Below, one piece after another: positions 1-64,000 of a stretch of DNA of 64,000 nucleotides; position 1 is the first letter of the stretch; the number at the start of each line of letters is the position of its first letter. Location: the IMG/VR virus record IMGVR_UViG_3300048924_000191, positions 62,001 to 126,000 of that record; one strand, 5' to 3'. The translations under genes were made by a program, and so were the position numbers. The notes beneath the pieces are model-generated. The model was not told the origin of the DNA, did no database searches, and saw only the letters and a list, made by a program, of their open reading frames with translations.

Positions 1-1
1 T

Positions 2-292
2 TACGCCGCTCAGAAGAAGAATGGTCTCATCACCATGTTTGTGGACGGTAAAGCTACCAACATGGCCAATGGTACCGGTTCGACCTACAACAGTAAATCG
101 TTTTCCGCAGGCGCCGGTGTTGCAGCGTGTGACCGGATTACCCTGGGACTTCTGGCGCAAAACATCAGTCATGTTCGTCTCAGTAAGTTCGCTCGGTATC
201 CGATCGACTACACGCCGAAACCGTTCAAGTCTGCTCCAACGCTTGCGCAAGCTGCACCGAACACCGATCTCTCTGGATTCGATCCAGCATAA
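2..292 (+). CDS. 3' end of a virion/tail-associated protein with a LamG/concanavalin-like C-terminal region (5'-truncated by window edge)
   Basis: Frame open from nt 2 (YAAQKKNGLITMFVDGK...RITLG...RLSKFARY) resembles LamG jelly-roll strands; ends in TDLSGFDPA, shared with the convergent neighbour. Confidence 0.55.
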   Translation, partial: YAAQKKNGLITMFVDGKATNMANGTGSTYNSKSFSAGAGVAACDRITLGLLAQNISHVRLSKFARYPIDYTPKPFKSAPTLAQAAPNTDLSGFDPA

Positions 293-297
293 AGCAG

Positions 298-330
298 CAT
301 ACAGCCGGGGCGCAATGCCCCGGCTGTATG
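298..330. terminator. Bidirectional hairpin terminator, CATACAG...CTGTATG family
   Basis: CATACAGCCGGGGC-GCAAT-GCCCCGGCTGTATG perfect stem between convergent genes. Confidence 0.85.
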
Positions 331-345
331 TCGTTGCCGTAAGGA

Positions 346-870
346 TTAAGCCTCGGCGTCGAAACCACTCAGGTCAGTGGTAGTCGCCGCTTCATCCAAA
401 GGGACGTCAGCGTCCGGGATGTCCAGGACGGCGGCGTAGGTGCCGGTGTACAGCAAGCTGGACACGTTGGCGACCACGTCGGCCGAACCCGGGGTATCTT
501 CGTTCACTGGGCGAACGATGTTCGACAGAGTGAATTCGGATTCCAGCAGACCCAGAGCGGTAGCGATCTTGGTCTTGACCTGTGGGTCGGTGTCGGAAGC
601 TGCGATCACCACCGGAATATCTTTGGCGGCAGCGATTGCCTGGCCGGAAGCCAGAGCCAGACGGGTGTAGGAGAAAGTCTGCGAACCAGAGAAACCCTGG
701 TTGGCGATTGCGGTGAAGGTCACCGAGGTGTTACGACCGCCAGTACCGGCAGCGGCCGAAGGCGCACCGACGGTAACTTTGGCCAGAGTGGCGTTCAGAC
801 CGGCGTTCGCACTGTTGACCAGTGCCAGGACGTTCTCCTGAGCCGTGATGGACGGGTTGATCTTTGCCAT
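346..870 (-). CDS. Putative virion structural protein (174 aa, MAKINPSIT...)
   Basis: Ala/Thr/Ser-rich beta-type sequence with F.Y.RL motif and C-terminal DLSGFD; upstream GAGA RBS and CCTATGTAG motif. Confidence 0.65.
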   Translation of the reverse strand: MAKINPSITAQENVLALVNSANAGLNATLAKVTVGAPSAAAGTGGRNTSVTFTAIANQGFSGSQTFSYTRLALASGQAIAAAKDIPVVIAASDTDPQVKTKIATALGLLESEFTLSNIVRPVNEDTPGSADVVANVSSLLYTGTYAAVLDIPDADVPLDEAATTTDLSGFDAEA

Positions 871-905
871 GGTATCGATCTCTCGAAAAGTAGCGAGGGA
901 TTTCG

Positions 906-916
906 CTACATAGGAT
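906..916 (-). promoter_or_regulatory. Putative late promoter (TATG core, ATCCTATGTAG)
   Basis: TATG is the phiKZ late start motif; the identical 11-mer recurs at 2882-2892. Confidence 0.45.
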
Positions 917-922
917 TCACGG

Positions 923-958
923 CATAGAGCCCACCTGAGGGCGCAAACCCTCAGGTGG
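923..958 (-). terminator. Hairpin terminator followed by TATGCC
   Basis: CCACCTGAGGG/CCCTCAGGTGG stem just downstream of the 965-1978 stop. Confidence 0.75.
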
Positions 959-964
959 TGAAGA

Positions 965-1978
965 TTACTCTTCTTGCTTAACGCCCAGCAGACCAGCCTG
1001 CTGGCGACGCAGAGCGCGAGACTTGAGCGCTTCCATGGCCTGATACATACCGGCCAGAGCAACGTCATTCTCTTCGCAGTGCATCTCGCCTTGGTTGAAG
1101 TGCTCCAGGCGATGGATCTGTACAGCCAGCAGACTTTCGAAGGTCACGCCGGTGTGGCCGATCTGGTCAACTGGACCGGACTGGAATTGAATCAGGTTGC
1201 CGGTCTGAGGACGGATACCGCCAACGCCTTCAGTGGCGAAACCGTTGATCAGGTAGAAGTCGTACGAGTCAGGGAAGTCGGTAGGAACCATCCGACGGAC
1301 CTGGATGCTGGTATCGATACCCTCGACCTTGTGGGTCGTGATCGGCGCATCTTCCGAGAACTTCGGTGCAGGCTTACCTTCAGCCGGGAAGTCGAACAGA
1401 GTCGACAGCTCATGCTGGAAGCCGTTGGTGTGGTCAGCGATATAAACCGGCACACCGCCCTTACCTGCGTGTTCGACCATCCAGACGTTATCGATCAGGA
1501 TTTCGAACTTGTCGCCGTAGGTGTCGGTGGCGAACTTCACCAGACCGGCCTTGAGCGTTTCCAGCAGCGCAGGACGATCGAAGTCGGCCTTCAGGTCAGC
1601 TTCGGTAACCAGACGAGTCACTTCGGTTTGAAACGCAGCGAAGAATTCTTTCTCTTGCGCTTTCTCACGCTCTACGAACTCAGGGTCCAGGCGTGGATCG
1701 GCCGGTGCCGGGATGTGGTCGTAGCGCTCGGTGTCTTCGATCTCCGCTTGACTGCGGAACCAGATCGGACTATCAACGCTTACGGCAGTGCCAGCAGCAG
1801 CGTAACCGTAGGCCAGTTCACCGGTAGCTTCCAGTCTGACGAATTCATCCGGGGTGATCTGGATGAAGTACTCGACGCCAGTCTTGCGATGACGAACCTT
1901 GTCGCCGCGCGAGTACTTGCTGAGCTTCACAGGAGCTTGTGGTTCCTGGGTTTGTTCTTGCGGTTGGGCTTGTTCCAT
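965..1978 (-). CDS. Multidomain protein: N-terminal DUF1653/SH3-like domain plus C-terminal Tad1-like (signal-sponge) domain
   Basis: C-term IQFQSGP..G.TGVT.E.LL...IHRL..F..G...CEEN..AL.....A...L..R...R...GLLG follows the Tad1 pattern; N-term RGDKVRHRKTG..Y...IWFRS. Confidence 0.65.
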   Translation of the reverse strand: MEQAQPQEQTQEPQAPVKLSKYSRGDKVRHRKTGVEYFIQITPDEFVRLEATGELAYGYAAAGTAVSVDSPIWFRSQAEIEDTERYDHIPAPADPRLDPEFVEREKAQEKEFFAAFQTEVTRLVTEADLKADFDRPALLETLKAGLVKFATDTYGDKFEILIDNVWMVEHAGKGGVPVYIADHTNGFQHELSTLFDFPAEGKPAPKFSEDAPITTHKVEGIDTSIQVRRMVPTDFPDSYDFYLINGFATEGVGGIRPQTGNLIQFQSGPVDQIGHTGVTFESLLAVQIHRLEHFNQGEMHCEENDVALAGMYQAMEALKSRALRRQQAGLLGVKQEE

Positions 1979-2008
1979 GGGAACGATTTCCTTTGGTGGA
2001 TGTGAGGG

Positions 2009-2602
2009 TTAGTACGTCAGGATCAGATTGAGGGCAGTCGGACCTTCGAGCCCAGTGCCTCGAACCTTGGCTTGGCCGATCAGTTCAAGCGACTTAATCG
2101 TACCGGTAATGCTGGTAGCGAACAACGTGCCTGATAGACCAACGTCTTCCAGAACAAATTGCGGCTCGTAGAAACCTGCTTTTGGCGCGCACAACAGATG
2201 AATGATTTCTTGTAACTTGAACTCATCGCCATGCAGACACAAGATAACTGCAGGTTCACTGCCGTGTTTGTTGACCGTAGCGGAGACAATCGTCTCTTCG
2301 ATGGTTTCGATCAACAGGCGATAAGAACGAGAAGCTCCCTCAGGTTCGACGAGCGCGAACTTGTAGCGCTGCTTCTGGAGCTGACCTTCAGTCATTTCAT
2401 GAAGCGTGATCGTCTCACAGTTGGGCCGTTGCCAACCGTTGATATCCTCACCGACATGATGTCGCTCTTGAGCGAGGTCCTCGGATTCGATCTGGATCAA
2501 CTCGCCGTATTCTTCGACCAGTGCTTTCTCGATCGTGTGCATGACGTGACTCTTACCACGTCCGACAGGACCGATGACAGCCACACGGAGGTTGTTATTC
2601 AT
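2009..2602 (-). CDS. Hypothetical protein with N-terminal Walker A-like motif
   Basis: VAVIGPVGRGKS; GGTGAG RBS. Confidence 0.6.
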   Translation of the reverse strand: MNNNLRVAVIGPVGRGKSHVMHTIEKALVEEYGELIQIESEDLAQERHHVGEDINGWQRPNCETITLHEMTEGQLQKQRYKFALVEPEGASRSYRLLIETIEETIVSATVNKHGSEPAVILCLHGDEFKLQEIIHLLCAPKAGFYEPQFVLEDVGLSGTLFATSITGTIKSLELIGQAKVRGTGLEGPTALNLILTY

Positions 2603-2659
2603 GACTCACCTGCATTGAGTATTGGACATCAAATACAGGTCGGATTTAACAAGTTACAG

Positions 2660-2690
2660 CATAGAACGCCGAGGGACGTCTCCCTCGGCT
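2660..2690 (-). terminator. Hairpin terminator plus TATGC
   Basis: GCCGAGGGA/TCCCTCGGC stem, then GTTCTATGC on minus strand. Confidence 0.75.
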
Positions 2691-2888
2691 ATTGACTCTT
2701 TTATCAATACCAAAGCACCGGTGATGAGTCGATACTAAGGTCTACGCTAAACTTCCAGGAAAGCGTATCTAAGGCGGTCTTACCGCGCGTTGCTCAAATC
2801 AGGGAGCTGGACGAGCGCACTCTGCCCTTACTGTGATTCTTGCGATCTTCAAATTGTGAATGAGCTGCGGAACAACATTCTCTACATA
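2690..2888 (-). ncRNA. Candidate structured ncRNA 1 (~200 nt)
   Basis: No plausible ORF; starts at ATCCTATGTAG and ends at a terminator; stems GAATG/CATTC, GCGGT/ACCGC, TACGCT/AGCGTA, GACTC/GAGTC. Confidence 0.45.
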
Positions 2889-2923
2889 GGATATAACAAA
2901 AAAAAAGAAAGAGGCGGTGAGGC

Positions 2924-3274
2924 TCACGCCCCACCAGTCCTCGTGATCGAACAGACTCTTTCGAGCACTCGATCCATGTCCACCTGAGGTACGGATTCCT
3001 CCGTGTGTAGCAGATGGATTTTACCCTCTGTCAAAACGGACTCCGCGTTCTTTAAGCGTACATCTGCAAAGCTCTGCAGTGCGCTGTAGATAAGCGGATT
3101 CGCTACCTCGTAGTACGAGTCCAAAACAACTGCAACTGCTTCCAGATCGCCTCCGGAAGCGTGCAGGGACTGTACATGATCGACGATGCGACAATTGTGT
3201 TTACCCAGCTTAGAGAAGACATCATTCTTCTTCATCGCTGGACTCTTCTCCATCGTCATCTTCAACTCCTTCAT
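2924..3274 (-). CDS. Hypothetical protein (start uncertain, possibly 3235)
   Basis: ORF in operon orientation; followed by hairpin and T-run. Confidence 0.55.
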   Translation of the reverse strand: MKELKMTMEKSPAMKKNDVFSKLGKHNCRIVDHVQSLHASGGDLEAVAVVLDSYYEVANPLIYSALQSFADVRLKNAESVLTEGKIHLLHTEESVPQVDMDRVLERVCSITRTGGA

Positions 3275-3374
3275 TGTTGCTGTCGTCTTCCTGACGCGTG
3301 TTGTAATTCACGAACAACTCTTCAGCAACGTCTGCCGGGTCGAGCGGTTTGGGGTCATCAGGAAGGCGAGACAT
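3222..3374 (-). CDS. 50-aa very acidic protein (not in ORF track)
   Basis: MSRLPDDPKPLDPADVAEELFVNYNTRQEDDSNNEGVEDDDGEESSDEEE; GAGG RBS; fills the gap between neighbours. Confidence 0.65.
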   Translation of the reverse strand: MSRLPDDPKPLDPADVAEELFVNYNTRQEDDSNNEGVEDDDGEESSDEEE

Positions 3375-3386
3375 TTTGAATACCTC

Positions 3387-4208
3387 TTACAGGGCGAAGT
3401 GGTAGAGCTGTCCTACGTCACCGACGTCGAGGAGCGGGTACGAGGTAGCTGATACCGAGAGGACCGGAACGTTAGCCCGCCCGACGTATGCGGAGCGCGA
3501 GAAGGTCATAGTTACGGTGAAGGTCTTTTCACGGCATGGGGTTACCTTGATCGGCAGCCCAATTCCGAAACGATGTAGCACTTCATCTACCGACAATAGA
3601 TACAACTGGTGTTGTTCGATCAGATACAGGTCGTTCTGATGCTTAACGTGGAAGAGACGATTGATTTCGTCTTGCAGATCTTTACGCAGTGCGATTCCGA
3701 AACCTGCTTCGAACCCGTCATTGATTGCTGCATTACGCAGGACGTTGTGCGGGGTGTTCGGGGTGTGGACGTGGTAGGCATGGCCGTAATCCGGGAGTTG
3801 GAAGACCACCTTCCGGAAGTCTCGCAACCACTCCAGAGCACTGACGATGGAAGTTTCCTTCACGCCACTCAGCGCCAGGCCCATGATCCCGTCAACAGGA
3901 GGGTTGTTGAGCACGTCATGGAATTCGACGTGAGGGTATTTACCGATCAACTCCTTCAACTTGCCATCATCGTCGATCGCCGCCCGTGCCAGCTCACGTA
4001 CCTGGTAGTTGCTGGTCGCAGCGTCCAGGTCGGCGATGACTTGCTTGATAGCTTCCGCACGACCTACGGCAATGGTACCGATACCACGGTAACCGATCAC
4101 TAAGTTGCTGATGTTGCGCACCGCTGTTTCTACAGCGTTGAGAGGACGGCGCGGCCAGTTACTTACGGCGTTAACGACACGGCGTTCTTCAGGGGACAGA
4201 TAGTTCAT
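3387..4208 (-). CDS. Hypothetical protein
   Basis: 273-aa ORF, AGGAG RBS, early-type promoter upstream. Confidence 0.75.
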   Translation of the reverse strand: MNYLSPEERRVVNAVSNWPRRPLNAVETAVRNISNLVIGYRGIGTIAVGRAEAIKQVIADLDAATSNYQVRELARAAIDDDGKLKELIGKYPHVEFHDVLNNPPVDGIMGLALSGVKETSIVSALEWLRDFRKVVFQLPDYGHAYHVHTPNTPHNVLRNAAINDGFEAGFGIALRKDLQDEINRLFHVKHQNDLYLIEQHQLYLLSVDEVLHRFGIGLPIKVTPCREKTFTVTMTFSRSAYVGRANVPVLSVSATSYPLLDVGDVGQLYHFAL

Positions 4209-4244
4209 TTGTCTTGCTCCTAATGGATGATGGTTAATCAAGAC

Positions 4245-4277
4245 TACAATGTATTACCAGCATATTTTTAAAGTTAC
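4245..4277 (-). promoter_or_regulatory. Putative early promoter
   Basis: GTAACTTTAAAAAT...TAATACATTGT matches the recurring intergenic motif. Confidence 0.55.
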
Positions 4278-4279
4278 AG

Positions 4280-4316
4280 CATACAGACCTCCTAGGACCG
4301 AAGCCCTAGGAGGTCT
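4280..4316 (-). terminator. Hairpin terminator plus GTATGC
   Basis: AGACCTCCTAGG/CCTAGGAGGTCT 12-bp stem. Confidence 0.8.
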
Positions 4317-4324
4317 ACACACCT

Positions 4325-4553
4325 TTTCTGACCGATACTTCATCCGTTAGCACATTCCCGCCCCGGCCACGAGAGAATATGCTAACGGCTGAGCGCTCAG
4401 TCTCCAGCTAGCCCCGCCGCTCCCCTTATAAGCGACGTGACTGAAGGTCGTCCGGGGGAACGACCTGCGGCGGCTCTACCCCGGGAGAGTCGGGACCCTG
4501 GGAGAGCTTGAATCGTACGGTTTGCCCAGAACCGTCCGAAGCATCCACGCATA
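4325..4553 (-). ncRNA. Candidate structured ncRNA 2 (~225 nt, closed multi-stem)
   Basis: 5' GAUGCUUC pairs with 3' GAAGUAUC; long internal stems; G-U wobbles valid on the minus strand; ATTATATG upstream, terminator downstream. Confidence 0.6.
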
Positions 4554-4586
4554 TAATAGTAAACGCTCAGTAAAAGTTTACTGCGA

Positions 4587-4994
4587 CTACCAGCCCATGG
4601 TTCTTGGGCGATTGAGCCACTCTTCGTAGACCTTTCCGTTAGCGGTGGTCTTACGTCCGCTCTTGTAGAACCCACTGGTCAGAAAGGCAGTTTGACTCGG
4701 TTTGTTCTCAGGTCTGATCCATGCCTGCCCTGCCTTGTTTGAAAAGTATTGACGGATGAACTGTGCCGCGTATCGCTTACCGCGGTGTTTTGGATCGATG
4801 TAGATAGACCCTACGCGATAATATCCGCCATCGCCTTTCATCGGCATGATGAACCCGATCGTCTCTCCAGTCGGGAGGAAGATGAGTTCCATGCCGTCAA
4901 GTCCAGCCTTGAGAGATTCTGGTCCAAGGAACGGGTCTTTCATGGCCAGATCAAAGAGTCTCTGTTTGGCGCCTTCTACTGTTTCTTTGTTCAT
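4587..4994 (-). CDS. GNAT-family acetyltransferase
   Basis: IYIDPKHRGKRYA (motif A), N..SQ..F...GF (motif B). Confidence 0.8.
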   Translation of the reverse strand: MNKETVEGAKQRLFDLAMKDPFLGPESLKAGLDGMELIFLPTGETIGFIMPMKGDGGYYRVGSIYIDPKHRGKRYAAQFIRQYFSNKAGQAWIRPENKPSQTAFLTSGFYKSGRKTTANGKVYEEWLNRPRTMGW

Positions 4995-5083
4995 GATTGG
5001 AGAACCGGGGAGGTGGTGACATAGCAGTCAAGACAAAAAAAAAGAAAGCCCAGTATAACCTTGCGGCTATACTGGGCGATTGC

Positions 5084-6409
5084 TTAGAGACCGTACTTCG
5101 AGGAAACCATCCATTTGACCGTTTGGCAGATGTTGTCCAGACTGCGTTCATCACCAATCAAACCAGAGCACACTGGTAGAGCATACGCAGGCATGACGAA
5201 CACTTCGACTGGATGTTCGTTGAGTTGCACCATACCCACGATTCTACCGGCCAAGTCCATATCGATCTTGACACGGTACTTGCTCACACCGTAGTACTCT
5301 CGCAGATCCGCCGAAGTTGGTTTCTTGGCACGGACTTCCAGTTCTGCTTCTTCTGGAGTCAGGAAGTCTTCAAAGTCCGAGCTATGCCACGACAACTCAG
5401 GATAGATCGCGCGGACAGTGCCGTTGACCTTGACCACTTCCCCATTGTCGTTGAACCATTCGGCCCATATGTGTTCCATCCCGAGGGATGCGGCTTCTGG
5501 AACCAGCTTCTTCAGATGGTCGTGGAAGATACGACGGGCTGCAGACGAGTGTCCGGTTTCTTCGACTACTTTGAGGTACTTGCGCTCCACAGAAATCTTG
5601 GAGTCTTCGGCGAGCATGTCGTTGAGTTCCTCGTAGGTGAAGAAGCCGTCGTACACCCAGTTGGTTCTGGCTGACAGTACGTCATACACCCGAGTGTGTT
5701 CGAACCTGACTGGCTCGAGTCGGTCCTCGACTTCCGAATAAATCTCGGCTTCTTCTCGGAAGATAGTCGGCCCCCCGCCGGTGGAGATCACGTTGTCGAT
5801 CGCTTTCTCAAGCCTGTCACAATAGAGTTCGGTATCGATATCAGCTATGTTCGCCGATACCGCGCGGTTGTTGATGACCCCGGTCAAGTTGCGGACATCG
5901 TGGTCATCCGGCACGAGGCTGCCGAACGTCAAGACTGAGTTGATGCGGCGCACTACCGAAGACGGGTCTTGACGGAATCCAGGGATGTCTCCTCGACCAC
6001 CCTTCGGTAACATGAGGGTGTCGTAGCGACTCGACAAGATCTCAGTAGCCTCGCTAAGCGGCATGCGATACATCGCCGAACGTAGTCCAACTACTCGGTC
6101 GATATAAAGCTTCGTTTCTGGGGTGAGTTCTTCGGTAGCCTCGCTGTGGCCGTAGACAACGCAGTGATCGCCACCTCGCATCGCATTATTCGGAAACGTG
6201 ACGGCGATCTTGAACGAGAACCGCTGCTTGTCCCAACCGCTCGCTACTTCGATCAGCGTTGCCGAATCGCGAGTGCGGGTATTACGCAAGGCGTTGAGTA
6301 AACCGACATCTGGACTGATGGGTGGGATACTGCCATCGACGACCGGATAAGCCACCTGAGGAGGCATTGGTTGGATAGCGTTGAACTGTACGTTAGCGGT
6401 AAGTTTCAT
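5084..6409 (-). CDS. Jumbo-phage protein, possible divergent paralogue of a Chimalliviridae core family (phiKZ gp69/Imp1/PicA-like)
   Basis: 441 aa, GGAG RBS; motif order GW...RF.F...V, VYG, F.Y.EL, DL.G....V...F..PAY recalled from that family; family call tentative. Confidence 0.35.
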   Translation of the reverse strand: MKLTANVQFNAIQPMPPQVAYPVVDGSIPPISPDVGLLNALRNTRTRDSATLIEVASGWDKQRFSFKIAVTFPNNAMRGGDHCVVYGHSEATEELTPETKLYIDRVVGLRSAMYRMPLSEATEILSSRYDTLMLPKGGRGDIPGFRQDPSSVVRRINSVLTFGSLVPDDHDVRNLTGVINNRAVSANIADIDTELYCDRLEKAIDNVISTGGGPTIFREEAEIYSEVEDRLEPVRFEHTRVYDVLSARTNWVYDGFFTYEELNDMLAEDSKISVERKYLKVVEETGHSSAARRIFHDHLKKLVPEAASLGMEHIWAEWFNDNGEVVKVNGTVRAIYPELSWHSSDFEDFLTPEEAELEVRAKKPTSADLREYYGVSKYRVKIDMDLAGRIVGMVQLNEHPVEVFVMPAYALPVCSGLIGDERSLDNICQTVKWMVSSKYGL

Positions 6410-6440
6410 GCGGACATCTCCAATGGATTGAATACATGTG

Positions 6441-6465
6441 GACAATGTATCAATGGAATTTGTTT
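6441..6465 (-). promoter_or_regulatory. Putative early promoter
   Basis: TTGATACATTGTC in divergent intergenic region. Confidence 0.45.
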
Positions 6466-6535
6466 CAGTGCGTAATTCTATGATTACCGTGCCTTTATCG
6501 GCGCTACATGCCAACACGATACCGGGGAGTGAGCC

Positions 6536-9500
6536 ATGTTCAGTGGCCTTCGATCAAAGTTAGGAATGGTGCGAGTCAGCACCAGTCCAAAGTACGTCAG
6601 CGTGGAAGGGATCGCATCCCACCAACTGCTGCGTGACATGCAACGCGTCTGGGGTTCGAAGGCGCTAGCCAACAACATGTTCAGTTTGATCCGCAGTGGT
6701 GAAGTGAAGTTCTTGCACTTCTTCGCACTGGACTTTCTGTACATCATGGAAACACTCTACGCCGACACCCAGACCCGTCTCCCCAAACGTGTCCTGCGTA
6801 AGGTCATCGACGAACTCAAGGCCAACACCTGGCTGGGTGACATCGATAAGGACGTGAAGTCCATCGTCGACATGAGCGTGGTGGATCACGTCGTCTCCTT
6901 CCCGCTCAAGCCGTTCCAGAAAGCGTTTGCCCAACACTTCGGTGTGATGGTGCCGACCTATCGTCTGCGTGGCTACATGCTCGACGCAGGCCCTGGTACT
7001 GGCAAGACCGTTACCGACCTTGTGGTGGCTGCTGGTCTACATGCTGGCAAGGTAGTGATCATCTCGCCGAAGAACGCCGTGGAGCGTGTGTGGGAAGACA
7101 CTCTCAAGGATATCGTTACGCACAAGCGTCCGTACTGGACCAGTGCGCAGAACGCGCCCCTCACCACCGACTCGCACTACTACGTGGTGCACTACGAAGC
7201 CCTCTCGACGCTGGTCGACTTCATCAAGGCGAATTGGAAGGACTTCAAGAACACGTTCGTTATTCTGGACGAGTCTCACAACTTCAACCGTTTGGCTGCC
7301 GATCGGACTCAGACCCTGATCGAGCTCTGCCAGATGCCGTGCGTGGATTACTGCCTCTGGGCATCGGGGACTCCGATTCTGGCGCTGGGTATCGAGTGTA
7401 TCCCGTTCATGCGTTGTGTCGACACCCTCTTCACTCCAGAAGCAGAAGAACGCTTCCGCAAGATCTACGGTCGCGACGCCAAGCGTGCTAACGACATCCT
7501 GCGTAACCGTATCGGTCACTTGAAGTTCCACGTACCGAAACAGGACGTGGTCGACATTCCCGTGAAGACTCACCAGATCAAGGTGAAGATGCCGGACGGT
7601 GAGAAGTACACGCTGGAGAACATCGGTAACATCCTTCGTAAGTTCATCGATGAGCGCTTGGCGTACTACGATAAGAACTTCAAGCACTACGAGGGACAAT
7701 ACCTCTCGGCTCTGAAGCTGTTCGAAGGACACTTGAGGACAGATGTCGACCGTCGCCAGTACAAAGAGTACCAGGCTGCGATCAAAGTGATCTCTTCGGG
7801 CTTCGATCCGAAGTTGATGAAAGCTGAGGCGATGCTTTGCAACAAGTACGAGCTGAAGACGATTATCCCGCTTCTGCCTAACCACATGAAGCCGGAATTC
7901 AAATCGGCTCGCAGTGTGGTCAAGTACGTCAAACTTAAGGTCATGGGCGAAGCCTTGGGTCGTATCGTTGGCGGTATGCGTTCGAAGTGCCATCTGGACA
8001 TGATTGCGCACATCGACTTCGAACACTACATCGACCGGGCTGAGAAGAAGACGTTGATCTTCACCTCCTACGTCGAGGTGCTGGAAGCAACAGCAGATCT
8101 GCTGTTCCACAAAGGCTACTCGCCTGCCAAGGTCTACGGGGCAACCAACAAGGATCTGGCCGGTATCGTCAAGAAGTTCTACGACGATCCTGATCTGAAC
8201 CCTCTGGCTGCGACCTACCAGTCGTTGTCTACCGCTGTACCGCTCACCGTGGCGACGGACTTGCTGATGTTGAACCAGCCGTTCCGTGAAGCTATCCGTA
8301 CTCAGACAATCGCACGAGCTGCGCGACTGGGTCAGGACTGCACTGTCAACGTGTGGGACTTCCTGCTCGACACTGGTGATAAGCCAAACATCTCCACTCG
8401 CAGTAACGACATCCTTGAATGGTCGGCTGCGATGGTGTCCTCGATCGTTGGCGTGAATAACGTCGACCTCGAAACCCTGACGCTGGAAGCGAAAATGGGT
8501 GAGGACGGGATGTGGGAATGCCTCAGCATGGAAGCCGAAAGCTTTAAGAAGAACTTCATCGACATTCGTGATGAAGAGGACCTGGCCCTTGAATCTGCAG
8601 AGACTGAAATGGAACACATCGACCTGCCGAACTACCTGTATCACGGCTCGGCATTCCGCCAGACGGAACTGAAGCCTGGCTTCCAACACACTGGCGAGCT
8701 GGTCCAGTGGGATAACACCGAAGACAACACTTGGCTGTACGCGTCTGACGACAAAGACAGTGCGGTGATGTTGGGAATCTCCTCGGCGATTGAGAAGAAG
8801 TTCCAGCTCAATCGTTATCAGTGCGATAACAAAACCAAGAAGATGATCATCCACGTCGCCGAACCATTGTCGATCAAAGACATCCACAATCTACATGTCG
8901 TGGTGTACTCGATCAAGGCGGATGCAGCGGACGGCTGGATGGCCAACCACAACCCTGCGAATGGAATCAAAGGCGAGTACAAAACTCAGCGCACCATCAC
9001 GTCCAACATCCTGCGGTGTGAGGATGTGCGGATTGCTGACGCGTTGCGTGGCTGGCATGTGCAGATCGTCGTGCAGGAAGCGTCGATGGAAAGTCTCTCC
9101 ACCATCGTCGCCGGCATCAAGAAAGCATTCGGCATCAAGACTCCCGCTGAGAAGCGTAAGTTCGAACACAACCAGGTCATGCAGAACGACATGCGTCGTA
9201 ACGCAGCGGCGGTGAAGGAGTATCTGAGCAAGTACTTCGGTAACCAATCCTGGCTGGCCAAACAGACCTTCAACGAAGAAGTCTCTACCGGCGGCATGTC
9301 TCCAGCTCTTTCGGTCAACGGGAAGTTCCTGCCGACCTTGAGTGAAGTGACTCACGCCGTTGAGCAGACCAAATCGCTGGTCAAAGAGGCTGACGGCTTG
9401 CTGTCCGGAATGGAACATCAGGTCGAATCGATCCGAGACAAGTACGAAGCCAAGATCAGTCCTGAGATCGACAAGGACAATCACGACGAAGTACAGAAGT

Positions 9501-9970
9501 TGGTTGAAGCTGCAGAGAAGGAATTCGCTGCCGTTAAACCGACTGTCTTTGGTCTTAAAGGTCGAGCCAGTCTGTGTGGTCACGTCATCACGACTGAGAA
9601 GGTGGATGCCCGCTCTCACGAGATCTGGTTGGGTCGCAAGATCATTCCAGCTCGAGCTCCTGAGAAGATCAAAGCGCTGACGTCGGCTGAGATCTTGCAG
9701 GCAGTCAAGATCGTTGAGGACTTGCTCACTTGGGCCGATGGGAAGTGGTACTGGCAGGGTTGGTTGGACTTCTCTGGCGGCGATGACTTCATCAGCAAGC
9801 TGCACGAGTACAACGAGCCTCTGTACATGGACTTCATCGATCTCTGGGATTACCAGACCGGTGATCAAGTGTTCACGTCCAGCTTACCATACCCGGCAGA
9901 AGTGGCCGAGGAAGTCAGTATTGCGTTGCTGCACTGGATGGACCGTTCCATCAAGGGCGATACCGACTAA
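6536..9970 (+). CDS. SNF2/DEAD-like helicase fused to two additional C-terminal domains (probable virion protein)
   Basis: Walker A DAGPGTGKT, DESH, ASGTP, QTIARAARLGQ; linker motifs TLEA, SMEA, ALES, SMES; TATG at 6479-6482; only complete plus-strand gene. Confidence 0.9.
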   Translation: MFSGLRSKLGMVRVSTSPKYVSVEGIASHQLLRDMQRVWGSKALANNMFSLIRSGEVKFLHFFALDFLYIMETLYADTQTRLPKRVLRKVIDELKANTWLGDIDKDVKSIVDMSVVDHVVSFPLKPFQKAFAQHFGVMVPTYRLRGYMLDAGPGTGKTVTDLVVAAGLHAGKVVIISPKNAVERVWEDTLKDIVTHKRPYWTSAQNAPLTTDSHYYVVHYEALSTLVDFIKANWKDFKNTFVILDESHNFNRLAADRTQTLIELCQMPCVDYCLWASGTPILALGIECIPFMRCVDTLFTPEAEERFRKIYGRDAKRANDILRNRIGHLKFHVPKQDVVDIPVKTHQIKVKMPDGEKYTLENIGNILRKFIDERLAYYDKNFKHYEGQYLSALKLFEGHLRTDVDRRQYKEYQAAIKVISSGFDPKLMKAEAMLCNKYELKTIIPLLPNHMKPEFKSARSVVKYVKLKVMGEALGRIVGGMRSKCHLDMIAHIDFEHYIDRAEKKTLIFTSYVEVLEATADLLFHKGYSPAKVYGATNKDLAGIVKKFYDDPDLNPLAATYQSLSTAVPLTVATDLLMLNQPFREAIRTQTIARAARLGQDCTVNVWDFLLDTGDKPNISTRSNDILEWSAAMVSSIVGVNNVDLETLTLEAKMGEDGMWECLSMEAESFKKNFIDIRDEEDLALESAETEMEHIDLPNYLYHGSAFRQTELKPGFQHTGELVQWDNTEDNTWLYASDDKDSAVMLGISSAIEKKFQLNRYQCDNKTKKMIIHVAEPLSIKDIHNLHVVVYSIKADAADGWMANHNPANGIKGEYKTQRTITSNILRCEDVRIADALRGWHVQIVVQEASMESLSTIVAGIKKAFGIKTPAEKRKFEHNQVMQNDMRRNAAAVKEYLSKYFGNQSWLAKQTFNEEVSTGGMSPALSVNGKFLPTLSEVTHAVEQTKSLVKEADGLLSGMEHQVESIRDKYEAKISPEIDKDNHDEVQKLVEAAEKEFAAVKPTVFGLKGRASLCGHVITTEKVDARSHEIWLGRKIIPARAPEKIKALTSAEILQAVKIVEDLLTWADGKWYWQGWLDFSGGDDFISKLHEYNEPLYMDFIDLWDYQTGDQVFTSSLPYPAEVAEEVSIALLHWMDRSIKGDTD

Positions 9971-9974
9971 CAGC

Positions 9975-10022
9975 AAAAAAAAGAAAGCTACAGCACGGGC
10001 GCGATGCCCGTGCTGTATGCCG
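9975..10022. terminator. Bidirectional terminator
   Basis: TACAGCACGGGC/GCCCGTGCTGTA stem; TATGCCG on plus side, T-run on minus side. Confidence 0.85.
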
Positions 10023-10322
10023 TCAATTGACAAATAGGTAACTGGACGTAACACCACGGAATCCAATCAGGTCTTTCTTAGCCCCACGCATTCCATCGGC
10101 CGAGACCTTAGTCAATACTTCAAACTTAGGTCCAGCCTTGTAGAGTCTTTGCAACAACACGTTGGGACATTTGCCTGCATCGAGTTGTGCGATGAGTTCA
10201 CCCAGCTCTTTGTGGATGTCGACCGCGGTAGTTGCGTAGATACGTCCAGTGTCCTCATGAATCAGAACAAACATCCCTCGTTTGTTGAGGTCTGTTTTCT
10301 TCAATGTGTTTTCGACATTCAC
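10023..10322 (-). CDS. Small degenerate GIY-YIG-like protein
   Basis: GMFVLIHEDTGRIY...L..GK.PN.LLQ pattern; canonical Tyr/Arg residues altered. Confidence 0.45.
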   Translation of the reverse strand: MNVENTLKKTDLNKRGMFVLIHEDTGRIYATTAVDIHKELGELIAQLDAGKCPNVLLQRLYKAGPKFEVLTKVSADGMRGAKKDLIGFRGVTSSYLFVN

Positions 10323-10406
10323 CGGTAATTCCCCTAACCATCTATACCGTTAAGTCGCCCGGTAACAAAAAAAAGAGCAGGGGACGAATCCACCTGCTCT
10401 CACGCG

Positions 10407-11018
10407 TTACCGCGGACGCCGCCGCAATGGCGACGAGTTACTGGTCTTGAGATACCGTGCACGTTGCTCGAGCTTGCCGAGCACGCCGTCCAGTTCCTTA
10501 ACCACGTCACCGCGCTCGTTGCGGTCGTTGAGTTGGATCACGATGTCGCGCACAGCTTCACCGATGCACTGAATGGCCCGTACCAGATCGAACTCAAACT
10601 CTTCGGCAGTGACGTCGTCAGGACCATCGTCGCGCCCGTTATTACGAATGCCTAATCCTTTATCGATGACTCGGTTGAAGGCTGTCCATTGTTGACCACC
10701 GAAGCCTAGGTCGTTCTGCGCTTGAATCATTGTGCGTAGGACGATACGACGGACATCGCTGGAGAACGGTTTGAGTTCTTCACCTTCTTCTTCCATGAGT
10801 CGAAGATCACGCAGGCGGAAGATCCCAGCCACAGGAAACGCCACGTAGGCATTTTCCAATTCAGCCCACACCGAAGTGGAGAGTTGGGATGCCTCCAGAC
10901 CGTTGGTCTTGAGGTAGGTTTCGATATGTTCGGCGGTTAGCTGATAGCCATCGAGCTCGGTGAGTGGGAAGATGTCTTTAGGACCACCGTGCTCATTTAC
11001 GAAGATAGAGAAACGCAT
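10407..11018 (-). CDS. Hypothetical protein
   Basis: AAGGA RBS before MRFSIF; terminator downstream (10375-10400). Confidence 0.7.
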   Translation of the reverse strand: MRFSIFVNEHGGPKDIFPLTELDGYQLTAEHIETYLKTNGLEASQLSTSVWAELENAYVAFPVAGIFRLRDLRLMEEEGEELKPFSSDVRRIVLRTMIQAQNDLGFGGQQWTAFNRVIDKGLGIRNNGRDDGPDDVTAEEFEFDLVRAIQCIGEAVRDIVIQLNDRNERGDVVKELDGVLGKLEQRARYLKTSNSSPLRRRPR

Positions 11019-11028
11019 GTCGATTTCC

Positions 11029-11304
11029 TTACGCCGTAAAGGCGCTGCGAACGTGGGAGGAGTAACGAGCGAGGATTTCGTCGATCTGACGGATGACCCC
11101 TTCACGTTCTTCGGTTACCTGAGCGATCTGGTGGTTGACGACCACCAGGCTACGGCGAGTCAGCTGAAGTTCCATCCGACGAACGGACAGTGCGCTCAGC
11201 TGTTGACGCAGACCTTCACGCCACATCCGCAGATGTTTGAGTTCCTTGCTCAGAGCAACGGAGGCAGAAGCGAATTCTTGATTGTAATCGAAAACCAAGT
11301 TCAT
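11029..11304 (-). CDS. Hypothetical coiled-coil protein
   Basis: Heptad-like pattern, AAGGA RBS. Confidence 0.65.
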   Translation of the reverse strand: MNLVFDYNQEFASASVALSKELKHLRMWREGLRQQLSALSVRRMELQLTRRSLVVVNHQIAQVTEEREGVIRQIDEILARYSSHVRSAFTA

Positions 11305-11319
11305 TTAACGAATTCCTTT

Positions 11320-11904
11320 TCAGTGTTTGTGTGCGTAAATACGCAGGATAGCAGCGATGACGTGAGGGTTTTCAAACAGCTCTGGGCCGACGGGCGGGAG
11401 CTCACTGCTGCCTTCAGTGGCCCAACGGTGGATGAGGTCGCGTGTCGTCTGGGTGACTTGCGCATCGCTGTCCAAATCGCATGCCAAAAACATGGCATGG
11501 CGGTGGACTTCGTCAGCTTCGTCACTAACTCTCGTTACCCAATCGTCAAGTGTGATCCGACCAATGCCGTTCAACACACCCAGATAAGCTTTCGCTTGCC
11601 GCTTACTGTTCTCGATCTCGTTGAGAATCTTCTCAAACTCACCTGGTTTGTCGGCGAGGTGGTTCGAGAAACTGTAACCGAGAACACCGAGTACGGCGTC
11701 AAGCTCTTCCGGTTCGTTACCTGCGATGAAGCCTGTGTTAACGTAGACCTTTTTCAGATCAGGTTGGTTGTCCAGCAGGTAGTAGGTAGGGCCGAACTCG
11801 CGAATACCCACGAACGATTCCATCCGAGACCACGTTTCGCTGTATACAGCCAGACGGTCGTGCGTGATTATGGTGGGGTTAACGATCACATTGCGGGCTG
11901 CCAT
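11320..11904 (-). CDS. Hypothetical protein
   Basis: CCTAGGAGGACA RBS. Confidence 0.75.
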   Translation of the reverse strand: MAARNVIVNPTIITHDRLAVYSETWSRMESFVGIREFGPTYYLLDNQPDLKKVYVNTGFIAGNEPEELDAVLGVLGYSFSNHLADKPGEFEKILNEIENSKRQAKAYLGVLNGIGRITLDDWVTRVSDEADEVHRHAMFLACDLDSDAQVTQTTRDLIHRWATEGSSELPPVGPELFENPHVIAAILRIYAHKH

Positions 11905-11975
11905 GTAGATGTCCTCCTAGGACGGTGAGTGGCAAAGAAAGGTAGGTGGGAAACCCCACCTACCGAGACGCCCAA

Positions 11976-12311
11976 TCAGGCGTCTGTTTCTGGCTCAGCT
12001 TGCACGCCGATCACAGCAGCGATGGCGTTGTCGAGTTGGCTGAGAACCAGTTCCAGCTCCGGAAGGAAGGGCTTGAGCAGTGCCTTCTCAGCTTCGGAGA
12101 TGGTCTTGAGCTCGCCTTCGGTGAGCTCGTGCTTCAGGCGGGTCGATACAGTCTTGAGCGTGGTGATACGCTCTTCGACACGTTTGGTCGCCACTTGGGT
12201 ATCATGTTTGAAGCGCTCGTAGGAACGCGTCAGACGGGTACCCAACCACCAGGCGCCACCGACGGCGACGCCAACGTACACAACACCTTTAACGACATTT
12301 GCGACAGACAT
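11976..12311 (-). CDS. N-terminal membrane-anchored helical protein, paralogue 3
   Basis: MSVANVVKGVVYVGVAVGG; AAGGAG RBS. Confidence 0.75.
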   Translation of the reverse strand: MSVANVVKGVVYVGVAVGGAWWLGTRLTRSYERFKHDTQVATKRVEERITTLKTVSTRLKHELTEGELKTISEAEKALLKPFLPELELVLSQLDNAIAAVIGVQAEPETDA

Positions 12312-12325
12312 TTGACTCTCCTTGG

Positions 12326-12646
12326 TTACAGGGTGACGTAGCTTTTGAAACGACGGCCGATTGCCCGGACTTCGTCCAGGAGTTCATTGACCGCAGCAGA
12401 ACTTTCTTCTTGAGCGAGTGCTACACGACCAGCACGTTCGAGGATGATTTGCTCTTCCTCATTCAACGTGTAGTTTGCCAACGCCGCATTAGCGCGGACG
12501 CTGGCGGCAGTGCAGATCAACTCACCACACAGTGCGTTACGCTTTTCCTTCTCCTTTTTATCGGAGATGGCTTTGTTGACGATACAACCTACAACAGCCA
12601 GGCCGACCACAGCACCGGCGAGTTTCAGAACGTTTGCGATGCTCAT
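12326..12646 (-). CDS. N-terminal membrane-anchored helical protein, paralogue 2
   Basis: MSIANVLKLAGAVVGLAVVG. Confidence 0.75.
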   Translation of the reverse strand: MSIANVLKLAGAVVGLAVVGCIVNKAISDKKEKEKRNALCGELICTAASVRANAALANYTLNEEEQIILERAGRVALAQEESSAAVNELLDEVRAIGRRFKSYVTL

Positions 12647-12657
12647 GGTCTTTCCCC

Positions 12658-12975
12658 TTAAGCTGCTTTGGATTGGTCTTTGAAACGTTGGATTTTGGTT
12701 TGCAGGATATTGATGGCGCTAGTCAGACCTTCCGGCGTTGCTGCGACAGTCAGTGCTGCGAAAGCCCGCACGTCGGTACGGTCTTCTTCTTCCATCTCCT
12801 GCTCGGTGGTCTTGAGTACTTCCATCAGCTCAGCGATGAGGTCGCTGATTTTGTTGATGGATTGTTGGGCTTCTACTGCAGCCTTGCGAGCTTGACCGCG
12901 ACGGTGGACGTAGTAGAAGGTACCGCCGACAACAGCGAGAGAAGCACCCAGTTTGACGATGTTCATTAAGCTCAT
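12658..12975 (-). CDS. N-terminal membrane-anchored helical protein, paralogue 1
   Basis: MSLMNIVKLGASLAVVGG; TAGGAGG RBS. Confidence 0.75.
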   Translation of the reverse strand: MSLMNIVKLGASLAVVGGTFYYVHRRGQARKAAVEAQQSINKISDLIAELMEVLKTTEQEMEEEDRTDVRAFAALTVAATPEGLTSAINILQTKIQRFKDQSKAA

Positions 12976-13024
12976 GTTGACCTCCTAGGTCGGTGTGTTG
13001 ATCCGGGATGGATCGGGTTCGTGA

Positions 13025-13053
13025 TGACAATGTATCATCATAAAAAAGTTAAT
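13025..13053 (-). promoter_or_regulatory. Putative strong early promoter
   Basis: TAACTTTTTTATGATGATACATTGTCA; near-identical at 40001-40028 and 61027-61055. Confidence 0.7.
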
Positions 13054-13058
13054 TACAG

Positions 13059-13092
13059 CATACAGCCGGTGGGGAGACCCACCGGCTGTATG
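13059..13092. terminator. CATACAG...CTGTATG hairpin terminator
   Basis: Perfect stem after spanin genes. Confidence 0.85.
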
Positions 13093-13096
13093 TCGT

Positions 13097-13423
13097 TTAC
13101 TCACACGGAGCGCCGTCGCACATGATTTTCACTTCGGCTTTCTTCTTGCGGTTGTAGTCGTAAGCCTTCTGCAACCTGAGATTGTCTTTCTCAAGTCCGT
13201 TAGCCTGATCGATGTAGGTTTGTGCCCACATGTCCAACTTCTGTCGTGGAGTCGCCGTGTCGTACACGAAACGATTCGGTGGAGGAACCAGCGTGCACGA
13301 AGTCAGCCATTGATCATCCACCCCGGAATAGCGAATCGTGTTGCGATCCACATACACCGTCACCGTACGCGTACACCCAGCCAACACCAACGCCATCACA
13401 AGGACGGCGACTGTACGGATCAT
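13097..13423 (-). CDS. Putative o-spanin (Rz1-like lipoprotein)
   Basis: Lipobox LAGC, C.L.PPP; ATGA overlap with upstream i-spanin. Confidence 0.7.
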   Translation of the reverse strand: MIRTVAVLVMALVLAGCTRTVTVYVDRNTIRYSGVDDQWLTSCTLVPPPNRFVYDTATPRQKLDMWAQTYIDQANGLEKDNLRLQKAYDYNRKKKAEVKIMCDGAPCE

Positions 13424-13857
13424 GGTTTTGCTCCTTCGGGACAACCGCCCGGAACGGCCTTGCAGTAGGCCCTCCATGCGAGATCGACTTCCAGGGTATC
13501 GAGGGCTTGACCTGGAACCGGTTGAACCTCAGGCGCCGTTGGGTGCGTCTTACGGTAGTCTTCCAATTCCTTCTTGAGCTCAGCGTAGGACTTATCGATC
13601 TGACCGTTCTGATACCGCAGGTCGTCATTGATGTCATCCTTCGCCTTCTGATCATTGCTGGCGTCGAGTAGCTGTTGGTTGAGCTCATTCTTCTCAGCCG
13701 TCAGCTTACTCTTCTCGCCTTGCAGTTGCTCAATGGTCGTAGCCTGCTCCGACAACGTGTCGAAGATCTTGTTCACTTGATAGACGCAGTACGTGATCAT
13801 AGCGATGATGAACACTGCGCTCAGGCCGTAAGCCAGTAGCTTTGCTTTCAGAGACAT
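13420..13857 (-). CDS. Putative i-spanin (Rz-like)
   Basis: N-terminal TM helix, coiled coil, C-terminal W.AYC.....C. Confidence 0.7.
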   Translation of the reverse strand: MSLKAKLLAYGLSAVFIIAMITYCVYQVNKIFDTLSEQATTIEQLQGEKSKLTAEKNELNQQLLDASNDQKAKDDINDDLRYQNGQIDKSYAELKKELEDYRKTHPTAPEVQPVPGQALDTLEVDLAWRAYCKAVPGGCPEGAKP

Positions 13858-13866
13858 GAGGCCACC

Positions 13867-14562
13867 TTACAATGGAGTGATGATCTTTCCATACAAGATG
13901 ACCTGGATGCGAGAACTTACATCCGTGTACTCGGCGTGGTGGTAGACGTTCGCTTCTTCGTCGTACAGAAATCCCATACCCTTGAGCTTAGCGTCCAAAG
14001 AAGCTGGCAGTAGTGGTGCGTCACCGAAGTACTGGAGGTGTTCATCCTCGCTATCGCACGTCCAGCTGCGCAACTTATAGCAGGCGTCACGACGAGTTGG
14101 AGCGATGACGTCAATGACCACAGGGCGGGAATCGCGAATAACGTTGGACTTCACGTCGTTCTTGATCAGCCACAGAAACCCATCGATTTCACGGATGAGT
14201 TCTACCGCGGCATAGAACGCATTACGACCTCGCAACTGTCTGCTGCCGAATGGAGAGATCGTGATGTGTCCCATCCATGGCAAGTCAGTAGACCCCATGT
14301 CCTCCAGATTCACCATATCGGCCGAGGGAGGGTTGATCTCGTTTGGAGCCAGCGGACTCTTCATGACAACAACACGACGTTTGAAGACATCGTCATGCGC
14401 GTCAGGTAGGGCGGTCATATCCAGCTCAGCCTTCGTGGCTTTGGCCAGACGTTTGACCAGGACGAAGTTGCCTTCAGCGAGATCCTGGTAAGTGACAGTG
14501 CCTGGGTGTGCAACTCGCACCACGCGACCTGGTTCTTTGGCTACGGTGTTAGCGGACATCAT
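13867..14562 (-). CDS. Hypothetical protein
   Basis: AAGGAG RBS; operon context. Confidence 0.7.
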   Translation of the reverse strand: MMSANTVAKEPGRVVRVAHPGTVTYQDLAEGNFVLVKRLAKATKAELDMTALPDAHDDVFKRRVVVMKSPLAPNEINPPSADMVNLEDMGSTDLPWMGHITISPFGSRQLRGRNAFYAAVELIREIDGFLWLIKNDVKSNVIRDSRPVVIDVIAPTRRDACYKLRSWTCDSEDEHLQYFGDAPLLPASLDAKLKGMGFLYDEEANVYHHAEYTDVSSRIQVILYGKIITPL

Positions 14563-14975
14563 GTACTCCTTTTCTCTTTTCCTAATGGTTCGCATTTCTC
14601 TGCGGGGAAAGTGTCAGTCCACTCACCCCTCAAAATGCAGTTCCGCCCAGTCTTGAGACAGACGGCTTTAAACATGTCGGCCAGTAAGTGTCGATGGCAG
14701 AACTTACCGGGTGGACACATACATGCGATTGCAACAGTCGGCATGTCTGCGACCTCGAGCCACGCTGCTCTATAACGCTTGTAGCTTTCGCGCATGAGTT
14801 GCGTGTATCGTTCAGTATAAGTTTCCTGGGAGATGCGTCCATGCTTGACATCCATGACGATCTCCCAGGTGGGTGCGAAGGTAAGGTCTCCGCACTTCAC
14901 TGTGGTGTTCAGTACGGGTACTCCCAACTTCGCGGCAGCTTTAGCTCTTGCTAATTGGATCGTCCATACTTGCAC
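14559..14975 (-). CDS. DUF488-like protein
   Basis: FAPTW...Y.ERY...AC.C....CHRHLLA. Confidence 0.65.
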   Translation of the reverse strand: MQVWTIQLARAKAAAKLGVPVLNTTVKCGDLTFAPTWEIVMDVKHGRISQETYTERYTQLMRESYKRYRAAWLEVADMPTVAIACMCPPGKFCHRHLLADMFKAVCLKTGRNCILRGEWTDTFPAEKCEPLGKEKRST

Positions 14976-14984
14976 AGTGTTACC

Positions 14985-15596
14985 TCACGGAGTCCAGGTT
15001 TTGAAAAGCTCGTCCAACTGCATGCGGTGGTCGAGCGTATTGAACGCGATCAGCAAGCCGTTCTTGGTGTCGTGCTCCATCACCGCAACCCGAAGGTTGA
15101 GCGATAGGCCAATCTCCCGGATTACTCGCATAGCACCATCGGTAGGTCCACCGAAGATCGGGCAGGTCGGGAACGTTCCATCCGGCAGCTCTTCGTCCCC
15201 TGGCATGTAGAGGAACACGAGCCGAGGGCCGGCGTACTCGATACCCAGTTCTTGGACAGTCGATTGAGCTCGAACGAAGTAACGGCGGTTTGCGATACCG
15301 ATACGGTAAGCAATCACCCCTTGCGCTCTGTTAGGCAGCATTGATTTAGACAACGCTGCGTACACTTGCGCCAGAGAGGCGGAATCAACACCCTTACACC
15401 AACCGTAGTTGATGAACTGGTTATTGGACTCGACCTCTGCTTCGTTGGATTGCTCATAACGCCGCAGGATGATCGGCGGACGGAGGAGTACCGTAGGAGT
15501 CATGGGTGTTGGTTGCTGAATCTCGACCGCTTCAACGACCGGCGGGTCTACCCAGTCAGCGAACCGGCGTAGGGTCTTTTTCAGAGCTTCCTTCAT
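14985..15596 (-). CDS. Hypothetical protein
   Basis: GAGGG RBS; operon context. Confidence 0.65.
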   Translation of the reverse strand: MKEALKKTLRRFADWVDPPVVEAVEIQQPTPMTPTVLLRPPIILRRYEQSNEAEVESNNQFINYGWCKGVDSASLAQVYAALSKSMLPNRAQGVIAYRIGIANRRYFVRAQSTVQELGIEYAGPRLVFLYMPGDEELPDGTFPTCPIFGGPTDGAMRVIREIGLSLNLRVAVMEHDTKNGLLIAFNTLDHRMQLDELFKTWTP

Positions 15597-16092
15597 GAGT
15601 CCCTCTCGTCCATTGTTGGAAGTAGTCACGGCCCTGTGTCCCAGAACCCTCAGCGGTCAACTTGTCGTGCAACCATCCATCGAGCGCCGGACTTGGTTGT
15701 AAGTCCCAGCCGATCAGACGAACCAACTTACGACGCAGTACCAACGCCCGTGGTCGGAACGAGTAAGTTGGGGTCTCTTTCAGAGCGTGTTGAAAGACTT
15801 CGCGATATGGGCCGTACGCACGAACATCGCCGATCACCACATGATTGTCGAAGTCGATGTCGACATTTGACAAATGGCCCGTTACGCGATTCTCATCCAC
15901 GTAACTGTAGCGGACGATCCAGTCTTCCTGGGACATCATGGGCGGGCGTTGTGGACAACCCAACTCCATGAAGATACCGTGACTACGTGCTCGACGCAGG
16001 AATTCTTGAATCGCCGGTTCGTTCTCTTCTTCCTGAAGCATCCCTCGCAGCGAATGCGGGAGGGGTATGGAAATCCGTTGTACTTGAGTCAT
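15556..16092 (-). CDS. Hypothetical protein, weakly resembling a prohead-protease-type fold
   Basis: ELGCP...RY..VDE.RV..H...FRPRAL...LIGWD pattern; catalytic residues not intact. Confidence 0.4.
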   Translation of the reverse strand: MTQVQRISIPLPHSLRGMLQEEENEPAIQEFLRRARSHGIFMELGCPQRPPMMSQEDWIVRYSYVDENRVTGHLSNVDIDFDNHVVIGDVRAYGPYREVFQHALKETPTYSFRPRALVLRRKLVRLIGWDLQPSPALDGWLHDKLTAEGSGTQGRDYFQQWTRGTHEGSSEKDPTPVR

Positions 16093-16094
16093 TG

Positions 16095-16391
16095 TTAATT
16101 ACCTGCGAGGAAGCTGGCGAATTGTAGGAGTATGTCGTGGAACCAACGTCCGAAGGCACCCTGTTCTTCAATATAGGCGATAAGCATCGCCACCAGGGCA
16201 CCGACCATAGCGACGAAGACCAACGTCATGTATTTGGTCAAGTTGTGTTCTTTCTGCCTGAAGTGTTGTTTTTCTACAACGTCAGAACAAGCTTCGGCCT
16301 GACGGGTAGCTTTGTGGCGGAACGCATTCATGACGAGGATCGCCAGAACGGCGATCAGAGACACGATGTAGCAAATCATCGAGACTCTCAT
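16095..16391 (-). CDS. Two-TM membrane protein
   Basis: Two hydrophobic segments. Confidence 0.65.
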   Translation of the reverse strand: MRVSMICYIVSLIAVLAILVMNAFRHKATRQAEACSDVVEKQHFRQKEHNLTKYMTLVFVAMVGALVAMLIAYIEEQGAFGRWFHDILLQFASFLAGN

Positions 16392-16393
16392 GG

Positions 16394-17239
16394 TTAGGTC
16401 CTCGCCAGCGTGGTACCTGTCTGACCTTGGTACTTCCCACCCTTGTCCTTGTAGCTGACCTCACACTCTTCATCACCCAACAGGAAGACGAGTTGTGCGA
16501 TACCGCATTCAAGGTAGACACGAGTCGGCAGGTTGGTCATCGAAGCGATCTCAAGGACCAGCTCACCTTCCCACTCAGGCTCCAGCGGCGTCATCAGCTG
16601 GGTCAGACCTACGCGAGCATAGGTCGACTTGCCGAGACAGATCACCAGCAGGTCGCGTGAGATGTTGAACCACTCGACCGTGTGCGCCAGCGCTACGCTG
16701 TTTGGCGGTAGTAAGAAGTAGTGCAGACCGAACTCTTCATCAAAGTGAATGATCGGATCAGCCAACTGTTTCCCGTAAGGACGCATCGGGTCGATCGCTT
16801 CACCGGAGAGGTTGGTGAAGAGCTTAACACCATCGGCCTTGATGCGGACATCATAGCCGTACGACGAAAGACCGTAGCTGATGATCTTCTGCTGTTCGAT
16901 CAACTCGCCAGTATGGACGAATGGATGTCCTTCACCGTCTGTCGCCAGAGCGTGTTTCTTGGACGTCTTGTCGATGAACCGAGTCGGTTCTGGTACAAAC
17001 GGAGTGATCAGCGGTTTCCAGTCCATGAATCGCCGCAGATCGGTGAGACGTTCCTCATCGTTCTTCCCGCGTAGTCTGTGGAACCGAGGGAAGCTTCGAT
17101 CATCCCAGTTCTTGACCAGTTCTTGAGGGTGTGTGACGTCAGGAATGACGACACTCCACTCTCGCGAATCTCCGTTCATCACCACACCGATCGGCATGAT
17201 GGATCTTTCTTTGATCTGACGATCAGATAAAACTCCCAT
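16394..17239 (-). CDS. dcd: dCTP deaminase with N-proximal insertion
   Basis: LSDRQI, ISYGLSSYGYDVR, CLGKSTYARVG, TPLEPEWEG, GKYQGQTG. Confidence 0.92.
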   Translation of the reverse strand: MGVLSDRQIKERSIMPIGVVMNGDSREWSVVIPDVTHPQELVKNWDDRSFPRFHRLRGKNDEERLTDLRRFMDWKPLITPFVPEPTRFIDKTSKKHALATDGEGHPFVHTGELIEQQKIISYGLSSYGYDVRIKADGVKLFTNLSGEAIDPMRPYGKQLADPIIHFDEEFGLHYFLLPPNSVALAHTVEWFNISRDLLVICLGKSTYARVGLTQLMTPLEPEWEGELVLEIASMTNLPTRVYLECGIAQLVFLLGDEECEVSYKDKGGKYQGQTGTTLART

Positions 17240-17248
17240 GGATGCCTC

Positions 17249-17548
17249 CTAGGCAGACAGAACACTCACCTTCCCTTCACGGAAGATGACATTCCTCAAT
17301 TGTTCTTTTAGCGCTGGATGTTTCATCAACGCCTTTTCGAATTCAATAGCCAGACGTTCAACGTCCTCACGTTCACCGTACAACTCGTCGAGAAGGACGG
17401 AGACGGCGCCGCAAACTTCCAACGACTGTTGGTACTCTCGATCCTCACGACTGACCGAATTAGGTAACCTGGCGATACGCTGGAGCCGTACGTGACCGAC
17501 CCCATTGCTTACGTCAACCTGCAGATCGAAGTACATTGCCGCCACCAT
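17249..17548 (-). CDS. Hypothetical protein
   Basis: Operon context; start uncertain. Confidence 0.55.
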   Translation of the reverse strand: MVAAMYFDLQVDVSNGVGHVRLQRIARLPNSVSREDREYQQSLEVCGAVSVLLDELYGEREDVERLAIEFEKALMKHPALKEQLRNVIFREGKVSVLSA

Positions 17549-17822
17549 ACAGCACCGATACCGACTCGATGAGATTCTTGAGTTCAGGTACGGCGCAGAT
17601 ACCTACATCGAGTGCCTCGGACAAAGCTGCCGGAGACAGGATGACGTCATCGGCATAACGCTCGAGGATCGATTCAACATGACCCATCACGAAGTCGTCG
17701 ACAGCTGCACCGTCAGTGCGATCAACAATCGTCAGGTTGGTACGACGCAGACGAGGAATCAGACCTGACTGCACCATCTCTACCTGAACGACATACCGCT
17801 TATTAAAGTTAGCGAGATTCAT
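17514..17822 (-). CDS. Hypothetical protein
   Basis: GGAGG RBS before MNLANF. Confidence 0.6.
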   Translation of the reverse strand: MNLANFNKRYVVQVEMVQSGLIPRLRRTNLTIVDRTDGAAVDDFVMGHVESILERYADDVILSPAALSEALDVGICAVPELKNLIESVSVLYGGGNVLRSAG

Positions 17823-18921
17823 GTCTGCCTCCAACTGCGCCATACCACCCATTGACACCATGCAAACTGGTCCATACATCCGCAACCGGCTCGTCATGCC
17901 ACTCATGCATTTTCATCACGATGAACTGCAGATGTAAAGCCCGTGCAATATCGGCAGGTACGCCGGAGATACCGAACTGATTGCAGTATTCGAAGATCCC
18001 CCAGCGTCCACCGATCGTGAAGAAGAGATCGATGGAAGACATTGGCCCGATCACCTCAGAGCAGAGTCGCTCGAAGTATTCACGATCAACCTCCGGGTGG
18101 TCGACGAACCATTTATCCGCATCGTCACAGATGTTCGAATGTTCGATCCGCACACCACCTCCGGTGGCTTGAGTGTACTTACTGCCGGTTGGCTCATCGT
18201 CGGTCTTTCTGACTTGACGTTCCTGGAAGTAGACTGGTTTACCTTCAAAGTCGGTCAGTACGCGAAACTCTTTCTCGACGAACTGCACACGACTCTGCAC
18301 CAAGTACCCTTGTTGGTGTAGTGCGACAAGACCCTCGTATTTCTCTCGGTCCCCGCTCGAGTGGTATTCTACATGTTCACCGAAGTCCTCGAGGAACTTG
18401 TTGAACGCGTCATCTTCCAACTTCTTGTTAGCCGCCTGTTCGACAATCCAGTCAAGGCGCTTGAGGAAGAAGTCGAGGTTGATGTAATGGCTATCCAACA
18501 CGAAGTGACCAATACCCCGTGCGCCATCAAGTGGTTTAATAACCAACCAACCGGTGGCATCGGGATAGTTGCGTTTACCCCAACCAACTGCCCAGGCAGG
18601 TACGTTCTCGAAATTGGTTTTACTGCCGTAGTTCTTATTGAACCGACGGAGCAACACACCCTGAACGTCTTTCGGGTATCGCTTCAAACCGATGTACTGA
18701 CCGGGTTCCAGTAGATCACTCCACGGCGTCTTACTGTACCCACCGTCGATCAACAGATCGAAGTTAGGGACGCTCCCATGGAAGGTGTGGGACAGTCTTG
18801 GATCGTTGTGGATGAGGACCCGAACACGAGAATCGTCAGACAGCGGGAATTCCAGAGCGGTACCCAGCGTGGCGAAGTTATCCATCTTCGGATCGATGGC
18901 AATGACGACGGTTTTCGACAT
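17809..18921 (-). CDS. ATP-grasp ligase (RimK/glutathione-synthetase-like)
   Basis: VIKPLDGARGIG, YLVQ, EFRV, IDLF...IFEYCNQFG. Confidence 0.75.
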   Translation of the reverse strand: MSKTVVIAIDPKMDNFATLGTALEFPLSDDSRVRVLIHNDPRLSHTFHGSVPNFDLLIDGGYSKTPWSDLLEPGQYIGLKRYPKDVQGVLLRRFNKNYGSKTNFENVPAWAVGWGKRNYPDATGWLVIKPLDGARGIGHFVLDSHYINLDFFLKRLDWIVEQAANKKLEDDAFNKFLEDFGEHVEYHSSGDREKYEGLVALHQQGYLVQSRVQFVEKEFRVLTDFEGKPVYFQERQVRKTDDEPTGSKYTQATGGGVRIEHSNICDDADKWFVDHPEVDREYFERLCSEVIGPMSSIDLFFTIGGRWGIFEYCNQFGISGVPADIARALHLQFIVMKMHEWHDEPVADVWTSLHGVNGWYGAVGGRHESR

Positions 18922-18985
18922 AAAAAGAATCCTTGCAAAAGAAAGAGAGCAATGCAGTCATACCTGCATTGCTCAGGGTAAAGTC

Positions 18986-19768
18986 TTACAGCTCCGTGAT
19001 GTCTTCCTCTTTCACGCGGTAAGCTTCAGCGGGTGGTTGTTCTTTCGCGAGTTGAACGCCGAAAGCGGCCCTACGTTCGTCATGAACGGTAGGAGGGAGA
19101 TACCGCGGACTGGACTGCAGCTCCAGCCGCATCTTTTCAACCTTGCGATTCACGCACGCTGGACAATTACCACATTCCAGATAGACCTTTCGTTCGTCCA
19201 ATGTCTTCTCTACCGGAAGCTCACATACCCAGCAAAGTTTGTAGAGCTCGCGATCGAGTGCCTCCAGGACATGAGCTTTGGTACGATAGGCCTCCGCCAA
19301 AGGGAACTCCAAAGGTACGAGCTCTCCGAGTTTGAAGACCGGCCACAGAAGTTCCCACGCCTGTTTCAAACGCCATAACGCTGGTGTGATCTGGTCACCG
19401 GATATATAGCCAATCTGCACCGACGAATGTCGACTTGGATCAGCAGCAGACATCGCACCAAAGAACCAGGCATACGCTTGAGTGAAGCCAGCACCCGGGA
19501 AAAGTGCGTGGTTGTGATATTCGTATTCTGTGATGGCCTCCCTCATGACGCAGGAGTACTGCAAGTCCTGCCGGCGTTCCGCCAACATACCGTCGAGCTT
19601 ACTGACGATGTCGGCGATAGCCATTTTCTCGGCACGAATCTTGTCCGTACCCTGACCACCACGAATATAGAGGCGATCAAAACCATAACCAGTCTCTACA
19701 GCTTTCTGGGCCAGGTAGGTGGAATCAACACCGCCGGAAAGGAGAATCAATGGGCGTTTCTGACTCAT
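18986..19768 (-). CDS. QueC-like PP-loop ATPase
   Basis: LLSGGVDST; CWVCE.P...CGNCPAC zinc site. Confidence 0.8.
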   Translation of the reverse strand: MSQKRPLILLSGGVDSTYLAQKAVETGYGFDRLYIRGGQGTDKIRAEKMAIADIVSKLDGMLAERRQDLQYSCVMREAITEYEYHNHALFPGAGFTQAYAWFFGAMSAADPSRHSSVQIGYISGDQITPALWRLKQAWELLWPVFKLGELVPLEFPLAEAYRTKAHVLEALDRELYKLCWVCELPVEKTLDERKVYLECGNCPACVNRKVEKMRLELQSSPRYLPPTVHDERRAAFGVQLAKEQPPAEAYRVKEEDITEL

Positions 19769-20184
19769 TGACCCACCTCCTTCGAGTTACCAACGAGTTC
19801 CAGTTCTGCTTCGCTATAGACGAAGCTCGTCACGTCACCTTCTGGGTGGCGGTAGAGGGTGTGGAACCAGTCGTTGAGTTTGGCGATCGAGACAAAGGCC
19901 GCGGTCATGCGCAAAGTGCCGTACGATTTTATTTGAGGGCGTTTAAGCAAAGCTTGAGACAAACCCACAGCCGTGCAGTTGAGTACGTCAGGGAGATGCT
20001 TACGCTTCTCAGCGCGGCTCTGCCAGCACTCCAGACGCACCGCCGATTCGATTGGGACGATACTCCCCAGAGTGTCGACAGGCAGGTAGAGACACACTCC
20101 AACCTCGTGAAGGATTTCCCCGGTCTTTGCGCGAGGGTTGACCACGACTTCAGGTTTGTTGAAGGTAGCGGTTTCGGTGATCAT
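19765..20184 (-). CDS. Hypothetical protein
   Basis: AAGGAG RBS, coupled to QueC-like gene. Confidence 0.65.
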   Translation of the reverse strand: MITETATFNKPEVVVNPRAKTGEILHEVGVCLYLPVDTLGSIVPIESAVRLECWQSRAEKRKHLPDVLNCTAVGLSQALLKRPQIKSYGTLRMTAAFVSIAKLNDWFHTLYRHPEGDVTSFVYSEAELELVGNSKEVGQ

Positions 20185-20232
20185 GCTGAACTCCTTGTTT
20201 GTCAGCTGATGTTGAAGATAGGCAGTGTTGAC

Positions 20233-20601
20233 TTAAGACGTCTGGTGTACGGACTCAGAAGGGCTTCCAGGATCAGGTTGTTTGTTTCTCTGTCCGCTAC
20301 GAACGCCCCCGTAAATTCTTCCATGGAGTTTCATTGAGAGGACAACACCCAATGACCCACCAAACCCGGTGCTGAGTAATGCCCACCATCCGCCTGCTAC
20401 GATGAGCGTGACGTTGGTGACCTCAAGTGCGGTGACAGTCCAGGACATGAAGTAGGCGGACTTCGTGTGTCCGGCTACGATGTTCTTGGTCTGGAACGTT
20501 TTGGCAAATGCCAGAAGGAACGTCGCCAGGGCGCTGCCGGTGTAGGTCACCATCGGAGGCAACCAGAGTAATTGCTGATAGATCTCAAAGAGCTGGTCCA
20601 T
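20233..20601 (-). CDS. Small multi-TM membrane protein
   Basis: Three hydrophobic segments, GFGGSLG. Confidence 0.7.
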   Translation of the reverse strand: MDQLFEIYQQLLWLPPMVTYTGSALATFLLAFAKTFQTKNIVAGHTKSAYFMSWTVTALEVTNVTLIVAGGWWALLSTGFGGSLGVVLSMKLHGRIYGGVRSGQRNKQPDPGSPSESVHQTS

Positions 20602-21137
20602 CAGTTTTCCTTACCAAAACGTTCTTGTAGTTCGTTCCGGTACTCGTCCGTAGGAGCAAACGCATGGAGATGCTCGATGCCATAAGCTTTAGCTACGACA
20701 ACGACAAACCAATTCGGCTTGGTGTAGAAGACCTCCATGGTTCGTTCGCCGACTACGTGTGGTCGATATTCGTATAGATCGAAGAATACTTCCTGAGCTT
20801 CTTCGGTCATCCCGCGGTCACCCATATTGCAGAGTTCGGCGTATACGTTATCCCACTGTGTTTGCTCCTCGATGAGGAGGACTTCCTGTTCATGTGTCGC
20901 GATATGATCGGCCGAGGTATCGAGAGGGCGGAACATCCGGACGTAGTTCTCAGCGTTCACGACCTCCATGATTAGATCTAGAGCTTCTGGTCGCCCCAAT
21001 TTCTCGGCGATCTCTTTAACAAAAGTCCGCTTAAGCTCTAACATTTCTGCAGTCGGGACGTACAGACTCATGACGTGCTTTTGGATGTTAGAAAGAGCCG
21101 CCGAAGCGGCCTGTACTTCGGCACGAATGACCTTCAT
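20601..21137 (-). CDS. Hypothetical protein
   Basis: Operon context. Confidence 0.7.
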   Translation of the reverse strand: MKVIRAEVQAASAALSNIQKHVMSLYVPTAEMLELKRTFVKEIAEKLGRPEALDLIMEVVNAENYVRMFRPLDTSADHIATHEQEVLLIEEQTQWDNVYAELCNMGDRGMTEEAQEVFFDLYEYRPHVVGERTMEVFYTKPNWFVVVVAKAYGIEHLHAFAPTDEYRNELQERFGKEN

Positions 21138-21139
21138 GT

Positions 21140-21934
21140 TTAGGCACCCCTAGGGTAGATGCGCAACACTTCGACGAGGCGTTGGAGATTACGCTCTTTG
21201 AGATTGGTGAGTTGAGTCTCGTGACTGTTCTCGATCACCGTTGGGTGTACATCAAGAACCAGCTCTAATCGGGGAGCGTTGGAGATGAACGTTTCAACCA
21301 CGACCTTAACCAACTTCTTGCGAAGCGTAGCCCCCAACCAATCCTGGAGCTTGCCGAGCGTCTGGATCGTAAGGCCGGCCGGCATGCACAGGAATGCCAC
21401 GTCATGCAGCTCAGCTTCTTCGTATTCGCTGTTGTCGCCGATGAAGAATTGCTCTTCGCCTTCTTCGTATACGAGGCGAATGCGGAAGAAGTTGTCCGTA
21501 GTGAGCCCTTCCCAATTGCGTGCGACCTCACCCCAATTACCTTCGGTGGAACGACCAGACACTTCCTTTTCGTCGACGTACTCGTACTTCTCCAGTCGAG
21601 GAAGCGTGGAGAGGTTATAAAAATCGAGGTCTTGCGAACCACGGTACGGACTACCCTGCACTGCGGTTATCCGGCAAAAGCTCGAACCGTTTATATCGAC
21701 GCCAGCCATCGTGACGGATGTTGGATCAACAGAATGTTCGGTTCGGTTCTCAAGCTTCATCGCCCCCAACACATGTTCGATCGACAGCGCGGTCTTCGAG
21801 ATCGTAACCCCTTCCGGGATGTCGAACCGATTGATGACGTAATCGATGAGGCTTTTGGTGTATTCGAACGTCAGGCCGTTTTGCACCATCAGGCGACGGT
21901 GCACTTCTTCGTAAAGCGGGTCTTTGAGAGACAT
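21140..21934 (-). CDS. Hypothetical protein
   Basis: AAGGAGG RBS. Confidence 0.7.
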   Translation of the reverse strand: MSLKDPLYEEVHRRLMVQNGLTFEYTKSLIDYVINRFDIPEGVTISKTALSIEHVLGAMKLENRTEHSVDPTSVTMAGVDINGSSFCRITAVQGSPYRGSQDLDFYNLSTLPRLEKYEYVDEKEVSGRSTEGNWGEVARNWEGLTTDNFFRIRLVYEEGEEQFFIGDNSEYEEAELHDVAFLCMPAGLTIQTLGKLQDWLGATLRKKLVKVVVETFISNAPRLELVLDVHPTVIENSHETQLTNLKERNLQRLVEVLRIYPRGA

Positions 21935-21948
21935 GTTTATCATCCTCC

Positions 21949-22185
21949 TTAAAGTTCTGAGCAACGCAAATAGAAGTACGCGTTCGGCGTCCAGGTATTT
22001 TTGCCACGGATGTAGTTCGTTCCTTTGGATAGAACTTCGACATTGGCGGCCGGCGCCATATCCGTCACGTATTCCATCATGCCTTTACGGCATTGTTCTA
22101 CGGAGGAGTACTCGATGTGATCAATCGTCGAGCCTCCTTGCTGACTTACCGTGACAATCAATACAGCTTTCGCTAAGAGACCCAT
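21949..22185 (-). CDS. Small, possibly exported protein
   Basis: Hydrophobic N-terminus, two Cys, AAGGAG RBS. Confidence 0.6.
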   Translation of the reverse strand: MGLLAKAVLIVTVSQQGGSTIDHIEYSSVEQCRKGMMEYVTDMAPAANVEVLSKGTNYIRGKNTWTPNAYFYLRCSEL

Positions 22186-22195
22186 GTGCTACTCC

Positions 22196-22804
22196 TTAAC
22201 GATACTGGTAGGTGGTATCGAGGGTGAGACGGACCAGTTGACGATTGGTGTCTTGGCTGACGACGTGGCCTTCGTGGATGAAGGTAGAGTTGCCGAGGTA
22301 CGTGATGTTCTCCTCGAGCCAGAAGTTTTCCATCTTGCTGAATTGATCACGCAGGTGTTCGCAATCACCGCCACGCCCTGCTGCGCCGTCTACCGTACCG
22401 ACGAATGCTTCGCACGCCATGAAGGTGCTGGCCATGACCACACCGCCCAGATCCGAGTGGTATTGCAGGCGCTGTTGTTCTTCAGTCAGAAGGCGGCCCG
22501 GAGTACCGTTCAGCCAGCCGCCTGAGCTACCCCAACCAAACAGGTAGTTACCGTCGATGTGTACGCCGCCACGGCGCAGTTTGTTGCTCTTCTTCAGGAA
22601 CTGTTCGTCGATGGTGACGTAGAACCCGGTGTGCGCTGGGATACCTGCGTCCTGGAGCATCTTGTCGATCACGGAGTGGTATTGTTCAGGTACGCCTTGC
22701 AGCGGATGACCCACCAGATTGCGAGCCATGTAAACCTGCGCACCGGTGAATTCTGGGAAAGTAACTTGACCTACAGCGCGTGCTTTGGAATGAAGTTGCG
22801 ACAT
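22196..22804 (-). CDS. Putative 2OG-Fe(II) oxygenase-like protein
   Basis: RRGGVHIDG (HxD), distal HE, RQLVRL. Confidence 0.6.
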   Translation of the reverse strand: MSQLHSKARAVGQVTFPEFTGAQVYMARNLVGHPLQGVPEQYHSVIDKMLQDAGIPAHTGFYVTIDEQFLKKSNKLRRGGVHIDGNYLFGWGSSGGWLNGTPGRLLTEEQQRLQYHSDLGGVVMASTFMACEAFVGTVDGAAGRGGDCEHLRDQFSKMENFWLEENITYLGNSTFIHEGHVVSQDTNRQLVRLTLDTTYQYR

Positions 22805-22849
22805 GTTTTGTATCTCCATTTAGAAAAGTTGCGGCATAAAGAAAAGAAA

Positions 22850-23504
22850 TACCGCCCCTGTCCTTCGCTTGGTCGAGAACTCAGGCGCACGCCCTGGCTG
22901 TTCAACTCAATTTATGAATTGAACAGTGGCGAACGGCTGGAACTCCGGCCGGAAGGCATTTACTTCGGGGCGGTGGGTGCTTCTATACTCGACGGTCTGT
23001 AGGTGCTTAGTCAGCATGTTGCTTAAGCCCGCTACCCAGGCAGATTGTCGTCGTGGTATTGCGACATCACACAGATGTCTGGTTTTGGCCGGTCATCCCG
23101 TACCTGAGGTGTGACTATCTACGCTCATCAGTGAACTGTCGTCTGCCAGAAGTTCAAAGGCGTCAGGGAGTCTGGTCCGTGCCTAACCAGGTTCCAATGA
23201 CCTGTGGCTCGGGGGCGAGGGGCGCGAAGCGAGCGCTGTGATTTACGCTGAGTCAAAAGTATCGCGGAGCTGGCGCCCTTGCCTGACAGTACCCGGAGTA
23301 CTGGGACAACGAACAGCGGCTTTCGCAAAACCTTCGGAGAGAGCCGGGCCGTCAACGAATATACGAAGACGGGCCGAGTGTCGTCCCAAAGGATCATCCA
23401 GACCGAGCGGATCTTAACAGCGAAGCTTCGGAGTAACTGAACCAAACGATCCATGGCTCTCCTTAGCGTGCGGCGGTGGTTTTACATATAATGGCACATC
23501 GCCG
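22850..23504. ncRNA. Candidate large structured RNA region (~650 nt)
   Basis: Dense nested inverted repeats; 22850-23127 has no convincing ORF; overlapping ORF 23128-23454 is doubtful. Confidence 0.45.
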
Positions 23505-23511
23505 TAAGTAG

Positions 23512-23757
23512 TTACAAGAACGAGGTCTTCTTGACCGTTACGAAGTCTTTGTGGAACTCCACGGTCTTGCCCGGGTAGAGCTTCTTGACCAGTTTCATTG
23601 CCAGCTTGTCCTTGGTAGCCGCTGGGAGAACGCCTACCAGCACGACACGATTGTCGTGTTCTTCCACCACGAAGGATGGATTGCGAATCGGATCGACGTG
23701 CGTCCACGAGAACACGTTGTTGCCGGCATGTTGTTTCTTGTACTGCGTCTTGTCCAT
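23512..23757 (-). CDS. Hypothetical protein
   Basis: AGGA RBS, operon context. Confidence 0.7.
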   Translation of the reverse strand: MDKTQYKKQHAGNNVFSWTHVDPIRNPSFVVEEHDNRVVLVGVLPAATKDKLAMKLVKKLYPGKTVEFHKDFVTVKKTSFL

Positions 23758-23761
23758 GGAG

Positions 23762-23959
23762 TTACGTCCTGATGAGTTTGGTTTGTTCTACCCGTGCGGG
23801 CGGTGTGAGTGACTTGTCTTCCGCCCTACAGCTTTTGTAGGCAAGGAACGAGACCAGACAAACGAACAGGCCTACCAGCACCCAGTTAGCTTGTTCGTCT
23901 TTCTTGGCGCAGACACAAGACTTGCCGTGAGTCTTCCAGCAATCGCAGGATGACATCAC
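23762..23959 (-). CDS. Small Cys-rich membrane protein
   Basis: C.C.....SC.C plus TM segment. Confidence 0.55.
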   Translation of the reverse strand: MMSSCDCWKTHGKSCVCAKKDEQANWVLVGLFVCLVSFLAYKSCRAEDKSLTPPARVEQTKLIRT

Positions 23960-24309
23960 GCCACCTTCTTGCGTTGCTGTTTACGCACAGTCCATACGAT
24001 GGTCGTAGGTCGTGCTGCTGAGATCCAGCGATGAGCCATACGGTTCGTTGCCTGGCACCAAGCAGTCACGAGCTCATACCCCTGACCTGTGGCGTCAGTG
24101 AACGCACAACGACCGACGAAGATGTTCTTACCGTCAGTGTGGAGGTTGAAGACCTGCTCAACGAGGAGCATGTGCGGGATATCCAACACGGGGGTTGGTT
24201 TGGTGATGTAATCGATGTAACCTTCTTTCCCGATCACCCGCGGGAAGGACTTGGGGCTGTGCGTGAACTTAGACAAAGCCCCAAGTAAAGGATCGTCTAA
24301 TACCGACAT
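23956..24309 (-). CDS. Hypothetical protein
   Basis: AGGAGG RBS. Confidence 0.65.
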   Translation of the reverse strand: MSVLDDPLLGALSKFTHSPKSFPRVIGKEGYIDYITKPTPVLDIPHMLLVEQVFNLHTDGKNIFVGRCAFTDATGQGYELVTAWCQATNRMAHRWISAARPTTIVWTVRKQQRKKVA

Positions 24310-24318
24310 CCTGACCTC

Positions 24319-24798
24319 CTAGGTTTTGTTGCTGGCGGCATTCTGCTTGGCGATCAGATGGGTCACCGACATACCGGCAAAGATCCCATTTATCTCGCAT
24401 CTGAGCGCCGTCTCTTCAGCCAGTAGGGAATTGCATTTATCTTTGATCTCAACGATCTTGGCTTGACGAGACATCAGGTTATCGACACATTCGTCGTAAT
24501 ACTCGTCGTCATGGTTGCGCAACCATGTCAACTCACGAATGAAGTGCTCTTCCCGCAGTCTGACGTAACGTTTGTTGAGATACGCCACGGTCGATTTGAA
24601 TATTCGGGACAGGCAGAAACTGACCAGTACCGCATAGAACATCACCAACTCAACTTTCCCGGGTAATGCGTGGAGAAAGAGGAGAGTGGTTGCGATCACA
24701 ACAGCGGTGAAGATGAGGAATAAGATCAGTTCCCGCAACATCTGACGCAACTTCCAGTTGGAGTGTGTGCCAGCATGGGCGAATTCGTATGGAGTCAT
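24319..24798 (-). CDS. Two-TM membrane protein with coiled-coil tail
   Basis: AAGGAA RBS before MTPYEF. Confidence 0.65.
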   Translation of the reverse strand: MTPYEFAHAGTHSNWKLRQMLRELILFLIFTAVVIATTLLFLHALPGKVELVMFYAVLVSFCLSRIFKSTVAYLNKRYVRLREEHFIRELTWLRNHDDEYYDECVDNLMSRQAKIVEIKDKCNSLLAEETALRCEINGIFAGMSVTHLIAKQNAASNKT

Positions 24799-24818
24799 CA
24801 ATAACTTCCTTTGTAAGT

Positions 24819-24848
24819 AGGGCGGGGAAATCCCCGCCCTGTATGCCG
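24819..24848. terminator. Hairpin terminator
   Basis: AGGGCGGGGA/TCCCCGCCCT then GTATGCCG. Confidence 0.75.
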
Positions 24849-25982
24849 TTAACGTCCGCCGAAGCCTGCGCGCTGGCGACCTTTGCGGAATTCGAGGTTC
24901 TCGTGCCAGTTCAGAGCTTCTGCGAGGGTGAACTTGTTGCGACCTTCTGGGAAGACCACCTCGTGTTCGCAGTGCATCATTTCGCGAACCGCGATCGCCT
25001 GCTCCAGATCCAGGTGTTTGAACTCCAGGATGTCGAAGCAACGACCACCACGGGTGAGCGCCTCGTCGACCTTGTGGAGACTTTCCAGGTTGGTCGAGAT
25101 GATGATCTTGGTATCACGAGAAACGATACCGTTTGCCGCGCTGAGCATCGCCTGCATGTTGGAGTTACCCAGATCACGAGCTTCGACCAACTTGTCGGAG
25201 TCTTCGGTAACGAAGATTGCACCAGAACGCAGACCGCGGATGTAGTCAGCCAGAGATGGGTTCAGGAGAACGTCTTCACGGTCAGCCATGTGGGCGTTAT
25301 CGTCAGCGAAGTTTGCGACGTGCAGAAGCTCGGTAATCCAGTTGGACTTGCCGGTGCCTGGCGGACCGATCAGCAGGACGACGTTGGAGTTGGACGCCTT
25401 GAACTCCTGCCAGAAAGCGGCCGGTAATTGACGCGGTTCGAAGTACGGGTACATCTTCTGGATATCGGAGATCGCTTGCCGTGGAGCAATCGGTTCCCAG
25501 CCCGGGATGATACCGCCGTTACCGTTCAGGGTCAGACGGGTCATGACCGGCACTTTATCCGACTTGGCCAGTTCGGCGAATTGACCGGTGACGTAGTCCA
25601 CCAGCTTCTTACCGCCCAGCAGGTCGTAGAACGCTTTGGTGTTCTCGTTCTTGACGTTCACCAGGGCACCGAACACTTCATCGTCAGAAACGATCAGGCG
25701 GCCCATGATGACGCGAACGAAGCGCAGACCTGCGGGCTTGAGGATCTCTTCTTCGAAGATCCGCAAGATGACCGTGTCGTTGTCTTCCGGTTTGATATTC
25801 AGCGGAACGTTGGTCTCCAGCTTCTTCTGCACGCAGTTGATACCACGGCCTGCAAAGAACAGGCGAGATACGTCGTACAGGTTGTCGCCGCGCAGCAGCG
25901 CCAGACGCTCGGAGAAGAAGTGGATCTCTTCCAGCAGTTTCTGGGAGGCTTGTGGTTCACGGAAAATATTCAGATTAGTCAT
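24849..25982 (-). CDS. AAA+ ATPase
   Basis: GPPGTGKS, FVTEDSD (Walker B), IISTN...DEALTRGGRCFD (second region of homology). Confidence 0.88.
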   Translation of the reverse strand: MTNLNIFREPQASQKLLEEIHFFSERLALLRGDNLYDVSRLFFAGRGINCVQKKLETNVPLNIKPEDNDTVILRIFEEEILKPAGLRFVRVIMGRLIVSDDEVFGALVNVKNENTKAFYDLLGGKKLVDYVTGQFAELAKSDKVPVMTRLTLNGNGGIIPGWEPIAPRQAISDIQKMYPYFEPRQLPAAFWQEFKASNSNVVLLIGPPGTGKSNWITELLHVANFADDNAHMADREDVLLNPSLADYIRGLRSGAIFVTEDSDKLVEARDLGNSNMQAMLSAANGIVSRDTKIIISTNLESLHKVDEALTRGGRCFDILEFKHLDLEQAIAVREMMHCEHEVVFPEGRNKFTLAEALNWHENLEFRKGRQRAGFGGR

Positions 25983-25991
25983 GCTGCTTCC

Positions 25992-26294
25992 TTACTTACG
26001 GTCTAGTGGTAGTGGTTGAACATTATGTTGCAAAAAGCGATCGGTCTCGTCGTAGTCCGGACCACCCAACTGGTCCTCGAGGTCATGGAACTCAGCGCGA
26101 GTTAACCGAGTACGGCAGGATGAAGCGTTGTCGCGGTACTGTACACGCATACCGCCGGTACGTACCTCTTCGCCGAGACTCTCTCCGTCCTGCACGCGAT
26201 GGGGTATGTCGTGATCGTCTGCTCCCAGGGATGCGCGGATAGATGATGTTGAAGTGCGGTCTTTCTTGCGGTTGGTTAGGTCGGTAAATTTCAT
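25992..26294 (-). CDS. RKK-motif small acidic protein 7
   Basis: MKFTDLTNRKKDR. Confidence 0.7.
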   Translation of the reverse strand: MKFTDLTNRKKDRTSTSSIRASLGADDHDIPHRVQDGESLGEEVRTGGMRVQYRDNASSCRTRLTRAEFHDLEDQLGGPDYDETDRFLQHNVQPLPLDRK

Positions 26295-26304
26295 GATCAG
26301 TCGT

Positions 26305-26562
26305 CTACCTACTCACGTAAGGATTGAAGTAACCCGAATTCCACGACTGATGCATGCGGATAGGATCTTCATCGATACTCACCGATCGTTCGGTTCCAGC
26401 TCGTCGAGATTTCGGCGATCTGTAAACAACAGCACCGCCAAACTTAGGATCAGTCCTCGTACCGTCCATATCGACAGGCTCATCTCTGGTGTCATCCGTT
26501 CCCCAGAATTGGCGGTCGTACGACGGGCGGTCGACACACTTCTTACGGTTAATGTCAGACAT
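26305..26562 (-). CDS. RKK-motif small protein 6
   Basis: MSDINRKKCVD; start 26562 or 26571. Confidence 0.7.
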   Translation of the reverse strand: MSDINRKKCVDRPSYDRQFWGTDDTRDEPVDMDGTRTDPKFGGAVVYRSPKSRRAGTERSVSIDEDPIRMHQSWNSGYFNPYVSR

Positions 26563-26893
26563 CGGCCTCATCCCTCATCCCCGGCCACGGTTCAGGGAAC
26601 TTGCCTGGCGGACATGCTTGTATCGGAATCATCATCTCCTTAGGCATTTCTCGCCAGTTGGTAGCCAAGTCGAAGTGCCCGTCTTCAGCGCAGTGTTCGC
26701 GAAGCTGGTCCTGATCCCATACGCCGCATTCAGGTTCTGCATACTCGTGGTCATCATCGGCGTTGTGCTGATGGGTGTCGGCATGTACGTCGGGATCGTA
26801 AGGAACTTCCCCAACGAATTCCTCAACCACGCAGGACCCACGAAAGACCTGTTGTAACGGCACGCGTTTCTTTCGGAACACACTCCTGTTCAT
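26555..26893 (-). CDS. RKK-motif small acidic protein 5
   Basis: MNRSVFRKKRV...PYDPD. Confidence 0.75.
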   Translation of the reverse strand: MNRSVFRKKRVPLQQVFRGSCVVEEFVGEVPYDPDVHADTHQHNADDDHEYAEPECGVWDQDQLREHCAEDGHFDLATNWREMPKEMMIPIQACPPGKFPEPWPGMRDEADV

Positions 26894-27240
26894 TTGTCCC
26901 TCCCTTCCCCGTCGTGATATCCATACGCGGCGTTGATGTCTGGCTCATCATCACCTATTCCTTCCGGAAACCAGGGAACGTGACTAACTTCCCTGAGCTG
27001 GTTTGAATTGTGCCAACCACCGTCACCATCGCCATCGCGATTGGTATCCATGTCTAGCCCCATGTCGTAGTCGTCAGGGTCTCCAGGACCGAAGTCGTCC
27101 ATTTGGAAAATGCACGAGTCAGGTCTCTCTTCGATGTCGATGACGACAGCCTCATGGAACTCCGGAATATAGCCGGAACCTCTGACGAAAGCTTCCAGCG
27201 TCAACTCCTTCTTGCGGTAGAGCTTATGCCTGGCCATCAT
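26890..27240 (-). CDS. RKK-motif small acidic protein 4
   Basis: MMARHKLYRKKEL...GYIPE. Confidence 0.75.
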   Translation of the reverse strand: MMARHKLYRKKELTLEAFVRGSGYIPEFHEAVVIDIEERPDSCIFQMDDFGPGDPDDYDMGLDMDTNRDGDGDGGWHNSNQLREVSHVPWFPEGIGDDEPDINAAYGYHDGEGRDK

Positions 27241-27500
27241 CCACCTCTAGCGAAGTCACACACCAAGTCACGGTTCTGACCGCGGAGTAGACTGGTACCG
27301 TGCCCATAATCGGGATCTCGAACCCGACCGCCGTCACCCTCATGTTGGAACATTCGGCTTTCGACCGAATGTGAGGACATCGTGTGGTTCACCATCTCAG
27401 GATCGAAGGGGAGATCGGTCAACGTCTCGCCGTCATGTAGACCGCGTTCGTTGATAGTGGTTGCAACACCGTCGTATTTCTTTCTTTCAAATCGTGGCAT
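27237..27500 (-). CDS. RKK-motif small acidic protein 3
   Basis: MPRFERKKYD...PFDPE. Confidence 0.75.
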   Translation of the reverse strand: MPRFERKKYDGVATTINERGLHDGETLTDLPFDPEMVNHTMSSHSVESRMFQHEGDGGRVRDPDYGHGTSLLRGQNRDLVCDFARGG

Positions 27501-27503
27501 GGT

Positions 27504-27758
27504 CTAATCCCAGTTAAGTCCTCGGCACAACCACCGACCTTCGTATTCTTCGGCGAAGTGCTCATCACGGATCACATCTCCATCGACGTCACGGAACACG
27601 GATGTAGAATCGAGGTCGCTGCGGTTATCTACCGTACGGTTAGAAGTCGCGGCGTCACCCACAGTCTCAGGATCGAATGGAGGTTCGCAAGACAACCCTA
27701 AGACCGCTGCGTTTTCGTCGATGAGCTTCTTTCTATCGTACGGGAATTTAGTCGACAT
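27504..27758 (-). CDS. RKK-motif small acidic protein 2
   Basis: MSTKFPYDRKKLI...PFDPE. Confidence 0.75.
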   Translation of the reverse strand: MSTKFPYDRKKLIDENAAVLGLSCEPPFDPETVGDAATSNRTVDNRSDLDSTSVFRDVDGDVIRDEHFAEEYEGRWLCRGLNWD

Positions 27759-27979
27759 CAGCGCTCTCCTTCGTCACCGTCGTCCTGATCGCAATCCGGT
27801 CCTAGTTGTTCGAAGTCACCGTCACCCGGTGGCGTACGGTATTCATCTACAGACATTTCCGTCTCATCGCCGGTTGATTGACTGTCGTCATAAAGGTCAG
27901 CTGGAGAATCGGCAGAGCCGACCCTCCATAGCTGCTCCCGACACCCTGCTTTCTTACGGTTGACGTCAACCACGGTCAT
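27758..27979 (-). CDS. RKK-motif small acidic protein 1
   Basis: MTVVDVNRKKAGCRE. Confidence 0.75.
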   Translation of the reverse strand: MTVVDVNRKKAGCREQLWRVGSADSPADLYDDSQSTGDETEMSVDEYRTPPGDGDFEQLGPDCDQDDGDEGER

Positions 27980-28184
27980 CGAAAATCACCTCGTTACGGT
28001 GCTCCGTTCGAGCAGGTATTTCGTCGTTCTGATCGTCATGGTAAACTTCCGACCGCACGCCGAAATAACCGGTCCCATCCATGTCTATTAACGGGATGTC
28101 GTCCAACCGGTACATTTCGCGACAGGATTTGAACGGACAACTGACCGGCTTAGCGTCCAATAGATCTACTGATCGCCTGGCCAT
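27966..28184 (-). CDS. Small acidic protein heading the RKK array (no RKK)
   Basis: Shares CRE and DMDGT with array members. Confidence 0.6.
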   Translation of the reverse strand: MARRSVDLLDAKPVSCPFKSCREMYRLDDIPLIDMDGTGYFGVRSEVYHDDQNDEIPARTEHRNEVIFDDRG

Positions 28185-28666
28185 ACGAGCGCATCCGCTT
28201 TACCAGTGAAGACCAGCCATGCGCACTTGAAGCGCTGACGAAGAGTGGCGTAACCAATACCACGCGCTGGAATAAAGATGTCGCCGTGACGTATGGTGGT
28301 TATTGGTTGGTCACCATCGTGATCACCTTTACGGTTCCAGTGACCGGTGGGGAACTGTACGCTCGACAGATTGACGACGTTCGGATACTTGGCTTCGTAA
28401 CGACGGTCGCAGAGGTATTCGACGACCAGTGCGATTACCAGCAGCCCGCAGTACACTGCCAGACAGCAGACTACCAATGGCCAGAGTGCGTAGCACCAGT
28501 AGCGCTGCTCATCGCTGAGGGAGATCAGGCCGGCATGTCGATTCTGCCATGCGTACGGGCGCTTCTTGTAGTACGCTCGTTCCTTGAGAAACAGGATCAC
28601 GGCACCGAACCCCCAGATTGTAAACATCGCCAACGTGGCGAGGATAGCGTTAGTGCTGAACTCCAT
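28166..28666 (-). CDS. Two-TM protein with phage-type C-terminal domain
   Basis: TM segments; PAR...R.K.AW.VFTGKADAL.WP. Confidence 0.65.
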   Translation of the reverse strand: MEFSTNAILATLAMFTIWGFGAVILFLKERAYYKKRPYAWQNRHAGLISLSDEQRYWCYALWPLVVCCLAVYCGLLVIALVVEYLCDRRYEAKYPNVVNLSSVQFPTGHWNRKGDHDGDQPITTIRHGDIFIPARGIGYATLRQRFKCAWLVFTGKADALVWPGDQ

Positions 28667-29350
28667 TTAGAAGATCTCCAATGTTTCGAGGTTGATGAGG
28701 GTGAGGTCGCGATCTTCCTTACCGCCTGTGGTGTCGATGTAATACGTATTGCCGAGCACGGTGACTTCGTCAACCGGTATATGCCCAACGATCACCGCAC
28801 GGATATTCTTGACCGGTTCGGTATTTGACAGCGCATAGCGATCTTGAGACCAGAGGCAGCAATGCAACTGCTGTTTGAGTTTCTTCCCCTTGGCGTTGTT
28901 GAGGTTGTCGATCATGTCGTTCCAGTCGAGGTTGACGCACTCGGCGTGAACGATGCCGACTTTCCCTTTGGAGGTCTCGACTTCGATGACGGCGGGGAGT
29001 TCCTTGAACGCTTCGGCATACTCACGGCGTTGCGCTTGGGTCAGGTCGTAGAACCATTCCGTACCGTGTCTACCCCACCGATGTGGCGGGATGTTCGCAT
29101 AGCCGATCAGCAGTTCTTCGTGGTTGCCTTTGATGGCGTTGAACCACAGATACCTCAGATACTGAAGAATCAAGTAACTCTCAGGTCCGCGGTCCACCAG
29201 ATCACCGGCTGGGAAGAGTCTGTCCACTTCAGGATCAAACCCAACCTTGTCCAGCTTGTGGGCTAGACGCGTGAACCAGCCGTGAATGTCCCCCACTCCG
29301 AAGTCACGACCCTTCGTATTACGCTTGAAGGTCCTGACTAACTTGCTCAT
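28667..29350 (-). CDS. Ser/Thr protein phosphatase (lambda NinI/PrpA-like metallophosphoesterase)
   Basis: GDIHG, GDLVDRGP, GNHE, VHA, VGH, IDT. Confidence 0.92.
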   Translation of the reverse strand: MSKLVRTFKRNTKGRDFGVGDIHGWFTRLAHKLDKVGFDPEVDRLFPAGDLVDRGPESYLILQYLRYLWFNAIKGNHEELLIGYANIPPHRWGRHGTEWFYDLTQAQRREYAEAFKELPAVIEVETSKGKVGIVHAECVNLDWNDMIDNLNNAKGKKLKQQLHCCLWSQDRYALSNTEPVKNIRAVIVGHIPVDEVTVLGNTYYIDTTGGKEDRDLTLINLETLEIF

Positions 29351-29913
29351 CAGCTTTCACTCTCAGGTGGGGTGTACAGAGTGGTAAAGCCCAGAGCGGT
29401 GAGTTGCTCGTGGAGGTGAAGAATCAGTGCCGGCTCGAGCAAACCTTTGCAGGTGCTGAGCATGTAGACAACCGATTCGTGCCGATTCGGATCGACCAGT
29501 TTGGCGTAACAGTCTTCGGTATGAAATCCGACCACCTGTTGGGCCAATTCGATCCCTTCAACTACTGACTTGTAGATGCCGAGATCGACGACGTGGAGCA
29601 TCGGTTGCTTGGTCACTTGTGGGATCGATGCTTTCACCGAGTAGCTAGAACCGGCGGTTAGGTCCGCAACCTCATTTAGGTGTGCTTCGGCCAAACGGAA
29701 ATGAGGTTGCGGATCGTTACGCTGAAATGCGTAATTACGCAGCAACCATTCGCGGAAGCCGATACCTTCTTCAGCAACGTGGTGGACTTGAGACCCAGGA
29801 GTGGTCAGCGAGTAGTCTAGCGGATTACGTTTGTTGGGTTCGTGCACCACCAAACGTACGTGAGCTTCACTGTGCTCATTGGCTTCGCGCTTCGACAGAT
29901 GGACAATAATCAT
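29350..29913 (-). CDS. Hypothetical protein
   Basis: AAGGA RBS before MIIVH. Confidence 0.65.
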   Translation of the reverse strand: MIIVHLSKREANEHSEAHVRLVVHEPNKRNPLDYSLTTPGSQVHHVAEEGIGFREWLLRNYAFQRNDPQPHFRLAEAHLNEVADLTAGSSYSVKASIPQVTKQPMLHVVDLGIYKSVVEGIELAQQVVGFHTEDCYAKLVDPNRHESVVYMLSTCKGLLEPALILHLHEQLTALGFTTLYTPPESES

Positions 29914-29923
29914 GCTGGTTTCC

Positions 29924-30505
29924 TTACACGAGAAAGTAGTTGGAATTTCCGACGCGTTGACCGCCCATGCGTTCAGGACCACGGGCAATCTTCAATAGTT
30001 CGAGCATACCGCTGAAACCACGGTTGGTGAAGAGCATCACTTCACACTCCAGCTCATGGAGGTTGAGGTGGTTCATCACAGCGTGAGCCATGGCGAGTTT
30101 CATCTCGTCTTCGTTGGCGCGAATCCAGTCCATCTCCTCGTCCCGCTCTTTGATGAGTATAGACTTCGGTTTGGTAGGCTCCTGCTCCATCCGCACTTTG
30201 AGACCTTCGATTTCGATCTGTACGCCGTAGGCTTCGCCGTTGTACAGGACCATGCCTGGGAAGCCTTCATCCGAAAGCTCTGTAGCGACCTGCGACAACT
30301 CACTGTCTTGAATGGCTACGTTCCAGATGGCTTCCTTATAGGTCTTGTATTTGGTTTGCAGGATGTCCATTTGCACGCCTTGCTTGGCGTGGGGTTGGCA
30401 GCGCTTCAGCACCTTGAGAATGAGTTTCTTCATCTCTTTTTCAGGATGGAAAGTCGCCATCAGGACCAGCGTGTCGATTGCTTCAGCTCCGGTGTAATTG
30501 TACAT
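29924..30505 (-). CDS. Hypothetical protein
   Basis: First gene after promoter at 30541. Confidence 0.7.
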   Translation of the reverse strand: MYNYTGAEAIDTLVLMATFHPEKEMKKLILKVLKRCQPHAKQGVQMDILQTKYKTYKEAIWNVAIQDSELSQVATELSDEGFPGMVLYNGEAYGVQIEIEGLKVRMEQEPTKPKSILIKERDEEMDWIRANEDEMKLAMAHAVMNHLNLHELECEVMLFTNRGFSGMLELLKIARGPERMGGQRVGNSNYFLV

Positions 30506-30540
30506 CGCCTAAGTTCCAAGTGTTATCCATATGACAGGCT

Positions 30541-30568
30541 AGTAATGTAGGATCATACAAAAATAAAA
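30541..30568 (-). promoter_or_regulatory. Putative early promoter of the phosphatase-RKK array-AAA unit
   Basis: TTTTATTTTTGTATGATCCTACATTAC. Confidence 0.6.
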
Positions 30569-30570
30569 GA

Positions 30571-30602
30571 CATACAGCCCGGGGTTTCCCCCGGGCTGTA
30601 TG
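30571..30602. terminator. CATACAG...CTGTATG hairpin terminator
   Basis: Perfect stem. Confidence 0.85.
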
Positions 30603-30609
30603 CTGCTAG

Positions 30610-30702
30610 TTACTGCTTCAGCTTCTTCAGATCCTGAGCAAACGCGACAAGGCCGCGAATGGACAGAACCGCCACTACGATAAAGCCAATGGTTGAGAGC
30701 AT
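30610..30702 (-). CDS. 30-aa membrane peptide (not in ORF track)
   Basis: MLSTIGFIVVAVLSIRGLVAFAQDLKKLKQ; AAGGAG RBS. Confidence 0.55.
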   Translation of the reverse strand: MLSTIGFIVVAVLSIRGLVAFAQDLKKLKQ

Positions 30703-30705
30703 GAT

Positions 30706-32757
30706 TTACTCCTTGGATTGATCCTCACTCGAAGGCGCATCGGTCTGGGACGCTTCGAGGTGTTGGAAGTGAGGGGTTTGACCACGACCGTAACTGGCGA
30801 CCTCGGTTTCGGGTTCGGCGCTTACCGCTCCAGGCTGGAAGCCGAGTTCCTGACCTGGGCCATCGACGAATTCCTTCAGCTGTGACGCTACCGAAGGACC
30901 TTTCGGGCGAACGGCATTCGCCACCAGGCTGTCAGCGGTGGTACCAGGCTCGTCGAAGAGGTCGGTGCCATCAGCCTCGATGAACTGACCTGGAGTGTAA
31001 GCTCCGAGATCACGCGCCGCTTGAGCCGCTTCGATCAGGTCATCCCACGAAGTTTCCGGAGACGTGAACACGCTCTGGAAGTGCAGGAGTGCCTGTTCTT
31101 TCTCGTGTTCAGAACCTTCTTCCAGCTCGTCAGGTTCCGGCGGGGTGAAACCAGCCTCTTTCAGGAGGAACGCGACCGTACCGTGCGGGTCCTTGTCTTC
31201 AGGATCGAGAGTCAGATTGATAACTCGTTTGACCGGACGGTCGTTGAGTTCCCAAATAACTTCTTCCAGACGCACGAATTCGTTATTGAATTCATCCGGG
31301 GTAGTGACTCGTAAGATGCCGGCGGCATCGTCCAATTGAGGTCTGATGTACGCCCAGGCGCCGTGTTGAATCAACTGCGCGCCTTCCCCGTGTTTGGAAA
31401 CCACTGCGGCAACACCATCAACCAGAACATCGTAGCGGTAATGTTTGCAGAGAGCGACGAATCGACCCGGATCTTCCTGAAGGAATTGTTCGGCCTCGAA
31501 TACCCCACCGACCTTATACCGCCCTTCGAGAGGGGTATTGCGAGCCATGTTTATGTACTGAGTAGGCGTGAACTCGACCTCATCGGAGTTAAGGTCCGGC
31601 CATCCGGCAAGACTTTCAGCCAACTCGCGCAGTTCTTCGAAGTCGCTACCTGGGTCAGAGTGGGTCGCAACCACCTTGCGGAAAGCTTCGGTGTAGCACA
31701 TGCCCTGATCCAGATATTCCTGGTACAGGCGACGAGCTTCGGTTACCGGTGCGTTACTGGTGGTCTTGGTCTGGAACTTCGACGGATCAACAGTGGTTAC
31801 ACCAGGGATGTCGTTCAAGTCGAGAACAACTTCCGGCTTACGCTCGTCAGCGGTTTTGAAATCACGCAGGCGCAGGCTTTCGAACGGATTAGTCTTACCG
31901 GCCGCATCAACCACCCGCACACTACCCAGCCACCAGTGACCCACTTGCACGACTGAGATCAGCCTGAGGTAAGCGCTGTTGTCTTCGTCACGGCGGTTCT
32001 CGAAAGCCAACTCAACGAAGTCTGGCTTGGAGGTCCAGTCTTTGATGAACGGATGATCGAACAGCTCTTCACGAGTGGAGAACTGGAACTTCTGCAACAT
32101 CGTTTCCGGAATACCTTGACCACCTTCGCGGAACTCGAAGACCGTTTTCGGTTCGACCCAGGTAGGTAGATCCAGCAAGTCGAAGTCGTGGGCGGCGGCT
32201 TCGATGCGCGCCACGACGAAGAACTTACCGTTTTTCATCTCTGCCATCAGATGACTGATGTCGTCGTGGCGCCACAGGGAGAAACGGTTGAACCCGTCAG
32301 TCTTCCAGTCAGCGACGAATGGAAGGACTTCGATCTCGGCCCAGGAATCGACGTAAACGTCAACCGATGGCTCAGTGCGATCGACGAAACTAGGAAGGTG
32401 TTGAATCACACGGAATGGTTTCACGGGAGTTTCCTCGGTGGTCAGAACGGGGAGGTCGGTGATCACAGGCAGACCGAGCGCTGCGAGCGGCTGATCGCCG
32501 AGTGCGCTGACGGTCGCGATGGTGCGAATTTCGTTATCAAGCCCGAAAATTCCAACCAACGATGCTTTGGTTGGATTGACATCAGCGGGATCGAAGTACT
32601 TGATCGCGAAGTGACGGAAGCTGAAATAGCCGACCGCGTTCATGATGAACGTGGCATTGAGTGCCGACTGCCAGTTGTCGACGGTGACTTCGTCCGGCAC
32701 TGGGCCGCCGTTCTGACCTTCTATTTCTGGCGAGAAATATTCTACGAACTTGTACAT
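30706..32757 (-). CDS. 683-aa acidic multidomain protein with three N-terminal repeats
   Basis: Repeats V.VD.W/F.F.T..EL...PF(I/V)..W.....F. Confidence 0.8.
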   Translation of the reverse strand: MYKFVEYFSPEIEGQNGGPVPDEVTVDNWQSALNATFIMNAVGYFSFRHFAIKYFDPADVNPTKASLVGIFGLDNEIRTIATVSALGDQPLAALGLPVITDLPVLTTEETPVKPFRVIQHLPSFVDRTEPSVDVYVDSWAEIEVLPFVADWKTDGFNRFSLWRHDDISHLMAEMKNGKFFVVARIEAAAHDFDLLDLPTWVEPKTVFEFREGGQGIPETMLQKFQFSTREELFDHPFIKDWTSKPDFVELAFENRRDEDNSAYLRLISVVQVGHWWLGSVRVVDAAGKTNPFESLRLRDFKTADERKPEVVLDLNDIPGVTTVDPSKFQTKTTSNAPVTEARRLYQEYLDQGMCYTEAFRKVVATHSDPGSDFEELRELAESLAGWPDLNSDEVEFTPTQYINMARNTPLEGRYKVGGVFEAEQFLQEDPGRFVALCKHYRYDVLVDGVAAVVSKHGEGAQLIQHGAWAYIRPQLDDAAGILRVTTPDEFNNEFVRLEEVIWELNDRPVKRVINLTLDPEDKDPHGTVAFLLKEAGFTPPEPDELEEGSEHEKEQALLHFQSVFTSPETSWDDLIEAAQAARDLGAYTPGQFIEADGTDLFDEPGTTADSLVANAVRPKGPSVASQLKEFVDGPGQELGFQPGAVSAEPETEVASYGRGQTPHFQHLEASQTDAPSSEDQSKE

Positions 32758-32760
32758 GTG

Positions 32761-33333
32761 TCAGTGATCCTTCTGTTCAGAGGTGGTTTCGCGAGGATGT
32801 TGCGTACAGAACGCTTCGTACTCGAAGGCCCCGTAGTTCTTGCCGGAGACAATCACGTAGGTATCGGCCCGTTGCAGTTTCATGGTACCTGCTGGACCTT
32901 CCATCTGCTGATCGCCTGTCCACTTCTTGCCCTGGGAGACCCCAACGACAGTAGTGGCTTCACGCGGGAGATTGATGATGGTGCTTTCAGACACGCGATC
33001 AACCTCCAGGAACCGATGTCCGAAAACCTCGGTGTAGGGGTAGGTGTAACTCCGACGGCCTGTGATCTCCAGCTTACCGACCTGCCAGCTGCATTCACGA
33101 TAATCGGTGACTGTGGCTTTGGTCATGGTCTTCATGGCCATCGCGTACGTGATAACGCCAGTCCCCACCAAGGCCACCAAGACCATCAGGAAGATCCGGA
33201 AGAGGATACGACGGACCGCATACGCGAGGCTGCGCTTTTGCACACGCTCTCTCGCCATGGCTCCTTTATCGATCTCGACTTCATTACGAGTGGGTGTAGC
33301 GGGCGACTGGTCGTTGGTTTCGATGGCTAGCAT
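32761..33333 (-). CDS. Single-TM membrane protein with periplasmic domain
   Basis: TM helix, two Cys. Confidence 0.7.
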   Translation of the reverse strand: MLAIETNDQSPATPTRNEVEIDKGAMARERVQKRSLAYAVRRILFRIFLMVLVALVGTGVITYAMAMKTMTKATVTDYRECSWQVGKLEITGRRSYTYPYTEVFGHRFLEVDRVSESTIINLPREATTVVGVSQGKKWTGDQQMEGPAGTMKLQRADTYVIVSGKNYGAFEYEAFCTQHPRETTSEQKDH

Positions 33334-33609
33334 TTATTGGTTTCCTACCAGATATTTGCAATTACGCACAGCGTTGATGATGGCGGTGCGGCGAGGATGT
33401 TTGATCTTGCACGAGAGTATCATTTCCTCTACTCTTATTCGGAAGATCCGTAAGTCGATACCACGGTAATCCGCCGTAACGTCTACATGGGGAAGTTTGA
33501 ACAAACCGACTGTAACCAACTCGGCAAAACCGTCAGTGGTAAAGTCGACACTGAGTTCTGGACGTTCAGGTACGTCCGCTTCAGCTCTATAGAAAGAAAG
33601 CGAGAGCAT
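33334..33609 (-). CDS. Hypothetical protein
   Basis: AGGAGG RBS. Confidence 0.65.
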   Translation of the reverse strand: MLSLSFYRAEADVPERPELSVDFTTDGFAELVTVGLFKLPHVDVTADYRGIDLRIFRIRVEEMILSCKIKHPRRTAIINAVRNCKYLVGNQ

Positions 33610-33657
33610 CCTACCTCCTAAAGCGGTGATCTCCAGACCACCGCTGGTTCCGATGAG

Positions 33658-34395
33658 TTATTGTTCTTTGGTGCGTTCGAGCGACCAGGCGTAAAACTTC
33701 TGCACGTTGAGGACCAGCGGGAACAGATGCTCCCACATCCGCTTGCCGGCCTCGGTGTTGAGTTCGACCGAAGTCATGAACTGCTCTTGGCCGTTAGCCA
33801 TTTCCGCTGGAGTCAGCAACTTGCCCAGCCTGTGTTCCAGTTCATGCGGCAGACCATCGATCGGCATAAACGTACCGACGAGTTCGAGTTGAACGAGGAT
33901 ATCCGCATCACGCAGGATACCTTGCAGGTAATGGAACTCTTCTTTCTTCCACGGCCATTCCGTAGAGCGGATGAGCGCCATGACCATTTCTTCGTTGATG
34001 GCGATGCGGGACGGACTACGGAACTGAGTCATGAAGACGCAGAACGCTTCCAGGGCGTAATGGATGTTGACGTAGTCTTCATCCTTACCACCGGTGTGGT
34101 TGTAGTCGTGGAACAGACCGGCCACAAACAACGCTACAGCTTCTTCGCGGTCGAAGTTGTCCAGCCCCAGGCTGACGCGCGGAGTCACCGTGTAGAGGCG
34201 TACAGCCGTTACGGCCATGAGTAGCTGGTGGATGTTGTTGTGATACGGCAGGTCCTTGGAAGGGTTGTTCTGCATCACGTAGTCGAGTACTTCGTTAACG
34301 CCGAGATGGTCAGCGAGCACGCGTGCTTCTACGATGATTTTCTCACGGGAGAGGTTTTCCATCGCGAGAGCCAAACGGTTGTTCACATCAATCAT
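33658..34395 (-). CDS. HD-domain phosphohydrolase, class I PDE-like motif spacing
   Basis: PYHN..H, LFHDYNHTG, LRDADIL. Confidence 0.8.
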   Translation of the reverse strand: MIDVNNRLALAMENLSREKIIVEARVLADHLGVNEVLDYVMQNNPSKDLPYHNNIHQLLMAVTAVRLYTVTPRVSLGLDNFDREEAVALFVAGLFHDYNHTGGKDEDYVNIHYALEAFCVFMTQFRSPSRIAINEEMVMALIRSTEWPWKKEEFHYLQGILRDADILVQLELVGTFMPIDGLPHELEHRLGKLLTPAEMANGQEQFMTSVELNTEAGKRMWEHLFPLVLNVQKFYAWSLERTKEQ

Positions 34396-34405
34396 GGGAA
34401 ACTCC

Positions 34406-34957
34406 TTAATTGCTGATTTGAAGAAACTCACCGAAGCGAGCGCGGTTGGGACATTCGATCACTCGAATTTCGATATCGAGTTCTTTGTGCAATCGAGCGA
34501 CGCAGTCGGGAGACAATCCCTGGAACCCGAAGGTGCCTGGAAGTCGGTCTTCAATGATCTCCCCTCGCACCAAGTTGGAGTGGCGCAGCATTTCGTTGAT
34601 GATGTGGATCAGATAACTTTTACCTGAGTTGATGTGACCGACCACGGCAACGCCGGTGACCCCTTGATAGTTGACCATGGTGATCGGAGGCTGTACCACC
34701 ATATCCGCATCCCCCGTTATTACGACGTCTTTGACAGCGTCCGGCCCGTAGCGAAGAGGAACGGCGAGATAATGTTCGGACAATACGAACTTGTCTTCTT
34801 CTCGGTATCCGAAAGGACCGGCGTGGCGGCTGTAGACGTGCTCACAACTCACCTTGGTAAAACCGTGATCGTGTAGGCGATTGTTGATGCTACCAGCCAG
34901 AGGGCTCAGCGTACGGTTCTGTCGGTTACCGATGACGAGGATGTAGACCTTACTCAT
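34406..34957 (-). CDS. Hypothetical protein with Walker A-like motif
   Basis: VAVVGHINSGKS. Confidence 0.6.
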   Translation of the reverse strand: MSKVYILVIGNRQNRTLSPLAGSINNRLHDHGFTKVSCEHVYSRHAGPFGYREEDKFVLSEHYLAVPLRYGPDAVKDVVITGDADMVVQPPITMVNYQGVTGVAVVGHINSGKSYLIHIINEMLRHSNLVRGEIIEDRLPGTFGFQGLSPDCVARLHKELDIEIRVIECPNRARFGEFLQISN

Positions 34958-34967
34958 TACGGTGTCC

Positions 34968-35471
34968 TTAAATCAGGGAAAGGGCTTCTTCACGGGTAGC
35001 TTCGCCATCGGCGATCAAACCCAGGACTGAGGTGATGTCGTCAAGACCGAGGGCGGATACTCGACCCAATCCCTCCAGTCCTGGCAGTTCACCCAAGAGT
35101 GAGATGGCAGCGACTTTCGTCGCGCCAGTGTTGGCAGCCAGCGCGTTGGCCAGGCGATGGATATCACCTTTGGTACCGTCGTCAGCAGGGCGGGACGGTT
35201 GATTACGCAGCTGTCGTACTTCCTGAGTCGCTGTAGCCATCTCGACCAACAAGCGCATCTCTTCCTCGGTGCCTTCGAAGACCGACTGATCGACACAACC
35301 CATCACGACAGTGCGAGTTTCCACGCGAGTGGGTTCGATACTGACGATGTGACCGCCGAACGCGAGTTCGCAATTGGTGAGGATGTCGAGCGCCTTGGAA
35401 GGTTTGACTGTACGAGAGGACGGATAAACACCGCCCTCAGGTTTGGTACGACAATCGGAGAATGTGATCAC
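34968..35471 (-). CDS. Hypothetical protein
   Basis: AAGGA RBS, GTG start. Confidence 0.7.
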   Translation of the reverse strand: MITFSDCRTKPEGGVYPSSRTVKPSKALDILTNCELAFGGHIVSIEPTRVETRTVVMGCVDQSVFEGTEEEMRLLVEMATATQEVRQLRNQPSRPADDGTKGDIHRLANALAANTGATKVAAISLLGELPGLEGLGRVSALGLDDITSVLGLIADGEATREEALSLI

Positions 35472-35481
35472 GTTGGTTTCC

Positions 35482-36327
35482 TTACTTACGGTTGCCTTTA
35501 TAACCGCCGCGCTTCATGTGCGGGATGCGGTCTTTGCGTTCTGGTACAGAGGACTTCGTACCGAGGTGAGGATCGCTCCAATGCTTGAGCGGCAGGATTG
35601 GCGAAATCGAATCGATATCACCTAGCTTGGAGAACACGTCACCGCCGATGGTCGGGTAACTGATCGGCTGGTCGCCCTCCCAGACAGGATCTACGAAGTC
35701 ACCGCTGTGGAGGGCGTAGTAGTGCTTCGTAGATCCCAAGGCTCCAGAAACGCTATTACGTGCCCACCACTCGCCCTGGTTGAACTCGTATTTCTGAGCC
35801 AATCTCCGAACCGGGGTCGGACTGCCATCCCAGCATTTGACCGACAGTACATCCTGCGTAACCGATGTGTTCTGGAGTTGGTGTTCGCGCGGAGACCACG
35901 TCCCCAGCGATCCCATCAGGTCGTCGGCTAACGACTTGAAGACGATCTGCTTAGCAGGTGGGATACCGTAGGTGTTCTTGATGGCACGACTCAACCAGCT
36001 TTCTTTGGCTTGACCGTAGGCGAGTGCCTCGATGTAGTGCTTCTCCAACTCCCACTTACCGAGGATGCTGTCGATCTTCTTCTTGTCTAGGAATTGGCCT
36101 TCGAAATCCCATTCGGTGAAGATGATGTTCTTCGGATCGATCTTGCCGGACAGGATGCCTTCACGGATGAATCGACCTTTTAGATCAGACTTCGGCAAGT
36201 CCCAACCTGGGATGGGAGAGTGGATCATAGCCAACTCGCCTTGTTTGAAACCTCCAGTTAGAACATCGAACAGAGGACCGGTACCCGAGAATCTGCCAAA
36301 CAACTTATCGCGCAATTCTTGATTCAT
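35482..36327 (-). CDS. Hypothetical protein with DnaB-like N-terminal remnant
   Basis: FDVLTGGFKQGELAMI; Walker A not intact. Confidence 0.6.
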   Translation of the reverse strand: MNQELRDKLFGRFSGTGPLFDVLTGGFKQGELAMIHSPIPGWDLPKSDLKGRFIREGILSGKIDPKNIIFTEWDFEGQFLDKKKIDSILGKWELEKHYIEALAYGQAKESWLSRAIKNTYGIPPAKQIVFKSLADDLMGSLGTWSPREHQLQNTSVTQDVLSVKCWDGSPTPVRRLAQKYEFNQGEWWARNSVSGALGSTKHYYALHSGDFVDPVWEGDQPISYPTIGGDVFSKLGDIDSISPILPLKHWSDPHLGTKSSVPERKDRIPHMKRGGYKGNRK

Positions 36328-36342
36328 TTAACTCTCCTTAAT

Positions 36343-36375
36343 GGCATAAACCACCTACCGGTTAGGGTAGGTGGT
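36343..36375 (-). terminator. Hairpin terminator plus TTTATGCC
   Basis: ACCACCTACC/GGTAGGTGGT. Confidence 0.8.
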
Positions 36376-36381
36376 CATCTA

Positions 36382-36657
36382 TCAATACTTACCTTTACCG
36401 CGCTTACGCGGCACACCACTACCACGCAAATCTGCACGGTGCGGATGAGGCGCTGTGTTCTTACGAGCTTCTGCCGTGAGTTCAACGACAACGTTCTTGA
36501 TGGCACTCTGGATACCGTTGTAGATGTCCCGGCAGCCGTTCTTTGCAATCACCACTGCCTGCACCGCGACCTGTTGTGCTTTGTGCTCACAGATCGAATA
36601 GAGGAGTTCATCAGCTTCGGACGATGCGTTCGCTTTATCGTTCATCACTTCATCCAT
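36382..36657 (-). CDS. Hypothetical protein
   Basis: Operon context. Confidence 0.6.
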   Translation of the reverse strand: MDEVMNDKANASSEADELLYSICEHKAQQVAVQAVVIAKNGCRDIYNGIQSAIKNVVVELTAEARKNTAPHPHRADLRGSGVPRKRGKGKY

Positions 36658-36974
36658 TTCTTGGGTTTTATGGAACCCTTCTTTTTACGGGAGGGTTTTC
36701 CATGACGATCAACATCGTTGCGCGTGGGATGAAGTCCCTCACTACGACGATCGTGCTCCAGAGGGAAGTTCCACCAAGAAGCACCGCGACTGCGCAGAGT
36801 CGAATTGCGTTTGGCGACTTCCACCGCCTCCTTCGGAGACAGTTGTTTCACCGACTGCTCTTCCTCCAACAATCGAGCGGCTCCCAGGATCTCGGTCACC
36901 TCATCAGGCGTCAGTTTGGTTTCGATGGTCGCGCTGGCGCTGATATACGACTTTGAATCAATCGAGTTCGACAT
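36645..36974 (-). CDS. Hypothetical basic protein
   Basis: GAAGG RBS before MSNSID. Confidence 0.6.
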   Translation of the reverse strand: MSNSIDSKSYISASATIETKLTPDEVTEILGAARLLEEEQSVKQLSPKEAVEVAKRNSTLRSRGASWWNFPLEHDRRSEGLHPTRNDVDRHGKPSRKKKGSIKPKKWMK

Positions 36975-37653
36975 CACCTTCTCCCGGAGTGGTGGCCTTC
37001 TCCAAATCACGCCAGTCCTGAAGGATTCGGCGGTAGTGGTAGGTGATGGTCGCATGACCAAACCCAGGTTTGGCGACTTTCAAGATCAGGCCATTACCTT
37101 CCTGGTTCTTGAGGTTGTGTTCGAGGACAATCCACTCGCACTGGTCGAGTTGATTCGCCACCTCCATCGCAAACAGGCCGATCGGAGGATGAGTATCCGT
37201 CACCATGTTCATGGCCGCTAAGGTGATCTCAGCAGCCTTGTACGCCCACGGTGTCTGCGCAGGGATCTCGATGTCCTGGTCGATGAACGCCATCGTGTAG
37301 AACGGCTCTGGAGCCGTATCCTCGAGTTCGGCATAGCCGCGCTTCACGATCATCTCACGAATGCGTGAGCACATGATGAACGTCGCACGGTCTTGATGTT
37401 CAGGGTCCATGACCGGTTCAGGGAGGAGTGCCTCCATGACGATCTTGTTACCTGGACAGACGTGTTGCGGGAACGCATCAGCGATCAACGAGAACGGTTC
37501 CCCAACCGACCACATCAGGTCGTAGTGTTCAGCCCACCAAGCCGTCAGGTCTTGATCGAACTTCTTGTTGTCTTTGAACTGACTCAAGTTAACGACGTTA
37601 TCCACAAACCACCTCAGCTTCTTTGCGTTTCTTCTTCCGCTCTTTACGGGCAT
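36958..37653 (-). CDS. Hypothetical protein
   Basis: 231-aa ORF in operon. Confidence 0.7.
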   Translation of the reverse strand: MPVKSGRRNAKKLRWFVDNVVNLSQFKDNKKFDQDLTAWWAEHYDLMWSVGEPFSLIADAFPQHVCPGNKIVMEALLPEPVMDPEHQDRATFIMCSRIREMIVKRGYAELEDTAPEPFYTMAFIDQDIEIPAQTPWAYKAAEITLAAMNMVTDTHPPIGLFAMEVANQLDQCEWIVLEHNLKNQEGNGLILKVAKPGFGHATITYHYRRILQDWRDLEKATTPGEGDVELD

Positions 37654-37966
37654 TGATAAACGAACCGTCTACCTTTGCCTTCCAAGCACTCTTGTACGAC
37701 GTATGACCCAGCGCGTGCGCCAGGATTTCCAACGCACCCCCGTACGTCAAGTTACCTTCGGACAATTCCATCACTGTCCTTGCCAGGCCTTTGAAACGGT
37801 TGTGGGTCACGAAGTCCACCGTGGTCAGCCGATGAAGGAGACCGACGACGTCTGTGTGTTTACCGCTTTCCTCGTAAGGAACCCTATCCCGCAGTCTTTC
37901 TCCGACCGCGTTCATTACCCCACGAGAATAGGCTCGAAAACCATTCTTCAACGATTCGGATTCCAT
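37598..37966 (-). CDS. Protein with Glyoxalase_8-like HTH motif
   Basis: K.LAR......LTY..ALEILAHALGH.SY. Confidence 0.5.
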   Translation of the reverse strand: MESESLKNGFRAYSRGVMNAVGERLRDRVPYEESGKHTDVVGLLHRLTTVDFVTHNRFKGLARTVMELSEGNLTYGGALEILAHALGHTSYKSAWKAKVDGSFINARKERKKKRKEAEVVCG

Positions 37967-37979
37967 AAGTCCCCCATGA

Positions 37980-38120
37980 CTACTTGGTCGAATTAACGAC
38001 CTTACTTCCGTTGGATTGGTTTGCGTTTTGTTGTTTCTCCGCGATCTTCGGCAGCATACAAAGTACCAGCGCGAAGATCGCCAACATTACAATCTGTGGT
38101 CCAATTCCGTTGAACTTCAT
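37980..38120 (-). CDS. 46-aa membrane peptide (not in ORF track)
   Basis: MKFNGIGPQIVMLAIFALVLCMLPKIAEK...; fills gap. Confidence 0.5.
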   Translation of the reverse strand: MKFNGIGPQIVMLAIFALVLCMLPKIAEKQQNANQSNGSKVVNSTK

Positions 38121-38123
38121 AGA

Positions 38124-38639
38124 TCACCCGAACGAAATGTGAGGGGCGTGGACTTTGACGGCGGATACCAGATGTCGGGTCAGCTCGCACGGGATCGGGT
38201 CGTGGCTGATGCGGTAGTGCTGAGGTAGCAACGATACCCGGCGACTCAGCACGCCGATGTCCAGGCCGTTGGCAACGACCAGGTACATCTCAGCTGGTTT
38301 ACCGTCATGCAGCTCGGCACGACCGATGTTCAGCACTTCGAGCGAAGGCTTGACCGCTGGTTGTTTGAATTCGAACTTGAAGTTCAGCATTGCTGGCTCA
38401 CCCACTGCCTTGGCAAAGAACTTCTCATCGAACTTGCTGTCAGCGTTCGTCATGGTTGGACGATAGACGAACGTTTCAGCCAGCACGTAAGCAAGGCCCG
38501 GCGCGTGACGCACTACCATGAAAGGAGCGGTACTCGAACTCAGGAAATCCTGCTCCGACTCTTGTTGCAAGAAACGCAACATGTACGCGCCATTGACCAT
38601 CGTGGCTATGGCGAGAACGTAATTCTTCTTTTGTTCCAT
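38124..38639 (-). CDS. Hypothetical protein
   Basis: AGGA RBS, promoter upstream. Confidence 0.7.
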   Translation of the reverse strand: MEQKKNYVLAIATMVNGAYMLRFLQQESEQDFLSSSTAPFMVVRHAPGLAYVLAETFVYRPTMTNADSKFDEKFFAKAVGEPAMLNFKFEFKQPAVKPSLEVLNIGRAELHDGKPAEMYLVVANGLDIGVLSRRVSLLPQHYRISHDPIPCELTRHLVSAVKVHAPHISFG

Positions 38640-38668
38640 TGGATGAATTCCTAGTGGTGATTCATTCG

Positions 38669-38694
38669 GATAATGTATCGTCTAAAAAAGTTAC
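38669..38694 (-). promoter_or_regulatory. Putative early promoter
   Basis: GTAACTTTTTTAGACGATACATTAT. Confidence 0.6.
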
Positions 38695-38731
38695 GACATT
38701 CATACAAACAGTTGTTTCAGTAACTTTAAAC

Positions 38732-38780
38732 AAAAAAAAGAAGCGCTATCCAGCAGGCACATGCCTGCTGGATAGCTATG
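38732..38780 (-). terminator. Hairpin terminator with T-run
   Basis: GCTATCCAGCAGGCA/TGCCTGCTGGATAGC. Confidence 0.85.
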
Positions 38781-38784
38781 TTCT

Positions 38785-39258
38785 TTACTCAGGTTGCAAG
38801 GCATCGAGGCCATCGTTGATTGCGCCTCTGAGGTTCATCCACAGGGCGGTAGCCTTCGCGTTATCACGCACAGCGACGTCGAGCAGTTTGGCGAACGTTA
38901 CACCTGGGAGACCCGCCAGGAGCACACGGCGCAATTGCTCGTTGAACTCATCGTCGTTGTACAACTCAGTGCCCGACCACTTGGTGGACACGCCCAGCAC
39001 GTTGCCAGACTGATCGATCGCCATCCAGCCGATCATGGTCGGCAAGATAATGCCGGTCAGGTCGGCGCCGCGTTTGAACTGCTGGCTGTAGGTGAATGCC
39101 ATTTTGGCACCGATCTTGCTTTGGTCCAATGCGCAGAGTGCGCGTGCAAGAGCGCCAGACTTCTGTACGCTGGCGCATACGGTGCTCAGGTATTCCAGGC
39201 CTTTCACTGGGTTTACCGTTGCGATGGCCAGGTTCTTTTCCTTGACGCTGCTTGACAT
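38785..39258 (-). CDS. Hypothetical protein
   Basis: AGGAG RBS before MSSSVK. Confidence 0.7.
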   Translation of the reverse strand: MSSSVKEKNLAIATVNPVKGLEYLSTVCASVQKSGALARALCALDQSKIGAKMAFTYSQQFKRGADLTGIILPTMIGWMAIDQSGNVLGVSTKWSGTELYNDDEFNEQLRRVLLAGLPGVTFAKLLDVAVRDNAKATALWMNLRGAINDGLDALQPE

Positions 39259-39271
39259 GTTGAATCTCCTA

Positions 39272-39601
39272 TCAGTGTTGTGGCGGTTTGCCGATGTAAC
39301 GCTCGCAGTGCGCGAGCTGGTTTGCCGACGATGCATCGGCTGATACTGTGCTAACGAATGATTCATTTACAGCCTCCTGGACCATCGGGTACATTGCTTT
39401 GTAACCGGGGTCTTCCATGCGCTTGGGGTCACTGACACGCCCCAAGAAATGCTCAAGGGGGACTCCAGCGTCACGACTCATTACCGCAGCCTTCGCAATA
39501 AGTGCGATGCCTTGGCAGTCAGAGCGAGTGACGAGGAATTGATCAGCAGCGTTTACAGCAAAGGTGGATACGGCCAACATAAGGGCAATTGCGGTTTTCA
39601 T
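39272..39601 (-). CDS. Exported protein with signal peptide
   Basis: MKTAIALMLAVSTFAVNA-A; two Cys. Confidence 0.7.
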   Translation of the reverse strand: MKTAIALMLAVSTFAVNAADQFLVTRSDCQGIALIAKAAVMSRDAGVPLEHFLGRVSDPKRMEDPGYKAMYPMVQEAVNESFVSTVSADASSANQLAHCERYIGKPPQH

Positions 39602-39657
39602 GGGTGGTCCTTGCAGATGAAAAGAGATGAGCCAGGACACCTGGCTCATCTGGCACG

Positions 39658-39966
39658 TCAGCCTACGATCTCGGCGATCAGGCTGCGCATGTCCCGGCTC
39701 AGAGCTTCGAGCAGTTCGGGTCGGGTGATGCTGGTGTCGAATCGTTCGAGCAGTTGTTCGTAACCTGCTTTGGACTTCTTCTTCACTTCAGCACTGGCCT
39801 TATCGAACACAGCCTTCAGCTCTTTGACGTCGTCTTTCACCAGGTCAACAGCGGCCTGATAGTTCGACAGCGCTTTTCGTTTCTGCTGCCAGTCGCGGAA
39901 TCGCCAGCCTGCGTAGAACCCTACGCCTGCGGCTACCACAACCCCCGTTACTTGTGCGGCTTGCAT
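39658..39966 (-). CDS. N-terminal membrane-anchored helical protein (similar in design to the 11976-12975 trio)
   Basis: GVVVAAGVGFYAGWR plus helical tail. Confidence 0.7.
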   Translation of the reverse strand: MQAAQVTGVVVAAGVGFYAGWRFRDWQQKRKALSNYQAAVDLVKDDVKELKAVFDKASAEVKKKSKAGYEQLLERFDTSITRPELLEALSRDMRSLIAEIVG

Positions 39967-40000
39967 AGGCAATACCTCGTTGGTGGTTGATGTTGCATGA

Positions 40001-40028
40001 CGACTATGTATCATCATAAAAAAGTTAA
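40001..40028 (-). promoter_or_regulatory. Putative strong early promoter
   Basis: TAACTTTTTTATGATGATACATAGTCG. Confidence 0.7.
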
Positions 40029-40031
40029 ATA

Positions 40032-40075
40032 GCATAAAACACCACCACTACCTGGGATGTCCCAGGTAGTGGTGG
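40032..40075 (-). terminator. Hairpin terminator plus TTTTATGC
   Basis: CCACCACTACCTGGGA/TCCCAGGTAGTGGTGG. Confidence 0.85.
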
Positions 40076-40083
40076 GTAGTACG

Positions 40084-40824
40084 TCAGAAGTTCTCGGTGG
40101 AGTAGTGCGGCTGGCCTTGTTTGATGATGGTCTTGCCGAGGCGGATGAACGCATCGGTAGGCATCAACACCGGCTTATCTGCATACATCTTGCGCACGAC
40201 AGTACGCACGATCTCCAGCGAAAGCACGGAGTCAGGAGTGAAATGTTTGTGCAAGCTTTCGAAGGAGACTTCCCAACTGCCTTTCTTGTCCTTCGTAGGG
40301 CCGGCCGTCAAGCCGTGGTAGACCTGGAGGAACATGGCTTGCGCTGGATCGATCGACGGGCACCAAGCCTCATGGAAGAAGCTGACACCGAATCCTTCAC
40401 GCTGGATGATTTCGCGCAGACTGTCGTCGTAGTTCTGGATGTTGATGTGCTGTTGGTCATCCACTTCGAGGTACTCACGAGCGATGAACAACGCGCAGGT
40501 CAGGTAATCGAGTACCAGGAAGCGATTCATCAAATCGTGGAGTTTGAGCTCTACCATTTCGGTACCGTCGCTGGAGACAGTTGAGCTGGTCACATTGCCG
40601 ATCGAGCCTTCGTGACGCTGTTCGATCCGTTCGGCGGTTTCTTGCACGCGTTTGAGGAAGTCCGGGGTTGGTTCGACGGACCACTCGTCGTCGCGACAGA
40701 TGCGGCGTTGAGTGACGATGGTCTTACCGTTCTCCAGGTGGAGGTGTACACGCTTGAGTTTGACTTCAGGTAGGACAAAGGCTTCTTCCATACCTTTGAG
40801 TGTTTCAGTGAGAGCTTTAGACAT
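40084..40824 (-). CDS. Hypothetical protein
   Basis: 246-aa ORF coupled to DHH gene. Confidence 0.7.
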   Translation of the reverse strand: MSKALTETLKGMEEAFVLPEVKLKRVHLHLENGKTIVTQRRICRDDEWSVEPTPDFLKRVQETAERIEQRHEGSIGNVTSSTVSSDGTEMVELKLHDLMNRFLVLDYLTCALFIAREYLEVDDQQHINIQNYDDSLREIIQREGFGVSFFHEAWCPSIDPAQAMFLQVYHGLTAGPTKDKKGSWEVSFESLHKHFTPDSVLSLEIVRTVVRKMYADKPVLMPTDAFIRLGKTIIKQGQPHYSTENF

Positions 40825-41774
40825 TATTGACCTTCCTTAGGGACGGATGGATTGACGGTGAGGAGCTTGCTGATGAAAGCTGGATTACCGAGCAGTTGTG
40901 CGATGGTCGACTTGTCCTTGGAGAACGAACAACCGGCAGCTTTCGGGTTACCGGCGCCGTTGAACATGGCGGCGAATTCAGCTGCGTTAAGACCCCGGTT
41001 ACCGTTCGTACGGAAACTGCCTTTACGGTAGCCGGCGTAGTCCTCGTACATGACGACGAGACAGTAGCGATCAGTCAGACGATCTGCCACCTTGTTAGCA
41101 ATGTAACGTGGGGCGTTTACCACTGGGATCAGCAGACCTGGATAGAAGAAGTCCAGGTCGAGGTATTCGACCATCTTGAGGTGCCAGTCAACCATCTGGT
41201 TATCTTTCTTGACCAGCAGCTGACCGCCCTTCACTGCGCTATCCCAGTTCTCGTGGATCGCATCGACCGAGGAGAACGACAGACCCAGCATGCCGAGATA
41301 GGCCATGATCGGTTCAGTGGTCTCATGTTCGAACTTCCACAGGTCATGGTCCTGAGCTGCCTGAACGATAGGCGGCATCTCGTGGTTAGCCCACAGTTGA
41401 TGCCATGCGATACCTGCACCAGAACGACTGTGGTCGAACACAACGTTGGTCGGACAGCAATCTTCGCTGAAGTCGATACCGATGAAGTTCTTCTCAGCCG
41501 ACTCGTGGTGGTCGAACACGCACAGCTGTTTCGCCACCGATGCGATTTTGAGCATGTAGTCAACCGGCCAGCTGAAGTCGGTGATGATCACGATCCGGTC
41601 ATGGAACAGTTCTACATCAGGCAAGTAGTCGCGATAGTCCCAGTACAGCACTTCGTACGAGTACCCACACTCGATTGCCCAACGGTGTACGACCCAGGCT
41701 GACACGAGCCCGTCAAAACAATCCTTGTGGCTGATGTTCAGCACTGAGCCAAGGGGTGCAGTTGCATTGCTCAT
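40824..41774 (-). CDS. DHH/DHHA1 phosphoesterase
   Basis: H.DC.DG, TDFS, FDHH, D.DLWKF, C-terminal G.G.P.AAG. Confidence 0.85.
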   Translation of the reverse strand: MSNATAPLGSVLNISHKDCFDGLVSAWVVHRWAIECGYSYEVLYWDYRDYLPDVELFHDRIVIITDFSWPVDYMLKIASVAKQLCVFDHHESAEKNFIGIDFSEDCCPTNVVFDHSRSGAGIAWHQLWANHEMPPIVQAAQDHDLWKFEHETTEPIMAYLGMLGLSFSSVDAIHENWDSAVKGGQLLVKKDNQMVDWHLKMVEYLDLDFFYPGLLIPVVNAPRYIANKVADRLTDRYCLVVMYEDYAGYRKGSFRTNGNRGLNAAEFAAMFNGAGNPKAAGCSFSKDKSTIAQLLGNPAFISKLLTVNPSVPKEGQ

Positions 41775-41785
41775 TGACGCTCTTC

Positions 41786-42538
41786 CTATTTGTATTCTGA
41801 ATCGGGTGTGTGGTTGGTGATGAACGCACTCGCCAACAACTCCATCTCTCGCATGGCATCTGCAATTGTAGGGGCGATGTGAATCAACGCAAAGCTGGTT
41901 AGCGATGTACCGAACCTTCCATTTACAGGGAGTTCAATATCCAAGACTACCGAGGCGACGTGCTTGCTGTCCTGACAACGCTTGAATTGTTCGTCCAACA
42001 GTTTAGTCAGCACTACTGGCGCGATGTAGTTAGACCGCAAGAACATGAGGATTTGTTCAACCCTTAAGTTCTTGTCCATAGGTCGCGAATCGATCGTCAG
42101 ATGACCACGACTTTCAAGGATGGTGGGTGTCGAGGCTTTACCGGCCTTGAGCTTACCCTCAGGAGACAACTCAATCACAGCACGCTCATAGAGCGCCCAG
42201 TCACGTTTGGAGATGACCGTACTGCAGAGGAGTTTGTCCGTCCCCAGCGTGACGGCAAGAGCTCTGGCAACCTCTATTGCGTTGTGGCGATGACGGTGTT
42301 CGCCCTCTTCAAGCGTTACCGTAAACTCGGTATTGAGAAACGGCCCGAACTTGCGCACGAACCATAAGAGAGGTGCATTCTGATACTTTTTATCAGGACC
42401 CCATTTGGTCATGTCGTTGAGTCGTTCGACGAACGCCATGAGACTGTATTCGCGGGACACCGTGATGGTCAGGTAAAAGAAGCCTGACTTGATGTGGGTG
42501 ATCCGGAAGATTCTGAAATACCTTTGTGGACTGTACAC
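41786..42538 (-). CDS. Protein with degenerate GIY-YIG-like N-terminus
   Basis: IFRITHIKSGFFY; GGAGG RBS, GTG start. Confidence 0.5.
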   Translation of the reverse strand: MYSPQRYFRIFRITHIKSGFFYLTITVSREYSLMAFVERLNDMTKWGPDKKYQNAPLLWFVRKFGPFLNTEFTVTLEEGEHRHRHNAIEVARALAVTLGTDKLLCSTVISKRDWALYERAVIELSPEGKLKAGKASTPTILESRGHLTIDSRPMDKNLRVEQILMFLRSNYIAPVVLTKLLDEQFKRCQDSKHVASVVLDIELPVNGRFGTSLTSFALIHIAPTIADAMREMELLASAFITNHTPDSEYK

Positions 42539-42596
42539 ATGACCTCCCTGACAAAAAGAAGAAAAGAACCGGGAGCCTACGCCCCCGGTCTTCGAG

Positions 42597-43280
42597 TTAC
42601 TCAGTCGCTCGAATCGATTTGAGAACGTGCGACCAGGCAAATGCTGCGCTGGATGGACCCCCGTTGTTCCCTTCCATGATCTCAGCGATCCGGTCGTGGA
42701 TGATTTCCACCGACAGTACCGATTGACCGCGTTTCAACATACCGCGGACGTGTTCGGGGAGATCAGCGAACCCAGGGATCGACTCAAGGATTTCAATAAT
42801 GCGTTTGAGATCACTCTGGATCTCCCAAGGATTGGGAAATTCCGAACCGACCGAGAGGGTCTGGATCGCCGAAGCGTTGGTTCTTGGCTTCAGATCAGCG
42901 AAGTAGTTCCAGACCTTGACGATAAAGAACTGACCGATACCCGCATAATCGGTATCGTCGAGCGTAGCGTTCGCCAGTTCGATGCCGTGACGATTGAGCA
43001 GTCCGCTATCTTCAGCGACCTTCCAGAAACCCTGACCGTGTTGTCCTTTGAACTTGCCGGACTTACGCACGACCAAAGCGGTGAGAGGCGGGAGGCCTTT
43101 ATGGTCGCACCAGTGGAAGATCTCCAGCAAGAGCTTGGTGACAGCCATGGACAGAGCGTTACCTTGCGTGGGAAGGCCGCACTCGATAGCCAGGGCTTCG
43201 TAATAGGTGGTTTCCCGACGGCAGGCTACGCCCATCAGGAATTGTACTGCTTTCTGGTTTACGTTCATTTCTTGAGTCAT
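42597..43280 (-). CDS. Putative DNA-binding protein (ATase-like HTH motif)
   Basis: TYY..LA...GL...LPPLTALVV.K....G.GF. Confidence 0.55.
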   Translation of the reverse strand: MTQEMNVNQKAVQFLMGVACRRETTYYEALAIECGLPTQGNALSMAVTKLLLEIFHWCDHKGLPPLTALVVRKSGKFKGQHGQGFWKVAEDSGLLNRHGIELANATLDDTDYAGIGQFFIVKVWNYFADLKPRTNASAIQTLSVGSEFPNPWEIQSDLKRIIEILESIPGFADLPEHVRGMLKRGQSVLSVEIIHDRIAEIMEGNNGGPSSAAFAWSHVLKSIRATE

Positions 43281-43333
43281 GTGACTTTCCTATACGTCGT
43301 GTGACGTTGGGTGGTTTTGGCAGAATTGCCGTG

Positions 43334-43600
43334 TTACAGTGTTGCTCGGTACTCCGCAACCTTCTTGCGGATCATGTTGCGGTATTGTTCGGAATCACAG
43401 CCTGCGCGAGCGATGCAGCTGTAAATGTATTGATCGGCGCAGACCCAGAAGTGGTCGTCCGTAGGTTTGAATGGTCCGGTATAGGTTTTCCGATAGAAAC
43501 TATCTTTTTCCACCATATCCTCGAGGAGTTCTTCTACTTTAATCTCATCGAGTTGGAAGTGAAGTTCGTCCTTACGCTCTTTACGAGTTTTCGTGCTCAT
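43334..43600 (-). CDS. Hypothetical protein
   Basis: Operon context. Confidence 0.6.
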   Translation of the reverse strand: MSTKTRKERKDELHFQLDEIKVEELLEDMVEKDSFYRKTYTGPFKPTDDHFWVCADQYIYSCIARAGCDSEQYRNMIRKKVAEYRATL

Positions 43601-43610
43601 TTCTTTATAC

Positions 43611-43976
43611 CTACCCTAGTCTGATGCGTTTAAGGTGTTTTGGGTCGATGTAGCGGATCTCAGCCAGCCACTCGTTAACCCGTTTCTTCGACAGTACGAC
43701 CTCGAGCGATTTCTCGTGCCGTACGTCACCAATGCGAGTGACCCAGGCGCCCTCACCATCGCGCATCGCCACCGAGAAATTAGGACCATACGTCACGGTC
43801 ATCTGCACATCTACTCGACCAAGCGAATCGAAGAATGTGTAACCTTCTTCGGCTTGATTCGCCATGCGGTTGTAATGCCTACACGCATAGACAGTAGCCC
43901 GATAAGAACGTGTGTCATTGAACCAGGCTGGATCGATCTCATCGAGATCGACTGTTACTACAGACTTCTTGGACAT
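43611..43976 (-). CDS. Hypothetical protein
   Basis: GGAG RBS before MSKKS. Confidence 0.65.
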   Translation of the reverse strand: MSKKSVVTVDLDEIDPAWFNDTRSYRATVYACRHYNRMANQAEEGYTFFDSLGRVDVQMTVTYGPNFSVAMRDGEGAWVTRIGDVRHEKSLEVVLSKKRVNEWLAEIRYIDPKHLKRIRLG

Positions 43977-44023
43977 AAAGACTCCAACAGGTGCAGCGGC
44001 CTGAGCCGCCACACCCATACGCG

Positions 44024-44566
44024 TTACTGAACGGCTTTGACCGTGATCGGATCAGACTTGACCGACAGCGGCTGGTCAGACACGAAGTAGTTCAGGCCGT
44101 TGACTTCGATGTAGGTGTCGGTCGCCGCGTCGAAGAAGAAGACAGCGCGGCAATCACCGCCGCCGTAGGTACCGCCCAGCCCAGGTGCTTTCATCAGCTG
44201 ACTGGAGTGACCGTAGCTGGTGGATACGTGCCAGAGATCATCCGGTGGCGTCAGGAGAGCGCAGACCGATACGGGGCGAGTGTTCGATACGTAGTAGCCC
44301 ATCTGCTGACCGTTGTCGGCGAGGATGTAGACGTAGAAGAGTTTACCCTTCTCGTCCAGGCGCTTGACTTGCTTCGCTACCGCTTCACGCGACAGGAAGT
44401 TGCTGACCCGAGGAACTGGTACCGTAGCGGTGGCGCGATCCATCACGCTTTTCTGCGCAGCGACGTTGGTGTCGCGGGCGGTTGGTGCTTCTGACGAACA
44501 GCTGGTGTTACCCATCATGGCTGCAGCCAGGAACAGACCGCATACTCCGTAGATCAGTTTACGCAT
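44024..44566 (-). CDS. Putative lipoprotein
   Basis: Signal peptide ending GNTSC. Confidence 0.7.
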   Translation of the reverse strand: MRKLIYGVCGLFLAAAMMGNTSCSSEAPTARDTNVAAQKSVMDRATATVPVPRVSNFLSREAVAKQVKRLDEKGKLFYVYILADNGQQMGYYVSNTRPVSVCALLTPPDDLWHVSTSYGHSSQLMKAPGLGGTYGGGDCRAVFFFDAATDTYIEVNGLNYFVSDQPLSVKSDPITVKAVQ

Positions 44567-45000
44567 TGCGTTTTACCCCCAGTGATGGAATCGTCGAGTT
44601 GTTGCGGCAGGCTGGAATCCTTGAAGCGTGCCTGCGTGTAGACCTTGCGCACGTCAGCATTGTACTGCGCGATGGCGCGACTACGCTGAGCCTTGATGCC
44701 GGCGATGACCGTTTGCAGACGGCTCTTATCTTCCGGAGTGGTGGCTGCTTTCAAGGCCGCTTCTTGCACCTCGATCGAGCCTTCGTAGCCCTGGATCGCA
44801 GCGCACTGGTCGAAGTACTTCTCGTAGTTACCGATGCGGCTGTCGGCACTTTCGATCTTCCACTCGGCGTCTGCCTTACCGGCGACTGGCGCCATGTAGT
44901 ACTTCCAGGCGAAACCGCCCAGAGTCAGGAGGATCAGCACCAGAACGGCGAAGATGATCCACCGACCGGTGTAGGTGAACTCGTTGTCATACTTGGCCAT
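44554..45000 (-). CDS. Membrane-anchored helical protein
   Basis: TM helix then I.QYNA motif; overlaps lipoprotein gene. Confidence 0.7.
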   Translation of the reverse strand: MAKYDNEFTYTGRWIIFAVLVLILLTLGGFAWKYYMAPVAGKADAEWKIESADSRIGNYEKYFDQCAAIQGYEGSIEVQEAALKAATTPEDKSRLQTVIAGIKAQRSRAIAQYNADVRKVYTQARFKDSSLPQQLDDSITGGKTQCVN

Positions 45001-45139
45001 ACGTGCGTTCCTTTTGACGATGTTTGTCGTACGCCGCTACTCGTTCCATGTATTTCTTGGCACGGTCACCGGTCACGTACAGCGGGAAGATATACTCACC
45101 CGCCAGTGGGTTTTGCTTAGTACGCTGTCCGTCGGACAT
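44987..45139 (-). CDS. 50-aa hypothetical protein (not in ORF track)
   Basis: MSDGQRTKQNPLAGEYIFPLY...; AGGAG RBS. Confidence 0.5.
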   Translation of the reverse strand: MSDGQRTKQNPLAGEYIFPLYVTGDRAKKYMERVAAYDKHRQKERTYGQV

Positions 45140-45193
45140 GTTGCGCTCCTAATGGTTGGATGGACCTCTTATCCCGGAGGTCCTTCGGGTAAA

Positions 45194-45517
45194 TCAGGAG
45201 TTAAAGCTGATCGCCACTTGCTGCGGATGGACGAGTTCAACGATACCACGACTCTCCAACTCAGCACCGATCCGCTCTTTGAGCGTGGCGAGGTTCTTCG
45301 CCATCAACTCTTCACGGTTCAGCGGGCTGACAACAACACCGGTGTCATCCGGCGTAACGCGAACGGCTGGGACGCGCAGAGAGAACTCGCCTTGGAAAAT
45401 ACTTCCCTGACCGTCCACCATGGCCCCCAGATCGACATGAGTCGTGAGGTAGGTAAGATGGTCGGCGCCGTTAGAGAAGCGGTGCTCTACACGAGCGATG
45501 AGATGGCTGAGATCCAT
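45194..45517 (-). CDS. Hypothetical protein
   Basis: AAGGAGG RBS. Confidence 0.7.
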   Translation of the reverse strand: MDLSHLIARVEHRFSNGADHLTYLTTHVDLGAMVDGQGSIFQGEFSLRVPAVRVTPDDTGVVVSPLNREELMAKNLATLKERIGAELESRGIVELVHPQQVAISFNS

Positions 45518-45526
45518 TGATCCTCC

Positions 45527-45913
45527 TTAACCTTCGCCGCGAAGCGGACTGACATCAATAGCCACACCGCCTGCGCTGACGACCGATTCCGATTCGTCGT
45601 TGCTGGCGAGTAGCGCCTGTTCGATTTCCTGGAGCAGCAGGTTCTGGTTCTTGGTCATCAGGAAGACGCGGTTGATTGGCGTCGCTTCCAGACCCTGGTC
45701 CGGCACCAGAGGTTTGACCGGTTCGGCCGATACCGTGGTGGTGAACTCACCGTGACGTTTCTCGCCGTCAGCGTAGATGACTTCGCCGATGCTGATCTTG
45801 GTTTCCAGGATGTGGTCGCCGTGAGTATCGAGCTTGAAGACGTGGTGGACGTCTTGGAACAGACGAGTCAGGTCGGAACGGTTGGTGATGATGATCGGAT
45901 CGGGAATGCTCAT
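45527..45913 (-). CDS. Hypothetical protein
   Basis: GGAG RBS. Confidence 0.7.
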   Translation of the reverse strand: MSIPDPIIITNRSDLTRLFQDVHHVFKLDTHGDHILETKISIGEVIYADGEKRHGEFTTTVSAEPVKPLVPDQGLEATPINRVFLMTKNQNLLLQEIEQALLASNDESESVVSAGGVAIDVSPLRGEG

Positions 45914-45977
45914 GGAATAATCTCCGTTGATTGGGTGAGTTTTGTTGTTCTACAGCAGTGGGTGATTCGGTAGGCTT

Positions 45978-46250
45978 TTACTCGCGGTACCGTACCTGGA
46001 TGCGACCTTCTTTACCTTCGCACGGCTTGTATTTGCGGTGGAAGGCCGCAGGCGTCATGCTGGACGAGTCGGCCGCGTCCATGTGGCGCTTGACGAAGAT
46101 CGAACCGTTCTTGACCTTGTCGACGATCACGTACTCAACACCGCGTTTGTCGTCTTTCCAGATAGTCCCTTTCTTGACTTCTGGGTATTCGACATCGCGC
46201 AAGTCGTTGCGCAGTTTCAACAGTTCTGTGTTGGTGGCTTGTTTACGCAC
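45978..46250 (-). CDS. Hypothetical protein (small beta-barrel-like)
   Basis: AAGGAG RBS; KKGTIW.D.KRG..Y.I. Confidence 0.65.
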   Translation of the reverse strand: MRKQATNTELLKLRNDLRDVEYPEVKKGTIWKDDKRGVEYVIVDKVKNGSIFVKRHMDAADSSSMTPAAFHRKYKPCEGKEGRIQVRYRE

Positions 46251-46262
46251 TGGTAGTTCTCC

Positions 46263-46595
46263 TTACTTGGCGAAGCGCTGTTTGTAGATAATGCGGTCGA
46301 TCATCTGCTCGAACGTGTAACCGCTCGGCTCAGTCGGCGTGTGATTGAACGTCACCAGAGAGGCGTGGTCGACGTAGGCCTGGAAGTTGAAGAAGTAGCG
46401 GCCTTGCTGCAACGACACCACCTCACACACCGTGTTACGGTCAGCTCTCTCCGACCACGGAACACAACCGTAGACGGAAACGCCATCTGGAGCCTGACCG
46501 GTTACGCCGAGGATGATGGTGCCGTCCTTACGAACGACACGATGATTCTCATCGATGGCGGCGATGAAGTTACGTATGATTTCTTCGCGGTTCAT
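46263..46595 (-). CDS. Hypothetical protein
   Basis: Coupled start/stop. Confidence 0.65.
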   Translation of the reverse strand: MNREEIIRNFIAAIDENHRVVRKDGTIILGVTGQAPDGVSVYGCVPWSERADRNTVCEVVSLQQGRYFFNFQAYVDHASLVTFNHTPTEPSGYTFEQMIDRIIYKQRFAK

Positions 46596-47167
46596 TAAAG
46601 ACCTCGTTCGGACATGGTCCCGAAAGCATCCGGGAATTTCTTGTTGACGTTATCGAGCAAAGCAAACATCGGTTCTGCTCGATGACCGATTTTGTTCAAC
46701 GACTTGATTGGGTCGAAGTACGGGCTGGTGCGTTTACCGCTCTGCTTGCGCGTCATGGTGTCGAACCACTGAATGAGTAGGTCCACAGGCACTTGCAGAC
46801 GCATGCAGGTGTACATCAACCGCACGGCTTTGGCACCAAGGATATCGCCGTCCTGAATCGCCCAGGACTCACTGAGAAAGAGCGTCGCTGCGTTCTCCAT
46901 GCCGTTGGAGATCAACATGGCGTAACCGTATTCACCATGGATGTGAATCGAATCACAACCTGCATGACCATGGTTGGCCAGATAGAGGTTACGCCACTTC
47001 GGCTGGAGGGCACACAGACCGGTGTAGAAGTCAGCGGCCTGGAACGGAGCGGTGAAATCACTTCCTGGGTTCTTCAGCGTCGCATTGCAGAACAGTTGAC
47101 CAAAGTCGGTCACGGTGATCGGCAAAGCGTTCTCGATTACAGGTACAGCTACGGCAGAAAGAGCCAT
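46595..47167 (-). CDS. Hypothetical protein
   Basis: AAGGA RBS. Confidence 0.7.
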   Translation of the reverse strand: MALSAVAVPVIENALPITVTDFGQLFCNATLKNPGSDFTAPFQAADFYTGLCALQPKWRNLYLANHGHAGCDSIHIHGEYGYAMLISNGMENAATLFLSESWAIQDGDILGAKAVRLMYTCMRLQVPVDLLIQWFDTMTRKQSGKRTSPYFDPIKSLNKIGHRAEPMFALLDNVNKKFPDAFGTMSERGL

Positions 47168-47185
47168 CCTTGAAGTCCTTGTTTA

Positions 47186-48052
47186 TTAATTAGCGGCGTA
47201 GATACGCATCTTGCGATTGAAGTACTCGGTCTCACGCAGGCCACTGCTGGCAAAGACCAGAGAACGACTGGCGGAGGTCGGTTCAGGGAAACGGAGGTTG
47301 TGGTTACACAGACTCACACCGATCTCCAAATCGAGATTGTGTTCCGGTAGCGTCCCCACTCCGATTGCCAGACGTTCCAGATCGACGAGTAAGTCGAACT
47401 TATCACCGTCTTCCAACGTGACCGCGATCTTCTTGACGGAAAGTATCGAGGTGTTGTAAGCCGGTGTAGATTTCACTGCGACTTCGTTACCGGACAACCG
47501 GGTAGCACCTACAACCGTGACGTTACGGACCGAGTCTGTCTGATCGAACAGGGCCTTCGTCATGAGCGACTGCGGCTGGCGCATCTGCACTTCATCACGA
47601 GGGGCTGAGGTCGGCGATGTCGGGCGCTTAACTCCAGCATGACGTCTCTCGTACATCTGCTGGACCAAGTTATTGTCTGCGATGTTCTTGATGAAGTCAC
47701 CGAACTTAACCCCGCCGTTGACCACTTCGGCATGACTCATGTCCTTGTAGCCAAGTGCTTGCATGACCACATGTCGAGCCAAGCGTTCAGACATCTGACG
47801 ATTCGACATCACGCGCAGTTGTTTGACCAGATTGACGATCTCACGGACAGTCATCCCTGGACCAAACGCCACTTCCAGCAGAACACCACCGATGGTGTCT
47901 GGAGAAAGCTCGTTATCCTCATCGGCAATGAAACCGCCGGCGTTGTTCTTGTTCATGAACGCACGCATGTGTTCGCCCAAGGATTCTGGACGTACCTGCG
48001 CTGTGGGTTTAGAGGGTTCTTTCTGTGGCGGTAGTATCGTGATTTCAGCCAT
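47186..48052 (-). CDS. Protein with Glyoxalase_8-like HTH motif
   Basis: VKQLR......MS...A..VV.QALGYKD; AGGAG RBS. Confidence 0.55.
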   Translation of the reverse strand: MAEITILPPQKEPSKPTAQVRPESLGEHMRAFMNKNNAGGFIADEDNELSPDTIGGVLLEVAFGPGMTVREIVNLVKQLRVMSNRQMSERLARHVVMQALGYKDMSHAEVVNGGVKFGDFIKNIADNNLVQQMYERRHAGVKRPTSPTSAPRDEVQMRQPQSLMTKALFDQTDSVRNVTVVGATRLSGNEVAVKSTPAYNTSILSVKKIAVTLEDGDKFDLLVDLERLAIGVGTLPEHNLDLEIGVSLCNHNLRFPEPTSASRSLVFASSGLRETEYFNRKMRIYAAN

Positions 48053-48122
48053 GCTGGCTCCTGTATAGATGACCCGCCGAAACATCCGGCGGGAGTCTGG
48101 ATTCAATCCGGTAATGTGTGAT

Positions 48123-48656
48123 TCAATCCCGCTTGAACCTCGGCGAGAGGTGCGGGTGGAGTTCGATCACATGGTCGTACATGAAGTGTTTCTGCTCGAC
48201 CTGCTCCAGTCGCGCCAGGATGTCGTCCCACTTCACATCCTCATCCGCCGGAACAACCTGCCAGAAGTAAAACAACTTCTCGATACACGACTGGATCTCG
48301 CTCCTGAAGTCCATTGACTCCATGTGGTCCAGCGCTTCGATAACTTTGCACAGCTTGGACGTTTCGATGATGATCTCATCGTACGAGAAGCCGTTCACTA
48401 CTGGCGCATAACTACCGGTGATCTGGTAGTTGATCACGTTGGCCATCGACATCAAAACAATGATGGCGTCTACCTTGACGGCAAACTTACCTTCATCATT
48501 CTTGGCTGCTTGCTGGACCAGGTATTTGCCTTGGTACTTGGCCAGATGCAACGTCAAGTGCTTGAGCCGGTTGTGTTTGCTCAGACAGTAGATGTCCCAG
48601 TGGAAGAGCCTGTCGTGCTCCTCCTGTCGATACTGCATGTCGGCACGAATCTTCAT
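48123..48656 (-). CDS. Hypothetical all-helical protein, possibly MazG-like
   Basis: HLTLHLAKYQGK...VDAII; weak. Confidence 0.45.
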   Translation of the reverse strand: MKIRADMQYRQEEHDRLFHWDIYCLSKHNRLKHLTLHLAKYQGKYLVQQAAKNDEGKFAVKVDAIIVLMSMANVINYQITGSYAPVVNGFSYDEIIIETSKLCKVIEALDHMESMDFRSEIQSCIEKLFYFWQVVPADEDVKWDDILARLEQVEQKHFMYDHVIELHPHLSPRFKRD

Positions 48657-48919
48657 TCTTCAGGTTCCTCGGGGTGCTGTGGCGGTGGTGGCTTGACGGT
48701 CAGATCGTAATACGTGTCGGCATGTCCGCGTTGAGGATTGGTCAATTCGAAGTCGCCTGGAATGTAGACCATGCTCTCACTACAGCTGACACCGGCGGAA
48801 TTACCGCAGTGGTCCGTCTTACGGCTGCGGATGATTACTCCGCTCGGCACAATCATGGCTTCGGTTCTGTCGCGTTTCCCCTCACCGCTAGATGGGTACG
48901 TGATGTAATACCAGCGCAT
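48653..48919 (-). CDS. Hypothetical protein
   Basis: Coupled start/stop. Confidence 0.6.
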   Translation of the reverse strand: MRWYYITYPSSGEGKRDRTEAMIVPSGVIIRSRKTDHCGNSAGVSCSESMVYIPGDFELTNPQRGHADTYYDLTVKPPPPQHPEEPEE

Positions 48920-49563
48920 TATTCCACCACTTCGGTTGGTGTTGGCGATGTGTCAGCTTTGAGATTGTTGAGGACCTTCTCGACCTCTTCCTTAACGAAC
49001 ACACGGTTACCTTCGATCTTGTACCACTGGATCAGCGAGTACAGTTGACGCCATTCGACGCCAGCCTCTTCGCCAAGCTTACTCGCTTCGTCCACCGATA
49101 TCAGCGTCTTACCTTCCGTCAGCTTCTTGGCGTGGTACTCGACGCAGGTATGGAGCGTATGGCGGCACATGTGGTGATCATGACCGCGGTGGTCGAGGTA
49201 AGTGCCGGACGGCATGTACGTCTTGGCACCTTCCATGTACTCAGCCATGCGGTGGATGAAGTAAGCAATTGCCGGAGATCGCACACTACCTTCACCGCAA
49301 TGGACGATGATGTCTTCGCCCTTCTCCACGATCGGCGTTACGAAGTCGATGATCCGCTGGATATCTTCTTCCTGGATCAGGTGCTTTAAGCTGTGCTCCT
49401 GGATACCTGAGTAGTGGTTGATGAAGCCCACCTTCAACAGGTTGTGCTTAACGCTGAATTCAGCCCAAGAGCCGTACGGGTCGTTGATCGAGATCAGGTT
49501 GACCGGTGTACGAATCGATTGGGCAGTTTTCTTTGGAACGAAATAAACCTTTGGCATGTCCAT
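48919..49563 (-). CDS. Cys-based (PTP/dual-specificity-like) phosphatase
   Basis: IIVHCGEGSVRSPAIA (HCx5R). Confidence 0.8.
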   Translation of the reverse strand: MDMPKVYFVPKKTAQSIRTPVNLISINDPYGSWAEFSVKHNLLKVGFINHYSGIQEHSLKHLIQEEDIQRIIDFVTPIVEKGEDIIVHCGEGSVRSPAIAYFIHRMAEYMEGAKTYMPSGTYLDHRGHDHHMCRHTLHTCVEYHAKKLTEGKTLISVDEASKLGEEAGVEWRQLYSLIQWYKIEGNRVFVKEEVEKVLNNLKADTSPTPTEVVE

Positions 49564-49568
49564 TACTC

Positions 49569-49874
49569 CTATTTTAATAGTCCGATAACGTAGGCGATCA
49601 GGAGAGTCAGCGTACCGCCAACGATGATGTCAAGAGCAATCACCGCTCCTCTCCCCATGACGAACGACTTCTTGGTACGTTTACCGTACTTGCGTTCGTT
49701 CACCCCTTTCTTGTATCCGGCGCGATAGTCCCACCACAGTCGCCATTGACTGCGGCGGTATCGGCCAGACTGTCCGTACTTACCACTCAACCCGTCTTGA
49801 TATCCGAGCTGAATGGCGGAACGGATGCGTTGCTTGGTCTTACTCACCACTGCACCCCGATCAGTTCTTGCCAA
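49569..49874 (-). CDS. Basic protein with C-terminal TM helix
   Basis: GY.DG...Y.AGY..G pattern plus TM. Confidence 0.6.
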   Translation of the reverse strand: MARTDRGAVVSKTKQRIRSAIQLGYQDGLSGKYGQSGRYRRSQWRLWWDYRAGYKKGVNERKYGKRTKKSFVMGRGAVIALDIIVGGTLTLLIAYVIGLLK

Positions 49875-50599
49875 CGCGCTGAGATCATGTTCCAGTAGTT
49901 GGCCTCAATGCCGTCACCATAAGCTCCGACGGCATAACCGTCGTTCACCTCAACGACTGCTGTCCGGCCATCGGCCAGAACGCCAAAGTCAATGACGTAA
50001 CCGGCTGGCGCTGCGTGCTTACCGGAGAGGCGTACGACTTCAGACACTACCCCAAGATCAGGCGCTATCTTTGGGTCGCCGTCGTAAAACGACAGTGCCG
50101 TATGGCGATTATGAGTGATGTAGCAGCGCCATTCAGACACGAACTCAACCACCTCGCTCATGTACACCGGACATTGACCTGAAGCGCCGTTGAAGCGAGG
50201 ATCGTAGCTGTTGTCGGCTACGAATCCAGTGAAGCGTTTGGCAGCTTCCGGTTTGATGAAGAAGCGATGACCTTTGTCGAGGAGTTCTTTCGCACCGTTC
50301 AGTCTGAACCCAGGTGTGATCTTGCGCCGGTAATAATTCGTCAAGCAAGCCGGATAAGAAGGTTCCTCGACGTTAGCCAGCTCCTTACCGTAACGCCGGA
50401 GTGCGTGTTTGATGAACGAGATACTACCCGCCACCAAGTCATACGGTCCCAACTCGACGAAACCACGTGCCACGAGCTTCTCAGTCAATTCCTCGACCTT
50501 GATGTTGTTGCGAACGGCGTAGTCTGCGAGCAGTTGTTCTTCGCGCCCGAGTTTGCCGTTACGGCGTTCCAGGACCAGTCTGACCGGTAGTCCCTGCAT
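49844..50599 (-). CDS. ATP-grasp protein, R2K/DUF4343 type
   Basis: YP..L..Y..R, FFIKP..KRFTG, SEWR, VIDFG, VEVNDGYAVGAYG, ARW. Confidence 0.8.
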   Translation of the reverse strand: MQGLPVRLVLERRNGKLGREEQLLADYAVRNNIKVEELTEKLVARGFVELGPYDLVAGSISFIKHALRRYGKELANVEEPSYPACLTNYYRRKITPGFRLNGAKELLDKGHRFFIKPEAAKRFTGFVADNSYDPRFNGASGQCPVYMSEVVEFVSEWRCYITHNRHTALSFYDGDPKIAPDLGVVSEVVRLSGKHAAPAGYVIDFGVLADGRTAVVEVNDGYAVGAYGDGIEANYWNMISARWQELIGVQW

Positions 50600-51239
50600 T
50601 GTCGGCACCTCCTGTAATTGGCTTAGATGGGGTTTTGAAGATGTCGTTAAACACCTCACTGAAGACGCCGGAGAATATCGGCGGTGTGTACTTCCGTACG
50701 AACTCCAGATAGGTGTGTGAAGGTTTGCCCAGCTGCGTACCTTCGTCTTCGATGAAGACGGTTACGGACGTGGATTTGCGCCACTCTTCATTCGGGAAGC
50801 CGAAGTCCTTAATGAAGACGTCGCATTCGTAGGGTTCGTGCACCAGAGTGACTGCCACACGCTCGACGATTTTCATTGCGTTCTCGAACACCCAAGCGCC
50901 GCCGATGAACCACACCCACTCAGTGGCGAAGGACTTGGCAAGCGTCAGAGCTGTCTTCAGATCGAAAACGTAGTGCACTTCCGCATCAGGGTATTGTTCG
51001 CGCAGCCCTTCCCAGTATTCATAGTTGCTACCAGCGATGACGATGTTAACACGACCGTCCAGAGGCTTGCCAATCGACTCGAACGTGCGGCGACCCATGA
51101 TCACAACCTGACCCATGGTCAAGGTGCGGAAGTTCTTCAGATCGCCTTTGAGTGAGTTCCACGGCAGTTTATTGCCGAGACCGATACCACCTGCTGGAGT
51201 GGCGGCTACGATCATACCCAGTTTTGGTTCAGCCATCAC
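50559..51239 (-). CDS. folA: Dihydrofolate reductase
   Basis: GIG..NKLPW, DL..FR..T, IMGRRTFESI..PL.GR.NIV, FIGGA, CDVF. Confidence 0.92.
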   Translation of the reverse strand: MMAEPKLGMIVAATPAGGIGLGNKLPWNSLKGDLKNFRTLTMGQVVIMGRRTFESIGKPLDGRVNIVIAGSNYEYWEGLREQYPDAEVHYVFDLKTALTLAKSFATEWVWFIGGAWVFENAMKIVERVAVTLVHEPYECDVFIKDFGFPNEEWRKSTSVTVFIEDEGTQLGKPSHTYLEFVRKYTPPIFSGVFSEVFNDIFKTPSKPITGGADNAGTTGQTGPGTP

Positions 51240-51535
51240 TCAAGCTCCCGCAGAATGTAACGTTGACCAGATTTGAGCAACGGCAGCTCAATAGCAACTT
51301 CATTGAGTTTAACTTTGCCGGTCAAAGGCAGACCACCGATACTACCTTTCTCGAGATCCGACAACTCATGAACAGAGACGACGGTGGTCGGCTTTGTCGG
51401 GTGTTTGGTCGCTTCGACGCACCCTGGGAGAGCTTTCAGTCCAGCACAAACGCCGTCTGAGTCACGCCATTCGCTGGGGTCGTAGGTGGATTCCATCTCG
51501 ATGTAGATGCCGTAGAACTTCGAATTATCGCTCAT
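51236..51535 (-). CDS. Hypothetical protein
   Basis: Coupled start/stop. Confidence 0.65.
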   Translation of the reverse strand: MSDNSKFYGIYIEMESTYDPSEWRDSDGVCAGLKALPGCVEATKHPTKPTTVVSVHELSDLEKGSIGGLPLTGKVKLNEVAIELPLLKSGQRYILRELE

Positions 51536-52089
51536 GCTCTTCTCCTAGACTGTAGTGGTATTACATTTGCTGGTCTGACAATCTCGATTTCTTCTGGGAG
51601 ATACGCCCAGTAGCGGTTCCACTCGATTACCAGAATGAAATCAATCATCTTCGATCCGGTATTCAGTCCAGATCCGAAATTGAAGGCCGCGTTGACGCCG
51701 CGGACTTCCCGTGAAAGGTTTTTGATTTCCTTTAGTGCCGGACAGTCTGGGAATCGAACGAAGTAGAAGTCGTCCGACGATAGTCGTTTACGTGCAGCAA
51801 AGGACGTCAGGAGATAACGGCTGTTCTCCTCTCCCTCTCGGATACGGGTTACTTCCAGCACGTCGTGGAAGTCGTGGAACGACACCGCATAGTCAGAATG
51901 ACGAAGGTACAGGTGTTTGTCGGAGTATCCAACGATCAGTCCTGTAAACTCCTCGCCATTGTCTCGGATGACTTTGGCTTTGTGTGTCGCTGCGTTGTCT
52001 TTGACGATCTGCTCGTAGATCGCTTTGAATTCGCGGTATTGCTGACGACGAAACAAACGATTGACCATACGTCTAAAAAAGGTTTTCAT
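51532..52089 (-). CDS. Hypothetical protein with Sm/LSm-like motif, paralogue A
   Basis: NGEEFTGLIVGYSDKHLYLR. Confidence 0.6.
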   Translation of the reverse strand: MKTFFRRMVNRLFRRQQYREFKAIYEQIVKDNAATHKAKVIRDNGEEFTGLIVGYSDKHLYLRHSDYAVSFHDFHDVLEVTRIREGEENSRYLLTSFAARKRLSSDDFYFVRFPDCPALKEIKNLSREVRGVNAAFNFGSGLNTGSKMIDFILVIEWNRYWAYLPEEIEIVRPANVIPLQSRRRA

Positions 52090-52604
52090 ACTTCCTCCAG
52101 CTCCCTGCCGAACCAGGCGGTGAATTGATTTCTTGTCGAGGCATCCACAAACATCGTAAGCAGTCTGGGAATTTCCTCGCTGCGCCTGAACTTGAACAGT
52201 CGATTGGCCTCACGGCTAGCGGCGCTGTTGTGGATGATGAACGGCGCCAGATTCGTTGGGTTTTCACGTGGTGCAACTCTGTAGGTCGCGTGGTGCGAAA
52301 ACCCATAGACACTCAGTTTATCTAACGCCCTTACGTAAATTGTCTTTTGATGTTCTTTGGTCAACGTCACGAACGACAGTTCGGACTTTGGGAACTTCTG
52401 GATGGAGCGATCGTCACGACGGACATAGAGGCTATCAGAATCGTATCCCACCAATACCGCAGCGAGTCTACCTTCCCCTTTCGACGCGATGCATGCAGTG
52501 TACTCAGGGACATCTTCTTTGATGTAGGACTCCAACCACGCATCTAGTCTTCGGAACTTTCTCTTGGCGCGCCATCGCCTGAACTTACCCAGTAAGGTGA
52601 GCAT
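52086..52604 (-). CDS. Hypothetical protein with Sm/LSm-like motif, paralogue B
   Basis: LAAVLVGYDSDSLYVR. Confidence 0.6.
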   Translation of the reverse strand: MLTLLGKFRRWRAKRKFRRLDAWLESYIKEDVPEYTACIASKGEGRLAAVLVGYDSDSLYVRRDDRSIQKFPKSELSFVTLTKEHQKTIYVRALDKLSVYGFSHHATYRVAPRENPTNLAPFIIHNSAASREANRLFKFRRSEEIPRLLTMFVDASTRNQFTAWFGRELEEV

Positions 52605-52634
52605 AGACTTCCCCTGTAATTTAGGTTATTACGA

Positions 52635-52666
52635 CATACAGCGCGGGGATGTCCCCGCGCTGTATG
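52635..52666. terminator. CATACAG...CTGTATG hairpin terminator
   Basis: Perfect stem. Confidence 0.85.
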
Positions 52667-52894
52667 CTACTTCATGTGCGGTTGTTCGAAGAACGTCTTC
52701 ACGGCATGGTCTACGCCTTGCTGTTCGTAAGACTTGCCTTCTTTCGGCGGACGACCTTCCAATTTACGCCATTCTTTATCCAGATGATCGAGATGTTTGT
52801 TCAACTCGATGAACTCTTTCTTCCGATAAAGTTCCAGACCGTGAGAACCTGGCACCAGCCAAATGTCGCCGTACTTCACTGCGTCTCGGTACAT
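52667..52894 (-). CDS. Hypothetical protein
   Basis: AAGGGG RBS. Confidence 0.6.
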   Translation of the reverse strand: MYRDAVKYGDIWLVPGSHGLELYRKKEFIELNKHLDHLDKEWRKLEGRPPKEGKSYEQQGVDHAVKTFFEQPHMK

Positions 52895-52897
52895 GGG

Positions 52898-53329
52898 TTA
52901 CCCCTTGACGGTTATGAGGATATCCTCGTCCTTGTATTCATCAGCGTTCCACTTCTCGAGGAATTCGTGCAAGTCTGCCATGGTCTTCGGACGACTGACC
53001 AAGAAATACGCAGGAAGTTTTTTGGTCTGACTGAGAATGCTGATGGCGTACCCAACTGCGTTCAGATCGACATCCGTCCAAGAAGCGATCTTCTTACCGA
53101 GATTCTCGATTGCTTCGATGACAGTACTGCCGGAAGCAACAGGGAACCAGCTGTCGTCAGTCCACAGACCGTACAACTCCCATCGACTTTCACCGTTCAT
53201 GTCGTTCACGCTGTCGAGGATAGAATCGTCATCGATACCTTCAACACAGACGACATACCCGCAGCCGTAACGATGTTCTACGATACTGAGTTGCTTACCG
53301 TAGAGTTGTAGAAGTTCTTCGACTTTCAT
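52898..53329 (-). CDS. Hypothetical protein
   Basis: AAGGAG RBS before MKVEE. Confidence 0.65.
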   Translation of the reverse strand: MKVEELLQLYGKQLSIVEHRYGCGYVVCVEGIDDDSILDSVNDMNGESRWELYGLWTDDSWFPVASGSTVIEAIENLGKKIASWTDVDLNAVGYAISILSQTKKLPAYFLVSRPKTMADLHEFLEKWNADEYKDEDILITVKG

Positions 53330-53333
53330 GCCG

Positions 53334-53615
53334 TCACTCCTTCCAGCGAGTTTGGCGCTCCAGTAGAGCTTTGGTACCTTCTGCCATGTTCTTACGAATA
53401 CGACCAAGCGCTTCGGAAGTAGGTTTGGCTTGGAGCGCTTTGATCATCTCGTCAGACATCGGTCTGTCGCGCATGATGTATTTCTCGCCGACCTTGATGT
53501 CGTCACCGAGCATGAGTTTCATACCTTCGATGTTCTTCTTGGTGATGGTGAAGTACTTCTGCGAAGCGAAGTGATCGCGCAGATTACGGAACTTGCCTTT
53601 GCTAATACGTGCCAT
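53334..53615 (-). CDS. Hypothetical basic protein
   Basis: AGGAG RBS before MARISK. Confidence 0.65.
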   Translation of the reverse strand: MARISKGKFRNLRDHFASQKYFTITKKNIEGMKLMLGDDIKVGEKYIMRDRPMSDEMIKALQAKPTSEALGRIRKNMAEGTKALLERQTRWKE

Positions 53616-53685
53616 TTTTACTCCTAATCGTTGGTATCGAGGTTCGGCCATTCCGAACCTCTTCCGAATCAACTGTATCTTTGGG

Positions 53686-55296
53686 TCAAACGGCGATAGG
53701 GATGTGAATGTCCTTACCTGGGATGTAGCCATAGACCTCGACGCCGTCAGCGGTGATATCGTCGATGTTGGTGAATTGCTGCTTGAAGCGAATGCGTGGA
53801 TCACACTCGACGTCAGAACCGCAGTCCAACATCTCTTCCATCGCCTCCACCTGGTTGGCGTAGACGTGAGCATCCACACCTAGGGTCACCAGCTCGTCGG
53901 CTTCCATGTTTACGACATGGGCAATCGAGTGTAGCAGGTAGGCGTACTGGATGACGTTGAAAACTGCGCCAGCAGGGACGTCATTACTGCGCAGCAACAC
54001 GAAGCCGGAGATCGCCCGAGTCGGCAGGTTGTTGGCCTTGATGTACTCGAGGATCTTTTCCTTGGCTGTTTCTTTGTCGGAGAAGAGATCTTCGTTCAGA
54101 CGACCTTCCGCGTCTCGGTGCGTGTTGAGATACGCTTGGAACAGACCGCGGTTCTCGAGCATACCTTCGAGCTCCGAGAAGTCCATTTCCCACGACACCA
54201 CCTGGAAGTACAGATGGCAGGGCGGGAGAGCTGCTTGCCAGATACGTCCTGGGTTCCAGGCGATCATGAGCATGCGGCGATCGTCAGGGTTGGTTTTGAG
54301 CGCATTGACGATGTTCTGCAGTTGGTCGATCTCGCGGTGCATGACCATACGGCCGCTGTCCCAACCGATACCTTCCTGGAGCACACCAAGGTTTTCGTAA
54401 CCTTGATCGCGGTAAGCTTGCACCAGAGCCAGATCACTGCCATTCACCAGTTGTGTGTCTTGCCACTTCCGCCACTGGACACCGTAGCTACCTTCACCGA
54501 TGGAAGCATCGAGCAATCGGTACTTCGGCACTTCAAGCTGATCGAGGATGTGAACCACCGTCGATACCTTCTCAGGATCGATGAAGTGTTCTTCGAAGTC
54601 TTGCGCCTCCGGGTTCCAGACCGTGACCTTGACCGGGTTCTCCTCCGCAAACATCGCGGCAGCTTCGATGATGCGCGGATAGATGATGTTCCATTTCACG
54701 CCGTTGTTCTTCGATACGCGGGAGAGTCGCTTCTTGAGCGAGACTTCCTCACCACCACCGACCTTGACTTCGGTAGGTACGCCGAATTTGTCCAGGGCGG
54801 TGTGGAGCATTTCGATACCGGTTTGGGTAACGTTGTTCCACTCGAACTGTTCGCCACCCAGCGTGAAGACGAAGTGAGTCGAACCGATCATCGACTTCGA
54901 ACTCTCGTACATGTCGATAAGTGCACGGATGTTGCGGACCTGCTCAGGATCGGTCAGGTAACCAACGCGGTCTTCGAGACGCACTTTCTCGAAGCGTGGG
55001 ACGTCGTACACCGCAGTGCCTGGAATGAACCAGCTGTCCCAGATACCGATCTTGCGATCGCACAGTGGTTTGATCGACGGATTGCCGGTCTTGAACATGT
55101 CCATCTCAACGAGACTGTTCATGTAGCGAACCAGGCGGGTGGACAGGATCGGCATACGCAGGCCGCCGAGAGAGAAGCGCATCATTTGCGCAAACAGCAT
55201 GTGGGTGCCGTGACCGGTACGCGACGACTTCCAGTGGCCGTAGTTCATGACCGCTGCGGTCAGTTGATGCAGTTGCGAATCAGCAGGGTTCAGCAT
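53686..55296 (-). CDS. thyA: Thymidylate synthase with large insertions
   Basis: RTG.GT, IWDSW, YGVQWR.W, DQL, NPDDRR, AWNP, ALPPCH, RSND, FN, DAHVY. Confidence 0.92.
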   Translation of the reverse strand: MLNPADSQLHQLTAAVMNYGHWKSSRTGHGTHMLFAQMMRFSLGGLRMPILSTRLVRYMNSLVEMDMFKTGNPSIKPLCDRKIGIWDSWFIPGTAVYDVPRFEKVRLEDRVGYLTDPEQVRNIRALIDMYESSKSMIGSTHFVFTLGGEQFEWNNVTQTGIEMLHTALDKFGVPTEVKVGGGEEVSLKKRLSRVSKNNGVKWNIIYPRIIEAAAMFAEENPVKVTVWNPEAQDFEEHFIDPEKVSTVVHILDQLEVPKYRLLDASIGEGSYGVQWRKWQDTQLVNGSDLALVQAYRDQGYENLGVLQEGIGWDSGRMVMHREIDQLQNIVNALKTNPDDRRMLMIAWNPGRIWQAALPPCHLYFQVVSWEMDFSELEGMLENRGLFQAYLNTHRDAEGRLNEDLFSDKETAKEKILEYIKANNLPTRAISGFVLLRSNDVPAGAVFNVIQYAYLLHSIAHVVNMEADELVTLGVDAHVYANQVEAMEEMLDCGSDVECDPRIRFKQQFTNIDDITADGVEVYGYIPGKDIHIPIAV

Positions 55297-55342
55297 GGTG
55301 GAGACTCTCCTTTAAGGGTATCCTATTTTACGAAGTCGTAAC

Positions 55343-55382
55343 AAAATAAAGACAGCGTGGGCGGGGACTCCGGTCCCCGCTT
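55343..55382 (-). terminator. Hairpin terminator
   Basis: GCGGGGAC/GTCCCCGC followed by T-rich run. Confidence 0.7.
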
Positions 55383-55385
55383 CGC

Positions 55386-55562
55386 TCAGTAGCCGTTGTC
55401 TTCTTCGTCGGCTGCAGTTGGCCAGCGATAGCTGGGCATGGTGCGCAGATCAACACCGCCGTTACGCTCGGCAGCTTCATCCATAAGCTGCTGCGCTGCT
55501 GCGTCGACAGGATCGATGGCCTTCTCTTCTTCGTCGAAGAAAGGTTCGTTGTTACGGTTCAT
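55386..55562 (-). CDS. 58-aa acidic protein (not in ORF track)
   Basis: MNRNNEPFFDEEEKAIDPVDAAAQQLMDEAAERNGGVDLRTMPSYRWPTAADEEDNGY; AAGGAA RBS. Confidence 0.7.
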   Translation of the reverse strand: MNRNNEPFFDEEEKAIDPVDAAAQQLMDEAAERNGGVDLRTMPSYRWPTAADEEDNGY

Positions 55563-55633
55563 GGTGTACTTCCTTTATGTTGCGAGATAGGTGGATTACA
55601 TTTCACTCTCGTAATGTGTGAGTGAAAACCGTT

Positions 55634-56056
55634 TTACTTTGCGACCGAGTTGAAGAACCCGATGAGTTCCATGACCTCGAGGACGGTCAGTTCTTTGTAG
55701 ACCTCCAACACTGCAGCCGCTTCTTTGATCTTGCCCTCGCGGATGAGCTCCCTCCACGGATAAGTCTTACCATCGATCGATTCACGATCGCGGATGTACT
55801 GGACGTTGGCAAGTACCTCCATCATGCTACCGACGGAGTGAGCACGGATGCGCAGGTGGCGACCGACAGATCCCACGTTGTACGGCACACGCATCATGTC
55901 AGGTCGTGGGCCCTGACGGTTAAACAGATCGGTGAAACGAGTATCTGCATTGTTGGCGGCATCTATCGTCAACTTGGCCATTTCCTCCAAGGCATCGACA
56001 ATAGTGTTGGTAAGCTCGGTCATGCGGCCGGCAGCTTGGGTGGTGAAGTCTTGCAT
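55634..56056 (-). CDS. Hypothetical protein
   Basis: GGAG RBS. Confidence 0.7.
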   Translation of the reverse strand: MQDFTTQAAGRMTELTNTIVDALEEMAKLTIDAANNADTRFTDLFNRQGPRPDMMRVPYNVGSVGRHLRIRAHSVGSMMEVLANVQYIRDRESIDGKTYPWRELIREGKIKEAAAVLEVYKELTVLEVMELIGFFNSVAK

Positions 56057-56077
56057 GTTGTTTTACTCCCGTGTGCG

Positions 56078-56113
56078 GCATAAAGAACCAGGAGTAGCCG
56101 AAGCTACCCCTGG
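56078..56113 (-). terminator. Hairpin terminator plus TTTATGCCG
   Basis: CCAGG(A)GTAGC/GCTAC(C)CCTGG. Confidence 0.75.
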
Positions 56114-56120
56114 CGGAAAA

Positions 56121-56885
56121 TCAACCGTTATCAGCGCCATGGGCGATGAAGCGCTTACGGCGCTCACCGGCAACAGCGTGTTTGACCAACAGACGAGACC
56201 AGTTCTCGTACTGTCCTTCGTGGAACTTGGTATCGCGGACAATGTCGCCGATGTGTTCCCAATGCGGTTCGCGTACTTCGGTCGGCGAGTTCGGTACGAA
56301 GATCGCTTTGTCCGACACGGTGACTTCGAACAACACCGCGACGTGAGTCAGACCGACGTCGTCGCTTGGGTCATAGATGAAGCCCACCGACTTGAGATCC
56401 CCCACCGCTGTCTCGGTAATGTCGATGCTGTTACGACCTGTCCCGTCTTGGCTTGGTTCGCCAGGCATTTCGATACGGATCTCCTGAATGAACTCACTCC
56501 AGGCAGCGTTCCAGAGAGACTGCTCCAGAGTCAGCACATGGTTGTCGTACTGAAACGCTTTACTGTCTGGGTGTCCGCCCAGACCGATCGAGAACTGGCC
56601 GTCCAGGCGGGCTTCGCCGTCATCCCGAGCGGGACGTTGGTAGACCATCACTCGATCACCCGATCGGTTGGTAATCTTGATGTACGGGATGAAGTGAAGT
56701 TCAGTAGTTGACTTCTCCAACATGAACCGGGGTTTGATGGAGTAGTGACCGGAACAGATCACTTCATGCAACGCGGCGTAGACGTCTTGGATCGAAACGT
56801 CGCCGACGACTTTGAGTTGTTTGAGCATCGGGATAACCTCTACGCCGATGCAGGCTTCGGATTTCTTAGGGATAGTGCTAGCCAC
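56121..56885 (-). CDS. Nudix-fold phosphoesterase (COG4112-like)
   Basis: FIPY, YQR....GEARL....SIGLGGH, EF.QE, VG.THVAV, ENWS. Confidence 0.8.
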   Translation of the reverse strand: MASTIPKKSEACIGVEVIPMLKQLKVVGDVSIQDVYAALHEVICSGHYSIKPRFMLEKSTTELHFIPYIKITNRSGDRVMVYQRPARDDGEARLDGQFSIGLGGHPDSKAFQYDNHVLTLEQSLWNAAWSEFIQEIRIEMPGEPSQDGTGRNSIDITETAVGDLKSVGFIYDPSDDVGLTHVAVLFEVTVSDKAIFVPNSPTEVREPHWEHIGDIVRDTKFHEGQYENWSRLLVKHAVAGERRKRFIAHGADNG

Positions 56886-56901
56886 GGTACTTTCCTTTTT
56901 G

Positions 56902-57939
56902 TCAGATGCGAAAATCGCGTTCGGCTGAGATGGCGATTGGCTCGCCAGTATATGGAGTGCGTTCTACCCGCAGCTCTTTGATCCAGTCGCGTTGCTTGAT
57001 CGACAGGTTGTTGACCACACTCTCAACGATCTCGCCAAGGAGACGCGCTGGGAACTGATCGAACGAGGTCTTGCTCAGACCCACCATGTCTTCGGTCTCG
57101 TGATCGGAAGTGACGAACTCCACCCGCTCGTCTTGATATACGACGCCGATGCGGAACTGCTCATCGCCACTCACCACTTCGACCTCGACTCCCCGAACGT
57201 AGATGACCGAGTTGGTCTTCACTTCTGGAGTCGGTCGCTTCTTCATGCTGTTGATCGCGGTCATCAGGTGCGGCATCATCTGCGCGAAGACCTGCTCGCG
57301 ACTGACGTTGGCGTCGATCCGGACGAGCGCATCTTGTTCGCCAATACACAACAGGTTGCGGTTGTTGTACTGACCCCATGGACTTGCGATATCGCGATAA
57401 GCCCGGCAGATCGCTTGTTTGTACTCGGCAGGCTTATCGTCGTAGTAGTCCGCTGGCCGACCCGACTTCTCGCGTTCCAGACGCAGACGCTCTTCTGCGA
57501 CTTCATAGTCGACATCGAAAATGAACGTCAGGTCAATGTTGAAACAGTCTTTGCGAACCGCAGCGTCGATGTTGTGGAAGTCAAGCCAATCCACACCACC
57601 GACTACATGTTGATAAACGAACGACGAGTAGTGGTACCGATCGGACACCACCACCGCACCGCGAGTCAAGGCGGGGATGATGACTTCACGGATCAGTTGT
57701 GCTCGTGCGGCGTAGTTCAGCAACAGTTCGGTGATTGGGTGTTTGGTTTCACCTGTTTCGACCGGTTGTTTGTTGAGTTCGCGGATCTTCTCGGCGAACA
57801 TCGTACCACCTGGTTCACGGACTTCCACTACTTCCAGACCGTGGTCACGGAAGAGCTTTACCACATTACCGCGCTGTCCGGTTTTACCGGACATGTCCGG
57901 ACCATCGAGTACAACGAGCATACCTGGGTATTGTTTCAT
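56902..57939 (-). CDS. tmk: Thymidylate kinase with C-terminal extension
   Basis: DGPDMSGKT, REPGGT, AARAQ, SDRY..SS..YQ. Confidence 0.9.
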   Translation of the reverse strand: MKQYPGMLVVLDGPDMSGKTGQRGNVVKLFRDHGLEVVEVREPGGTMFAEKIRELNKQPVETGETKHPITELLLNYAARAQLIREVIIPALTRGAVVVSDRYHYSSFVYQHVVGGVDWLDFHNIDAAVRKDCFNIDLTFIFDVDYEVAEERLRLEREKSGRPADYYDDKPAEYKQAICRAYRDIASPWGQYNNRNLLCIGEQDALVRIDANVSREQVFAQMMPHLMTAINSMKKRPTPEVKTNSVIYVRGVEVEVVSGDEQFRIGVVYQDERVEFVTSDHETEDMVGLSKTSFDQFPARLLGEIVESVVNNLSIKQRDWIKELRVERTPYTGEPIAISAERDFRI

Positions 57940-57986
57940 GAGGACATCTCCTGGTTATCCAGAAGATTCCTCATGTCGGTAAGTGT

Positions 57987-58367
57987 TTACTTGACGATGA
58001 ACGGCATCAAGTCATTGAACTTGACGGCAGTATCGCCATTGGCCAGATTGGCGTGGAACCCACCCTTTCCATTACCGAGGATGGAGAGGATCTTGTCGGC
58101 CTTGCCTTTCTTTGGTCCGGAACGATACGCGACCATCATCCCTTCGATTGGGGTCCATGGATCGCAAGGCGCAACGACGGTTTCGTCATGTGGTTCGTCT
58201 TCTGGGGTATTCAGGGATACTTCCAGACGAGCGATGATTTCGGAGTTCATACTCCGGTGGTGGGTGCGGGCAGCTTCGGCGATACGTTCGCGCATGCCGT
58301 CAGGAAGCCTGACGACAAACTTGTCTGCAGTACGGGAAGAATAAATAGCTTGTTTGAGAGGACGCAT
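57987..58367 (-). CDS. amrZ: AmrZ-like Arc/ribbon-helix-helix protein with replaced C-terminal domain
   Basis: [49 protein letters not shown] matches the Pseudomonas AmrZ N-domain. Confidence 0.85.
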
Positions 58368-58401
58368 TCTAAAACTCCATTGGATTGTGGTTACACAGGG
58401 C

Positions 58402-58430
58402 AGTAATGTAGTATCAAAAGAATCTTTGAC
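58402..58430 (-). promoter_or_regulatory. Putative early promoter
   Basis: TTTTGATACTACATTAC. Confidence 0.6.
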
Positions 58431-58432
58431 AG

Positions 58433-58464
58433 CATACAGCCGGGGCGTTTGCCCCGGCTGTATG
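58433..58464. terminator. CATACAG...CTGTATG hairpin terminator
   Basis: Stem identical to 298-330, loop differs. Confidence 0.85.
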
Positions 58465-58470
58465 TCGTGA

Positions 58471-59478
58471 TCACTTGAGGGACTTGAACAGAATCTCGGC
58501 CAACCCCTTCTCCATGTCAGCGAGGATACGGTTCTCGCCGATCTCCATGCCGTGGAACTCACCTGCGACTGGGAAGAGATTCAGCAGATGTGCAATGTCT
58601 TCGTCATCGTCAGGGAACCTCGAGATCCACCAGCGGTAATCGTCGGTATCGTCAAGGTACCATTCACGGTCGCCGATGTCGAAGCATTGATCCAACAGCC
58701 CCGACAGCTTGAGCATCAGCTCACAACACTTCTTGGCTTCCGGCAGGGTGAGTGCCTGGATATAAGAATCCATGCCGCCGTAAAGGGGCTTACGCCTCTC
58801 CAGAACCTTCGAGTGAGGAAGCGTACCGATCTTCCCACAGACCAGCGTGAGGTTGGTGAACTTCACGGCACTGTGGTCGATCTTCAACGCGTAATCAGCG
58901 TACACGCCCTCGGCCAATGGCTTGGCATGACGGTAGGCTTCTTTAGGACTAGGTAACCGTTTAGCTTCTTCGTAGATCTTCTCAAGAGCCTGGGTCATGT
59001 TGGCACGTAGCTTGAGGTAGTTGATCAACCACCGACCGAACGCGCCAAAGTTCTCTTCAACGCTAGACAACCACCGATGGTTCGGCCAGTGCCAGAGATG
59101 CATCAGCGTTGCCGAGTTACCGAGGATGATGGTCTTCTTCTTGAGCATCTCTTCGGTGATCTTGGAAGAGTCGTGCTTGAGTTCAGAAATCATCTTCTCA
59201 GCAGCGGCTTTCTCTTCAGGCGTGGGGAAGCCGAGGATGCGTTTGAGGACATCACCAAAAGATTCGAAGGACTCTTCAGGGTCATTACCCTTGTCGTCTT
59301 TCTTCTCAGCACGGTCAGGAAGCTTCTCCCACCATTCGGGATCTTCCTTACGCTTCTTCTTGTCCTCGTCGTACCACTCCTTCGCTACCTGCTGAGAGAT
59401 ATTGCGAGATTTGGCGAACTCGGCGTCATGCGCGGCCATCCGCATGAAGCGAGCTTGGGACTTACTATTACTCGGCAT
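58471..59478 (-). CDS. Putative virion head protein with charged propeptide
   Basis: Charged N-terminus then EESFES (S-x-E site); mature part resembles helicase C-terminal domain; TATG upstream. Confidence 0.6.
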
Positions 59479-59543
59479 TTTCGCTCCCCAGAACAAAAAA
59501 AAAGAAGGAATGTGCGGGGTGTCGAGCACCCCGCTTCATATCC

Positions 59544-59882
59544 TTACCCGCAGACCTTGATCAGGTTCAGCTTACGGAAGACCACCACGATTGCCAAGCA
59601 TGCAGCCTGGTTAACCGTGATGTAGTAGAACGAGAACGAGAGGCCGAAGAAGTAGGTAACTCCCAGCACTATCAGCAGGATCGGAAAGCTGATCAGCAGG
59701 TAGGACTTGGGAGTGGTGGTGAAGCCGGTGAGTCCGGCCGCTACCGAATAGACCAACGCAGTCGGTCGGAACATACAGTACGTCGGGTCCTTATACGCCT
59801 TGAGATTGGCGTAGATCGTGAAGCCCGCAGTACCGAGCAACAGGACCAGGATGAACAGATCGATTGCGAGGGTGATGCTCAT
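59544..59882 (-). CDS. Multi-TM membrane protein
   Basis: Hydrophobic throughout; CCTAGGAGGACA RBS. Confidence 0.75.
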   Translation of the reverse strand: MSITLAIDLFILVLLLGTAGFTIYANLKAYKDPTYCMFRPTALVYSVAAGLTGFTTTPKSYLLISFPILLIVLGVTYFFGLSFSFYYITVNQAACLAIVVVFRKLNLIKVCG

Positions 59883-59921
59883 GGTGTCCTCCTAGGACAT
59901 TGGGTTGTGTTGCCTTGGTGA

Positions 59922-60026
59922 TTAAGCCGGCCGTTTAGCCAGCTCAGTATTGATCGCCTGGATGACGTAGTGTGCAGCTACTACGGAGACGGTCAAAATT
60001 GCTACGCTGCGGATGATACCGAACAT
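59922..60026 (-). CDS. 34-aa membrane peptide (not in ORF track)
   Basis: MFGIIRSVAILTVSVVAAHYVIQAINTELAKRPA; GGAG RBS. Confidence 0.55.
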   Translation of the reverse strand: MFGIIRSVAILTVSVVAAHYVIQAINTELAKRPA

Positions 60027-60099
60027 GGTTTTTAACTCCATAAAGTGGCGCCCACTCCCATTGGGAATGTATTACGATAGGTTTTTTAACTTCGATTTA

Positions 60100-60228
60100 T
60101 TACTTACCGCATACTTCGACGCACCAGCCTTTGCGGGCCAGTTGATAGTCGGCGGCTTCGTCGAACAGACCGCAGCCGAGAAGAACAGCCAACGACATAC
60201 CGCACAGAACGAGCTTGAAAGGTTTCAT
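60100..60228 (-). CDS. 42-aa putative lipopeptide (not in ORF track)
   Basis: MKPFKLVLCGMSLAVLLGC...; GAGGA RBS. Confidence 0.5.
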   Translation of the reverse strand: MKPFKLVLCGMSLAVLLGCGLFDEAADYQLARKGWCVEVCGK

Positions 60229-60596
60229 GGGTGATCCTCAGGAATGATGGTCATTTGCGCTGTGCCTCTGTGTGGGTCGAGGCCGTGGTAGAGCGCAATG
60301 AAGCGGCAACGTTTGTCCCGCTTGTTGTATTCGATCAGCGCATGTAGGCGATCCCCCAGCGCTACCTGCACATCACCGCCGATGGAGTGGCGGTCGAGGT
60401 AAACTTTCCCGTTGACCAAAGCGAACGGGTTGATCGTGAAATACGGAATATCGTAGAGCATCACGACGTGCTCAGTTCCGTTGGTGGATACGAACGTCGC
60501 AAACGCATTCGCTACGCCGTCTTCGCCGGTGTGGGTATCGTGGTACCGGCCGCCGCTGGAGATCAATGCCTGAACCAGCTGCTGAACTTTGTTCAT
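60225..60596 (-). CDS. Hypothetical protein
   Basis: GAGGA RBS before MNKVQ. Confidence 0.65.
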   Translation of the reverse strand: MNKVQQLVQALISSGGRYHDTHTGEDGVANAFATFVSTNGTEHVVMLYDIPYFTINPFALVNGKVYLDRHSIGGDVQVALGDRLHALIEYNKRDKRCRFIALYHGLDPHRGTAQMTIIPEDHP

Positions 60597-60653
60597 GTTG
60601 TCAATCCTCAAGAGGGGGAAAGTCGGATAGCCGCAACTATCCGACCGCGGCGG

Positions 60654-60965
60654 TTAGAAAGCTACTTCTTTAACGTGGTCTTGATACATGAAGAACACGG
60701 GCATAGCCAGAACCACGATTACGATCGAGCTCCACAGGCACCAGGTCATACCCAGCAGCCAAGTGATGACGATGGAGAAGACCCACAGACCGATCCACAC
60801 CTTCTTGGAGAAGGCGGGATGGGACCACAGGACCTGACCTGCCAGAGTGGCGAAGAACTCTTTGCTGGTCCAGCCGTCACGTCCAGCGCAGAACGAGGTA
60901 GAGTAGATGATGAACATCAGGCCGATCATGCCGACGATGTAGGATACGATATCGAAAGTTGCCAT
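60654..60965 (-). CDS. Multi-TM membrane protein
   Basis: Three hydrophobic segments; CCTAGGAGGACA RBS. Confidence 0.75.
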   Translation of the reverse strand: MATFDIVSYIVGMIGLMFIIYSTSFCAGRDGWTSKEFFATLAGQVLWSHPAFSKKVWIGLWVFSIVITWLLGMTWCLWSSIVIVVLAMPVFFMYQDHVKEVAF

Positions 60966-61026
60966 GGTGTTGTCCTCCTAGGACTATGATTGATCCGGAA
61001 TGGATCATGGTTGTGTTGATTCATGA

Positions 61027-61055
61027 CGACTATGTATCATCGTAAAAAGTTTAAC
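61027..61055 (-). promoter_or_regulatory. Putative strong early promoter
   Basis: AAACTTTTTACGATGATACATAGTCG. Confidence 0.7.
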
Positions 61056-61061
61056 TTCAGT

Positions 61062-61097
61062 CATACACACCTACCTGCTTACGCAGGTAGGTGTGTA
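61062..61097 (-). terminator. Hairpin terminator plus TATG
   Basis: TACACACCTACCTGC/GCAGGTAGGTGTGTA. Confidence 0.85.
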
Positions 61098-61102
61098 CAG
61101 TA

Positions 61103-61558
61103 TCAGTCCTTGGTAAATACGTAGACGGAGAGACCGCAGCCTTTTGGGAATACTTCCTCAAAGATAGGCTTGACTTCGGACTCCCAATCCAGTTGTCCTG
61201 TTTGCTTACCACACCCGACGCGCGGCATGCAGACCAACTCGATGTTCTTACTTTCCATGTACTCCTTCAAGCGATTAGCAGACTGACGGATGAGTTCAAC
61301 GTCAGATGGATTGGCCCAGTGGTACTTCGTCGGGAACATGGCCAGTAACCCATCTTTGGTTTCACACACGGTCATTTCAGCAGCGGTCATGTTTCCCCGT
61401 CTGCAGATTTTCCGATAGTGATTGAACGCGTCTGGATAACGCATCCTCATCCAACACGCCAACCCCTTCCCTGCAACACCGACCGTATTGACCGGTACCA
61501 CGAGGAGAGGTTTATTCTTCAGCGTCCCTAGCAAGTTCCCCTGCAGTTCTACTAACAT
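61103..61558 (-). CDS. Macrodomain, DarG/TARG1-like
   Basis: GNLL, PVNTVGVAGKGLA, FPTK.HW..PS, MPRVGCG..G.LDW..V. Confidence 0.85.
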   Translation of the reverse strand: MLVELQGNLLGTLKNKPLLVVPVNTVGVAGKGLACWMRMRYPDAFNHYRKICRRGNMTAAEMTVCETKDGLLAMFPTKYHWANPSDVELIRQSANRLKEYMESKNIELVCMPRVGCGKQTGQLDWESEVKPIFEEVFPKGCGLSVYVFTKD

Positions 61559-63317
61559 CGGCGGTGTCCTGTAAAAGTCGTCCCATTCTGACCAGCAACT
61601 CACTACCACGCTCTACCTTACAAAAATCAATGAATCGACGAGCATTCGTGCTACTCATGTAATCCTCAAGGATCGCCTGACCGCCTGTAGAGACTGCGAT
61701 CTCCTGGAGTCGACAGATATCCATCTCTTCCATCAAAAGGTTCGCATCTCGCAGCGTAAGGCCTGGTAGACCCATGTTACCCAAGTGCGCGGCAGGTAGG
61801 TAATGAAGTGCTTCCTGGATCTGTCTGATCCATTTCTCCGAACTGGCTTTGGCGAGCTTATAGTTGTCGAACACCTCGGCCTTAAGTTCATACAGATCGG
61901 GAATGGCTTTGAGATGTCCATCCCGGATCAGGGCCGGAATCACCACTTTGGGAATAGCGATACCCATACCCGTGTTGCTCAGGTACTGATAGAACCGTTC
62001 CGCAATCTGTCCTGGACATTCGAACGTATTGCAGCAACGTAGAGTCGGTCCTCGGCTGCTGTCGTAAAGAAGGAAGCTATTGCATGCCGGACAGTGTTCA
62101 GGAATCTCTACCGGACTAGCGTCCACGGCGCGGGGTTCATCTACACGTTTGCTGAACACGAAGTCGACACTACCGTGATGACGACGAACCAAGATCTTGT
62201 CGCCAATCCAGATCTTGGTTGCCTGTAGAAGACCCACACCACCCAACACCAGATCGTCTCTCTCCTTACCCATTACGGTAATCGGTTCGACCTCGACCCG
62301 TGTATTGATAGCTCCATCGATGGCAACTTCGAACTTGATGTCGGTGACTGTCGTGCAGTTCCTGTTCCCGTATCTCCAGACAACACCCCATCCTGCACCG
62401 AACCGAAAGTTTCTGCCGATCGGTCCCGGCTGATGAGATTGTCGATCCAACATGTCGTCGAGTTTAAGAAGAACGCCATCAACGGTGTACGGCTCCGTAT
62501 CGATAACCTTCTCAAACTTTTCGATCTTCGCTGCGACCTCGACGTAGTCAACGGAAGGTGTGGGTTTGTTTACGCCGATGTGGAGGTAGTGGGCTCGACG
62601 CAAGCGGTCAGTTGCCGTGAGATCGTTGGCAAACAGATTGGACTGTGGGCGATCGATCATCGGGACATCTTCAAGAATGAAGTCCAGCCGGTCTTCGCAA
62701 CCCTCTAACGTCCGATCGAAGATCGCTGACGACATGGAGAACGGGTTCTTAAATACCCGGACCATGGTACCGTTAGTTAACTGCTCGTTGACTGCACGGA
62801 ACTCCGAGATCGGCATGGTCACCGTGCCGTGGAACGTCCTGATGGCATCAAAGACCGGAATCTTCAACGGCACACCACGCACCTGACTGACGATATCGTA
62901 AACATCGCTACCGGTCATGCCGTTACCACGAGCACCCACCCAAACCAGATTGCCGTGGGCGTAGACCAGCTCTACTTCATGACCTACGTAACGAGGTTCA
63001 ACCCGGTACGTACTTCGACCCGTATGCGTCAGGTAACGGTCCAACTCCTCCACTTCGTCTGCTTGCCGGAAATCCCAGATGCGCGCGACGTGAGGTAGAG
63101 TTGGTTGATTGGTGTAAAGATTGGTGAGTGGTCGATCCTCACCCATCGCATCGGCTATAGTCCACTCAGGATGGCGGTTCTCGAGCGCTTGGAGACAGTT
63201 CAGTAACTGTTCGTAAACACCCTCGGAGATTGTATTCAATCCGACCTCTCGCAACTTACGGTGGTCGATCACCGTGCTAGCAAGTAGGTTGTAGGTTTTC
63301 AGCAATGAGTTTTCCAT
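61512..63317 (-). CDS. NAD+-dependent DNA ligase homologue, catalytic Lys absent
   Basis: LE..HPEW, EPRYVG (for EPKxDG), RGNG..G.DV, DGVLLK, OB fold, CPAC..C..C zinc finger, DLY.L HhH; no BRCT. Confidence 0.85.
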   Translation of the reverse strand: MENSLLKTYNLLASTVIDHRKLREVGLNTISEGVYEQLLNCLQALENRHPEWTIADAMGEDRPLTNLYTNQPTLPHVARIWDFRQADEVEELDRYLTHTGRSTYRVEPRYVGHEVELVYAHGNLVWVGARGNGMTGSDVYDIVSQVRGVPLKIPVFDAIRTFHGTVTMPISEFRAVNEQLTNGTMVRVFKNPFSMSSAIFDRTLEGCEDRLDFILEDVPMIDRPQSNLFANDLTATDRLRRAHYLHIGVNKPTPSVDYVEVAAKIEKFEKVIDTEPYTVDGVLLKLDDMLDRQSHQPGPIGRNFRFGAGWGVVWRYGNRNCTTVTDIKFEVAIDGAINTRVEVEPITVMGKERDDLVLGGVGLLQATKIWIGDKILVRRHHGSVDFVFSKRVDEPRAVDASPVEIPEHCPACNSFLLYDSSRGPTLRCCNTFECPGQIAERFYQYLSNTGMGIAIPKVVIPALIRDGHLKAIPDLYELKAEVFDNYKLAKASSEKWIRQIQEALHYLPAAHLGNMGLPGLTLRDANLLMEEMDICRLQEIAVSTGGQAILEDYMSSTNARRFIDFCKVERGSELLVRMGRLLQDTADVSRTAGELARDAEE

Positions 63318-63912
63318 CACGAAGGCACTTCTCTCGGTGTTGTGCGTGGACGACGTTGCAGAAGAACTCCAGTCGCGCTTCCAGATCAGGTTCAATTAGG
63401 TTGAATACCGGGATATCCCTTTCGAGGGCTATCTTGACAGCCGTAGCTGTTCCACCAGTCACCTGCGGGCCGTTGCTTTTATACGGAGCCCAAGTCAGAA
63501 CGAAATCAACGGGGGAGTTCAGATCATCGCCAAGCACCTGATACGGGTTTCTGGAGTGGTGTGCGACACTACCACGTCCAGCGTTATGCCATCCACCTCT
63601 GGCTTTCTCACCGAGGGCGGCAGCTTCTTTGTAATTCTCAAAATGGTCCTGAGGGCAGTAGAAGCCATTCTCAGGATCGTGACGCAGTCCAGACATTCCT
63701 TCCCAGGAAATGTAGATACGGTTCTTGGACTTGTCGGAGTTCTTGTGAGAGTACGCTCCACGCAGCCCTGCGTAGTCCATTCCTTTCGGACAGCCGCCAC
63801 TGTACATCGAGTAGCCGAGCTCTGCCAGAATGTTCGTGAACCTGAACGTGAGTTTGAGGATATGTTGCGGAGTCTCTCTCGATCCAATGCAAGCGTATCG
63901 TTTGGTGATCAT
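63277..63912 (-). CDS. DprA/Smf-like (SLOG) protein
   Basis: IGSRETP, SGG...G.D, RN.YQVLG.DL..PVDF, GGT..AV.IA....IPVFNL. Confidence 0.85.
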   Translation of the reverse strand: MITKRYACIGSRETPQHILKLTFRFTNILAELGYSMYSGGCPKGMDYAGLRGAYSHKNSDKSKNRIYISWEGMSGLRHDPENGFYCPQDHFENYKEAAALGEKARGGWHNAGRGSVAHHSRNPYQVLGDDLNSPVDFVLTWAPYKSNGPQVTGGTATAVKIALERDIPVFNLIEPDLEARLEFFCNVVHAQHREKCLRDGKLIAENLQPTC

Positions 63913-64000
63913 CCCTTCCTCCAACGTGATTCTATGTGACCTAAATGCGGTGGTCAGACGCTATATGACTAATACATTAGGTAAAGATTCACCGCGAACT

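What the first reader, a model, noticed from the sequence alone, without database searches (positions are those of the whole stretch)
298..61097. Terminator family defined by hairpin plus TATG rather than a U-tract
Seen: about 15 intergenic hairpins are flanked by TATG(C/T). Five have self-complementary CATACAG...CTGTATG bases (298, 13059, 30571, 52635, 58433), giving the motif on both strands even between co-directional genes. Copies at 298 and 58433 have identical stems. Many lack a U-run, and inner stems vary while staying paired. Inference: a sequence-specific signal for the phage multisubunit RNA polymerases (termination, processing, or re-initiation, as TATG is also the late start motif).
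Basis: partly seen in the sequence, partly recalled or inferred. Interest (0 to 1): 0.6.

Follow-up and report, generated by a model that had tools for sequence, protein, structure and literature searches.

The report
phiKZ-type hairpin-TATG transcription terminators
The hairpins followed by TATG are real and far above chance, and they are this uncultivated giant phage's version of a terminator motif (GC-rich hairpin + TTATKYYGT) already mapped by RNA 3'-end sequencing in the related phages phiKZ and 201phi2-1, so they are an informative new example of a known signal, not a new kind.

Summary
The window (bases 62001-126000 of a 243-kb phiKZ-like jumbo phage from root metagenomes) holds 15 intergenic hairpins with TATG(C/T) at the 3' base. 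Five have CATACAG...CTGTATG bases, and those at 298 and 58433 have identical stems.

Genome-wide the motif is longer: C-T-(G/C)-TATG-Y-Y-G-T. 37 of 53 TATGYYGT copies abut a strong hairpin (0.66 expected). TATGR copies show no such link.

The tails lie just after stop codons on the sense strand. At convergent gene pairs they occur on both strands, where no gene could be driven. Stems show G-U over A-C (69:18) on the sense strand, which points to RNA hairpins.

The tail matches the published phiKZ terminator consensus (...BYTTATKYYGT, 61 mapped terminators). Published phiKZ 3' ends fall at UAU/UAUGY(Y). The same tail is enriched in five other phiKZ-like phages of 38-57% GC.

Best reading: transcription terminators of the phiKZ type. 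The palindromic copies are bidirectional or extended-stem versions. Re-initiation at this TATG is not supported. Specificity for the phage RNA polymerase is untested, and partly contradicted because 201phi2-1 terminators work in uninfected host cells.

Novelty: new member of a known kind.

The parts
294..334 (.). Palindromic terminator between convergent genes. Stem CATACAGCCGGGGC, loop gcaat. Tails TATGTCGT (+) and TATGCTGC (-).
919..958 (-). Hairpin 931-958 with tail ctcTATGCCGT, 6 nt after a stop codon. A second TATG (TATGTAG, promoter-like) follows 10 nt later.
2656..2689 (-). Hairpin 2668-2689 with tail ttcTATGCTGT.
4276..4323 (-). Hairpin 4285-4316 with tail ctgTATGCTGT, followed by an early-promoter-like motif. 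The strain variant 4316 T>C keeps a G-U pair on the sense RNA.
9975..10023 (.). Mixed bidirectional terminator after the helicase gene. Tail TATGCCGT on +, tail GCTTTCTTTTTTTT on -.
13055..13096 (.). Palindromic terminator between co-directional (-) genes. Tails TATGCTGT (-, sense) and TATGTCGT (+). Its 34-nt hairpin (13059-13092) is identical to the one at genome 199111-199144.
24813..24849 (+). Hairpin with tail ctgTATGCCGT on the strand antisense to both flanking genes.
30567..30606 (.). Palindromic terminator. Tails TATGTCTT (-, sense) and TATGCTGC (+).
36341..36375 (-). Hairpin 36350-36375 with tail tTATGCCAT, 6 nt after a stop codon. The next start codon is 22 nt on.
38733..38784 (.). 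Mixed module. U-tract tail on - (sense), TATGTTCT on + (antisense).
40029..40075 (-). Hairpin 40042-40075 with tail tttTATGCTAT, followed by an early-promoter-like motif.
52631..52670 (.). Palindromic terminator. Tails TATGTCGT (-, sense) and TATGCTAC (+).
56075..56113 (-). Hairpin 56088-56113 with tail cttTATGCCGC. This matches the phiKZ tail YTTATKYYG exactly.
58429..58468 (.). Palindromic terminator with the same 14-bp stem as W298 and loop gttt. Tails TATGCTGT (-, sense) and TATGTCGT (+).
61058..61097 (-). Hairpin 61064-61097 with tail gtgTATGACTG (the weakest tail), followed by an early-promoter-like motif.
5030..5077 (-). Companion class: hairpin with a classical tail CTTTCTTTTTTTTTG (U-tract terminator).
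42545..42590 (-). Companion class: hairpin with a U-rich tail (ttcttttcttctttttg).
59495..59534 (-). Companion class: hairpin with tail ccttctttttttttg.

Best explanation
These are transcription terminators of the phiKZ (chimallivirus) type. On the sense transcript a GC-rich RNA hairpin forms a few nucleotides after the stop codon. Transcription then ends inside the conserved tail C-U-(G/C)-U-A-U-G-Y-Y | G-U.

By homology with the mapped phiKZ ends, the RNA 3' end lies at UAU to UAUGYY, 6-9 nt past the stem. The short tail takes the place of a long U-tract. U-A-U gives a few weak base pairs in the hybrid. Y followed by G fits the pyrimidine(-1)/G(+1) signature of elemental pauses of multisubunit RNA polymerases (inference).

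Copies with CATACAG...CTGTATG bases carry the full tail on both strands. At convergent genes they end transcripts from both sides. Between co-directional genes they lengthen the stem and can stop antisense read-through.

A second terminator class in the same genome uses a classical tail CTTTCTTTTTTTTTG. Some modules carry one tail type on each strand.

Shown here: motif, hairpin association, position, orientation, RNA-level asymmetry, and conservation in relatives. Inferred: that RNA ends there in this phage, and how release happens.
For: The phage is phiKZ-like.
- It encodes split RNAP beta/beta'-type subunits (PHROG 3295 at E 7e-163, PHROG 2987 at E 1e-126).
- It has a gp123 homologue.
- Its helicase is at most 43% identical to those of jumbo phages of the phiKZ group.

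Motif. The logo of 54 hairpin-adjacent TATGs is C(83%) T(85%) G/C TATG Y(93%) Y(96%) G(67%) T(85%). It has the same layout as the published phiKZ consensus 5'-BCCYCCCCHWWDGGGRRGGBYTTATKYYGT-3' from 61 mapped terminators (PMC10914365).

Association with hairpins. 37 of 53 TATGYYGT copies abut a strong hairpin vs 0.66 expected. TATGR shows none.

Position and orientation.
- 49 of 61 TATG tails are on the strand of a gene that ends just upstream, mostly 0-18 nt after the stop.
- At convergent pairs, 6 hairpins have TATG tails on both strands and 5 have TATG on one strand and a U-tract on the other.

RNA level. In sense-strand stems G-U outnumbers A-C 69:18 (P = 3e-8), and 18:4 in the TATG class. 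One natural strain variant (4316 T>C) keeps a G-U pair on the sense RNA only. Stem covariation: 23 vs 10.0 +/- 2.1 double changes, 0/500 shuffles.

Mapped ends in phiKZ. I placed 34 TTS coordinates from Table S4 of bioRxiv 10.1101/2023.10.13.562163 on phiKZ DNA. By the script's nearest-TATK tally, 13 of the 21 ends within 12 nt of a TATK fall at +2..+5 from the T. These include both directions of palindromic CATAA...TTATG hairpins (T012/T013, T018/T019, T051/T052, T059/T060).

Family-wide conservation.
- TATG is enriched at hairpin ends in phiKZ, RP12, Eowyn, FLC9 and Deimos-Minion, at 38-57% GC (P 5e-4 to 2e-7). The pooled logo again shows Y Y G T.
- A covariance model built only from this window's copies hits RP12 (E 8e-4), FLC9 and Eowyn. 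It also hits, weakly, two published phiKZ terminators, T011 and T046.
- A terminator with the TATGCCGT tail but an unrelated stem follows the helicase gene or operon in this phage, RP12, Eowyn and Deimos-Minion.
Against: - No RNA data exist for this phage. No RNA run holds it, so 3' ends here are inferred by homology only.
- ONT-cappable-seq cannot separate termination from 3' processing, and its ends are good to about 2 nt.
- The tail has only about 3-4 U in 8 nt, so by the textbook model it should terminate poorly unless pausing or a factor helps.
- My gene calls are home-made.
- The hairpin sets missed a few loci, among them W298. This was repaired, so counts differ slightly between calls.
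Confidence: 0.8

Rival explanations
1. The hairpin-adjacent TATG is a late promoter core (TSS at G, as in phiKZ). The unit would then be a terminator-promoter pair, or a re-initiation site, for the downstream gene.
For: TATG with the G as start site is the phiKZ nvRNAP late promoter (PMC4666361), bound by gp123 (PMC12809450). A gp123 homologue is present here. Some tails are followed by a ribosome-binding site and a start codon 22-30 nt on, with no other obvious promoter (W36350, W56088). TATG is depleted in coding sequence on both strands.
Against: The tails occur on both strands at convergent gene pairs, where no gene lies downstream. YYGT is conserved only in hairpin-linked TATGs. The 61 non-hairpin TATGs upstream of genes have A (41%) at the next base and no YYGT, and TATGR has no hairpin link. 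In 59 phiKZ TSS rows (P008-P066), none starts at the terminator's own TATG. P016, P049 and P054 start 5-25 nt further on, P049 and P054 at a second TATG. The same tandem layout is seen here at W931.
Confidence: 0.1
2. The sites are RNA processing or stabilising elements. Transcripts read through and are then cut or trimmed back to a protective hairpin, with UAUGYYGU as a nuclease or RNA-binding-protein site.
For: Long-read 3' ends do not separate termination from processing. The hairpins are RNA-level. A specific single-stranded tail is what a sequence-specific endonuclease would need.
Against: Eight 201phi2-1 terminators blocked downstream reporter expression in a terminator trap in uninfected cells, though which of them carry the phiKZ-like motif A was not seen (PMC11512511). 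In palindromic copies the tail can pair into the stem, which suits co-transcriptional action better than a single-stranded nuclease site. The tail does not fit the RNase E preference known to me (own knowledge).
Confidence: 0.08
3. The palindromes act as DNA: cruciform or hairpin promoters (as for N4 virion RNAP), protein-binding sites, or small mobile repeats.
For: Several copies share identical stems. One 34-nt hairpin occurs twice (W13059 and genome 199111).
Against: G-U over A-C asymmetry on the sense strand (69:18) is not expected for DNA-level palindromes. Stems differ freely in sequence while the tail is fixed. Flanks beyond the motif are unrelated. The sites sit right after stop codons.
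Confidence: 0.02

Closest known systems
phiKZ conserved terminator motif (Putzeys et al. 2024, PMC10914365) and motif A of 201phi2-1 terminators (PMC11512511)
   Same: GC-rich stem-loop, then a tail Y-T-x-TAT-G/K-Y-Y-G-T. It lies just 3' of genes. Palindromic bidirectional forms occur at convergent genes. It coexists with T-run tails and is often followed by an early promoter. The host phage has two split multisubunit RNAPs.
   Different: The stem consensus here is CAGCCGGGGC-like, not CCCTCCC. The base before TAT is G/C, not T. G after TAT is nearly fixed (61 of 83 TATN), where phiKZ has K. The genome is 53% GC, so the tail is no longer U-rich. No RNA ends have been mapped here.
Canonical bacterial intrinsic terminators (hairpin + U-tract)
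   Same: A stable RNA hairpin right after the gene, with the RNA end 6-9 nt past the stem (in phiKZ). Bidirectional versions exist whose upstream flank is complementary to the tail. A true U-tract class exists in the same genome.
   Different: The tail is a specific word with about 3-4 U in 8 nt instead of a U-run. The G and the YYGT are conserved across genomes of 38-57% GC.
phiKZ nvRNAP late promoter TATG (PMC4666361; PMC12809450)
   Same: The same four bases. The word is depleted elsewhere in the genome.
   Different: Promoter TATGs have no hairpin and no YYGT. Transcripts start there, whereas they end at the terminator TATG.
T7 RNAP class II (sequence-specific) pause/termination signal (own knowledge)
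   Same: A conserved DNA word contributes to stopping a phage polymerase.
   Different: T7 RNAP is single-subunit, that signal needs no hairpin, and the sequence is unrelated.
Consensus elemental pause of multisubunit RNAPs, G(-10)Y(-1)G(+1) (own knowledge)
   Same: With the end at YY, the next base is G. Positions -10/-11 are G-rich (72% and 61%).
   Different: Pausing was not tested here. The G-rich positions are also simply part of the stem.

Membership tests
phiKZ-type terminator (hairpin + YTTATKYYGT) | Stable GC-rich stem-loop immediately upstream of the tail | tested here: met
   37 of 53 TATGYYGT copies have a hairpin of dG <= -12 ending within -8..+5 nt (0.66 expected). The median MFE of the 48 nt upstream is -24.6 kcal/mol.
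phiKZ-type terminator (hairpin + YTTATKYYGT) | Tail consensus B-Y-T-TAT-K-Y-Y-G-T | tested here: met
   The logo is C-T-(G/C)-TATG-Y-Y-G-T. It differs only at the base before TAT, which is G/C here and T in phiKZ. Some copies match exactly, e.g. W56088 cttTATGCCG.
phiKZ-type terminator (hairpin + YTTATKYYGT) | Lies downstream of a gene on the transcribed strand, with bidirectional forms at convergent genes | tested here: met
   49 of 61 tails are sense, mostly 0-18 nt after the stop. 14 of 17 convergent-junction hairpins carry a TATG tail on at least one strand.
phiKZ-type terminator (hairpin + YTTATKYYGT) | RNA 3' ends map within the tail | not testable with these tools
   No RNA run holds this phage. 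In phiKZ itself, by the nearest-TATK tally, 13 of the 21 published ends lying within 12 nt of a TATK fall at +2..+5 from the T.
phiKZ-type terminator (hairpin + YTTATKYYGT) | Phage of the phiKZ-like lineage with split multisubunit RNAPs | tested here: met
   The tail is also found in five other genera of the group.
Canonical intrinsic terminator | U-tract (several consecutive U) directly after the hairpin | tested here: not met
   TATG-class tails have fixed U only at -2, 0 and +2. T5 or longer runs are absent in 12 of the 15 window copies. A separate class (22 strand records, all sense) does meet this feature.
phiKZ late promoter | TATG placed upstream of a gene so that the G can be the start, with no requirement for a hairpin | tested here: not met
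   Tails occur on both strands at convergent junctions. Hairpin-linked TATGs form a distinct TATGY(YGT) population. In phiKZ no TSS sits at a terminator's own TATG in the 59 rows read.

The most novel reading that the evidence does not exclude
The tail may not be a degenerate U-tract. It may be a DNA word read by the phage polymerase itself. The non-template TATG, the same four bases that the beta-like subunit (gp123 family) binds at late promoters, would be caught during elongation. That would hold the enzyme 6-9 nt past the hairpin so that a GC-rich tail can still release. One word would then mark both starts and stops, told apart by the hairpin and YYGT. This would explain why TATGYYGT is kept from 38% to 57% GC, and why TATG is purged from coding sequence.
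Probability: 0.15. Interest if true: 0.75.

Novelty: new member of a known kind. Interest (0 to 1): 0.35.

Why it matters
The phiKZ terminator motif was described in AT-rich phages, where its tail passes for a U-rich stretch and was filed as 'intrinsic'. In this 53% GC relative the U-richness is gone but TATGYYGT stays. The same holds in Ralstonia, Burkholderia, Klebsiella and Erwinia jumbo phages. So the conserved thing is a specific word, not a weak hybrid.

That gives three practical uses:
- a simple rule for annotating transcription units in uncultivated chimalliviruses (hairpin + TATGYYGT = stop; TATGR without a hairpin = candidate late start);
- a set of compact, possibly polymerase-tuned terminators;
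- a sharp, testable question about how the non-canonical jumbo-phage RNAPs terminate, which the papers read here describe only as a sequence motif.

Tried and rejected
- Megablast of 20 kb against GenBank phages: no match. No close relative was therefore available for compensatory-change analysis at orthologous sites.
- The search for related loci in IMG/VR with the gene next to W58433: one relative at 32% identity, not useful.
- Rfam (gathering threshold) and ARAGORN on the window: nothing.
- Sequencing runs: 17 runs hold at least part of the stretch and none is on record as RNA. One wastewater run guessed to be RNA holds only 0.06 of the sampled words.
- Read laying on window 1-6000 with four DNA runs gave strain variants at about 96-97% identity. 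Only 40 of 189 differences were listed, so conservation of the terminators against neutral expectation could not be scored. One informative change (4316) was found.
- RNAalifold on the MAFFT alignment of the 20 window copies gave no structure, because six copies were misaligned. I supplied the structure, built a model and re-aligned.
- Supplements of the two journal papers are not held. The bioRxiv supplement was used instead.
- TATG-pocket residues of phiKZ gp123: 3 of 9 are identical in this phage's homologue, no better than the overall 28% identity, so inconclusive.
- AR9, whose nvRNAP uses a different promoter: hairpin tails are TTATT-like and TATG is not enriched (6 of 65). At 27% GC this says little.
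- I looked for a split of terminator class by promoter class (TATG vs U-tract after early-like promoters). Both classes follow early-like promoters, so the idea of one tail per polymerase is not supported.
- Mobile-repeat idea rejected: flanks are unrelated and stems differ.

Full report
**What the window is**

The window is bases 62001-126000 of a 243,378-bp virus record with direct terminal repeats. It is 53% GC. Megablast finds no match among GenBank phages.

Several results place it in the phiKZ group:
- Its helicase is at most 43% identical to those of phiKZ-group jumbo phages: Serratia/Klebsiella, Burkholderia FLC9, Xanthomonas, Ralstonia RP12 and Erwinia.
- The genome encodes split RNA polymerase beta/beta'-type subunits. 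Pfam hits are weak, but PHROG 3295 and 2987 match at E 7e-163 and 1e-126.
- It has a homologue of phiKZ gp123 at 28% identity, E 4.5e-52.

The DNA turns up in root, rhizosphere and plant metagenomes from many studies.

**Check of the observation**

The five named hairpins are exactly as described. A scan for intergenic hairpins of dG <= -12 kcal/mol, using my own gene calls, gives 15 loci in the window with TATG within -8..+5 nt of the stem end. The last ends at 61097.

Genome-wide there are 97 intergenic strong hairpins. 61 strand-records carry such a TATG; 49 are on the sense strand of a gene ending just upstream and 12 are antisense. 22 carry a run of five or more T, and all of these are sense. 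An earlier pass of the same pipeline dropped a few loci, including W298, because of a filter. Counts therefore differ slightly between calls.

TATG is the most enriched tetramer at hairpin 3' bases, 54 against 10.7 expected.

The signal is longer than TATG. The logo is C-T-(G/C)-T-A-T-G-Y-Y-G-T.
- 37 of the 53 TATGYYGT copies in the genome sit at the base of a strong hairpin (0.66 expected).
- TATGY is linked to hairpins (59 against 3.7 expected). TATGR is not (4 against 3.4).
- After TAT the next base is G in 61 of 83 cases.

TATG is also the second most under-represented tetramer, at observed/expected 0.62. 33% of its copies lie in the 8.7% of the genome that is intergenic. Against synonymous-codon shuffles it is halved in coding sequence on both strands: 283 vs 590 and 98 vs 210. 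AAAA, TTTT, GAGG and CTAG are similarly depleted, so this alone is not specific.

**What the elements are**

Position and orientation are those of terminators. Most tails start 0-18 nt after a stop codon on the same strand.

The convergent gene pairs are decisive against a pure promoter reading. There, 6 hairpins have TATG tails on both strands, 5 have TATGCCGTC on one strand and CTTTCTTTTTTTT on the other, and only 2 have neither.

The hairpins act as RNA on the sense strand. Within stems, G-U outnumbers A-C by 69 to 18 (P = 3e-8), and by 18 to 4 in the TATG class. Both strands were scanned in the same way. In a related strain seen in two metagenomes, the one listed change inside a terminator (4316 T>C) keeps a G-U pair on the sense RNA but makes an A-C mismatch on the other strand.

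I built a covariance model from the 20 window copies and re-aligned them to it. There are more double-sided changes than in shuffles (23 vs 10.0 +/- 2.1, 0 of 500), and 78% of cells are paired against 33-49% when partners are slid. That alignment is fitted to the model, and both strands of the palindromic loci are in it.

**Comparison with what is known**

Putzeys et al. 2024 mapped 133 phiKZ termination regions by ONT-cappable-seq. They found that 61 share 5'-BCCYCCCCHWWDGGGRRGGBYTTATKYYGT-3', a stem-loop followed by a 'TTAT region' (PMC10914365). The 201phi2-1 study found a motif A (n = 59) that 'strongly resembles' it. It also showed that eight terminators work in a terminator trap in uninfected P. 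chlororaphis, with longer stems being stronger (PMC11512511).

The tail here differs from the phiKZ tail only at the base before TAT.

I placed 34 published phiKZ TTS coordinates on the phiKZ sequence (Table S4 of bioRxiv 10.1101/2023.10.13.562163; loci L016 and L011). By the script's nearest-TATK tally, 13 of the 21 ends that lie within 12 nt of a TATK fall at +2 to +5 from the T, that is UAU, UAUGY or UAUGYY. This is 6-9 nt past the stem. Both directions of the palindromic CATAA...TTATG hairpins are used in phiKZ (T012/13, T018/19, T051/52, T059/60). That supports bidirectional use of the CATACAG...CTGTATG copies here.

The same tail is the top-enriched word at hairpin ends in 42-50 kb samples of phiKZ, Ralstonia RP12, Klebsiella Eowyn, Burkholderia FLC9 and Erwinia Deimos-Minion. 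These span 38-57% GC, with P from 5e-4 to 2e-7, and YYGT appears again in the pooled logo.

The model built from this window alone hits RP12 (E 8e-4), FLC9 and Eowyn. It also hits, weakly, the published phiKZ terminators T011 and T046.

A terminator with an unrelated stem but the same TATGCCGT tail follows the helicase gene or operon in this phage, RP12, Eowyn and Deimos-Minion.

**Promoter or re-initiation?**

In phiKZ the late promoter is TATG with the G as the start (PMC4666361). It is bound in the non-template strand by gp123, in a pocket that is incomplete in the transcribing complex (PMC12809450).

In this genome, 61 non-hairpin TATGs lie upstream of genes. About half of these are 15-55 nt from the start codon. 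They have A or T at the next base and no YYGT. They look like late promoters and form a different population from the hairpin-linked ones.

In 59 phiKZ TSS rows, none starts at a terminator's own TATG. Three start 5-25 nt further on, two of them at a second TATG. The same tandem layout is seen here at W931. Re-initiation at the terminator TATG is therefore not supported, although dual use at a few sites (W36350, W56088) cannot be excluded.

**Mechanism**

Shown:
- an RNA hairpin together with a fixed tail;
- the RNA end lies inside the tail in phiKZ;
- such terminators work with a host polymerase in 201phi2-1.

Inferred:
- U-A-U supplies a short weak hybrid;
- with the end at YY the next base is G, and positions -10/-11 are G-rich. 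This is the pyrimidine(-1)/G(+1) signature of elemental pauses of multisubunit polymerases (own knowledge), so a pause is placed where the hairpin can act;
- the palindromic copies add a 5' ...ACRRCAUA that can pair with the tail and lengthen the stem. In 201phi2-1 longer stems went with stronger termination.

The more novel idea is that the phage polymerase reads TATG in the non-template strand as it does at promoters. It fits the conservation across GC content. It is weakened by three results:
- the host-RNAP result for 201phi2-1;
- the closed pocket in the transcribing complex;
- both tail classes follow early-type promoters.

Pocket-residue conservation (3 of 9) and the AR9 contrast were uninformative.

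**Verdict**

The interpretation as a terminator family is right. The elements are a new member of a known kind. The added value of this window is that, in a GC-rich relative, the conserved element is clearly the word TATGYYGT and not U-richness. Specificity for the phage polymerases and the release mechanism remain open and testable.

Noticed in passing
window 4253, 6449, 13034, 30549, 38677, 40010, 58410, 60071, 61036 (all -) and 63973 (+): A promoter-like motif GTTAAA-N~12-(G)ATACAT(T/A) lies 38-72 nt upstream of most of these start codons (189 nt at 60071). It often sits 15-25 nt after a TATG-type terminator. About 25 copies occur genome-wide. Its layout recalls phiKZ early (virion RNAP) promoters (TTTAAG..TATATTAC).
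   Followed up: partly
window 4270-4548 (-): A 279-nt stretch between a TATG and the W4285 terminator contains no accepted ORF. It folds at -132 kcal/mol, z = -4.6 against dinucleotide shuffles. It is a candidate structured ncRNA or long 3'UTR. There is no Rfam match.
   Followed up: partly
window 3377/3404-4205: In related strains (runs X4 and X7, about 96-97% identical elsewhere) the gene at 3387-4208 is replaced by about 810-830 unrelated letters of similar length. This is a swapped cassette bounded by the intergenic region at 4209.
   Followed up: no
window 5030-5077, 9975-9988, 38733-38744, 42545-42590, 59495-59534; genome-wide 22 strand records: A second terminator class has a stereotyped classical tail CTTTCTTTTTTTTTG. 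In every mixed bidirectional module seen (5 at convergent pairs, 2-3 between co-directional genes), the U-tract faces the - strand and TATGCCGTC faces the + strand. This is unexplained.
   Followed up: partly
window 22805-23511, 14563-14984, 25983-26304: Long stretches (707, 422 and 322 nt) have no gene that passed my coding-score filter. They may hold small or atypical genes, or RNAs.
   Followed up: no
whole genome (G000): Besides TATG/CATA, the tetramers AAAA, TTTT, GAGG and CTAG are about halved in coding sequence relative to synonymous-codon shuffles. This is consistent with avoidance of terminator-like T-runs and internal Shine-Dalgarno sites.
   Followed up: partly
G000:C1:9163-9196, 13250-13281, 62298-62330, 120433-120464; 75059-75092 and 199111-199144: Four terminators share the identical 14-bp stem CATACAGCCGGGGC, and two share an identical 34-nt hairpin, although their flanks are unrelated. 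This suggests concerted evolution or copying of terminator units within the genome.
   Followed up: partly
The look-up of sequencing runs on window 52000-61500: The phage or close strains occur in root, rhizosphere, plant and soil metagenomes from at least eight separate studies (share of words 0.2-1.0). No RNA data set holds it.
   Followed up: no

What the first reader, a model, noticed from the sequence alone, without database searches (positions are those of the whole stretch)
2690..2892. Candidate late ncRNA 1 sharing an 11-nt start motif with a virion gene
Seen: a ~200-nt stretch without a plausible ORF between two terminators. ATCCTATGTAG at its minus-strand 5' end is identical to the motif upstream of the virion gene (906-916), and several short stems are present. 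Established: phiKZ late transcripts start at TATG. Inference: an independent late non-coding transcript.
Basis: partly seen in the sequence, partly recalled or inferred. Interest (0 to 1): 0.6.

Follow-up and report, generated by a model that had tools for sequence, protein, structure and literature searches.

The report
Conserved structured RNA in jumbo phage
The gene-free 320-base gap holds a roughly 220-base folded RNA element that an uncultivated group of phiKZ-like giant phages conserves better than the neighbouring protein genes; it matches no described RNA family and its function is unknown.

Summary
ATCCTATGTAG lies at 2882-2892(-) and 906-916(-), its only two copies in the 243-kb phage genome. 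No ORF with a start codon fits inside the stretch. A hairpin plus T-run terminator lies upstream and a GC hairpin downstream.

The window comes from a phiKZ-like jumbo phage with split RNA polymerase subunits and a phiKZ-type capsid protein. Metagenomic relatives keep the same gene order and the same ~320-nt gene-free gap. Their flanking proteins are only 26-54% identical. The gap is 62-85% identical in DNA, against 50-70% for the flanking genes.

Five helices show compensatory changes: 98% of cells are paired, against 33-50% in slid controls, and nine pairs change on both sides. G·U pairs place the RNA on the gene strand. Indels of 1-2 nt and an in-frame stop rule out coding. Rfam and ARAGORN find nothing.

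A TATG after the upstream terminator is conserved in all relatives, but the rest of the 11-mer is not. Its identity with the virion-gene site is near chance. No RNA data exist, so "independent" and "late" remain inferences.

Verdict: a real, new structured non-coding RNA family, most likely a separate small RNA gene. A leader of the downstream P-loop gene is the main rival.

The parts
2915..2936 (-). Hairpin of the intrinsic terminator of the upstream 116-aa gene (2924-3274)
   Evidence: Terminator scan, 9 pairs with 6 GC. The hairpin is conserved with compensatory changes in relatives.
2897..2914 (-). T-rich tail of that terminator, including nine consecutive T
   Evidence: A run of 7-9 T is present in all relatives.
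2882..2892 (-).
   Evidence: Exact match and only two copies in the genome. The flanks of TATG are not conserved in relatives.
2885..2888 (-). TATG, the putative promoter core. G at 2885 is the inferred +1.
   Evidence: Conserved in all 8 full-length relatives, 8-22 nt after the T-run. The +1 position is taken by analogy with phiKZ (PMC4666361).
2665..2885 (-). Inferred ~220-nt structured non-coding RNA. The ends are inferred, not mapped.
   Evidence: Covariance model matches of 157-235 bits in 10 distinct relatives and a single copy in this genome. Covariation; higher conservation than the flanking genes.
2847..2865 (-). Conserved 5' leader segment (G-Y-U-C-W-U-U-Y-A-C-A-A...)
   Evidence: Alignments A3 and A6. 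The proposed closing helix with AAGAGUC at about 2696-2702 is not supported in two relatives (my reading).
2792..2843 (-). P2: long irregular hairpin holding the near-invariant blocks UCA(A/C)AGUAAGG (2826-2836) and CCAGCUCCCUG (2800-2810)
   Evidence: The outer G-C/C-G pairs covary in L026.
2809..2827 (-). H1: the apical helix of P2
   Evidence: 3 of its 5 pairs change on both sides.
2774..2786 (-). H2: GCGG/CCGC stem with an invariant UAAGA loop
   Evidence: The helix is invariant, so it says nothing for or against pairing.
2743..2767 (-). H3: stem with a near-invariant 13-nt loop (UUUCCUGGAAGUUU)
   Evidence: The stem reads ACGCU/AGCGU, CCGCU/AGCGG, CCGCC/GGCGG or ACGCU/GGCGU in different relatives.
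2710..2740 (-). H4: stem with a near-invariant loop ACUCAUCAC
   Evidence: 4 pairs change on both sides.
2668..2689 (-). H5: 9-bp GC hairpin, the likely 3' end or terminator of the RNA. It has no U-run.
   Evidence: Two pairs covary. It belongs to the same class as the hairpin-plus-TATG modules at many gene boundaries.
2660..2663 (-). TATG of the motif TATGCTGTAAC, the likely promoter of the downstream 197-aa gene
   Evidence: Invariant in relatives. The same motif lies after hairpins upstream of genes at window 4283 and 13062.
2603..2659 (-). Strongly conserved 5' UTR of the 197-aa P-loop gene (2009-2602)
   Evidence: Alignment A3.
906..916 (-). Second copy of the 11-mer, upstream of the DUF7941 virion gene (346-870)
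   Evidence: It lies 14 nt after a hairpin-adjacent TATGCCGT and directly before a covarying 5' hairpin.

Best explanation
The gap holds a small gene for a structured non-coding RNA of about 220 nt on the minus strand.

Shown here:
- The sequence is under stronger purifying selection than the flanking protein genes.
- It folds into four internal hairpins (P2/H1, H2, H3, H4) plus a terminal GC hairpin (H5). The stems covary, while the loops and linkers are almost invariant.
- G·U pairs put the RNA on the same strand as the genes.

Inferred:
- The phage's own multisubunit RNA polymerase starts at the G of the conserved TATG (2885), just after the upstream intrinsic terminator.
- It stops at H5 (about 2665-2668).
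- The next gene then has its own hairpin-adjacent TATGCTGTAAC start.

Conserved loops with covarying stems are the pattern of RNAs that fold into a defined shape and are recognised by a partner. I therefore take it to act in trans as a folded RNA, most likely bound by a phage or host protein, rather than as a simple antisense RNA. The partner and the effect are unknown.
For: Phage type: split RNA polymerase beta subunits and a phiKZ-type major head protein. The record is a complete 243-kb virus genome.

Synteny and gap: the order 284 aa, 50 aa, 110 aa, ~320-nt gap, 197 aa, 337 aa, DUF7941 is kept on every contig long enough to show it, from at least 6 samples.

Conservation: the element is 62-85% identical in DNA in every pair of relatives. 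The flanking genes are 50-70% identical in DNA and 26-63% in protein, apart from the closest pair at 77% and 73%.

Structure:
- 31 pairs in 5 helices, with 98.3% of cells paired against 33-50% when partners are slid.
- 9 pairs change on both sides, against 1-3 in the slid controls.
- 0 of 500 shuffles reach the observed values.

Strand: 15 G·U cells on the gene strand against 2 on the other.

Copy number: one per genome.

Boundaries: the upstream hairpin plus T-run and a TATG 8-22 nt later are conserved in all relatives. A second TATG follows 209-225 nt downstream, directly after H5. Hairpin plus TATG[CT][CT]GT recurs at many gene boundaries. A T-run terminator followed by TATG 29 nt before a gene start occurs at window 5023.

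Literature: the phiKZ late promoter is TATG with G as +1 (PMC4666361). Small RNAs bounded by a start site and a nearby terminator were mapped in phiKZ-like phage 201phi2-1 (PMC11512511).
Against: There are no RNA data, and no listed sequencing run holding the region is on record as RNA. The 5' end, the 3' end, the abundance and the timing are therefore all unmeasured.

H5 has no U-run, so termination there is assumed from its likeness to other gene-end hairpins in this genome. Read-through into the 197-aa gene would make the element a long 5' leader.

The element always sits directly upstream of that gene, and the 60-nt UTR after H5 is also conserved.

Only about six to seven clearly distinct sequence types are available. 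They are related, so the shuffle statistics overstate independence.

No partner is identified. The neighbouring 197-aa protein is a generic P-loop protein with no informative fold match.
Confidence: 0.55

Rival explanations
1. It is a cis-acting 5' leader of the downstream 197-aa P-loop gene. Transcription from the upstream TATG either stops at H5 or reads through. The folded domain senses a ligand or protein and so sets expression, like a riboswitch or attenuator. A short RNA would then be only the prematurely terminated by-product.
For: The element is immediately upstream of the 197-aa gene in all relatives, and the 60-nt UTR after H5 is also conserved.

Invariant loops and junctions with covarying stems are typical of aptamers.

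The invariant CUCCCU(G) can pair over 6 bp with the 5' arm of H5, which is a possible antiterminator (my reading).

In 201phi2-1, 8 of 11 small RNAs arise by premature termination in 5' UTRs (PMC11512511).
Against: H5 is followed at once by the same TATGCYGT motif that follows hairpins at many other gene boundaries. The downstream gene therefore seems to have its own start after the element.

No alternative pairing is supported by covariation, because the candidate segments are invariant.

No Rfam riboswitch matches.

The whole neighbourhood is syntenic, so adjacency to the gene is not specific evidence.
Confidence: 0.25
2. It is a trans-acting antisense regulator that base-pairs with the translation-initiation regions of several phage mRNAs.
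For: The RNA has perfect 11-13-nt complements in the -45..+21 windows of six phage genes, giving nine 11-mer windows.

Controls give far fewer:
- 0.77 windows on average in 500 dinucleotide shuffles (0 of 500 reach 9).
- 0 for the same-sense and reversed controls.
- About 1 site on average for real non-coding fragments, of which 1% reach 6 sites.

Six of 13 antisense matches genome-wide fall at gene starts. Several overlap a Shine-Dalgarno sequence or codons 4-7.
Against: Three of the six sites were checked in relatives and none is conserved, although the matching RNA segments are invariant or known:
- the SD site of window 51532-52089;
- the site upstream of the DHFR gene, in a contig from the same sample as relative L026;
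- the 5' UTR site of the phiKZ_IP-family gene.

Several of the matching RNA segments lie inside helices. Genome-wide the number of 11-mer matches is at chance, 30 against about 24.5 expected.
Confidence: 0.07
3. It is a DNA-level element, such as a replication or packaging signal or a protein-binding cruciform, and not an RNA.
For: The sequence is highly conserved and has several inverted repeats. It is single-copy.
Against: Pairing uses 15 G·U cells that would be A·C mismatches on the other strand. That fits a single-stranded transcript of the gene strand, not a symmetric cruciform. The element is framed by terminator-like and promoter-like signals in the gene orientation.
Confidence: 0.05
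4. It is a small protein-coding gene or its remnant.
For: One relative (L023/L024) has a 69-codon ORF across the element, and a gene caller called it in L024. A frame reading ...SSSL..AP(C/R)GKTA is open over about 17 codons in several relatives.
Against: In the window and L017 that frame has no start codon and an in-frame UGA. Start codons are not positionally conserved. Indels of 1 and 2 nt shift the frame between relatives. Substitutions keep base pairs, not codons.
Confidence: 0.03

Closest known systems
Small RNAs of phiKZ-like phages mapped by ONT-cappable-seq (201phi2-1 sRNA005 and the phiKZ small RNA upstream of gp182; PMC11512511, PMC10914365)
   Same: Both are short non-coding units in genomes of phages with their own multisubunit RNA polymerases. 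Both are delimited by a start site and a nearby terminator, have a conserved predicted fold, and have no known function.
   Different: Those RNAs were found as transcripts, and the conserved one sits upstream of a tail gene. This element is known only from sequence and lies upstream of a P-loop gene. It has a multi-hairpin fold with covariation support. Its covariance model finds nothing in phiKZ or in three other jumbo phages.
Riboswitch or attenuator leaders
   Same: A folded domain with invariant junctions and loops lies directly upstream of a gene and ends in a strong hairpin.
   Different: No Rfam aptamer matches. The hairpin has no U-run. It is followed by a promoter-like TATG motif that this genome uses at other gene boundaries. 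No alternative pairing is supported.
phi29 packaging RNA (pRNA)
   Same: A phage-encoded, structured, single-copy RNA of similar size that works as a folded RNA bound by phage proteins (from my own knowledge).
   Different: pRNA belongs to small Bacillus podophages and sits near a genome end. Nothing here links the element to packaging. This is a resemblance in kind only and was not tested.
phiKZ late promoter (TATG, G = +1; PMC4666361)
   Same: A TATG is conserved at the inferred 5' end, and the phage has homologous polymerase subunits.
   Different: In this genome most hairpin-adjacent TATG sites extend to TATG[CT][CT]GT. They also occur on both sides of palindromes between convergent genes. 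The element's own TATG is followed by a pyrimidine then a purine. Its activity and timing are untested.

Membership tests
Structured non-coding RNA (general criterion) | Base pairs are kept through compensatory changes across homologues, above controls | tested here: met
   98.3% of cells paired against 33-50% when partners are slid. Nine pairs change on both sides against 1-3. 0 of 500 shuffles reach the observed values.
Structured non-coding RNA (general criterion) | No conserved reading frame | tested here: met
   an in-frame stop and no start codon in the window, indels that shift the frame, and start codons that are not conserved in position.
Any Rfam 15 family | Covariance-model score at or above the gathering threshold | tested here: not met
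   nothing in the element for the window, and only low-score noise (at most 23 bits) for L020 and L026.
tRNA / tmRNA | Cloverleaf or tmRNA detected by ARAGORN | tested here: not met
   no gene found in 2400-3100.
phiKZ-type TATG promoter | TATG at the start point, conserved in relatives | tested here: met
   a TATG lies 8-22 nt after the T-run in all 8 full-length relatives.
phiKZ-type TATG promoter | The phage encodes the phiKZ-type non-virion multisubunit RNA polymerase | tested here: met
   phrog_3295 and phrog_3015 RNA polymerase beta-subunit families at E 1e-150 to 1e-163. The virion and non-virion polymerase sets were not told apart.
phiKZ-type TATG promoter | Transcription starts at the G, late in infection | not testable with these tools
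   No RNA run holds the sequence.
Intrinsic terminator (upstream, 2897-2936) | GC-rich hairpin followed by a U-run | tested here: met
   Conserved in relatives.
Intrinsic terminator (downstream, H5 2668-2689) | GC-rich hairpin followed by a U-run | tested here: not met
   The hairpin is present, but its tail reads GUUCUAUGCUGU with no U-run. The scan did not report it.
phiKZ / 201phi2-1 conserved small RNA upstream of the gp182-type tail gene | Sequence and structure similarity, and position upstream of the tail gene | tested here: not met
   Model R2 finds no match in phiKZ. The element lies upstream of a P-loop gene.
Riboswitch / attenuator | Mutually exclusive terminator and antiterminator pairings | tested here: inconclusive
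   A 6-bp alternative between CUCCCU and the 5' arm of H5 is possible, but the segment is invariant, so no covariation test is possible.
Base-pairing small RNA | Complementarity to targets is conserved in relatives | tested here: not met
   Three of six predicted sites are not conserved. The other three could not be fetched.

The most novel reading that the evidence does not exclude
The element is a new class of functional RNA specific to a lineage of phiKZ-like phages, the kind that builds a nucleus-like compartment. It could be a ligand- or protein-sensing switch read by the phage's own RNA polymerase. It could instead be a hub RNA that contacts the start regions of several phage mRNAs; the unexplained excess of 11-13-nt complementarities would then be real but evolving fast.
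Probability: 0.12. Interest if true: 0.8.

Novelty: new member of a known kind. Interest (0 to 1): 0.6.

Why it matters
Giant phiKZ-like phages transcribe their genes with their own polymerases. Their small RNAs have been seen in transcriptomes, but none has a known function (PMC11512511; PMC13282480).

This element is a candidate with unusually good comparative support:
- It is better conserved than its neighbouring genes.
- It has a defined multi-hairpin fold and invariant loops that mark likely contact surfaces.

That gives a concrete object for pull-downs, structure probing and deletion in a cultured relative. It also adds a family that current RNA libraries lack. Gene callers can miscall it as a small ORF, as happened in one relative.

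Tried and rejected
- **Near and distant DNA searches of the phage collection.** The locus gave no match. The flanking proteins have no useful relatives among isolated phages.
- **Pattern scans.** IMG/VR returned only a near-identical contig. The JGI metagenome scan returned one near-identical contig and one chance match, L029.
- **Covariance model R2 against other jumbo phages.** Searches of pPa_SNUABM_DT01, LucasX, RTH11 and phiKZ gave only a 20.5-bit match spread over 91 nt. I take this as hairpin noise, like the terminator hits in the phage's own genome.
- **RNA evidence.** No listed run holding the region is on record as RNA, and the one holder is kept as contigs. I therefore did not use read laying.
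- **A closing helix** between GCUCUUU (leader) and AAGAGUC (linker). Two alternative partners are possible, and changes in L032 and L026 break it. I dropped it.
- **A helix between the leader UUACA and UGUAA after H5.** It has 5 bp and no covariation. Not adopted.
- **Pairing of the H4 loop or the linker with the downstream RBS or UTR.** Not conserved, by inspection.
- **Multi-target antisense idea.** There is a statistical excess in this genome, but 3 of 3 checked sites are not conserved.
- **Csr/Rsm-type sponge.** Only two conserved GGA motifs (my reading). Not pursued.
- **Function from the neighbouring 197-aa protein.** It has a P-loop only. The AlphaFold model (pLDDT 74) has no fold match at E 0.001 or better.

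Full report
**Where the window lies.** The window is bases 62001-126000 of a 243,378-bp virus record with direct terminal repeats, rated complete. GC content is 54%. The genome encodes two proteins of the phiKZ-type split RNA polymerase beta-subunit families (E 1e-150 to 1e-163) and a 776-aa major head protein of the phiKZ type. The closest isolated phage by head protein is Pseudomonas phage pPa_SNUABM_DT01, at only 34.5% identity. This is therefore a distant, uncultivated relative of the phiKZ-like jumbo phages. Genes around the finding lie on the minus strand.

**The observation.** The 11-mer ATCCTATGTAG is exact at 2882-2892(-) and 906-916(-), and these are its only two copies in the genome.
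- No frame of 20 aa or more with a start codon lies inside 2690-2892.
- Upstream is a 9-bp hairpin (2936-2915) followed by nine T.
- Downstream is a 9-bp GC hairpin (2689-2668) with no T-run, followed by TATGCTGT.

The 11-mer identity is weak evidence on its own. The genome has 167 non-coding TATG sites, so about 0.85 pairs are expected to share all seven flanking bases (my arithmetic).

**Relatives.** The downstream 197-aa protein has homologues of 41-89% identity in metagenome assemblies. Their contigs were fetched. One more came through the upstream 116-aa protein.
- Every contig long enough to show it keeps the same gene order: 284 aa, 50 aa, 110 aa, a gene-free gap of about 320 nt, 197 aa, 337 aa, then a DUF7941 virion protein.
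- The gap aligns well, with long invariant blocks.
- From the TATG to the end of the terminal hairpin, the element is 62-85% identical in DNA for every pair. The three flanking genes are 50-70% identical in DNA and 26-63% in protein, apart from the closest pair at 77% and 73%.
- A covariance model finds the element once per genome, at 157-235 bits in relatives. Elsewhere it picks up only terminator hairpins.

**Structure.** RNAalifold and my inspection give four internal hairpins and a terminal one.
- P2 (2843-2792) is a long irregular hairpin with an apical helix H1 (2827-2809). It carries two near-invariant blocks, UCA(A/C)AGUAAGG and CCAGCUCCCUG.
- H2 (2786-2774) has an invariant UAAGA loop.
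- H3 (2767-2743) has a near-invariant 13-nt loop.
- H4 (2740-2710) has the loop ACUCAUCAC.
- H5 (2689-2668) is the terminal GC hairpin.

The pair counts were made on a MAFFT alignment that was not fitted to any structure.
- 31 pairs are 98.3% paired, against 33-50% when the partners are slid by 1-3 columns.
- Nine pairs change on both sides, against 1-3 in the slid controls.
- No shuffle out of 500 reaches the observed values.
- H1, H4 and H5 carry the double changes. H3 switches between ACGCU/AGCGU, CCGCU/AGCGG and CCGCC/GGCGG.

Fifteen cells are G·U on the gene strand, against two on the other strand. The folded molecule is therefore a transcript of the gene strand. Stems vary while loops and linkers are fixed, which suggests a defined three-dimensional shape with recognised surfaces.

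**Not coding.**
- In the window and L017, the only frame with partial conservation has no start codon and an in-frame UGA.
- Start codons in other relatives sit at different places.
- Indels of 1 and 2 nt shift the frame between relatives.
- The 69-codon ORF in L023/L024, which a gene caller called in L024, is not open elsewhere.

**Not a known RNA.** Rfam 15 gives nothing for the window copy and only low-score noise for two divergent copies. ARAGORN finds no tRNA or tmRNA. The model finds no homologue in phiKZ, pPa_SNUABM_DT01, LucasX or RTH11.

**Transcription signals.** In phiKZ the late promoter core is TATG, with the G as the start point (PMC4666361).
- TATG-containing hexamers are enriched in this genome's intergenic DNA. 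In gaps between same-strand genes, TATG is biased to the sense strand, 67 against 38.
- Every relative has the upstream hairpin, a run of 7-9 T, and a TATG 8-22 nt later.
- A second TATG follows 209-225 nt downstream, directly after H5.
- The flanks of the first TATG differ: CCTATGTAG, CTTATGTTATGCAG, TTATATGCGTAG.
- The second TATG is part of an invariant TATGC(T/C)GTAA motif. The same motif follows hairpins upstream of other genes, at window 4283 and 13062.
- A T-run terminator followed by TATG 29 nt before a gene start occurs at window 5023.

The simplest reading is a terminator, a start, a 220-nt RNA, a boundary hairpin, and then the next gene's own start. None of this is measured, because no listed run holding the region is on record as RNA. 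Since TATG precedes many kinds of gene here, "late" is not established.

**The virion-gene copy of the 11-mer.** Upstream of gene 346-870 there are two conserved TATGs.
- One adjoins the hairpin (TATGCCGT).
It is followed directly by a small hairpin that covaries in relatives, which fits an mRNA 5' end at that site.
- The bases before this TATG are not conserved: ATCC, GATGC, ATTG.
- A relative's head-protein gene has ATCCTATG in the same two-TATG arrangement. A short extended motif may therefore exist in this clade, but it is not general.

**Function.** Three leads were followed.

The neighbouring 197-aa protein has only a P-loop, and its model has no informative fold match.

A search for base-pairing targets gave an unexpected excess.
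- The RNA has perfect 11-13-nt complements in the -45..+21 windows of six phage genes.
- Shuffles give 0.77 windows on average (0 of 500 reach 9). Same-sense and reversed controls give none. Real fragments of the genome give about one site on average.
- The three sites that could be checked in relatives are not conserved, although the matching RNA segments are invariant.
- I therefore do not adopt this mechanism and leave the excess unexplained.

A riboswitch-like leader remains the main rival. The element always precedes the same gene, and an alternative 6-bp pairing with H5 is possible. But the gene appears to have its own start after H5, and no alternative pairing can be tested.

**Comparison and verdict.** Small RNAs bounded by a start site and a nearby terminator have been mapped in 201phi2-1 and phiKZ. 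None has a known function (PMC11512511; PMC13282480). This element is of that kind but belongs to no described family.

I rate the existence of a conserved, structured, non-coding element on the gene strand at about 0.9. I rate the reading as an independent RNA gene at 0.55 and a cis-acting leader at 0.25. The antisense-regulator, DNA-element and coding readings share most of the rest.

Noticed in passing
genome-wide; in the window e.g. 298-330, 931-958, 4278-4323, 13058-13093, 30570-30603, 52634-52667, 58432-58465: GC-rich hairpins are followed directly by TATG[CT][CT]GT. Between convergent genes the palindrome often carries CATA...TATG on both sides, and 16 of 22 convergent gaps have at least one such TATG. 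TATG may therefore be part of a terminator module as well as a promoter core in this phage.
   Followed up: partly
window 871-930 (-): The 5' region of the DUF7941 virion gene has two conserved TATGs 14 nt apart. A small hairpin (loop AAUCCC) starts right after the second one and covaries in relatives, which suggests a structured mRNA 5' end.
   Followed up: partly
window 61031 (+) and 13042 (-); genome 217655, 218005, 239645 (+): A motif of about 40 nt recurs: TTGATTCA, 7-9 nt, then CTATGT(A/G)TCAT. It may be another promoter class or a binding site.
   Followed up: no
whole genome, intergenic DNA: CCTAGG and TCCTAG are enriched in intergenic DNA. They often form the stems of boundary hairpins, for example at window 4285-4316.
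   Followed up: no
window 965-1978 (-): The last ~80 residues of this 337-aa protein match phrog_2428. Homologues carry a faint Acb2/Tad1-hairpin Pfam hit, and one phage record calls its relative an 'immune evasion protein'. It may be a sponge-like anti-defence domain next to the RNA locus.
   Followed up: no
window 50559-52130 and genome 130038-130529, 138390-139556, 193473-193982, 195398-195928: There is an unexplained excess of perfect 11-13-nt complementarity between the RNA and the start regions of six phage genes. It is significant against shuffles and real-fragment controls, but not conserved at the three sites checked.
   Followed up: partly
window 2603-2659 (-): The 5' UTR of the 197-aa gene is itself strongly conserved (for example UAUUUGAUGUCCAAU), more than expected for a plain spacer.
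   Followed up: no
L024 2739-2948: A public gene call places a 69-aa ORF across the RNA element in one relative. The frame is not open in other relatives, which shows how this element can be mis-annotated.
   Followed up: yes
window 53686-55296 (-): The thymidylate synthase is 536 aa. The family match starts only at about residue 224, so there is a long unassigned N-terminal part.
   Followed up: no

What the first reader, a model, noticed from the sequence alone, without database searches (positions are those of the whole stretch)
4325..4557. Candidate ncRNA 2: ~225-nt closed multi-stem RNA with strand-diagnostic G-U pairs
Seen on the minus strand: 5' GAUGCUUC (4545-4538) pairs with 3' GAAGUAUC (4341-4334). 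Enclosed stems are ACGGUU/AACCGU, CCGCCGC/GCGGCGG (containing AGGUCGU/ACGACCU) and the 14-bp CCGUUAGCAUAUUC/GAAUGUGCUAACGG. The closing stem and the 14-bp stem each have one position that is G-U on minus but A-C on plus. Possible pseudoknots: UCCCC with GGGGA, and CAGUC with GACUG. It is preceded by ATTATATG and followed by a 12-bp terminator. It does not show tRNA, tmRNA, RNase P or SRP signatures. Inference: an undescribed structured phage RNA (scaffold, decoy or ribozyme).
Basis: partly seen in the sequence, partly recalled or inferred. Interest (0 to 1): 0.8.

Follow-up and report, generated by a model that had tools for sequence, protein, structure and literature searches.

The report
New structured RNA gene in jumbo phage
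The flagged stretch is a real, previously undescribed non-coding RNA gene of about 220-270 bases in a giant soil and root phage; it folds into five conserved hairpins, and its job is still unknown.

Summary
It fills the 380-nt gap between two minus-strand genes of a ~243-kb phiKZ-like jumbo phage from root and rhizosphere metagenomes.

- **Conservation within the species:** a variant about 7% diverged has only 3 changes in the 221-nt RNA body, against about 15 expected.
- **Homologues:** two much more distant phage lineages (L017, L019) carry a homologue at the same position, although their flanking proteins are only ~30% identical.
- **Structure:** across the three lineages, 93-98% of predicted pairs are kept, against 33-46% in slid controls. 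Fourteen pairs show changes on both sides.
- **Strand:** G-U counts are 33 on the minus strand and 2 on the plus strand, so the RNA is minus-strand.
- **Transcription signals:** a TATG start motif lies upstream and a covarying hairpin terminator downstream, both conserved.
- **Known families:** Rfam, ARAGORN and BLAST give no match.

Three of its stems are robust. The closing stem and the CCGCCGC/GCGGCGG stem compete with better-supported helices, and the proposed pseudoknots are not conserved.

The consensus is five hairpins with conserved G-rich and C-rich loops. I infer a trans-acting RNA that works through those loops. No expression data were available.

The parts
4551..4583 (-). Promoter-like region upstream of the RNA. 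It holds AGTAAAC-TTTTAC and then TATTATATG. The TATG at 4553-4550 would place the inferred start at G4550.
   Evidence: There are no substitutions here in the ~7%-diverged variant L010. The TATGCG motif and the upstream GTAAC/TTTTAC motif are conserved at the same distance from hairpin H1 in L017 and L019. phiKZ late promoters have the consensus (-3)TATG(+1) (PMC7618050). The start site is inferred, not measured.
4283..4550 (-). Whole predicted primary transcript: a 221-nt RNA body (4550-4330), a linker, and the terminator hairpin.
   Evidence: Folding z-score is -4.07. Models R1 and R2 score 82-146 bits in three lineages. The body has 3 of 221 differences against a 6.7% background.
4517..4535 (-). 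The loop contains a conserved UGGGC.
   Evidence: Pair probability is 0.58-0.97. 95.5% of cells are paired across lineages, and the only variation is G-C to G-U type changes (helix 3).
4473..4507 (-). Hairpin H2. Its loop or 3' side carries a conserved pyrimidine motif, CUCUCCC (CUCCUCCCC in L019).
   Evidence: Two stem positions show compensatory changes: U-A, G-C and A-U at one, and A-U and G-C (plus one unpaired cell) at the other. 93.5% of cells are paired (helix 4).
4445..4466 (-). It is 9 bp with an invariant CCCC loop.
   Evidence: Pair probability is 0.83-0.99. It shows one G-C to A-U compensatory change and U-A to U-G changes. 96.2% of cells are paired (helix 5).
4410..4442 (-). Hairpin H4, with a 7-nt loop.
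Evidence: Mean pair probability is 0.82 in the window. Four pairs have changes on both sides across the three lineages, and 88.9% of cells are paired (helix 6).
4402..4409 (-). Invariant junction AGCUGGAG between H4 and H5. Its last base, G4402, is also the first base of H5.
   Evidence: It is identical in all lineages.
4330..4402 (-). Long irregular hairpin H5. It has a base helix (4402-4397 with 4335-4330) and a middle helix (4394-4390 with 4342-4337). The apical loop has a conserved CGGGG. The conserved segments UGAGCRCUCAG and GGAUG line the internal loops.
   Evidence: 98.1% of cells are paired against 33-42% in slid controls. Five pairs have changes on both sides. In variant L010, G4333>A turns a U-G in the base helix into U-A.
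4285..4316 (-). Terminator-type hairpin: 14 bp with a C(UUCG)G loop and no U tract.
   Evidence: Five within-species substitutions (4296, 4297 and 4316 in L010/X15; 4314 and 4316 in L013) all keep pairing on the minus strand only. Between lineages there are 4-5 compensatory pairs (columns 270-276 with 287-293).
4249..4283 (-). Promoter module of the next gene, not part of the RNA. It reads TATGCTGTAAC...TAATACAT and marks the end of the RNA unit.
   Evidence: The same module follows other hairpins in the window. TATGC[CT]G[CT]A occurs 5 times on the minus strand and 0 on the plus; ATACAT[TA] occurs 8 times against 2. It is conserved in L017 and L019.

Best explanation
The locus is a stand-alone gene for a novel structured non-coding RNA of a phiKZ-like jumbo phage, transcribed from the window's minus strand.

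**Shown**
- The sequence is far more conserved than its surroundings.
- It has homologues in two distant phage lineages at the same genomic position.
- Its five hairpins (H1-H5) and its terminator hairpin covary.
- The pairing is strand-specific.
- It belongs to no Rfam family.

**Inferred, about 0.65**
- Transcription starts at the G of a conserved TATG motif (G4550), as at phiKZ-type late promoters.
- It stops at the UUCG hairpin (about 4285), giving an RNA of about 265 nt that is independent of both neighbouring genes.

**Inferred, about 0.4**
- The RNA acts in trans through its invariant single-stranded elements. These are the G-rich loops of H1 (UGGGC) and H5 (CGGGG), the C-rich loops of H2 (CUCUCCC) and H3 (CCCC), the AGCUGGAG junction, and the internal loops of H5.
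- The H3 and H5 loops are complementary in all three lineages. They could dock within one molecule to give a compact fold, or between molecules to give an oligomer.
- That fold or oligomer would then bind or sequester a protein or RNA partner during infection.
For: **Genomic setting**
- The 380-nt gap lies between a GNAT-like ORF (4587-4994) and ORF 3387-4208, both on the minus strand.
- The source is a ~243-kb phage contig. Its helicase is closest to those of phiKZ-like jumbo phages.

**Purifying selection**
- Variant L010 differs at 6.7% of flanking sites and at 24 of 135 third-codon positions of the GNAT gene.
- It differs at only 3 of 221 positions in the RNA body (Poisson P = 2.6e-4).
- Only 0.5% of 221-nt background windows are as conserved.

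**Homologues**
- L017 and L019 carry the RNA directly upstream of members of the same 273-aa protein family.
- Protein identity there is about 30%, while the RNA stretch aligned with its short flanks is 61-70% identical, with long invariant blocks.

**Covariation and strand**
- 3' domain: 98.1% of cells paired against 33-42% slid, with 5 double-sided pairs.
- 5' domain: 93.2% paired against 37-46% slid, with 9 double-sided pairs.
- Minus-strand sense has 33 G-U and 11 mismatches. The opposite sense has 2 G-U and 42 mismatches.
- All five within-species terminator substitutions preserve minus-strand pairing only.

**Independent transcription unit**
- TATGCG is conserved at a fixed distance from H1 in three lineages.
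- The phiKZ late promoter is (-3)TATG(+1).
- The downstream gene has its own recurrent promoter module after the terminator.
- The upstream gene differs between lineages: GNAT in the window, a 168-aa ORF in L019.

**Non-coding**
- The only ORF from the TATG's ATG stops after 5 codons in L017 and after 3 in L019 (read directly).
- The changes in the window's own variants fit RNA pairing, not codons.

**Loop complementarity**
- The H3 loop and the H5 apical loop give -14.3, -12.2 and -10.6 kcal/mol in the three lineages.

**No known family**
- Searches found none.
Against: **Expression**
- There is no expression evidence.
- The TATG motif is only 4-6 bases long. The wider consensus seen elsewhere in the window ([GT][CT]TATG[CAT][CT]G) is not matched here.
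- The terminator has no U tract.

**Limits of the covariation evidence**
- Only three independent lineages exist, so the covariation statistics are thin.
- The tested structures were derived from these same sequences, which favours them over the slid controls.

**Unresolved helices**
- The loop-loop contact is conserved but shows no clean covariation.
- Two regions have mutually exclusive helices that both find some support: H4 against CCGCCGC/GCGGCGG, and the H5 base against the closing stem. The fold is therefore not settled.

**Missing context**
- The RNA is absent from about nine more distant relatives that keep the neighbouring gene, so it is accessory.
- No partner, target or host is known.
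Confidence: 0.5

Rival explanations
1. The RNA is a cis-acting leader, an attenuator or riboswitch-like element, for the downstream 273-aa-family gene. The structured RNA would sense a signal and control read-through of the UUCG hairpin.
For: In all three lineages the RNA sits directly upstream of a member of the same protein family, with a terminator hairpin in between. Two pairs of mutually exclusive helices, each with some support, would suit a switch.
Against: The best pairing between the RNA body and the terminator's 5' arm is no better than shuffled controls (fraction at least as good: 0.81, 0.45, 0.07). It also falls at different places in the three lineages. The gene has its own conserved promoter module downstream of the terminator. 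About nine relatives express the gene family without any such leader. The same hairpin-plus-TATGCTGTAAC module ends other units in the window.
Confidence: 0.13
2. The RNA is a base-pairing regulatory sRNA. The C-rich loops of H2 and H3 (CUCUCCC, CCCC) would pair with G-rich Shine-Dalgarno regions of phage or host mRNAs and repress translation.
For: Both C-rich motifs are invariant or nearly so in three lineages and lie in loops. The phage's ribosome-binding sites are of the AGGAG/GGGAG type.
Against: No antisense match of 13 nt or more was found in the 64-kb window. The two 12-nt antisense matches are about what chance gives. The complementary G-rich loops in the same RNA suggest internal or self pairing instead. 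At 220 nt with five covarying hairpins, the RNA is much more elaborate than typical seed-pairing sRNAs. The host is unknown, so host targets could not be searched.
Confidence: 0.15
3. The stretch is the structured 3' untranslated region of the upstream mRNA, or a 3'-end-derived fragment of it. It would mainly protect that mRNA from exonucleases.
For: The RNA begins only 37 nt after the GNAT stop codon, and no terminator separates them. No sigma-70-type promoter is found there.
Against: The upstream gene is different in L019 (a 168-aa ORF), yet the RNA and its TATGCG start motif are conserved. Exonuclease protection needs only a stable hairpin. It does not explain invariant loops and junctions, or conservation far above that of the coding sequence.
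Confidence: 0.1
4. The RNA is closed by pairing of its 5' and 3' ends and contains a three-way junction (CCGCCGC/GCGGCGG enclosing AGGUCGU/ACGACCU). It may alternate with the open five-hairpin form as a bistable RNA.
For: In L017 the closing stem keeps 7 of 8 pairs, with two compensatory double changes (U-A to G-C and U-A to A-U). CCGCCGC/GCGGCGG becomes CCACCGC/GCGGUGG in L017 and, with one bulge, CUACCGC/GCGUGUGG in L019. RNAalifold on the five-row alignment A4 chose this stem. In L017 the closed central form costs only +0.7 kcal/mol.
Against: The closing stem fails in L019, with 3 of 8 pairs. It has P of 0.02-0.10 in the window. The central stem costs +5.3 kcal/mol in the window and +8.8 in L019. 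Its 3' strand is used by H4, which has four double-sided covariations in a column-consistent alignment. The proposed pseudoknots are not conserved.
Confidence: 0.1
5. The element works as DNA, for example as a replication or packaging signal or an array of protein-binding palindromes, and the hairpins are incidental.
For: It contains a perfect 12-bp palindrome (CTGAGCGCTCAG, 4400-4389) and several inverted repeats. One within-species double change (4353 and 4379) is symmetric with respect to strand.
Against: 33 G-U pairs on one strand against 2 on the other cannot be explained by DNA cruciforms or duplex binding sites. The compensatory changes preserve intrastrand pairing rather than sequence.
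Confidence: 0.02

Closest known systems
Intergenic small RNAs mapped in phiKZ-like phages (the 11 sRNAs of Pseudomonas phage 201phi2-1, including sRNA005, which is conserved with phiKZ, EL and PA3; PMC11512511)
   Same: Both are short non-coding transcription units in nucleus-forming-type jumbo phages, where a terminator follows closely after a promoter. Both are conserved between related phages, have predicted conserved secondary structure, and have unknown function.
   Different: Those RNAs were defined by transcript mapping, and this one only by comparative sequence. The conserved example there is derived from a 5' UTR upstream of a tail gene. blastn at 'distant' sensitivity against 50,697 phage records found no similarity; I assume, but did not check, that this collection includes those phages. 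This RNA is at the upper end of their size cut-off (<250 bp) and has five covarying hairpins.
phi29 packaging RNA (pRNA, Rfam RF00044)
   Same: Both are phage-encoded RNAs of 120-170+ nt built from several helices. In pRNA two loops are complementary and drive loop-loop (kissing) oligomerisation (my background knowledge). Here the H3 and H5 loops are complementary in all three lineages.
   Different: There is no Rfam match even at E up to 10. pRNA belongs to small phi29-like podoviruses and to their packaging motor (background knowledge), whereas this is a jumbo phage. The paired 5'/3' ends that define pRNA's helix A are not conserved here.
Large ornate phage- and bacteria-associated RNAs (ROOL, GOLLD, OLE), which form RNA-only homo-oligomers (PMC12286853)
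   Same: Both are structured non-coding RNAs of unknown biochemical role. ROOL and GOLLD are often phage- or prophage-associated (background knowledge). Kissing and other intermolecular contacts build their higher-order assemblies. That is one possible reading of the complementary loops here.
   Different: Those RNAs are much larger, roughly 580-800 nt by my recollection, and each has an Rfam model, none of which matches. Oligomerisation here is pure inference.
6S RNA
   Same: It is an RNA of about 180 nt that acts as a decoy for a protein, the host RNA polymerase. Such a role would be attractive for a phage that brings its own polymerases (background knowledge).
   Different: 6S RNA is a single rod with a large central bubble (background knowledge), whereas this RNA is five separate hairpins. 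There is no Rfam 6S match.

Membership tests
Any Rfam 15 family (4227 models, including riboswitches, ribozymes, RNase P, SRP, 6S, pRNA, ROOL, GOLLD, OLE and Y RNA) | A covariance-model score at or above the family's gathering threshold | tested here: not met
   The whole window gave 0 hits at gathering scores. Region 4150-4700 at E up to 10 gave only four chance-level hits of 14-20 bits against thresholds of 36-66; two lie on the terminator hairpin and none lies in the RNA body. For homologues L017 and L019, nothing overlaps the RNA body except one weak chance-level C/D-box hit of 15 bits (E 4.2), which spans the 3' tail of H5 and the terminator.
tRNA / tmRNA | A cloverleaf, or a tRNA-like domain with a tag reading frame, recognised by ARAGORN | tested here: not met
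   ARAGORN found 0 genes in the whole window.
phiKZ-like phage intergenic sRNA (as mapped in 201phi2-1 and phiKZ) | An experimentally mapped transcription start followed within <250 bp by a mapped termination site | not testable with these tools
   Only motifs are available: a conserved TATG and a covarying hairpin. No RNA run was shown to hold the locus.
phiKZ-like phage intergenic sRNA (as mapped in 201phi2-1 and phiKZ) | Sequence homology to a described member | tested here: not met
   blastn ('distant' mode) of 4200-4600 against 50,697 phage genomes found no match.
Riboswitch / transcription attenuator | An expression platform: a conserved alternative helix between the sensor and the terminator's 5' arm | tested here: not met
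   The best body-to-terminator duplex is no better than shuffled sequences, and it involves non-homologous segments in the three lineages.
Riboswitch / transcription attenuator | The regulated gene depends on read-through from the leader's promoter | tested here: inconclusive
   A separate, recurrent promoter-like module lies between the terminator and the gene. Promoter activity was not measured.
phi29-type pRNA | The 5' and 3' ends pair in a conserved closing helix | tested here: not met
   The closing stem has P of 0.02-0.10 in the window. It keeps 7 of 8 pairs in L017 and 3 of 8 in L019.
phi29-type pRNA | Two complementary loops that mediate intermolecular ring formation | tested here: inconclusive
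   The complementary H3 (CCCCG) and H5 (CGGGG) loops are conserved in three lineages. They show no clean covariation, and there is no assay of oligomerisation.
Retron msr/msd RNA | An adjacent reverse transcriptase gene | tested here: not met
   Pfam and PHROGs find no reverse transcriptase domain in any neighbour. The downstream protein has a confident fold (pLDDT 93.5) with no PDB match.
Protein-coding small ORF | A reading frame conserved between homologues | tested here: not met
   The ATG within TATG opens a 51-codon frame in the window, but it stops after 5 codons in L017 and after 3 in L019. Indels between lineages do not respect the reading frame.

The most novel reading that the evidence does not exclude
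The RNA would be a new class of self-organising phage RNA. Its conserved complementary G-rich and C-rich loops (H3 CCCCG with H5 CGGGG) would drive a compact tertiary fold or a homo-oligomer. Its two pairs of mutually exclusive, partly covarying helices would make it bistable. On this reading it is an RNA machine, such as a scaffold, cage or switch, used by a nucleus-forming jumbo phage during infection. It might work together with the second conserved non-coding unit 1.5 kb away.
Probability: 0.12. Interest if true: 0.8.

Novelty: new variant of a known kind. Interest (0 to 1): 0.55.

Why it matters
Jumbo phages of the phiKZ type bring their own RNA polymerases. Described members also build a nucleus-like compartment. 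Their RNA biology is barely charted: a handful of small RNAs have been mapped, and none has a known function.

This locus adds a well-delimited RNA family supported by covariation, with clear promoter and terminator landmarks, invariant loops and natural variants. It is also more conserved than the neighbouring protein genes. That gives a concrete object for SHAPE, cryo-EM, pull-down and knock-out experiments.

A second conserved non-coding unit lies nearby, and a strikingly allele-swapped gene of unknown fold lies between them. Together they suggest a small accessory module whose role in infection could be tested once a host is found.

Tried and rejected
**Known RNA families**
- Rfam at gathering and at permissive thresholds, on the window and on the homologues, found nothing.
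- ARAGORN found nothing.

**Similarity searches**
- BLAST of the locus against phage genomes and plasmids gave no match.

**Exact-pattern scans for more homologues**
- IMG/VR returned only the same phage plus two chance hits in coding DNA.
- JGI metagenome contigs gave 0 hits in both scans, so the source samples seem not to be in that collection.
- The GTDB genome scan gave 0 hits with one pattern. A looser pattern gave 48, all weak by model R1 (at most 20 bits, against 82-106 for true members).

**Word-based protein searches**
- Searches with the neighbouring proteins found only themselves.
- The profile search of representative proteins was what found the homologous lineages.

**Paralogues**
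- Models R1 and R2 found none in the 64-kb window or in the roughly 20 other loci searched.

**Other ideas tested**
- **Sigma-70 promoter or classical intrinsic terminator at the locus:** none found.
- **Antisense targets in the window:** none beyond chance.
- **Antiterminator pairing:** rejected.
- **GNAT gene as the RNA's functional partner:** rejected. In L019 another gene lies between the two, and the GNAT homologues in phages FLC9 and FLC1-1B have no such RNA downstream.
- **Function of the downstream protein as a clue:** the AlphaFold model is confident (pLDDT 93.5), but Foldseek against PDB and BFVD and the ESM Atlas gave nothing usable.
- **K-turn, C/D-box, hammerhead and sarcin-ricin motifs:** considered by eye and not found in conserved form.
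not conserved.
Full report
**Setting**

The finding lies in a 380-nt gap (4209-4586) between two minus-strand ORFs. These are a 135-aa GNAT-like protein (4587-4994; weak Pfam Acetyltransf_7 hit) and a 273-aa protein of unknown function (3387-4208).

The window is part of a ~243-kb phage contig from root and rhizosphere metagenomes. Its large helicase is most similar (about 40% identity) to those of phiKZ-like jumbo phages such as Eowyn, Noxifer, Deimos-Minion, FLC9 and LucasX. No close relative exists among 50,697 deposited phage genomes.

**Check of the observation**

Folding energy alone is only mildly unusual:

- z = -2.19 for the minus strand and -1.41 for the plus strand over 4325-4557.
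- z = -4.07 when the terminator is included.

In the thermodynamic ensemble the stems fare differently:

| Stem | Pair probability |
|---|---|
| ACGGUU/AACCGU, AGGUCGU/ACGACCU, 14-bp stem | 0.95-1.0 |
| Closing stem | about 0.10 |
| CCGCCGC/GCGGCGG | 0.005 |

The hairpin that follows is 14 bp with a UUCG loop and has no U tract.

**Variation within the species**

Laying contigs of other public runs on the locus, and then fetching variant contigs by the GNAT protein, gave three haplotypes.

The most distant haplotype (L010/L011) differs as follows:

| Region compared with L010 | Differences |
|---|---|
| Flanking positions | 6.7% |
| GNAT third-codon positions | 24 of 135 |
| RNA body (4330-4550) | 3 of 221 |
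| 4380-4583 | 0 |

For the RNA body the Poisson P is 2.6e-4, and only 0.5% of equally long flanking windows are as conserved.

- Two of the three changes (4353 and 4379) are the two partners of the U-G pair in the 14-bp stem. They turn it into C-A, an isosteric wobble swap. That position therefore does not identify the strand.
- In the terminator, five substitutions in two haplotypes all keep pairing on the minus strand only, through G-C to G-U, G-U to G-C and A-U to G-U changes.

**Distant homologues**

Word-based protein searches found nothing. A profile of the downstream protein, searched against 1.84 billion representative proteins, found a family of 56 representatives.

Fetching their contigs showed two more lineages with a homologous RNA directly upstream of the family gene.

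- **L017** is a 1.75-kb contig.
- **L019** is a 23-kb contig, syntenic with the window: helicase, a 448-aa ORF, GNAT, an extra 168-aa ORF, the RNA, and then the family gene.

| Window against L019 | Identity |
|---|---|
| GNAT protein | 60% |
| The other two neighbouring proteins | about 30% |
| RNA stretch with its short flanks and terminator | 61-70% between lineages |

The RNA keeps long invariant blocks.

About nine further relatives of the protein family have no room for the RNA and give no hit to the models. The RNA is therefore an accessory element of a small clade.

**Structure**

Each lineage, folded on its own, gives the same series of five hairpins plus the terminator.

On MAFFT alignments of the two halves, with the RNAalifold structures, the counts are:

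| Domain | Cells paired | Slid controls | Pairs changed on both sides |
|---|---|---|---|
| 3' domain | 98.1% | 33-42% | 5 |
| 5' domain | 93.2% | 37-46% | 9 |

- Few or none of the 500 shuffles reach the observed values.
- Caveat: there are only three independent lineages, and the structures were derived from these same sequences.
- The sense strand has 33 G-U pairs and 11 mismatches. Eight of the mismatches come from a register shift of H4 in the window. The antisense strand has 2 G-U and 42 mismatches.
- The terminator covaries as well.

**What is conserved outside the helices** (my reading of alignments A4, A6 and A7):

- UGGGC in the H1 loop.
- CUCUCCC in H2.
- CCCC in the H3 loop.
- CGGGG in the apical loop of H5.
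- The AGCUGGAG junction.
- UGAGCRCUCAG and GGAUG, which line the internal loops of H5.

The H3 and H5 loops are complementary in all three lineages (-10.6 to -14.3 kcal/mol).

- **CCGCCGC/GCGGCGG.** This stem can form in all three lineages and shows one compensatory G-C to A-U change. It shares its 3' strand with H4, however, and H4 has four double-sided covariations.
- **Closing stem.** It keeps 7 of 8 pairs in L017, with two compensatory changes, but only 3 of 8 in L019. The competing local helix at the base of H5 is available in all three lineages.
- **Pseudoknots.** Both are absent from the homologues.

A bistable RNA therefore cannot be excluded, but the five-hairpin form is the consensus. 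A short helix between the 5'-terminal GCG and the CGC just before H3 is predicted in all three lineages. It is invariant, so it is untestable by covariation.

**Transcription signals**

- TATGCG lies at a fixed distance from H1 in all lineages. It is preceded by a conserved GTAAC/TTTTAC element.
- In phiKZ the late promoter consensus is (-3)TATG(+1) (PMC7618050). This would start the RNA at G4550.
- After the terminator comes TATGCTGTAAC...TAATACAT. This module recurs behind other hairpins in the window, almost only on the coding strand, and is conserved in L017 and L019.
- The RNA therefore looks like a separate unit between two promoters. This is inferred, because no RNA data were available.

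**What it is not**

- It matches no Rfam family, tRNA or tmRNA.
- It has no conserved reading frame.
- It has no antiterminator pairing with the terminator.
- It has no antisense target in the window.
- It has no paralogue.
- It has no bacterial homologue.
- Its neighbours include no reverse transcriptase and no recognisable nuclease.
- The downstream protein has a confident predicted fold without known relatives.

**Interpretation**

I am about 90% confident that this is a genuine structured non-coding RNA gene on the minus strand.

I am about 65% confident that it is independently transcribed from the TATG motif to the UUCG hairpin.

The mechanism is inferred. Conservation is highest in loops and junctions rather than in stems, and the G-rich and C-rich loops are mutually complementary. 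I therefore favour, at about 40%, a trans-acting RNA. Its loops would organise a compact or oligomeric fold that binds a protein or RNA partner.

Less likely are:

- a seed-pairing sRNA that uses the C-rich loops;
- a cis-acting leader;
- a 3' UTR of the upstream mRNA.

A DNA-level element is essentially excluded by the G-U asymmetry.

**Comparison and novelty**

The nearest known things are the intergenic sRNAs mapped in phiKZ-like phages. They share the genomic logic but not the sequence, and their function is likewise unknown. By possible mechanism only, phi29 pRNA and the oligomer-forming ROOL, GOLLD and OLE RNAs are also close.

This is a new RNA family within the known general kind of phage-encoded structured non-coding RNAs.

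Noticed in passing
window 2660-2886 (-), within the gap 2603-2923: A second non-coding unit has the same layout: a TATG start motif, about 225 nt of RNA, a hairpin at 2689-2668, and then TATGCTGTAAC. It is nearly invariant in variants L010 and L013 and conserved in blocks in the distant lineage L019 (5259-5565). Its folding z-score is -2.47. It contains CCAGCU, the complement of part of the invariant AGCUGGAG junction of the RNA studied here; a 6-nt match is weak evidence.
   Followed up: partly
window 3387-4208 (-); L010:3786-4616; L013:3787-4617: The gene just downstream of the RNA exists as two alleles, of 273 and 276 aa, that are only 31% identical in protein. The phages carrying them are otherwise 93-99% identical in DNA. 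The exchange begins within a few bases of the start codon. The protein family (56 representatives) has a confident AlphaFold model (pLDDT 93.5), with no similar fold in the PDB or among viral models.
   Followed up: partly
window, e.g. 4249-4283, 2653-2665, 13029-13062, 22830-22840, 38670-38700, 56074-56084, 60065-60080, 61030-61045: Recurrent intergenic motifs occur almost only on the minus strand. A hairpin is followed directly by [CT]TATGC[CT]G[CT]A (5 on the minus strand, 0 on the plus). ATACAT[TA] occurs 8 times against 2, preceded by GTAAC/GTTAAA plus a T/A run. These are probably the phage's own promoter classes. The same hairpin-TTTATGCTGT arrangement is seen in Ralstonia phage FLC1-1B.
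   Followed up: partly
window 51421-51435 (-): The 15-nt string AAGCTCTCCCAGGGT from the 5' side of hairpin H2 (4509-4495) recurs on the same strand, inside what looks like coding sequence. About 0.04 such matches are expected by chance.
   Followed up: no
L009:1941-2411 (Ralstonia phage FLC1-1B, LC819005.1): A 470-nt gap without annotated genes lies upstream of this phage's GNAT homologue. It starts near a TATG motif and ends in a hairpin plus TTTTATGCC. It has no Rfam hit, its folding z-score is only -1.0, and it shows no detectable similarity to the RNA studied here.
   Followed up: partly
window 4280-4298 (-): The 3' arm of the terminator reads as a strong ribosome-binding site (UAGGAGGU). 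It is followed after 5 nt by AUG CUG UAA, a two-codon mini-ORF that overlaps the TATGCTGTAAC promoter motif. The same ATGCTGTAA follows the second non-coding unit without a ribosome-binding site, so this is probably a by-product of the promoter consensus.
   Followed up: no
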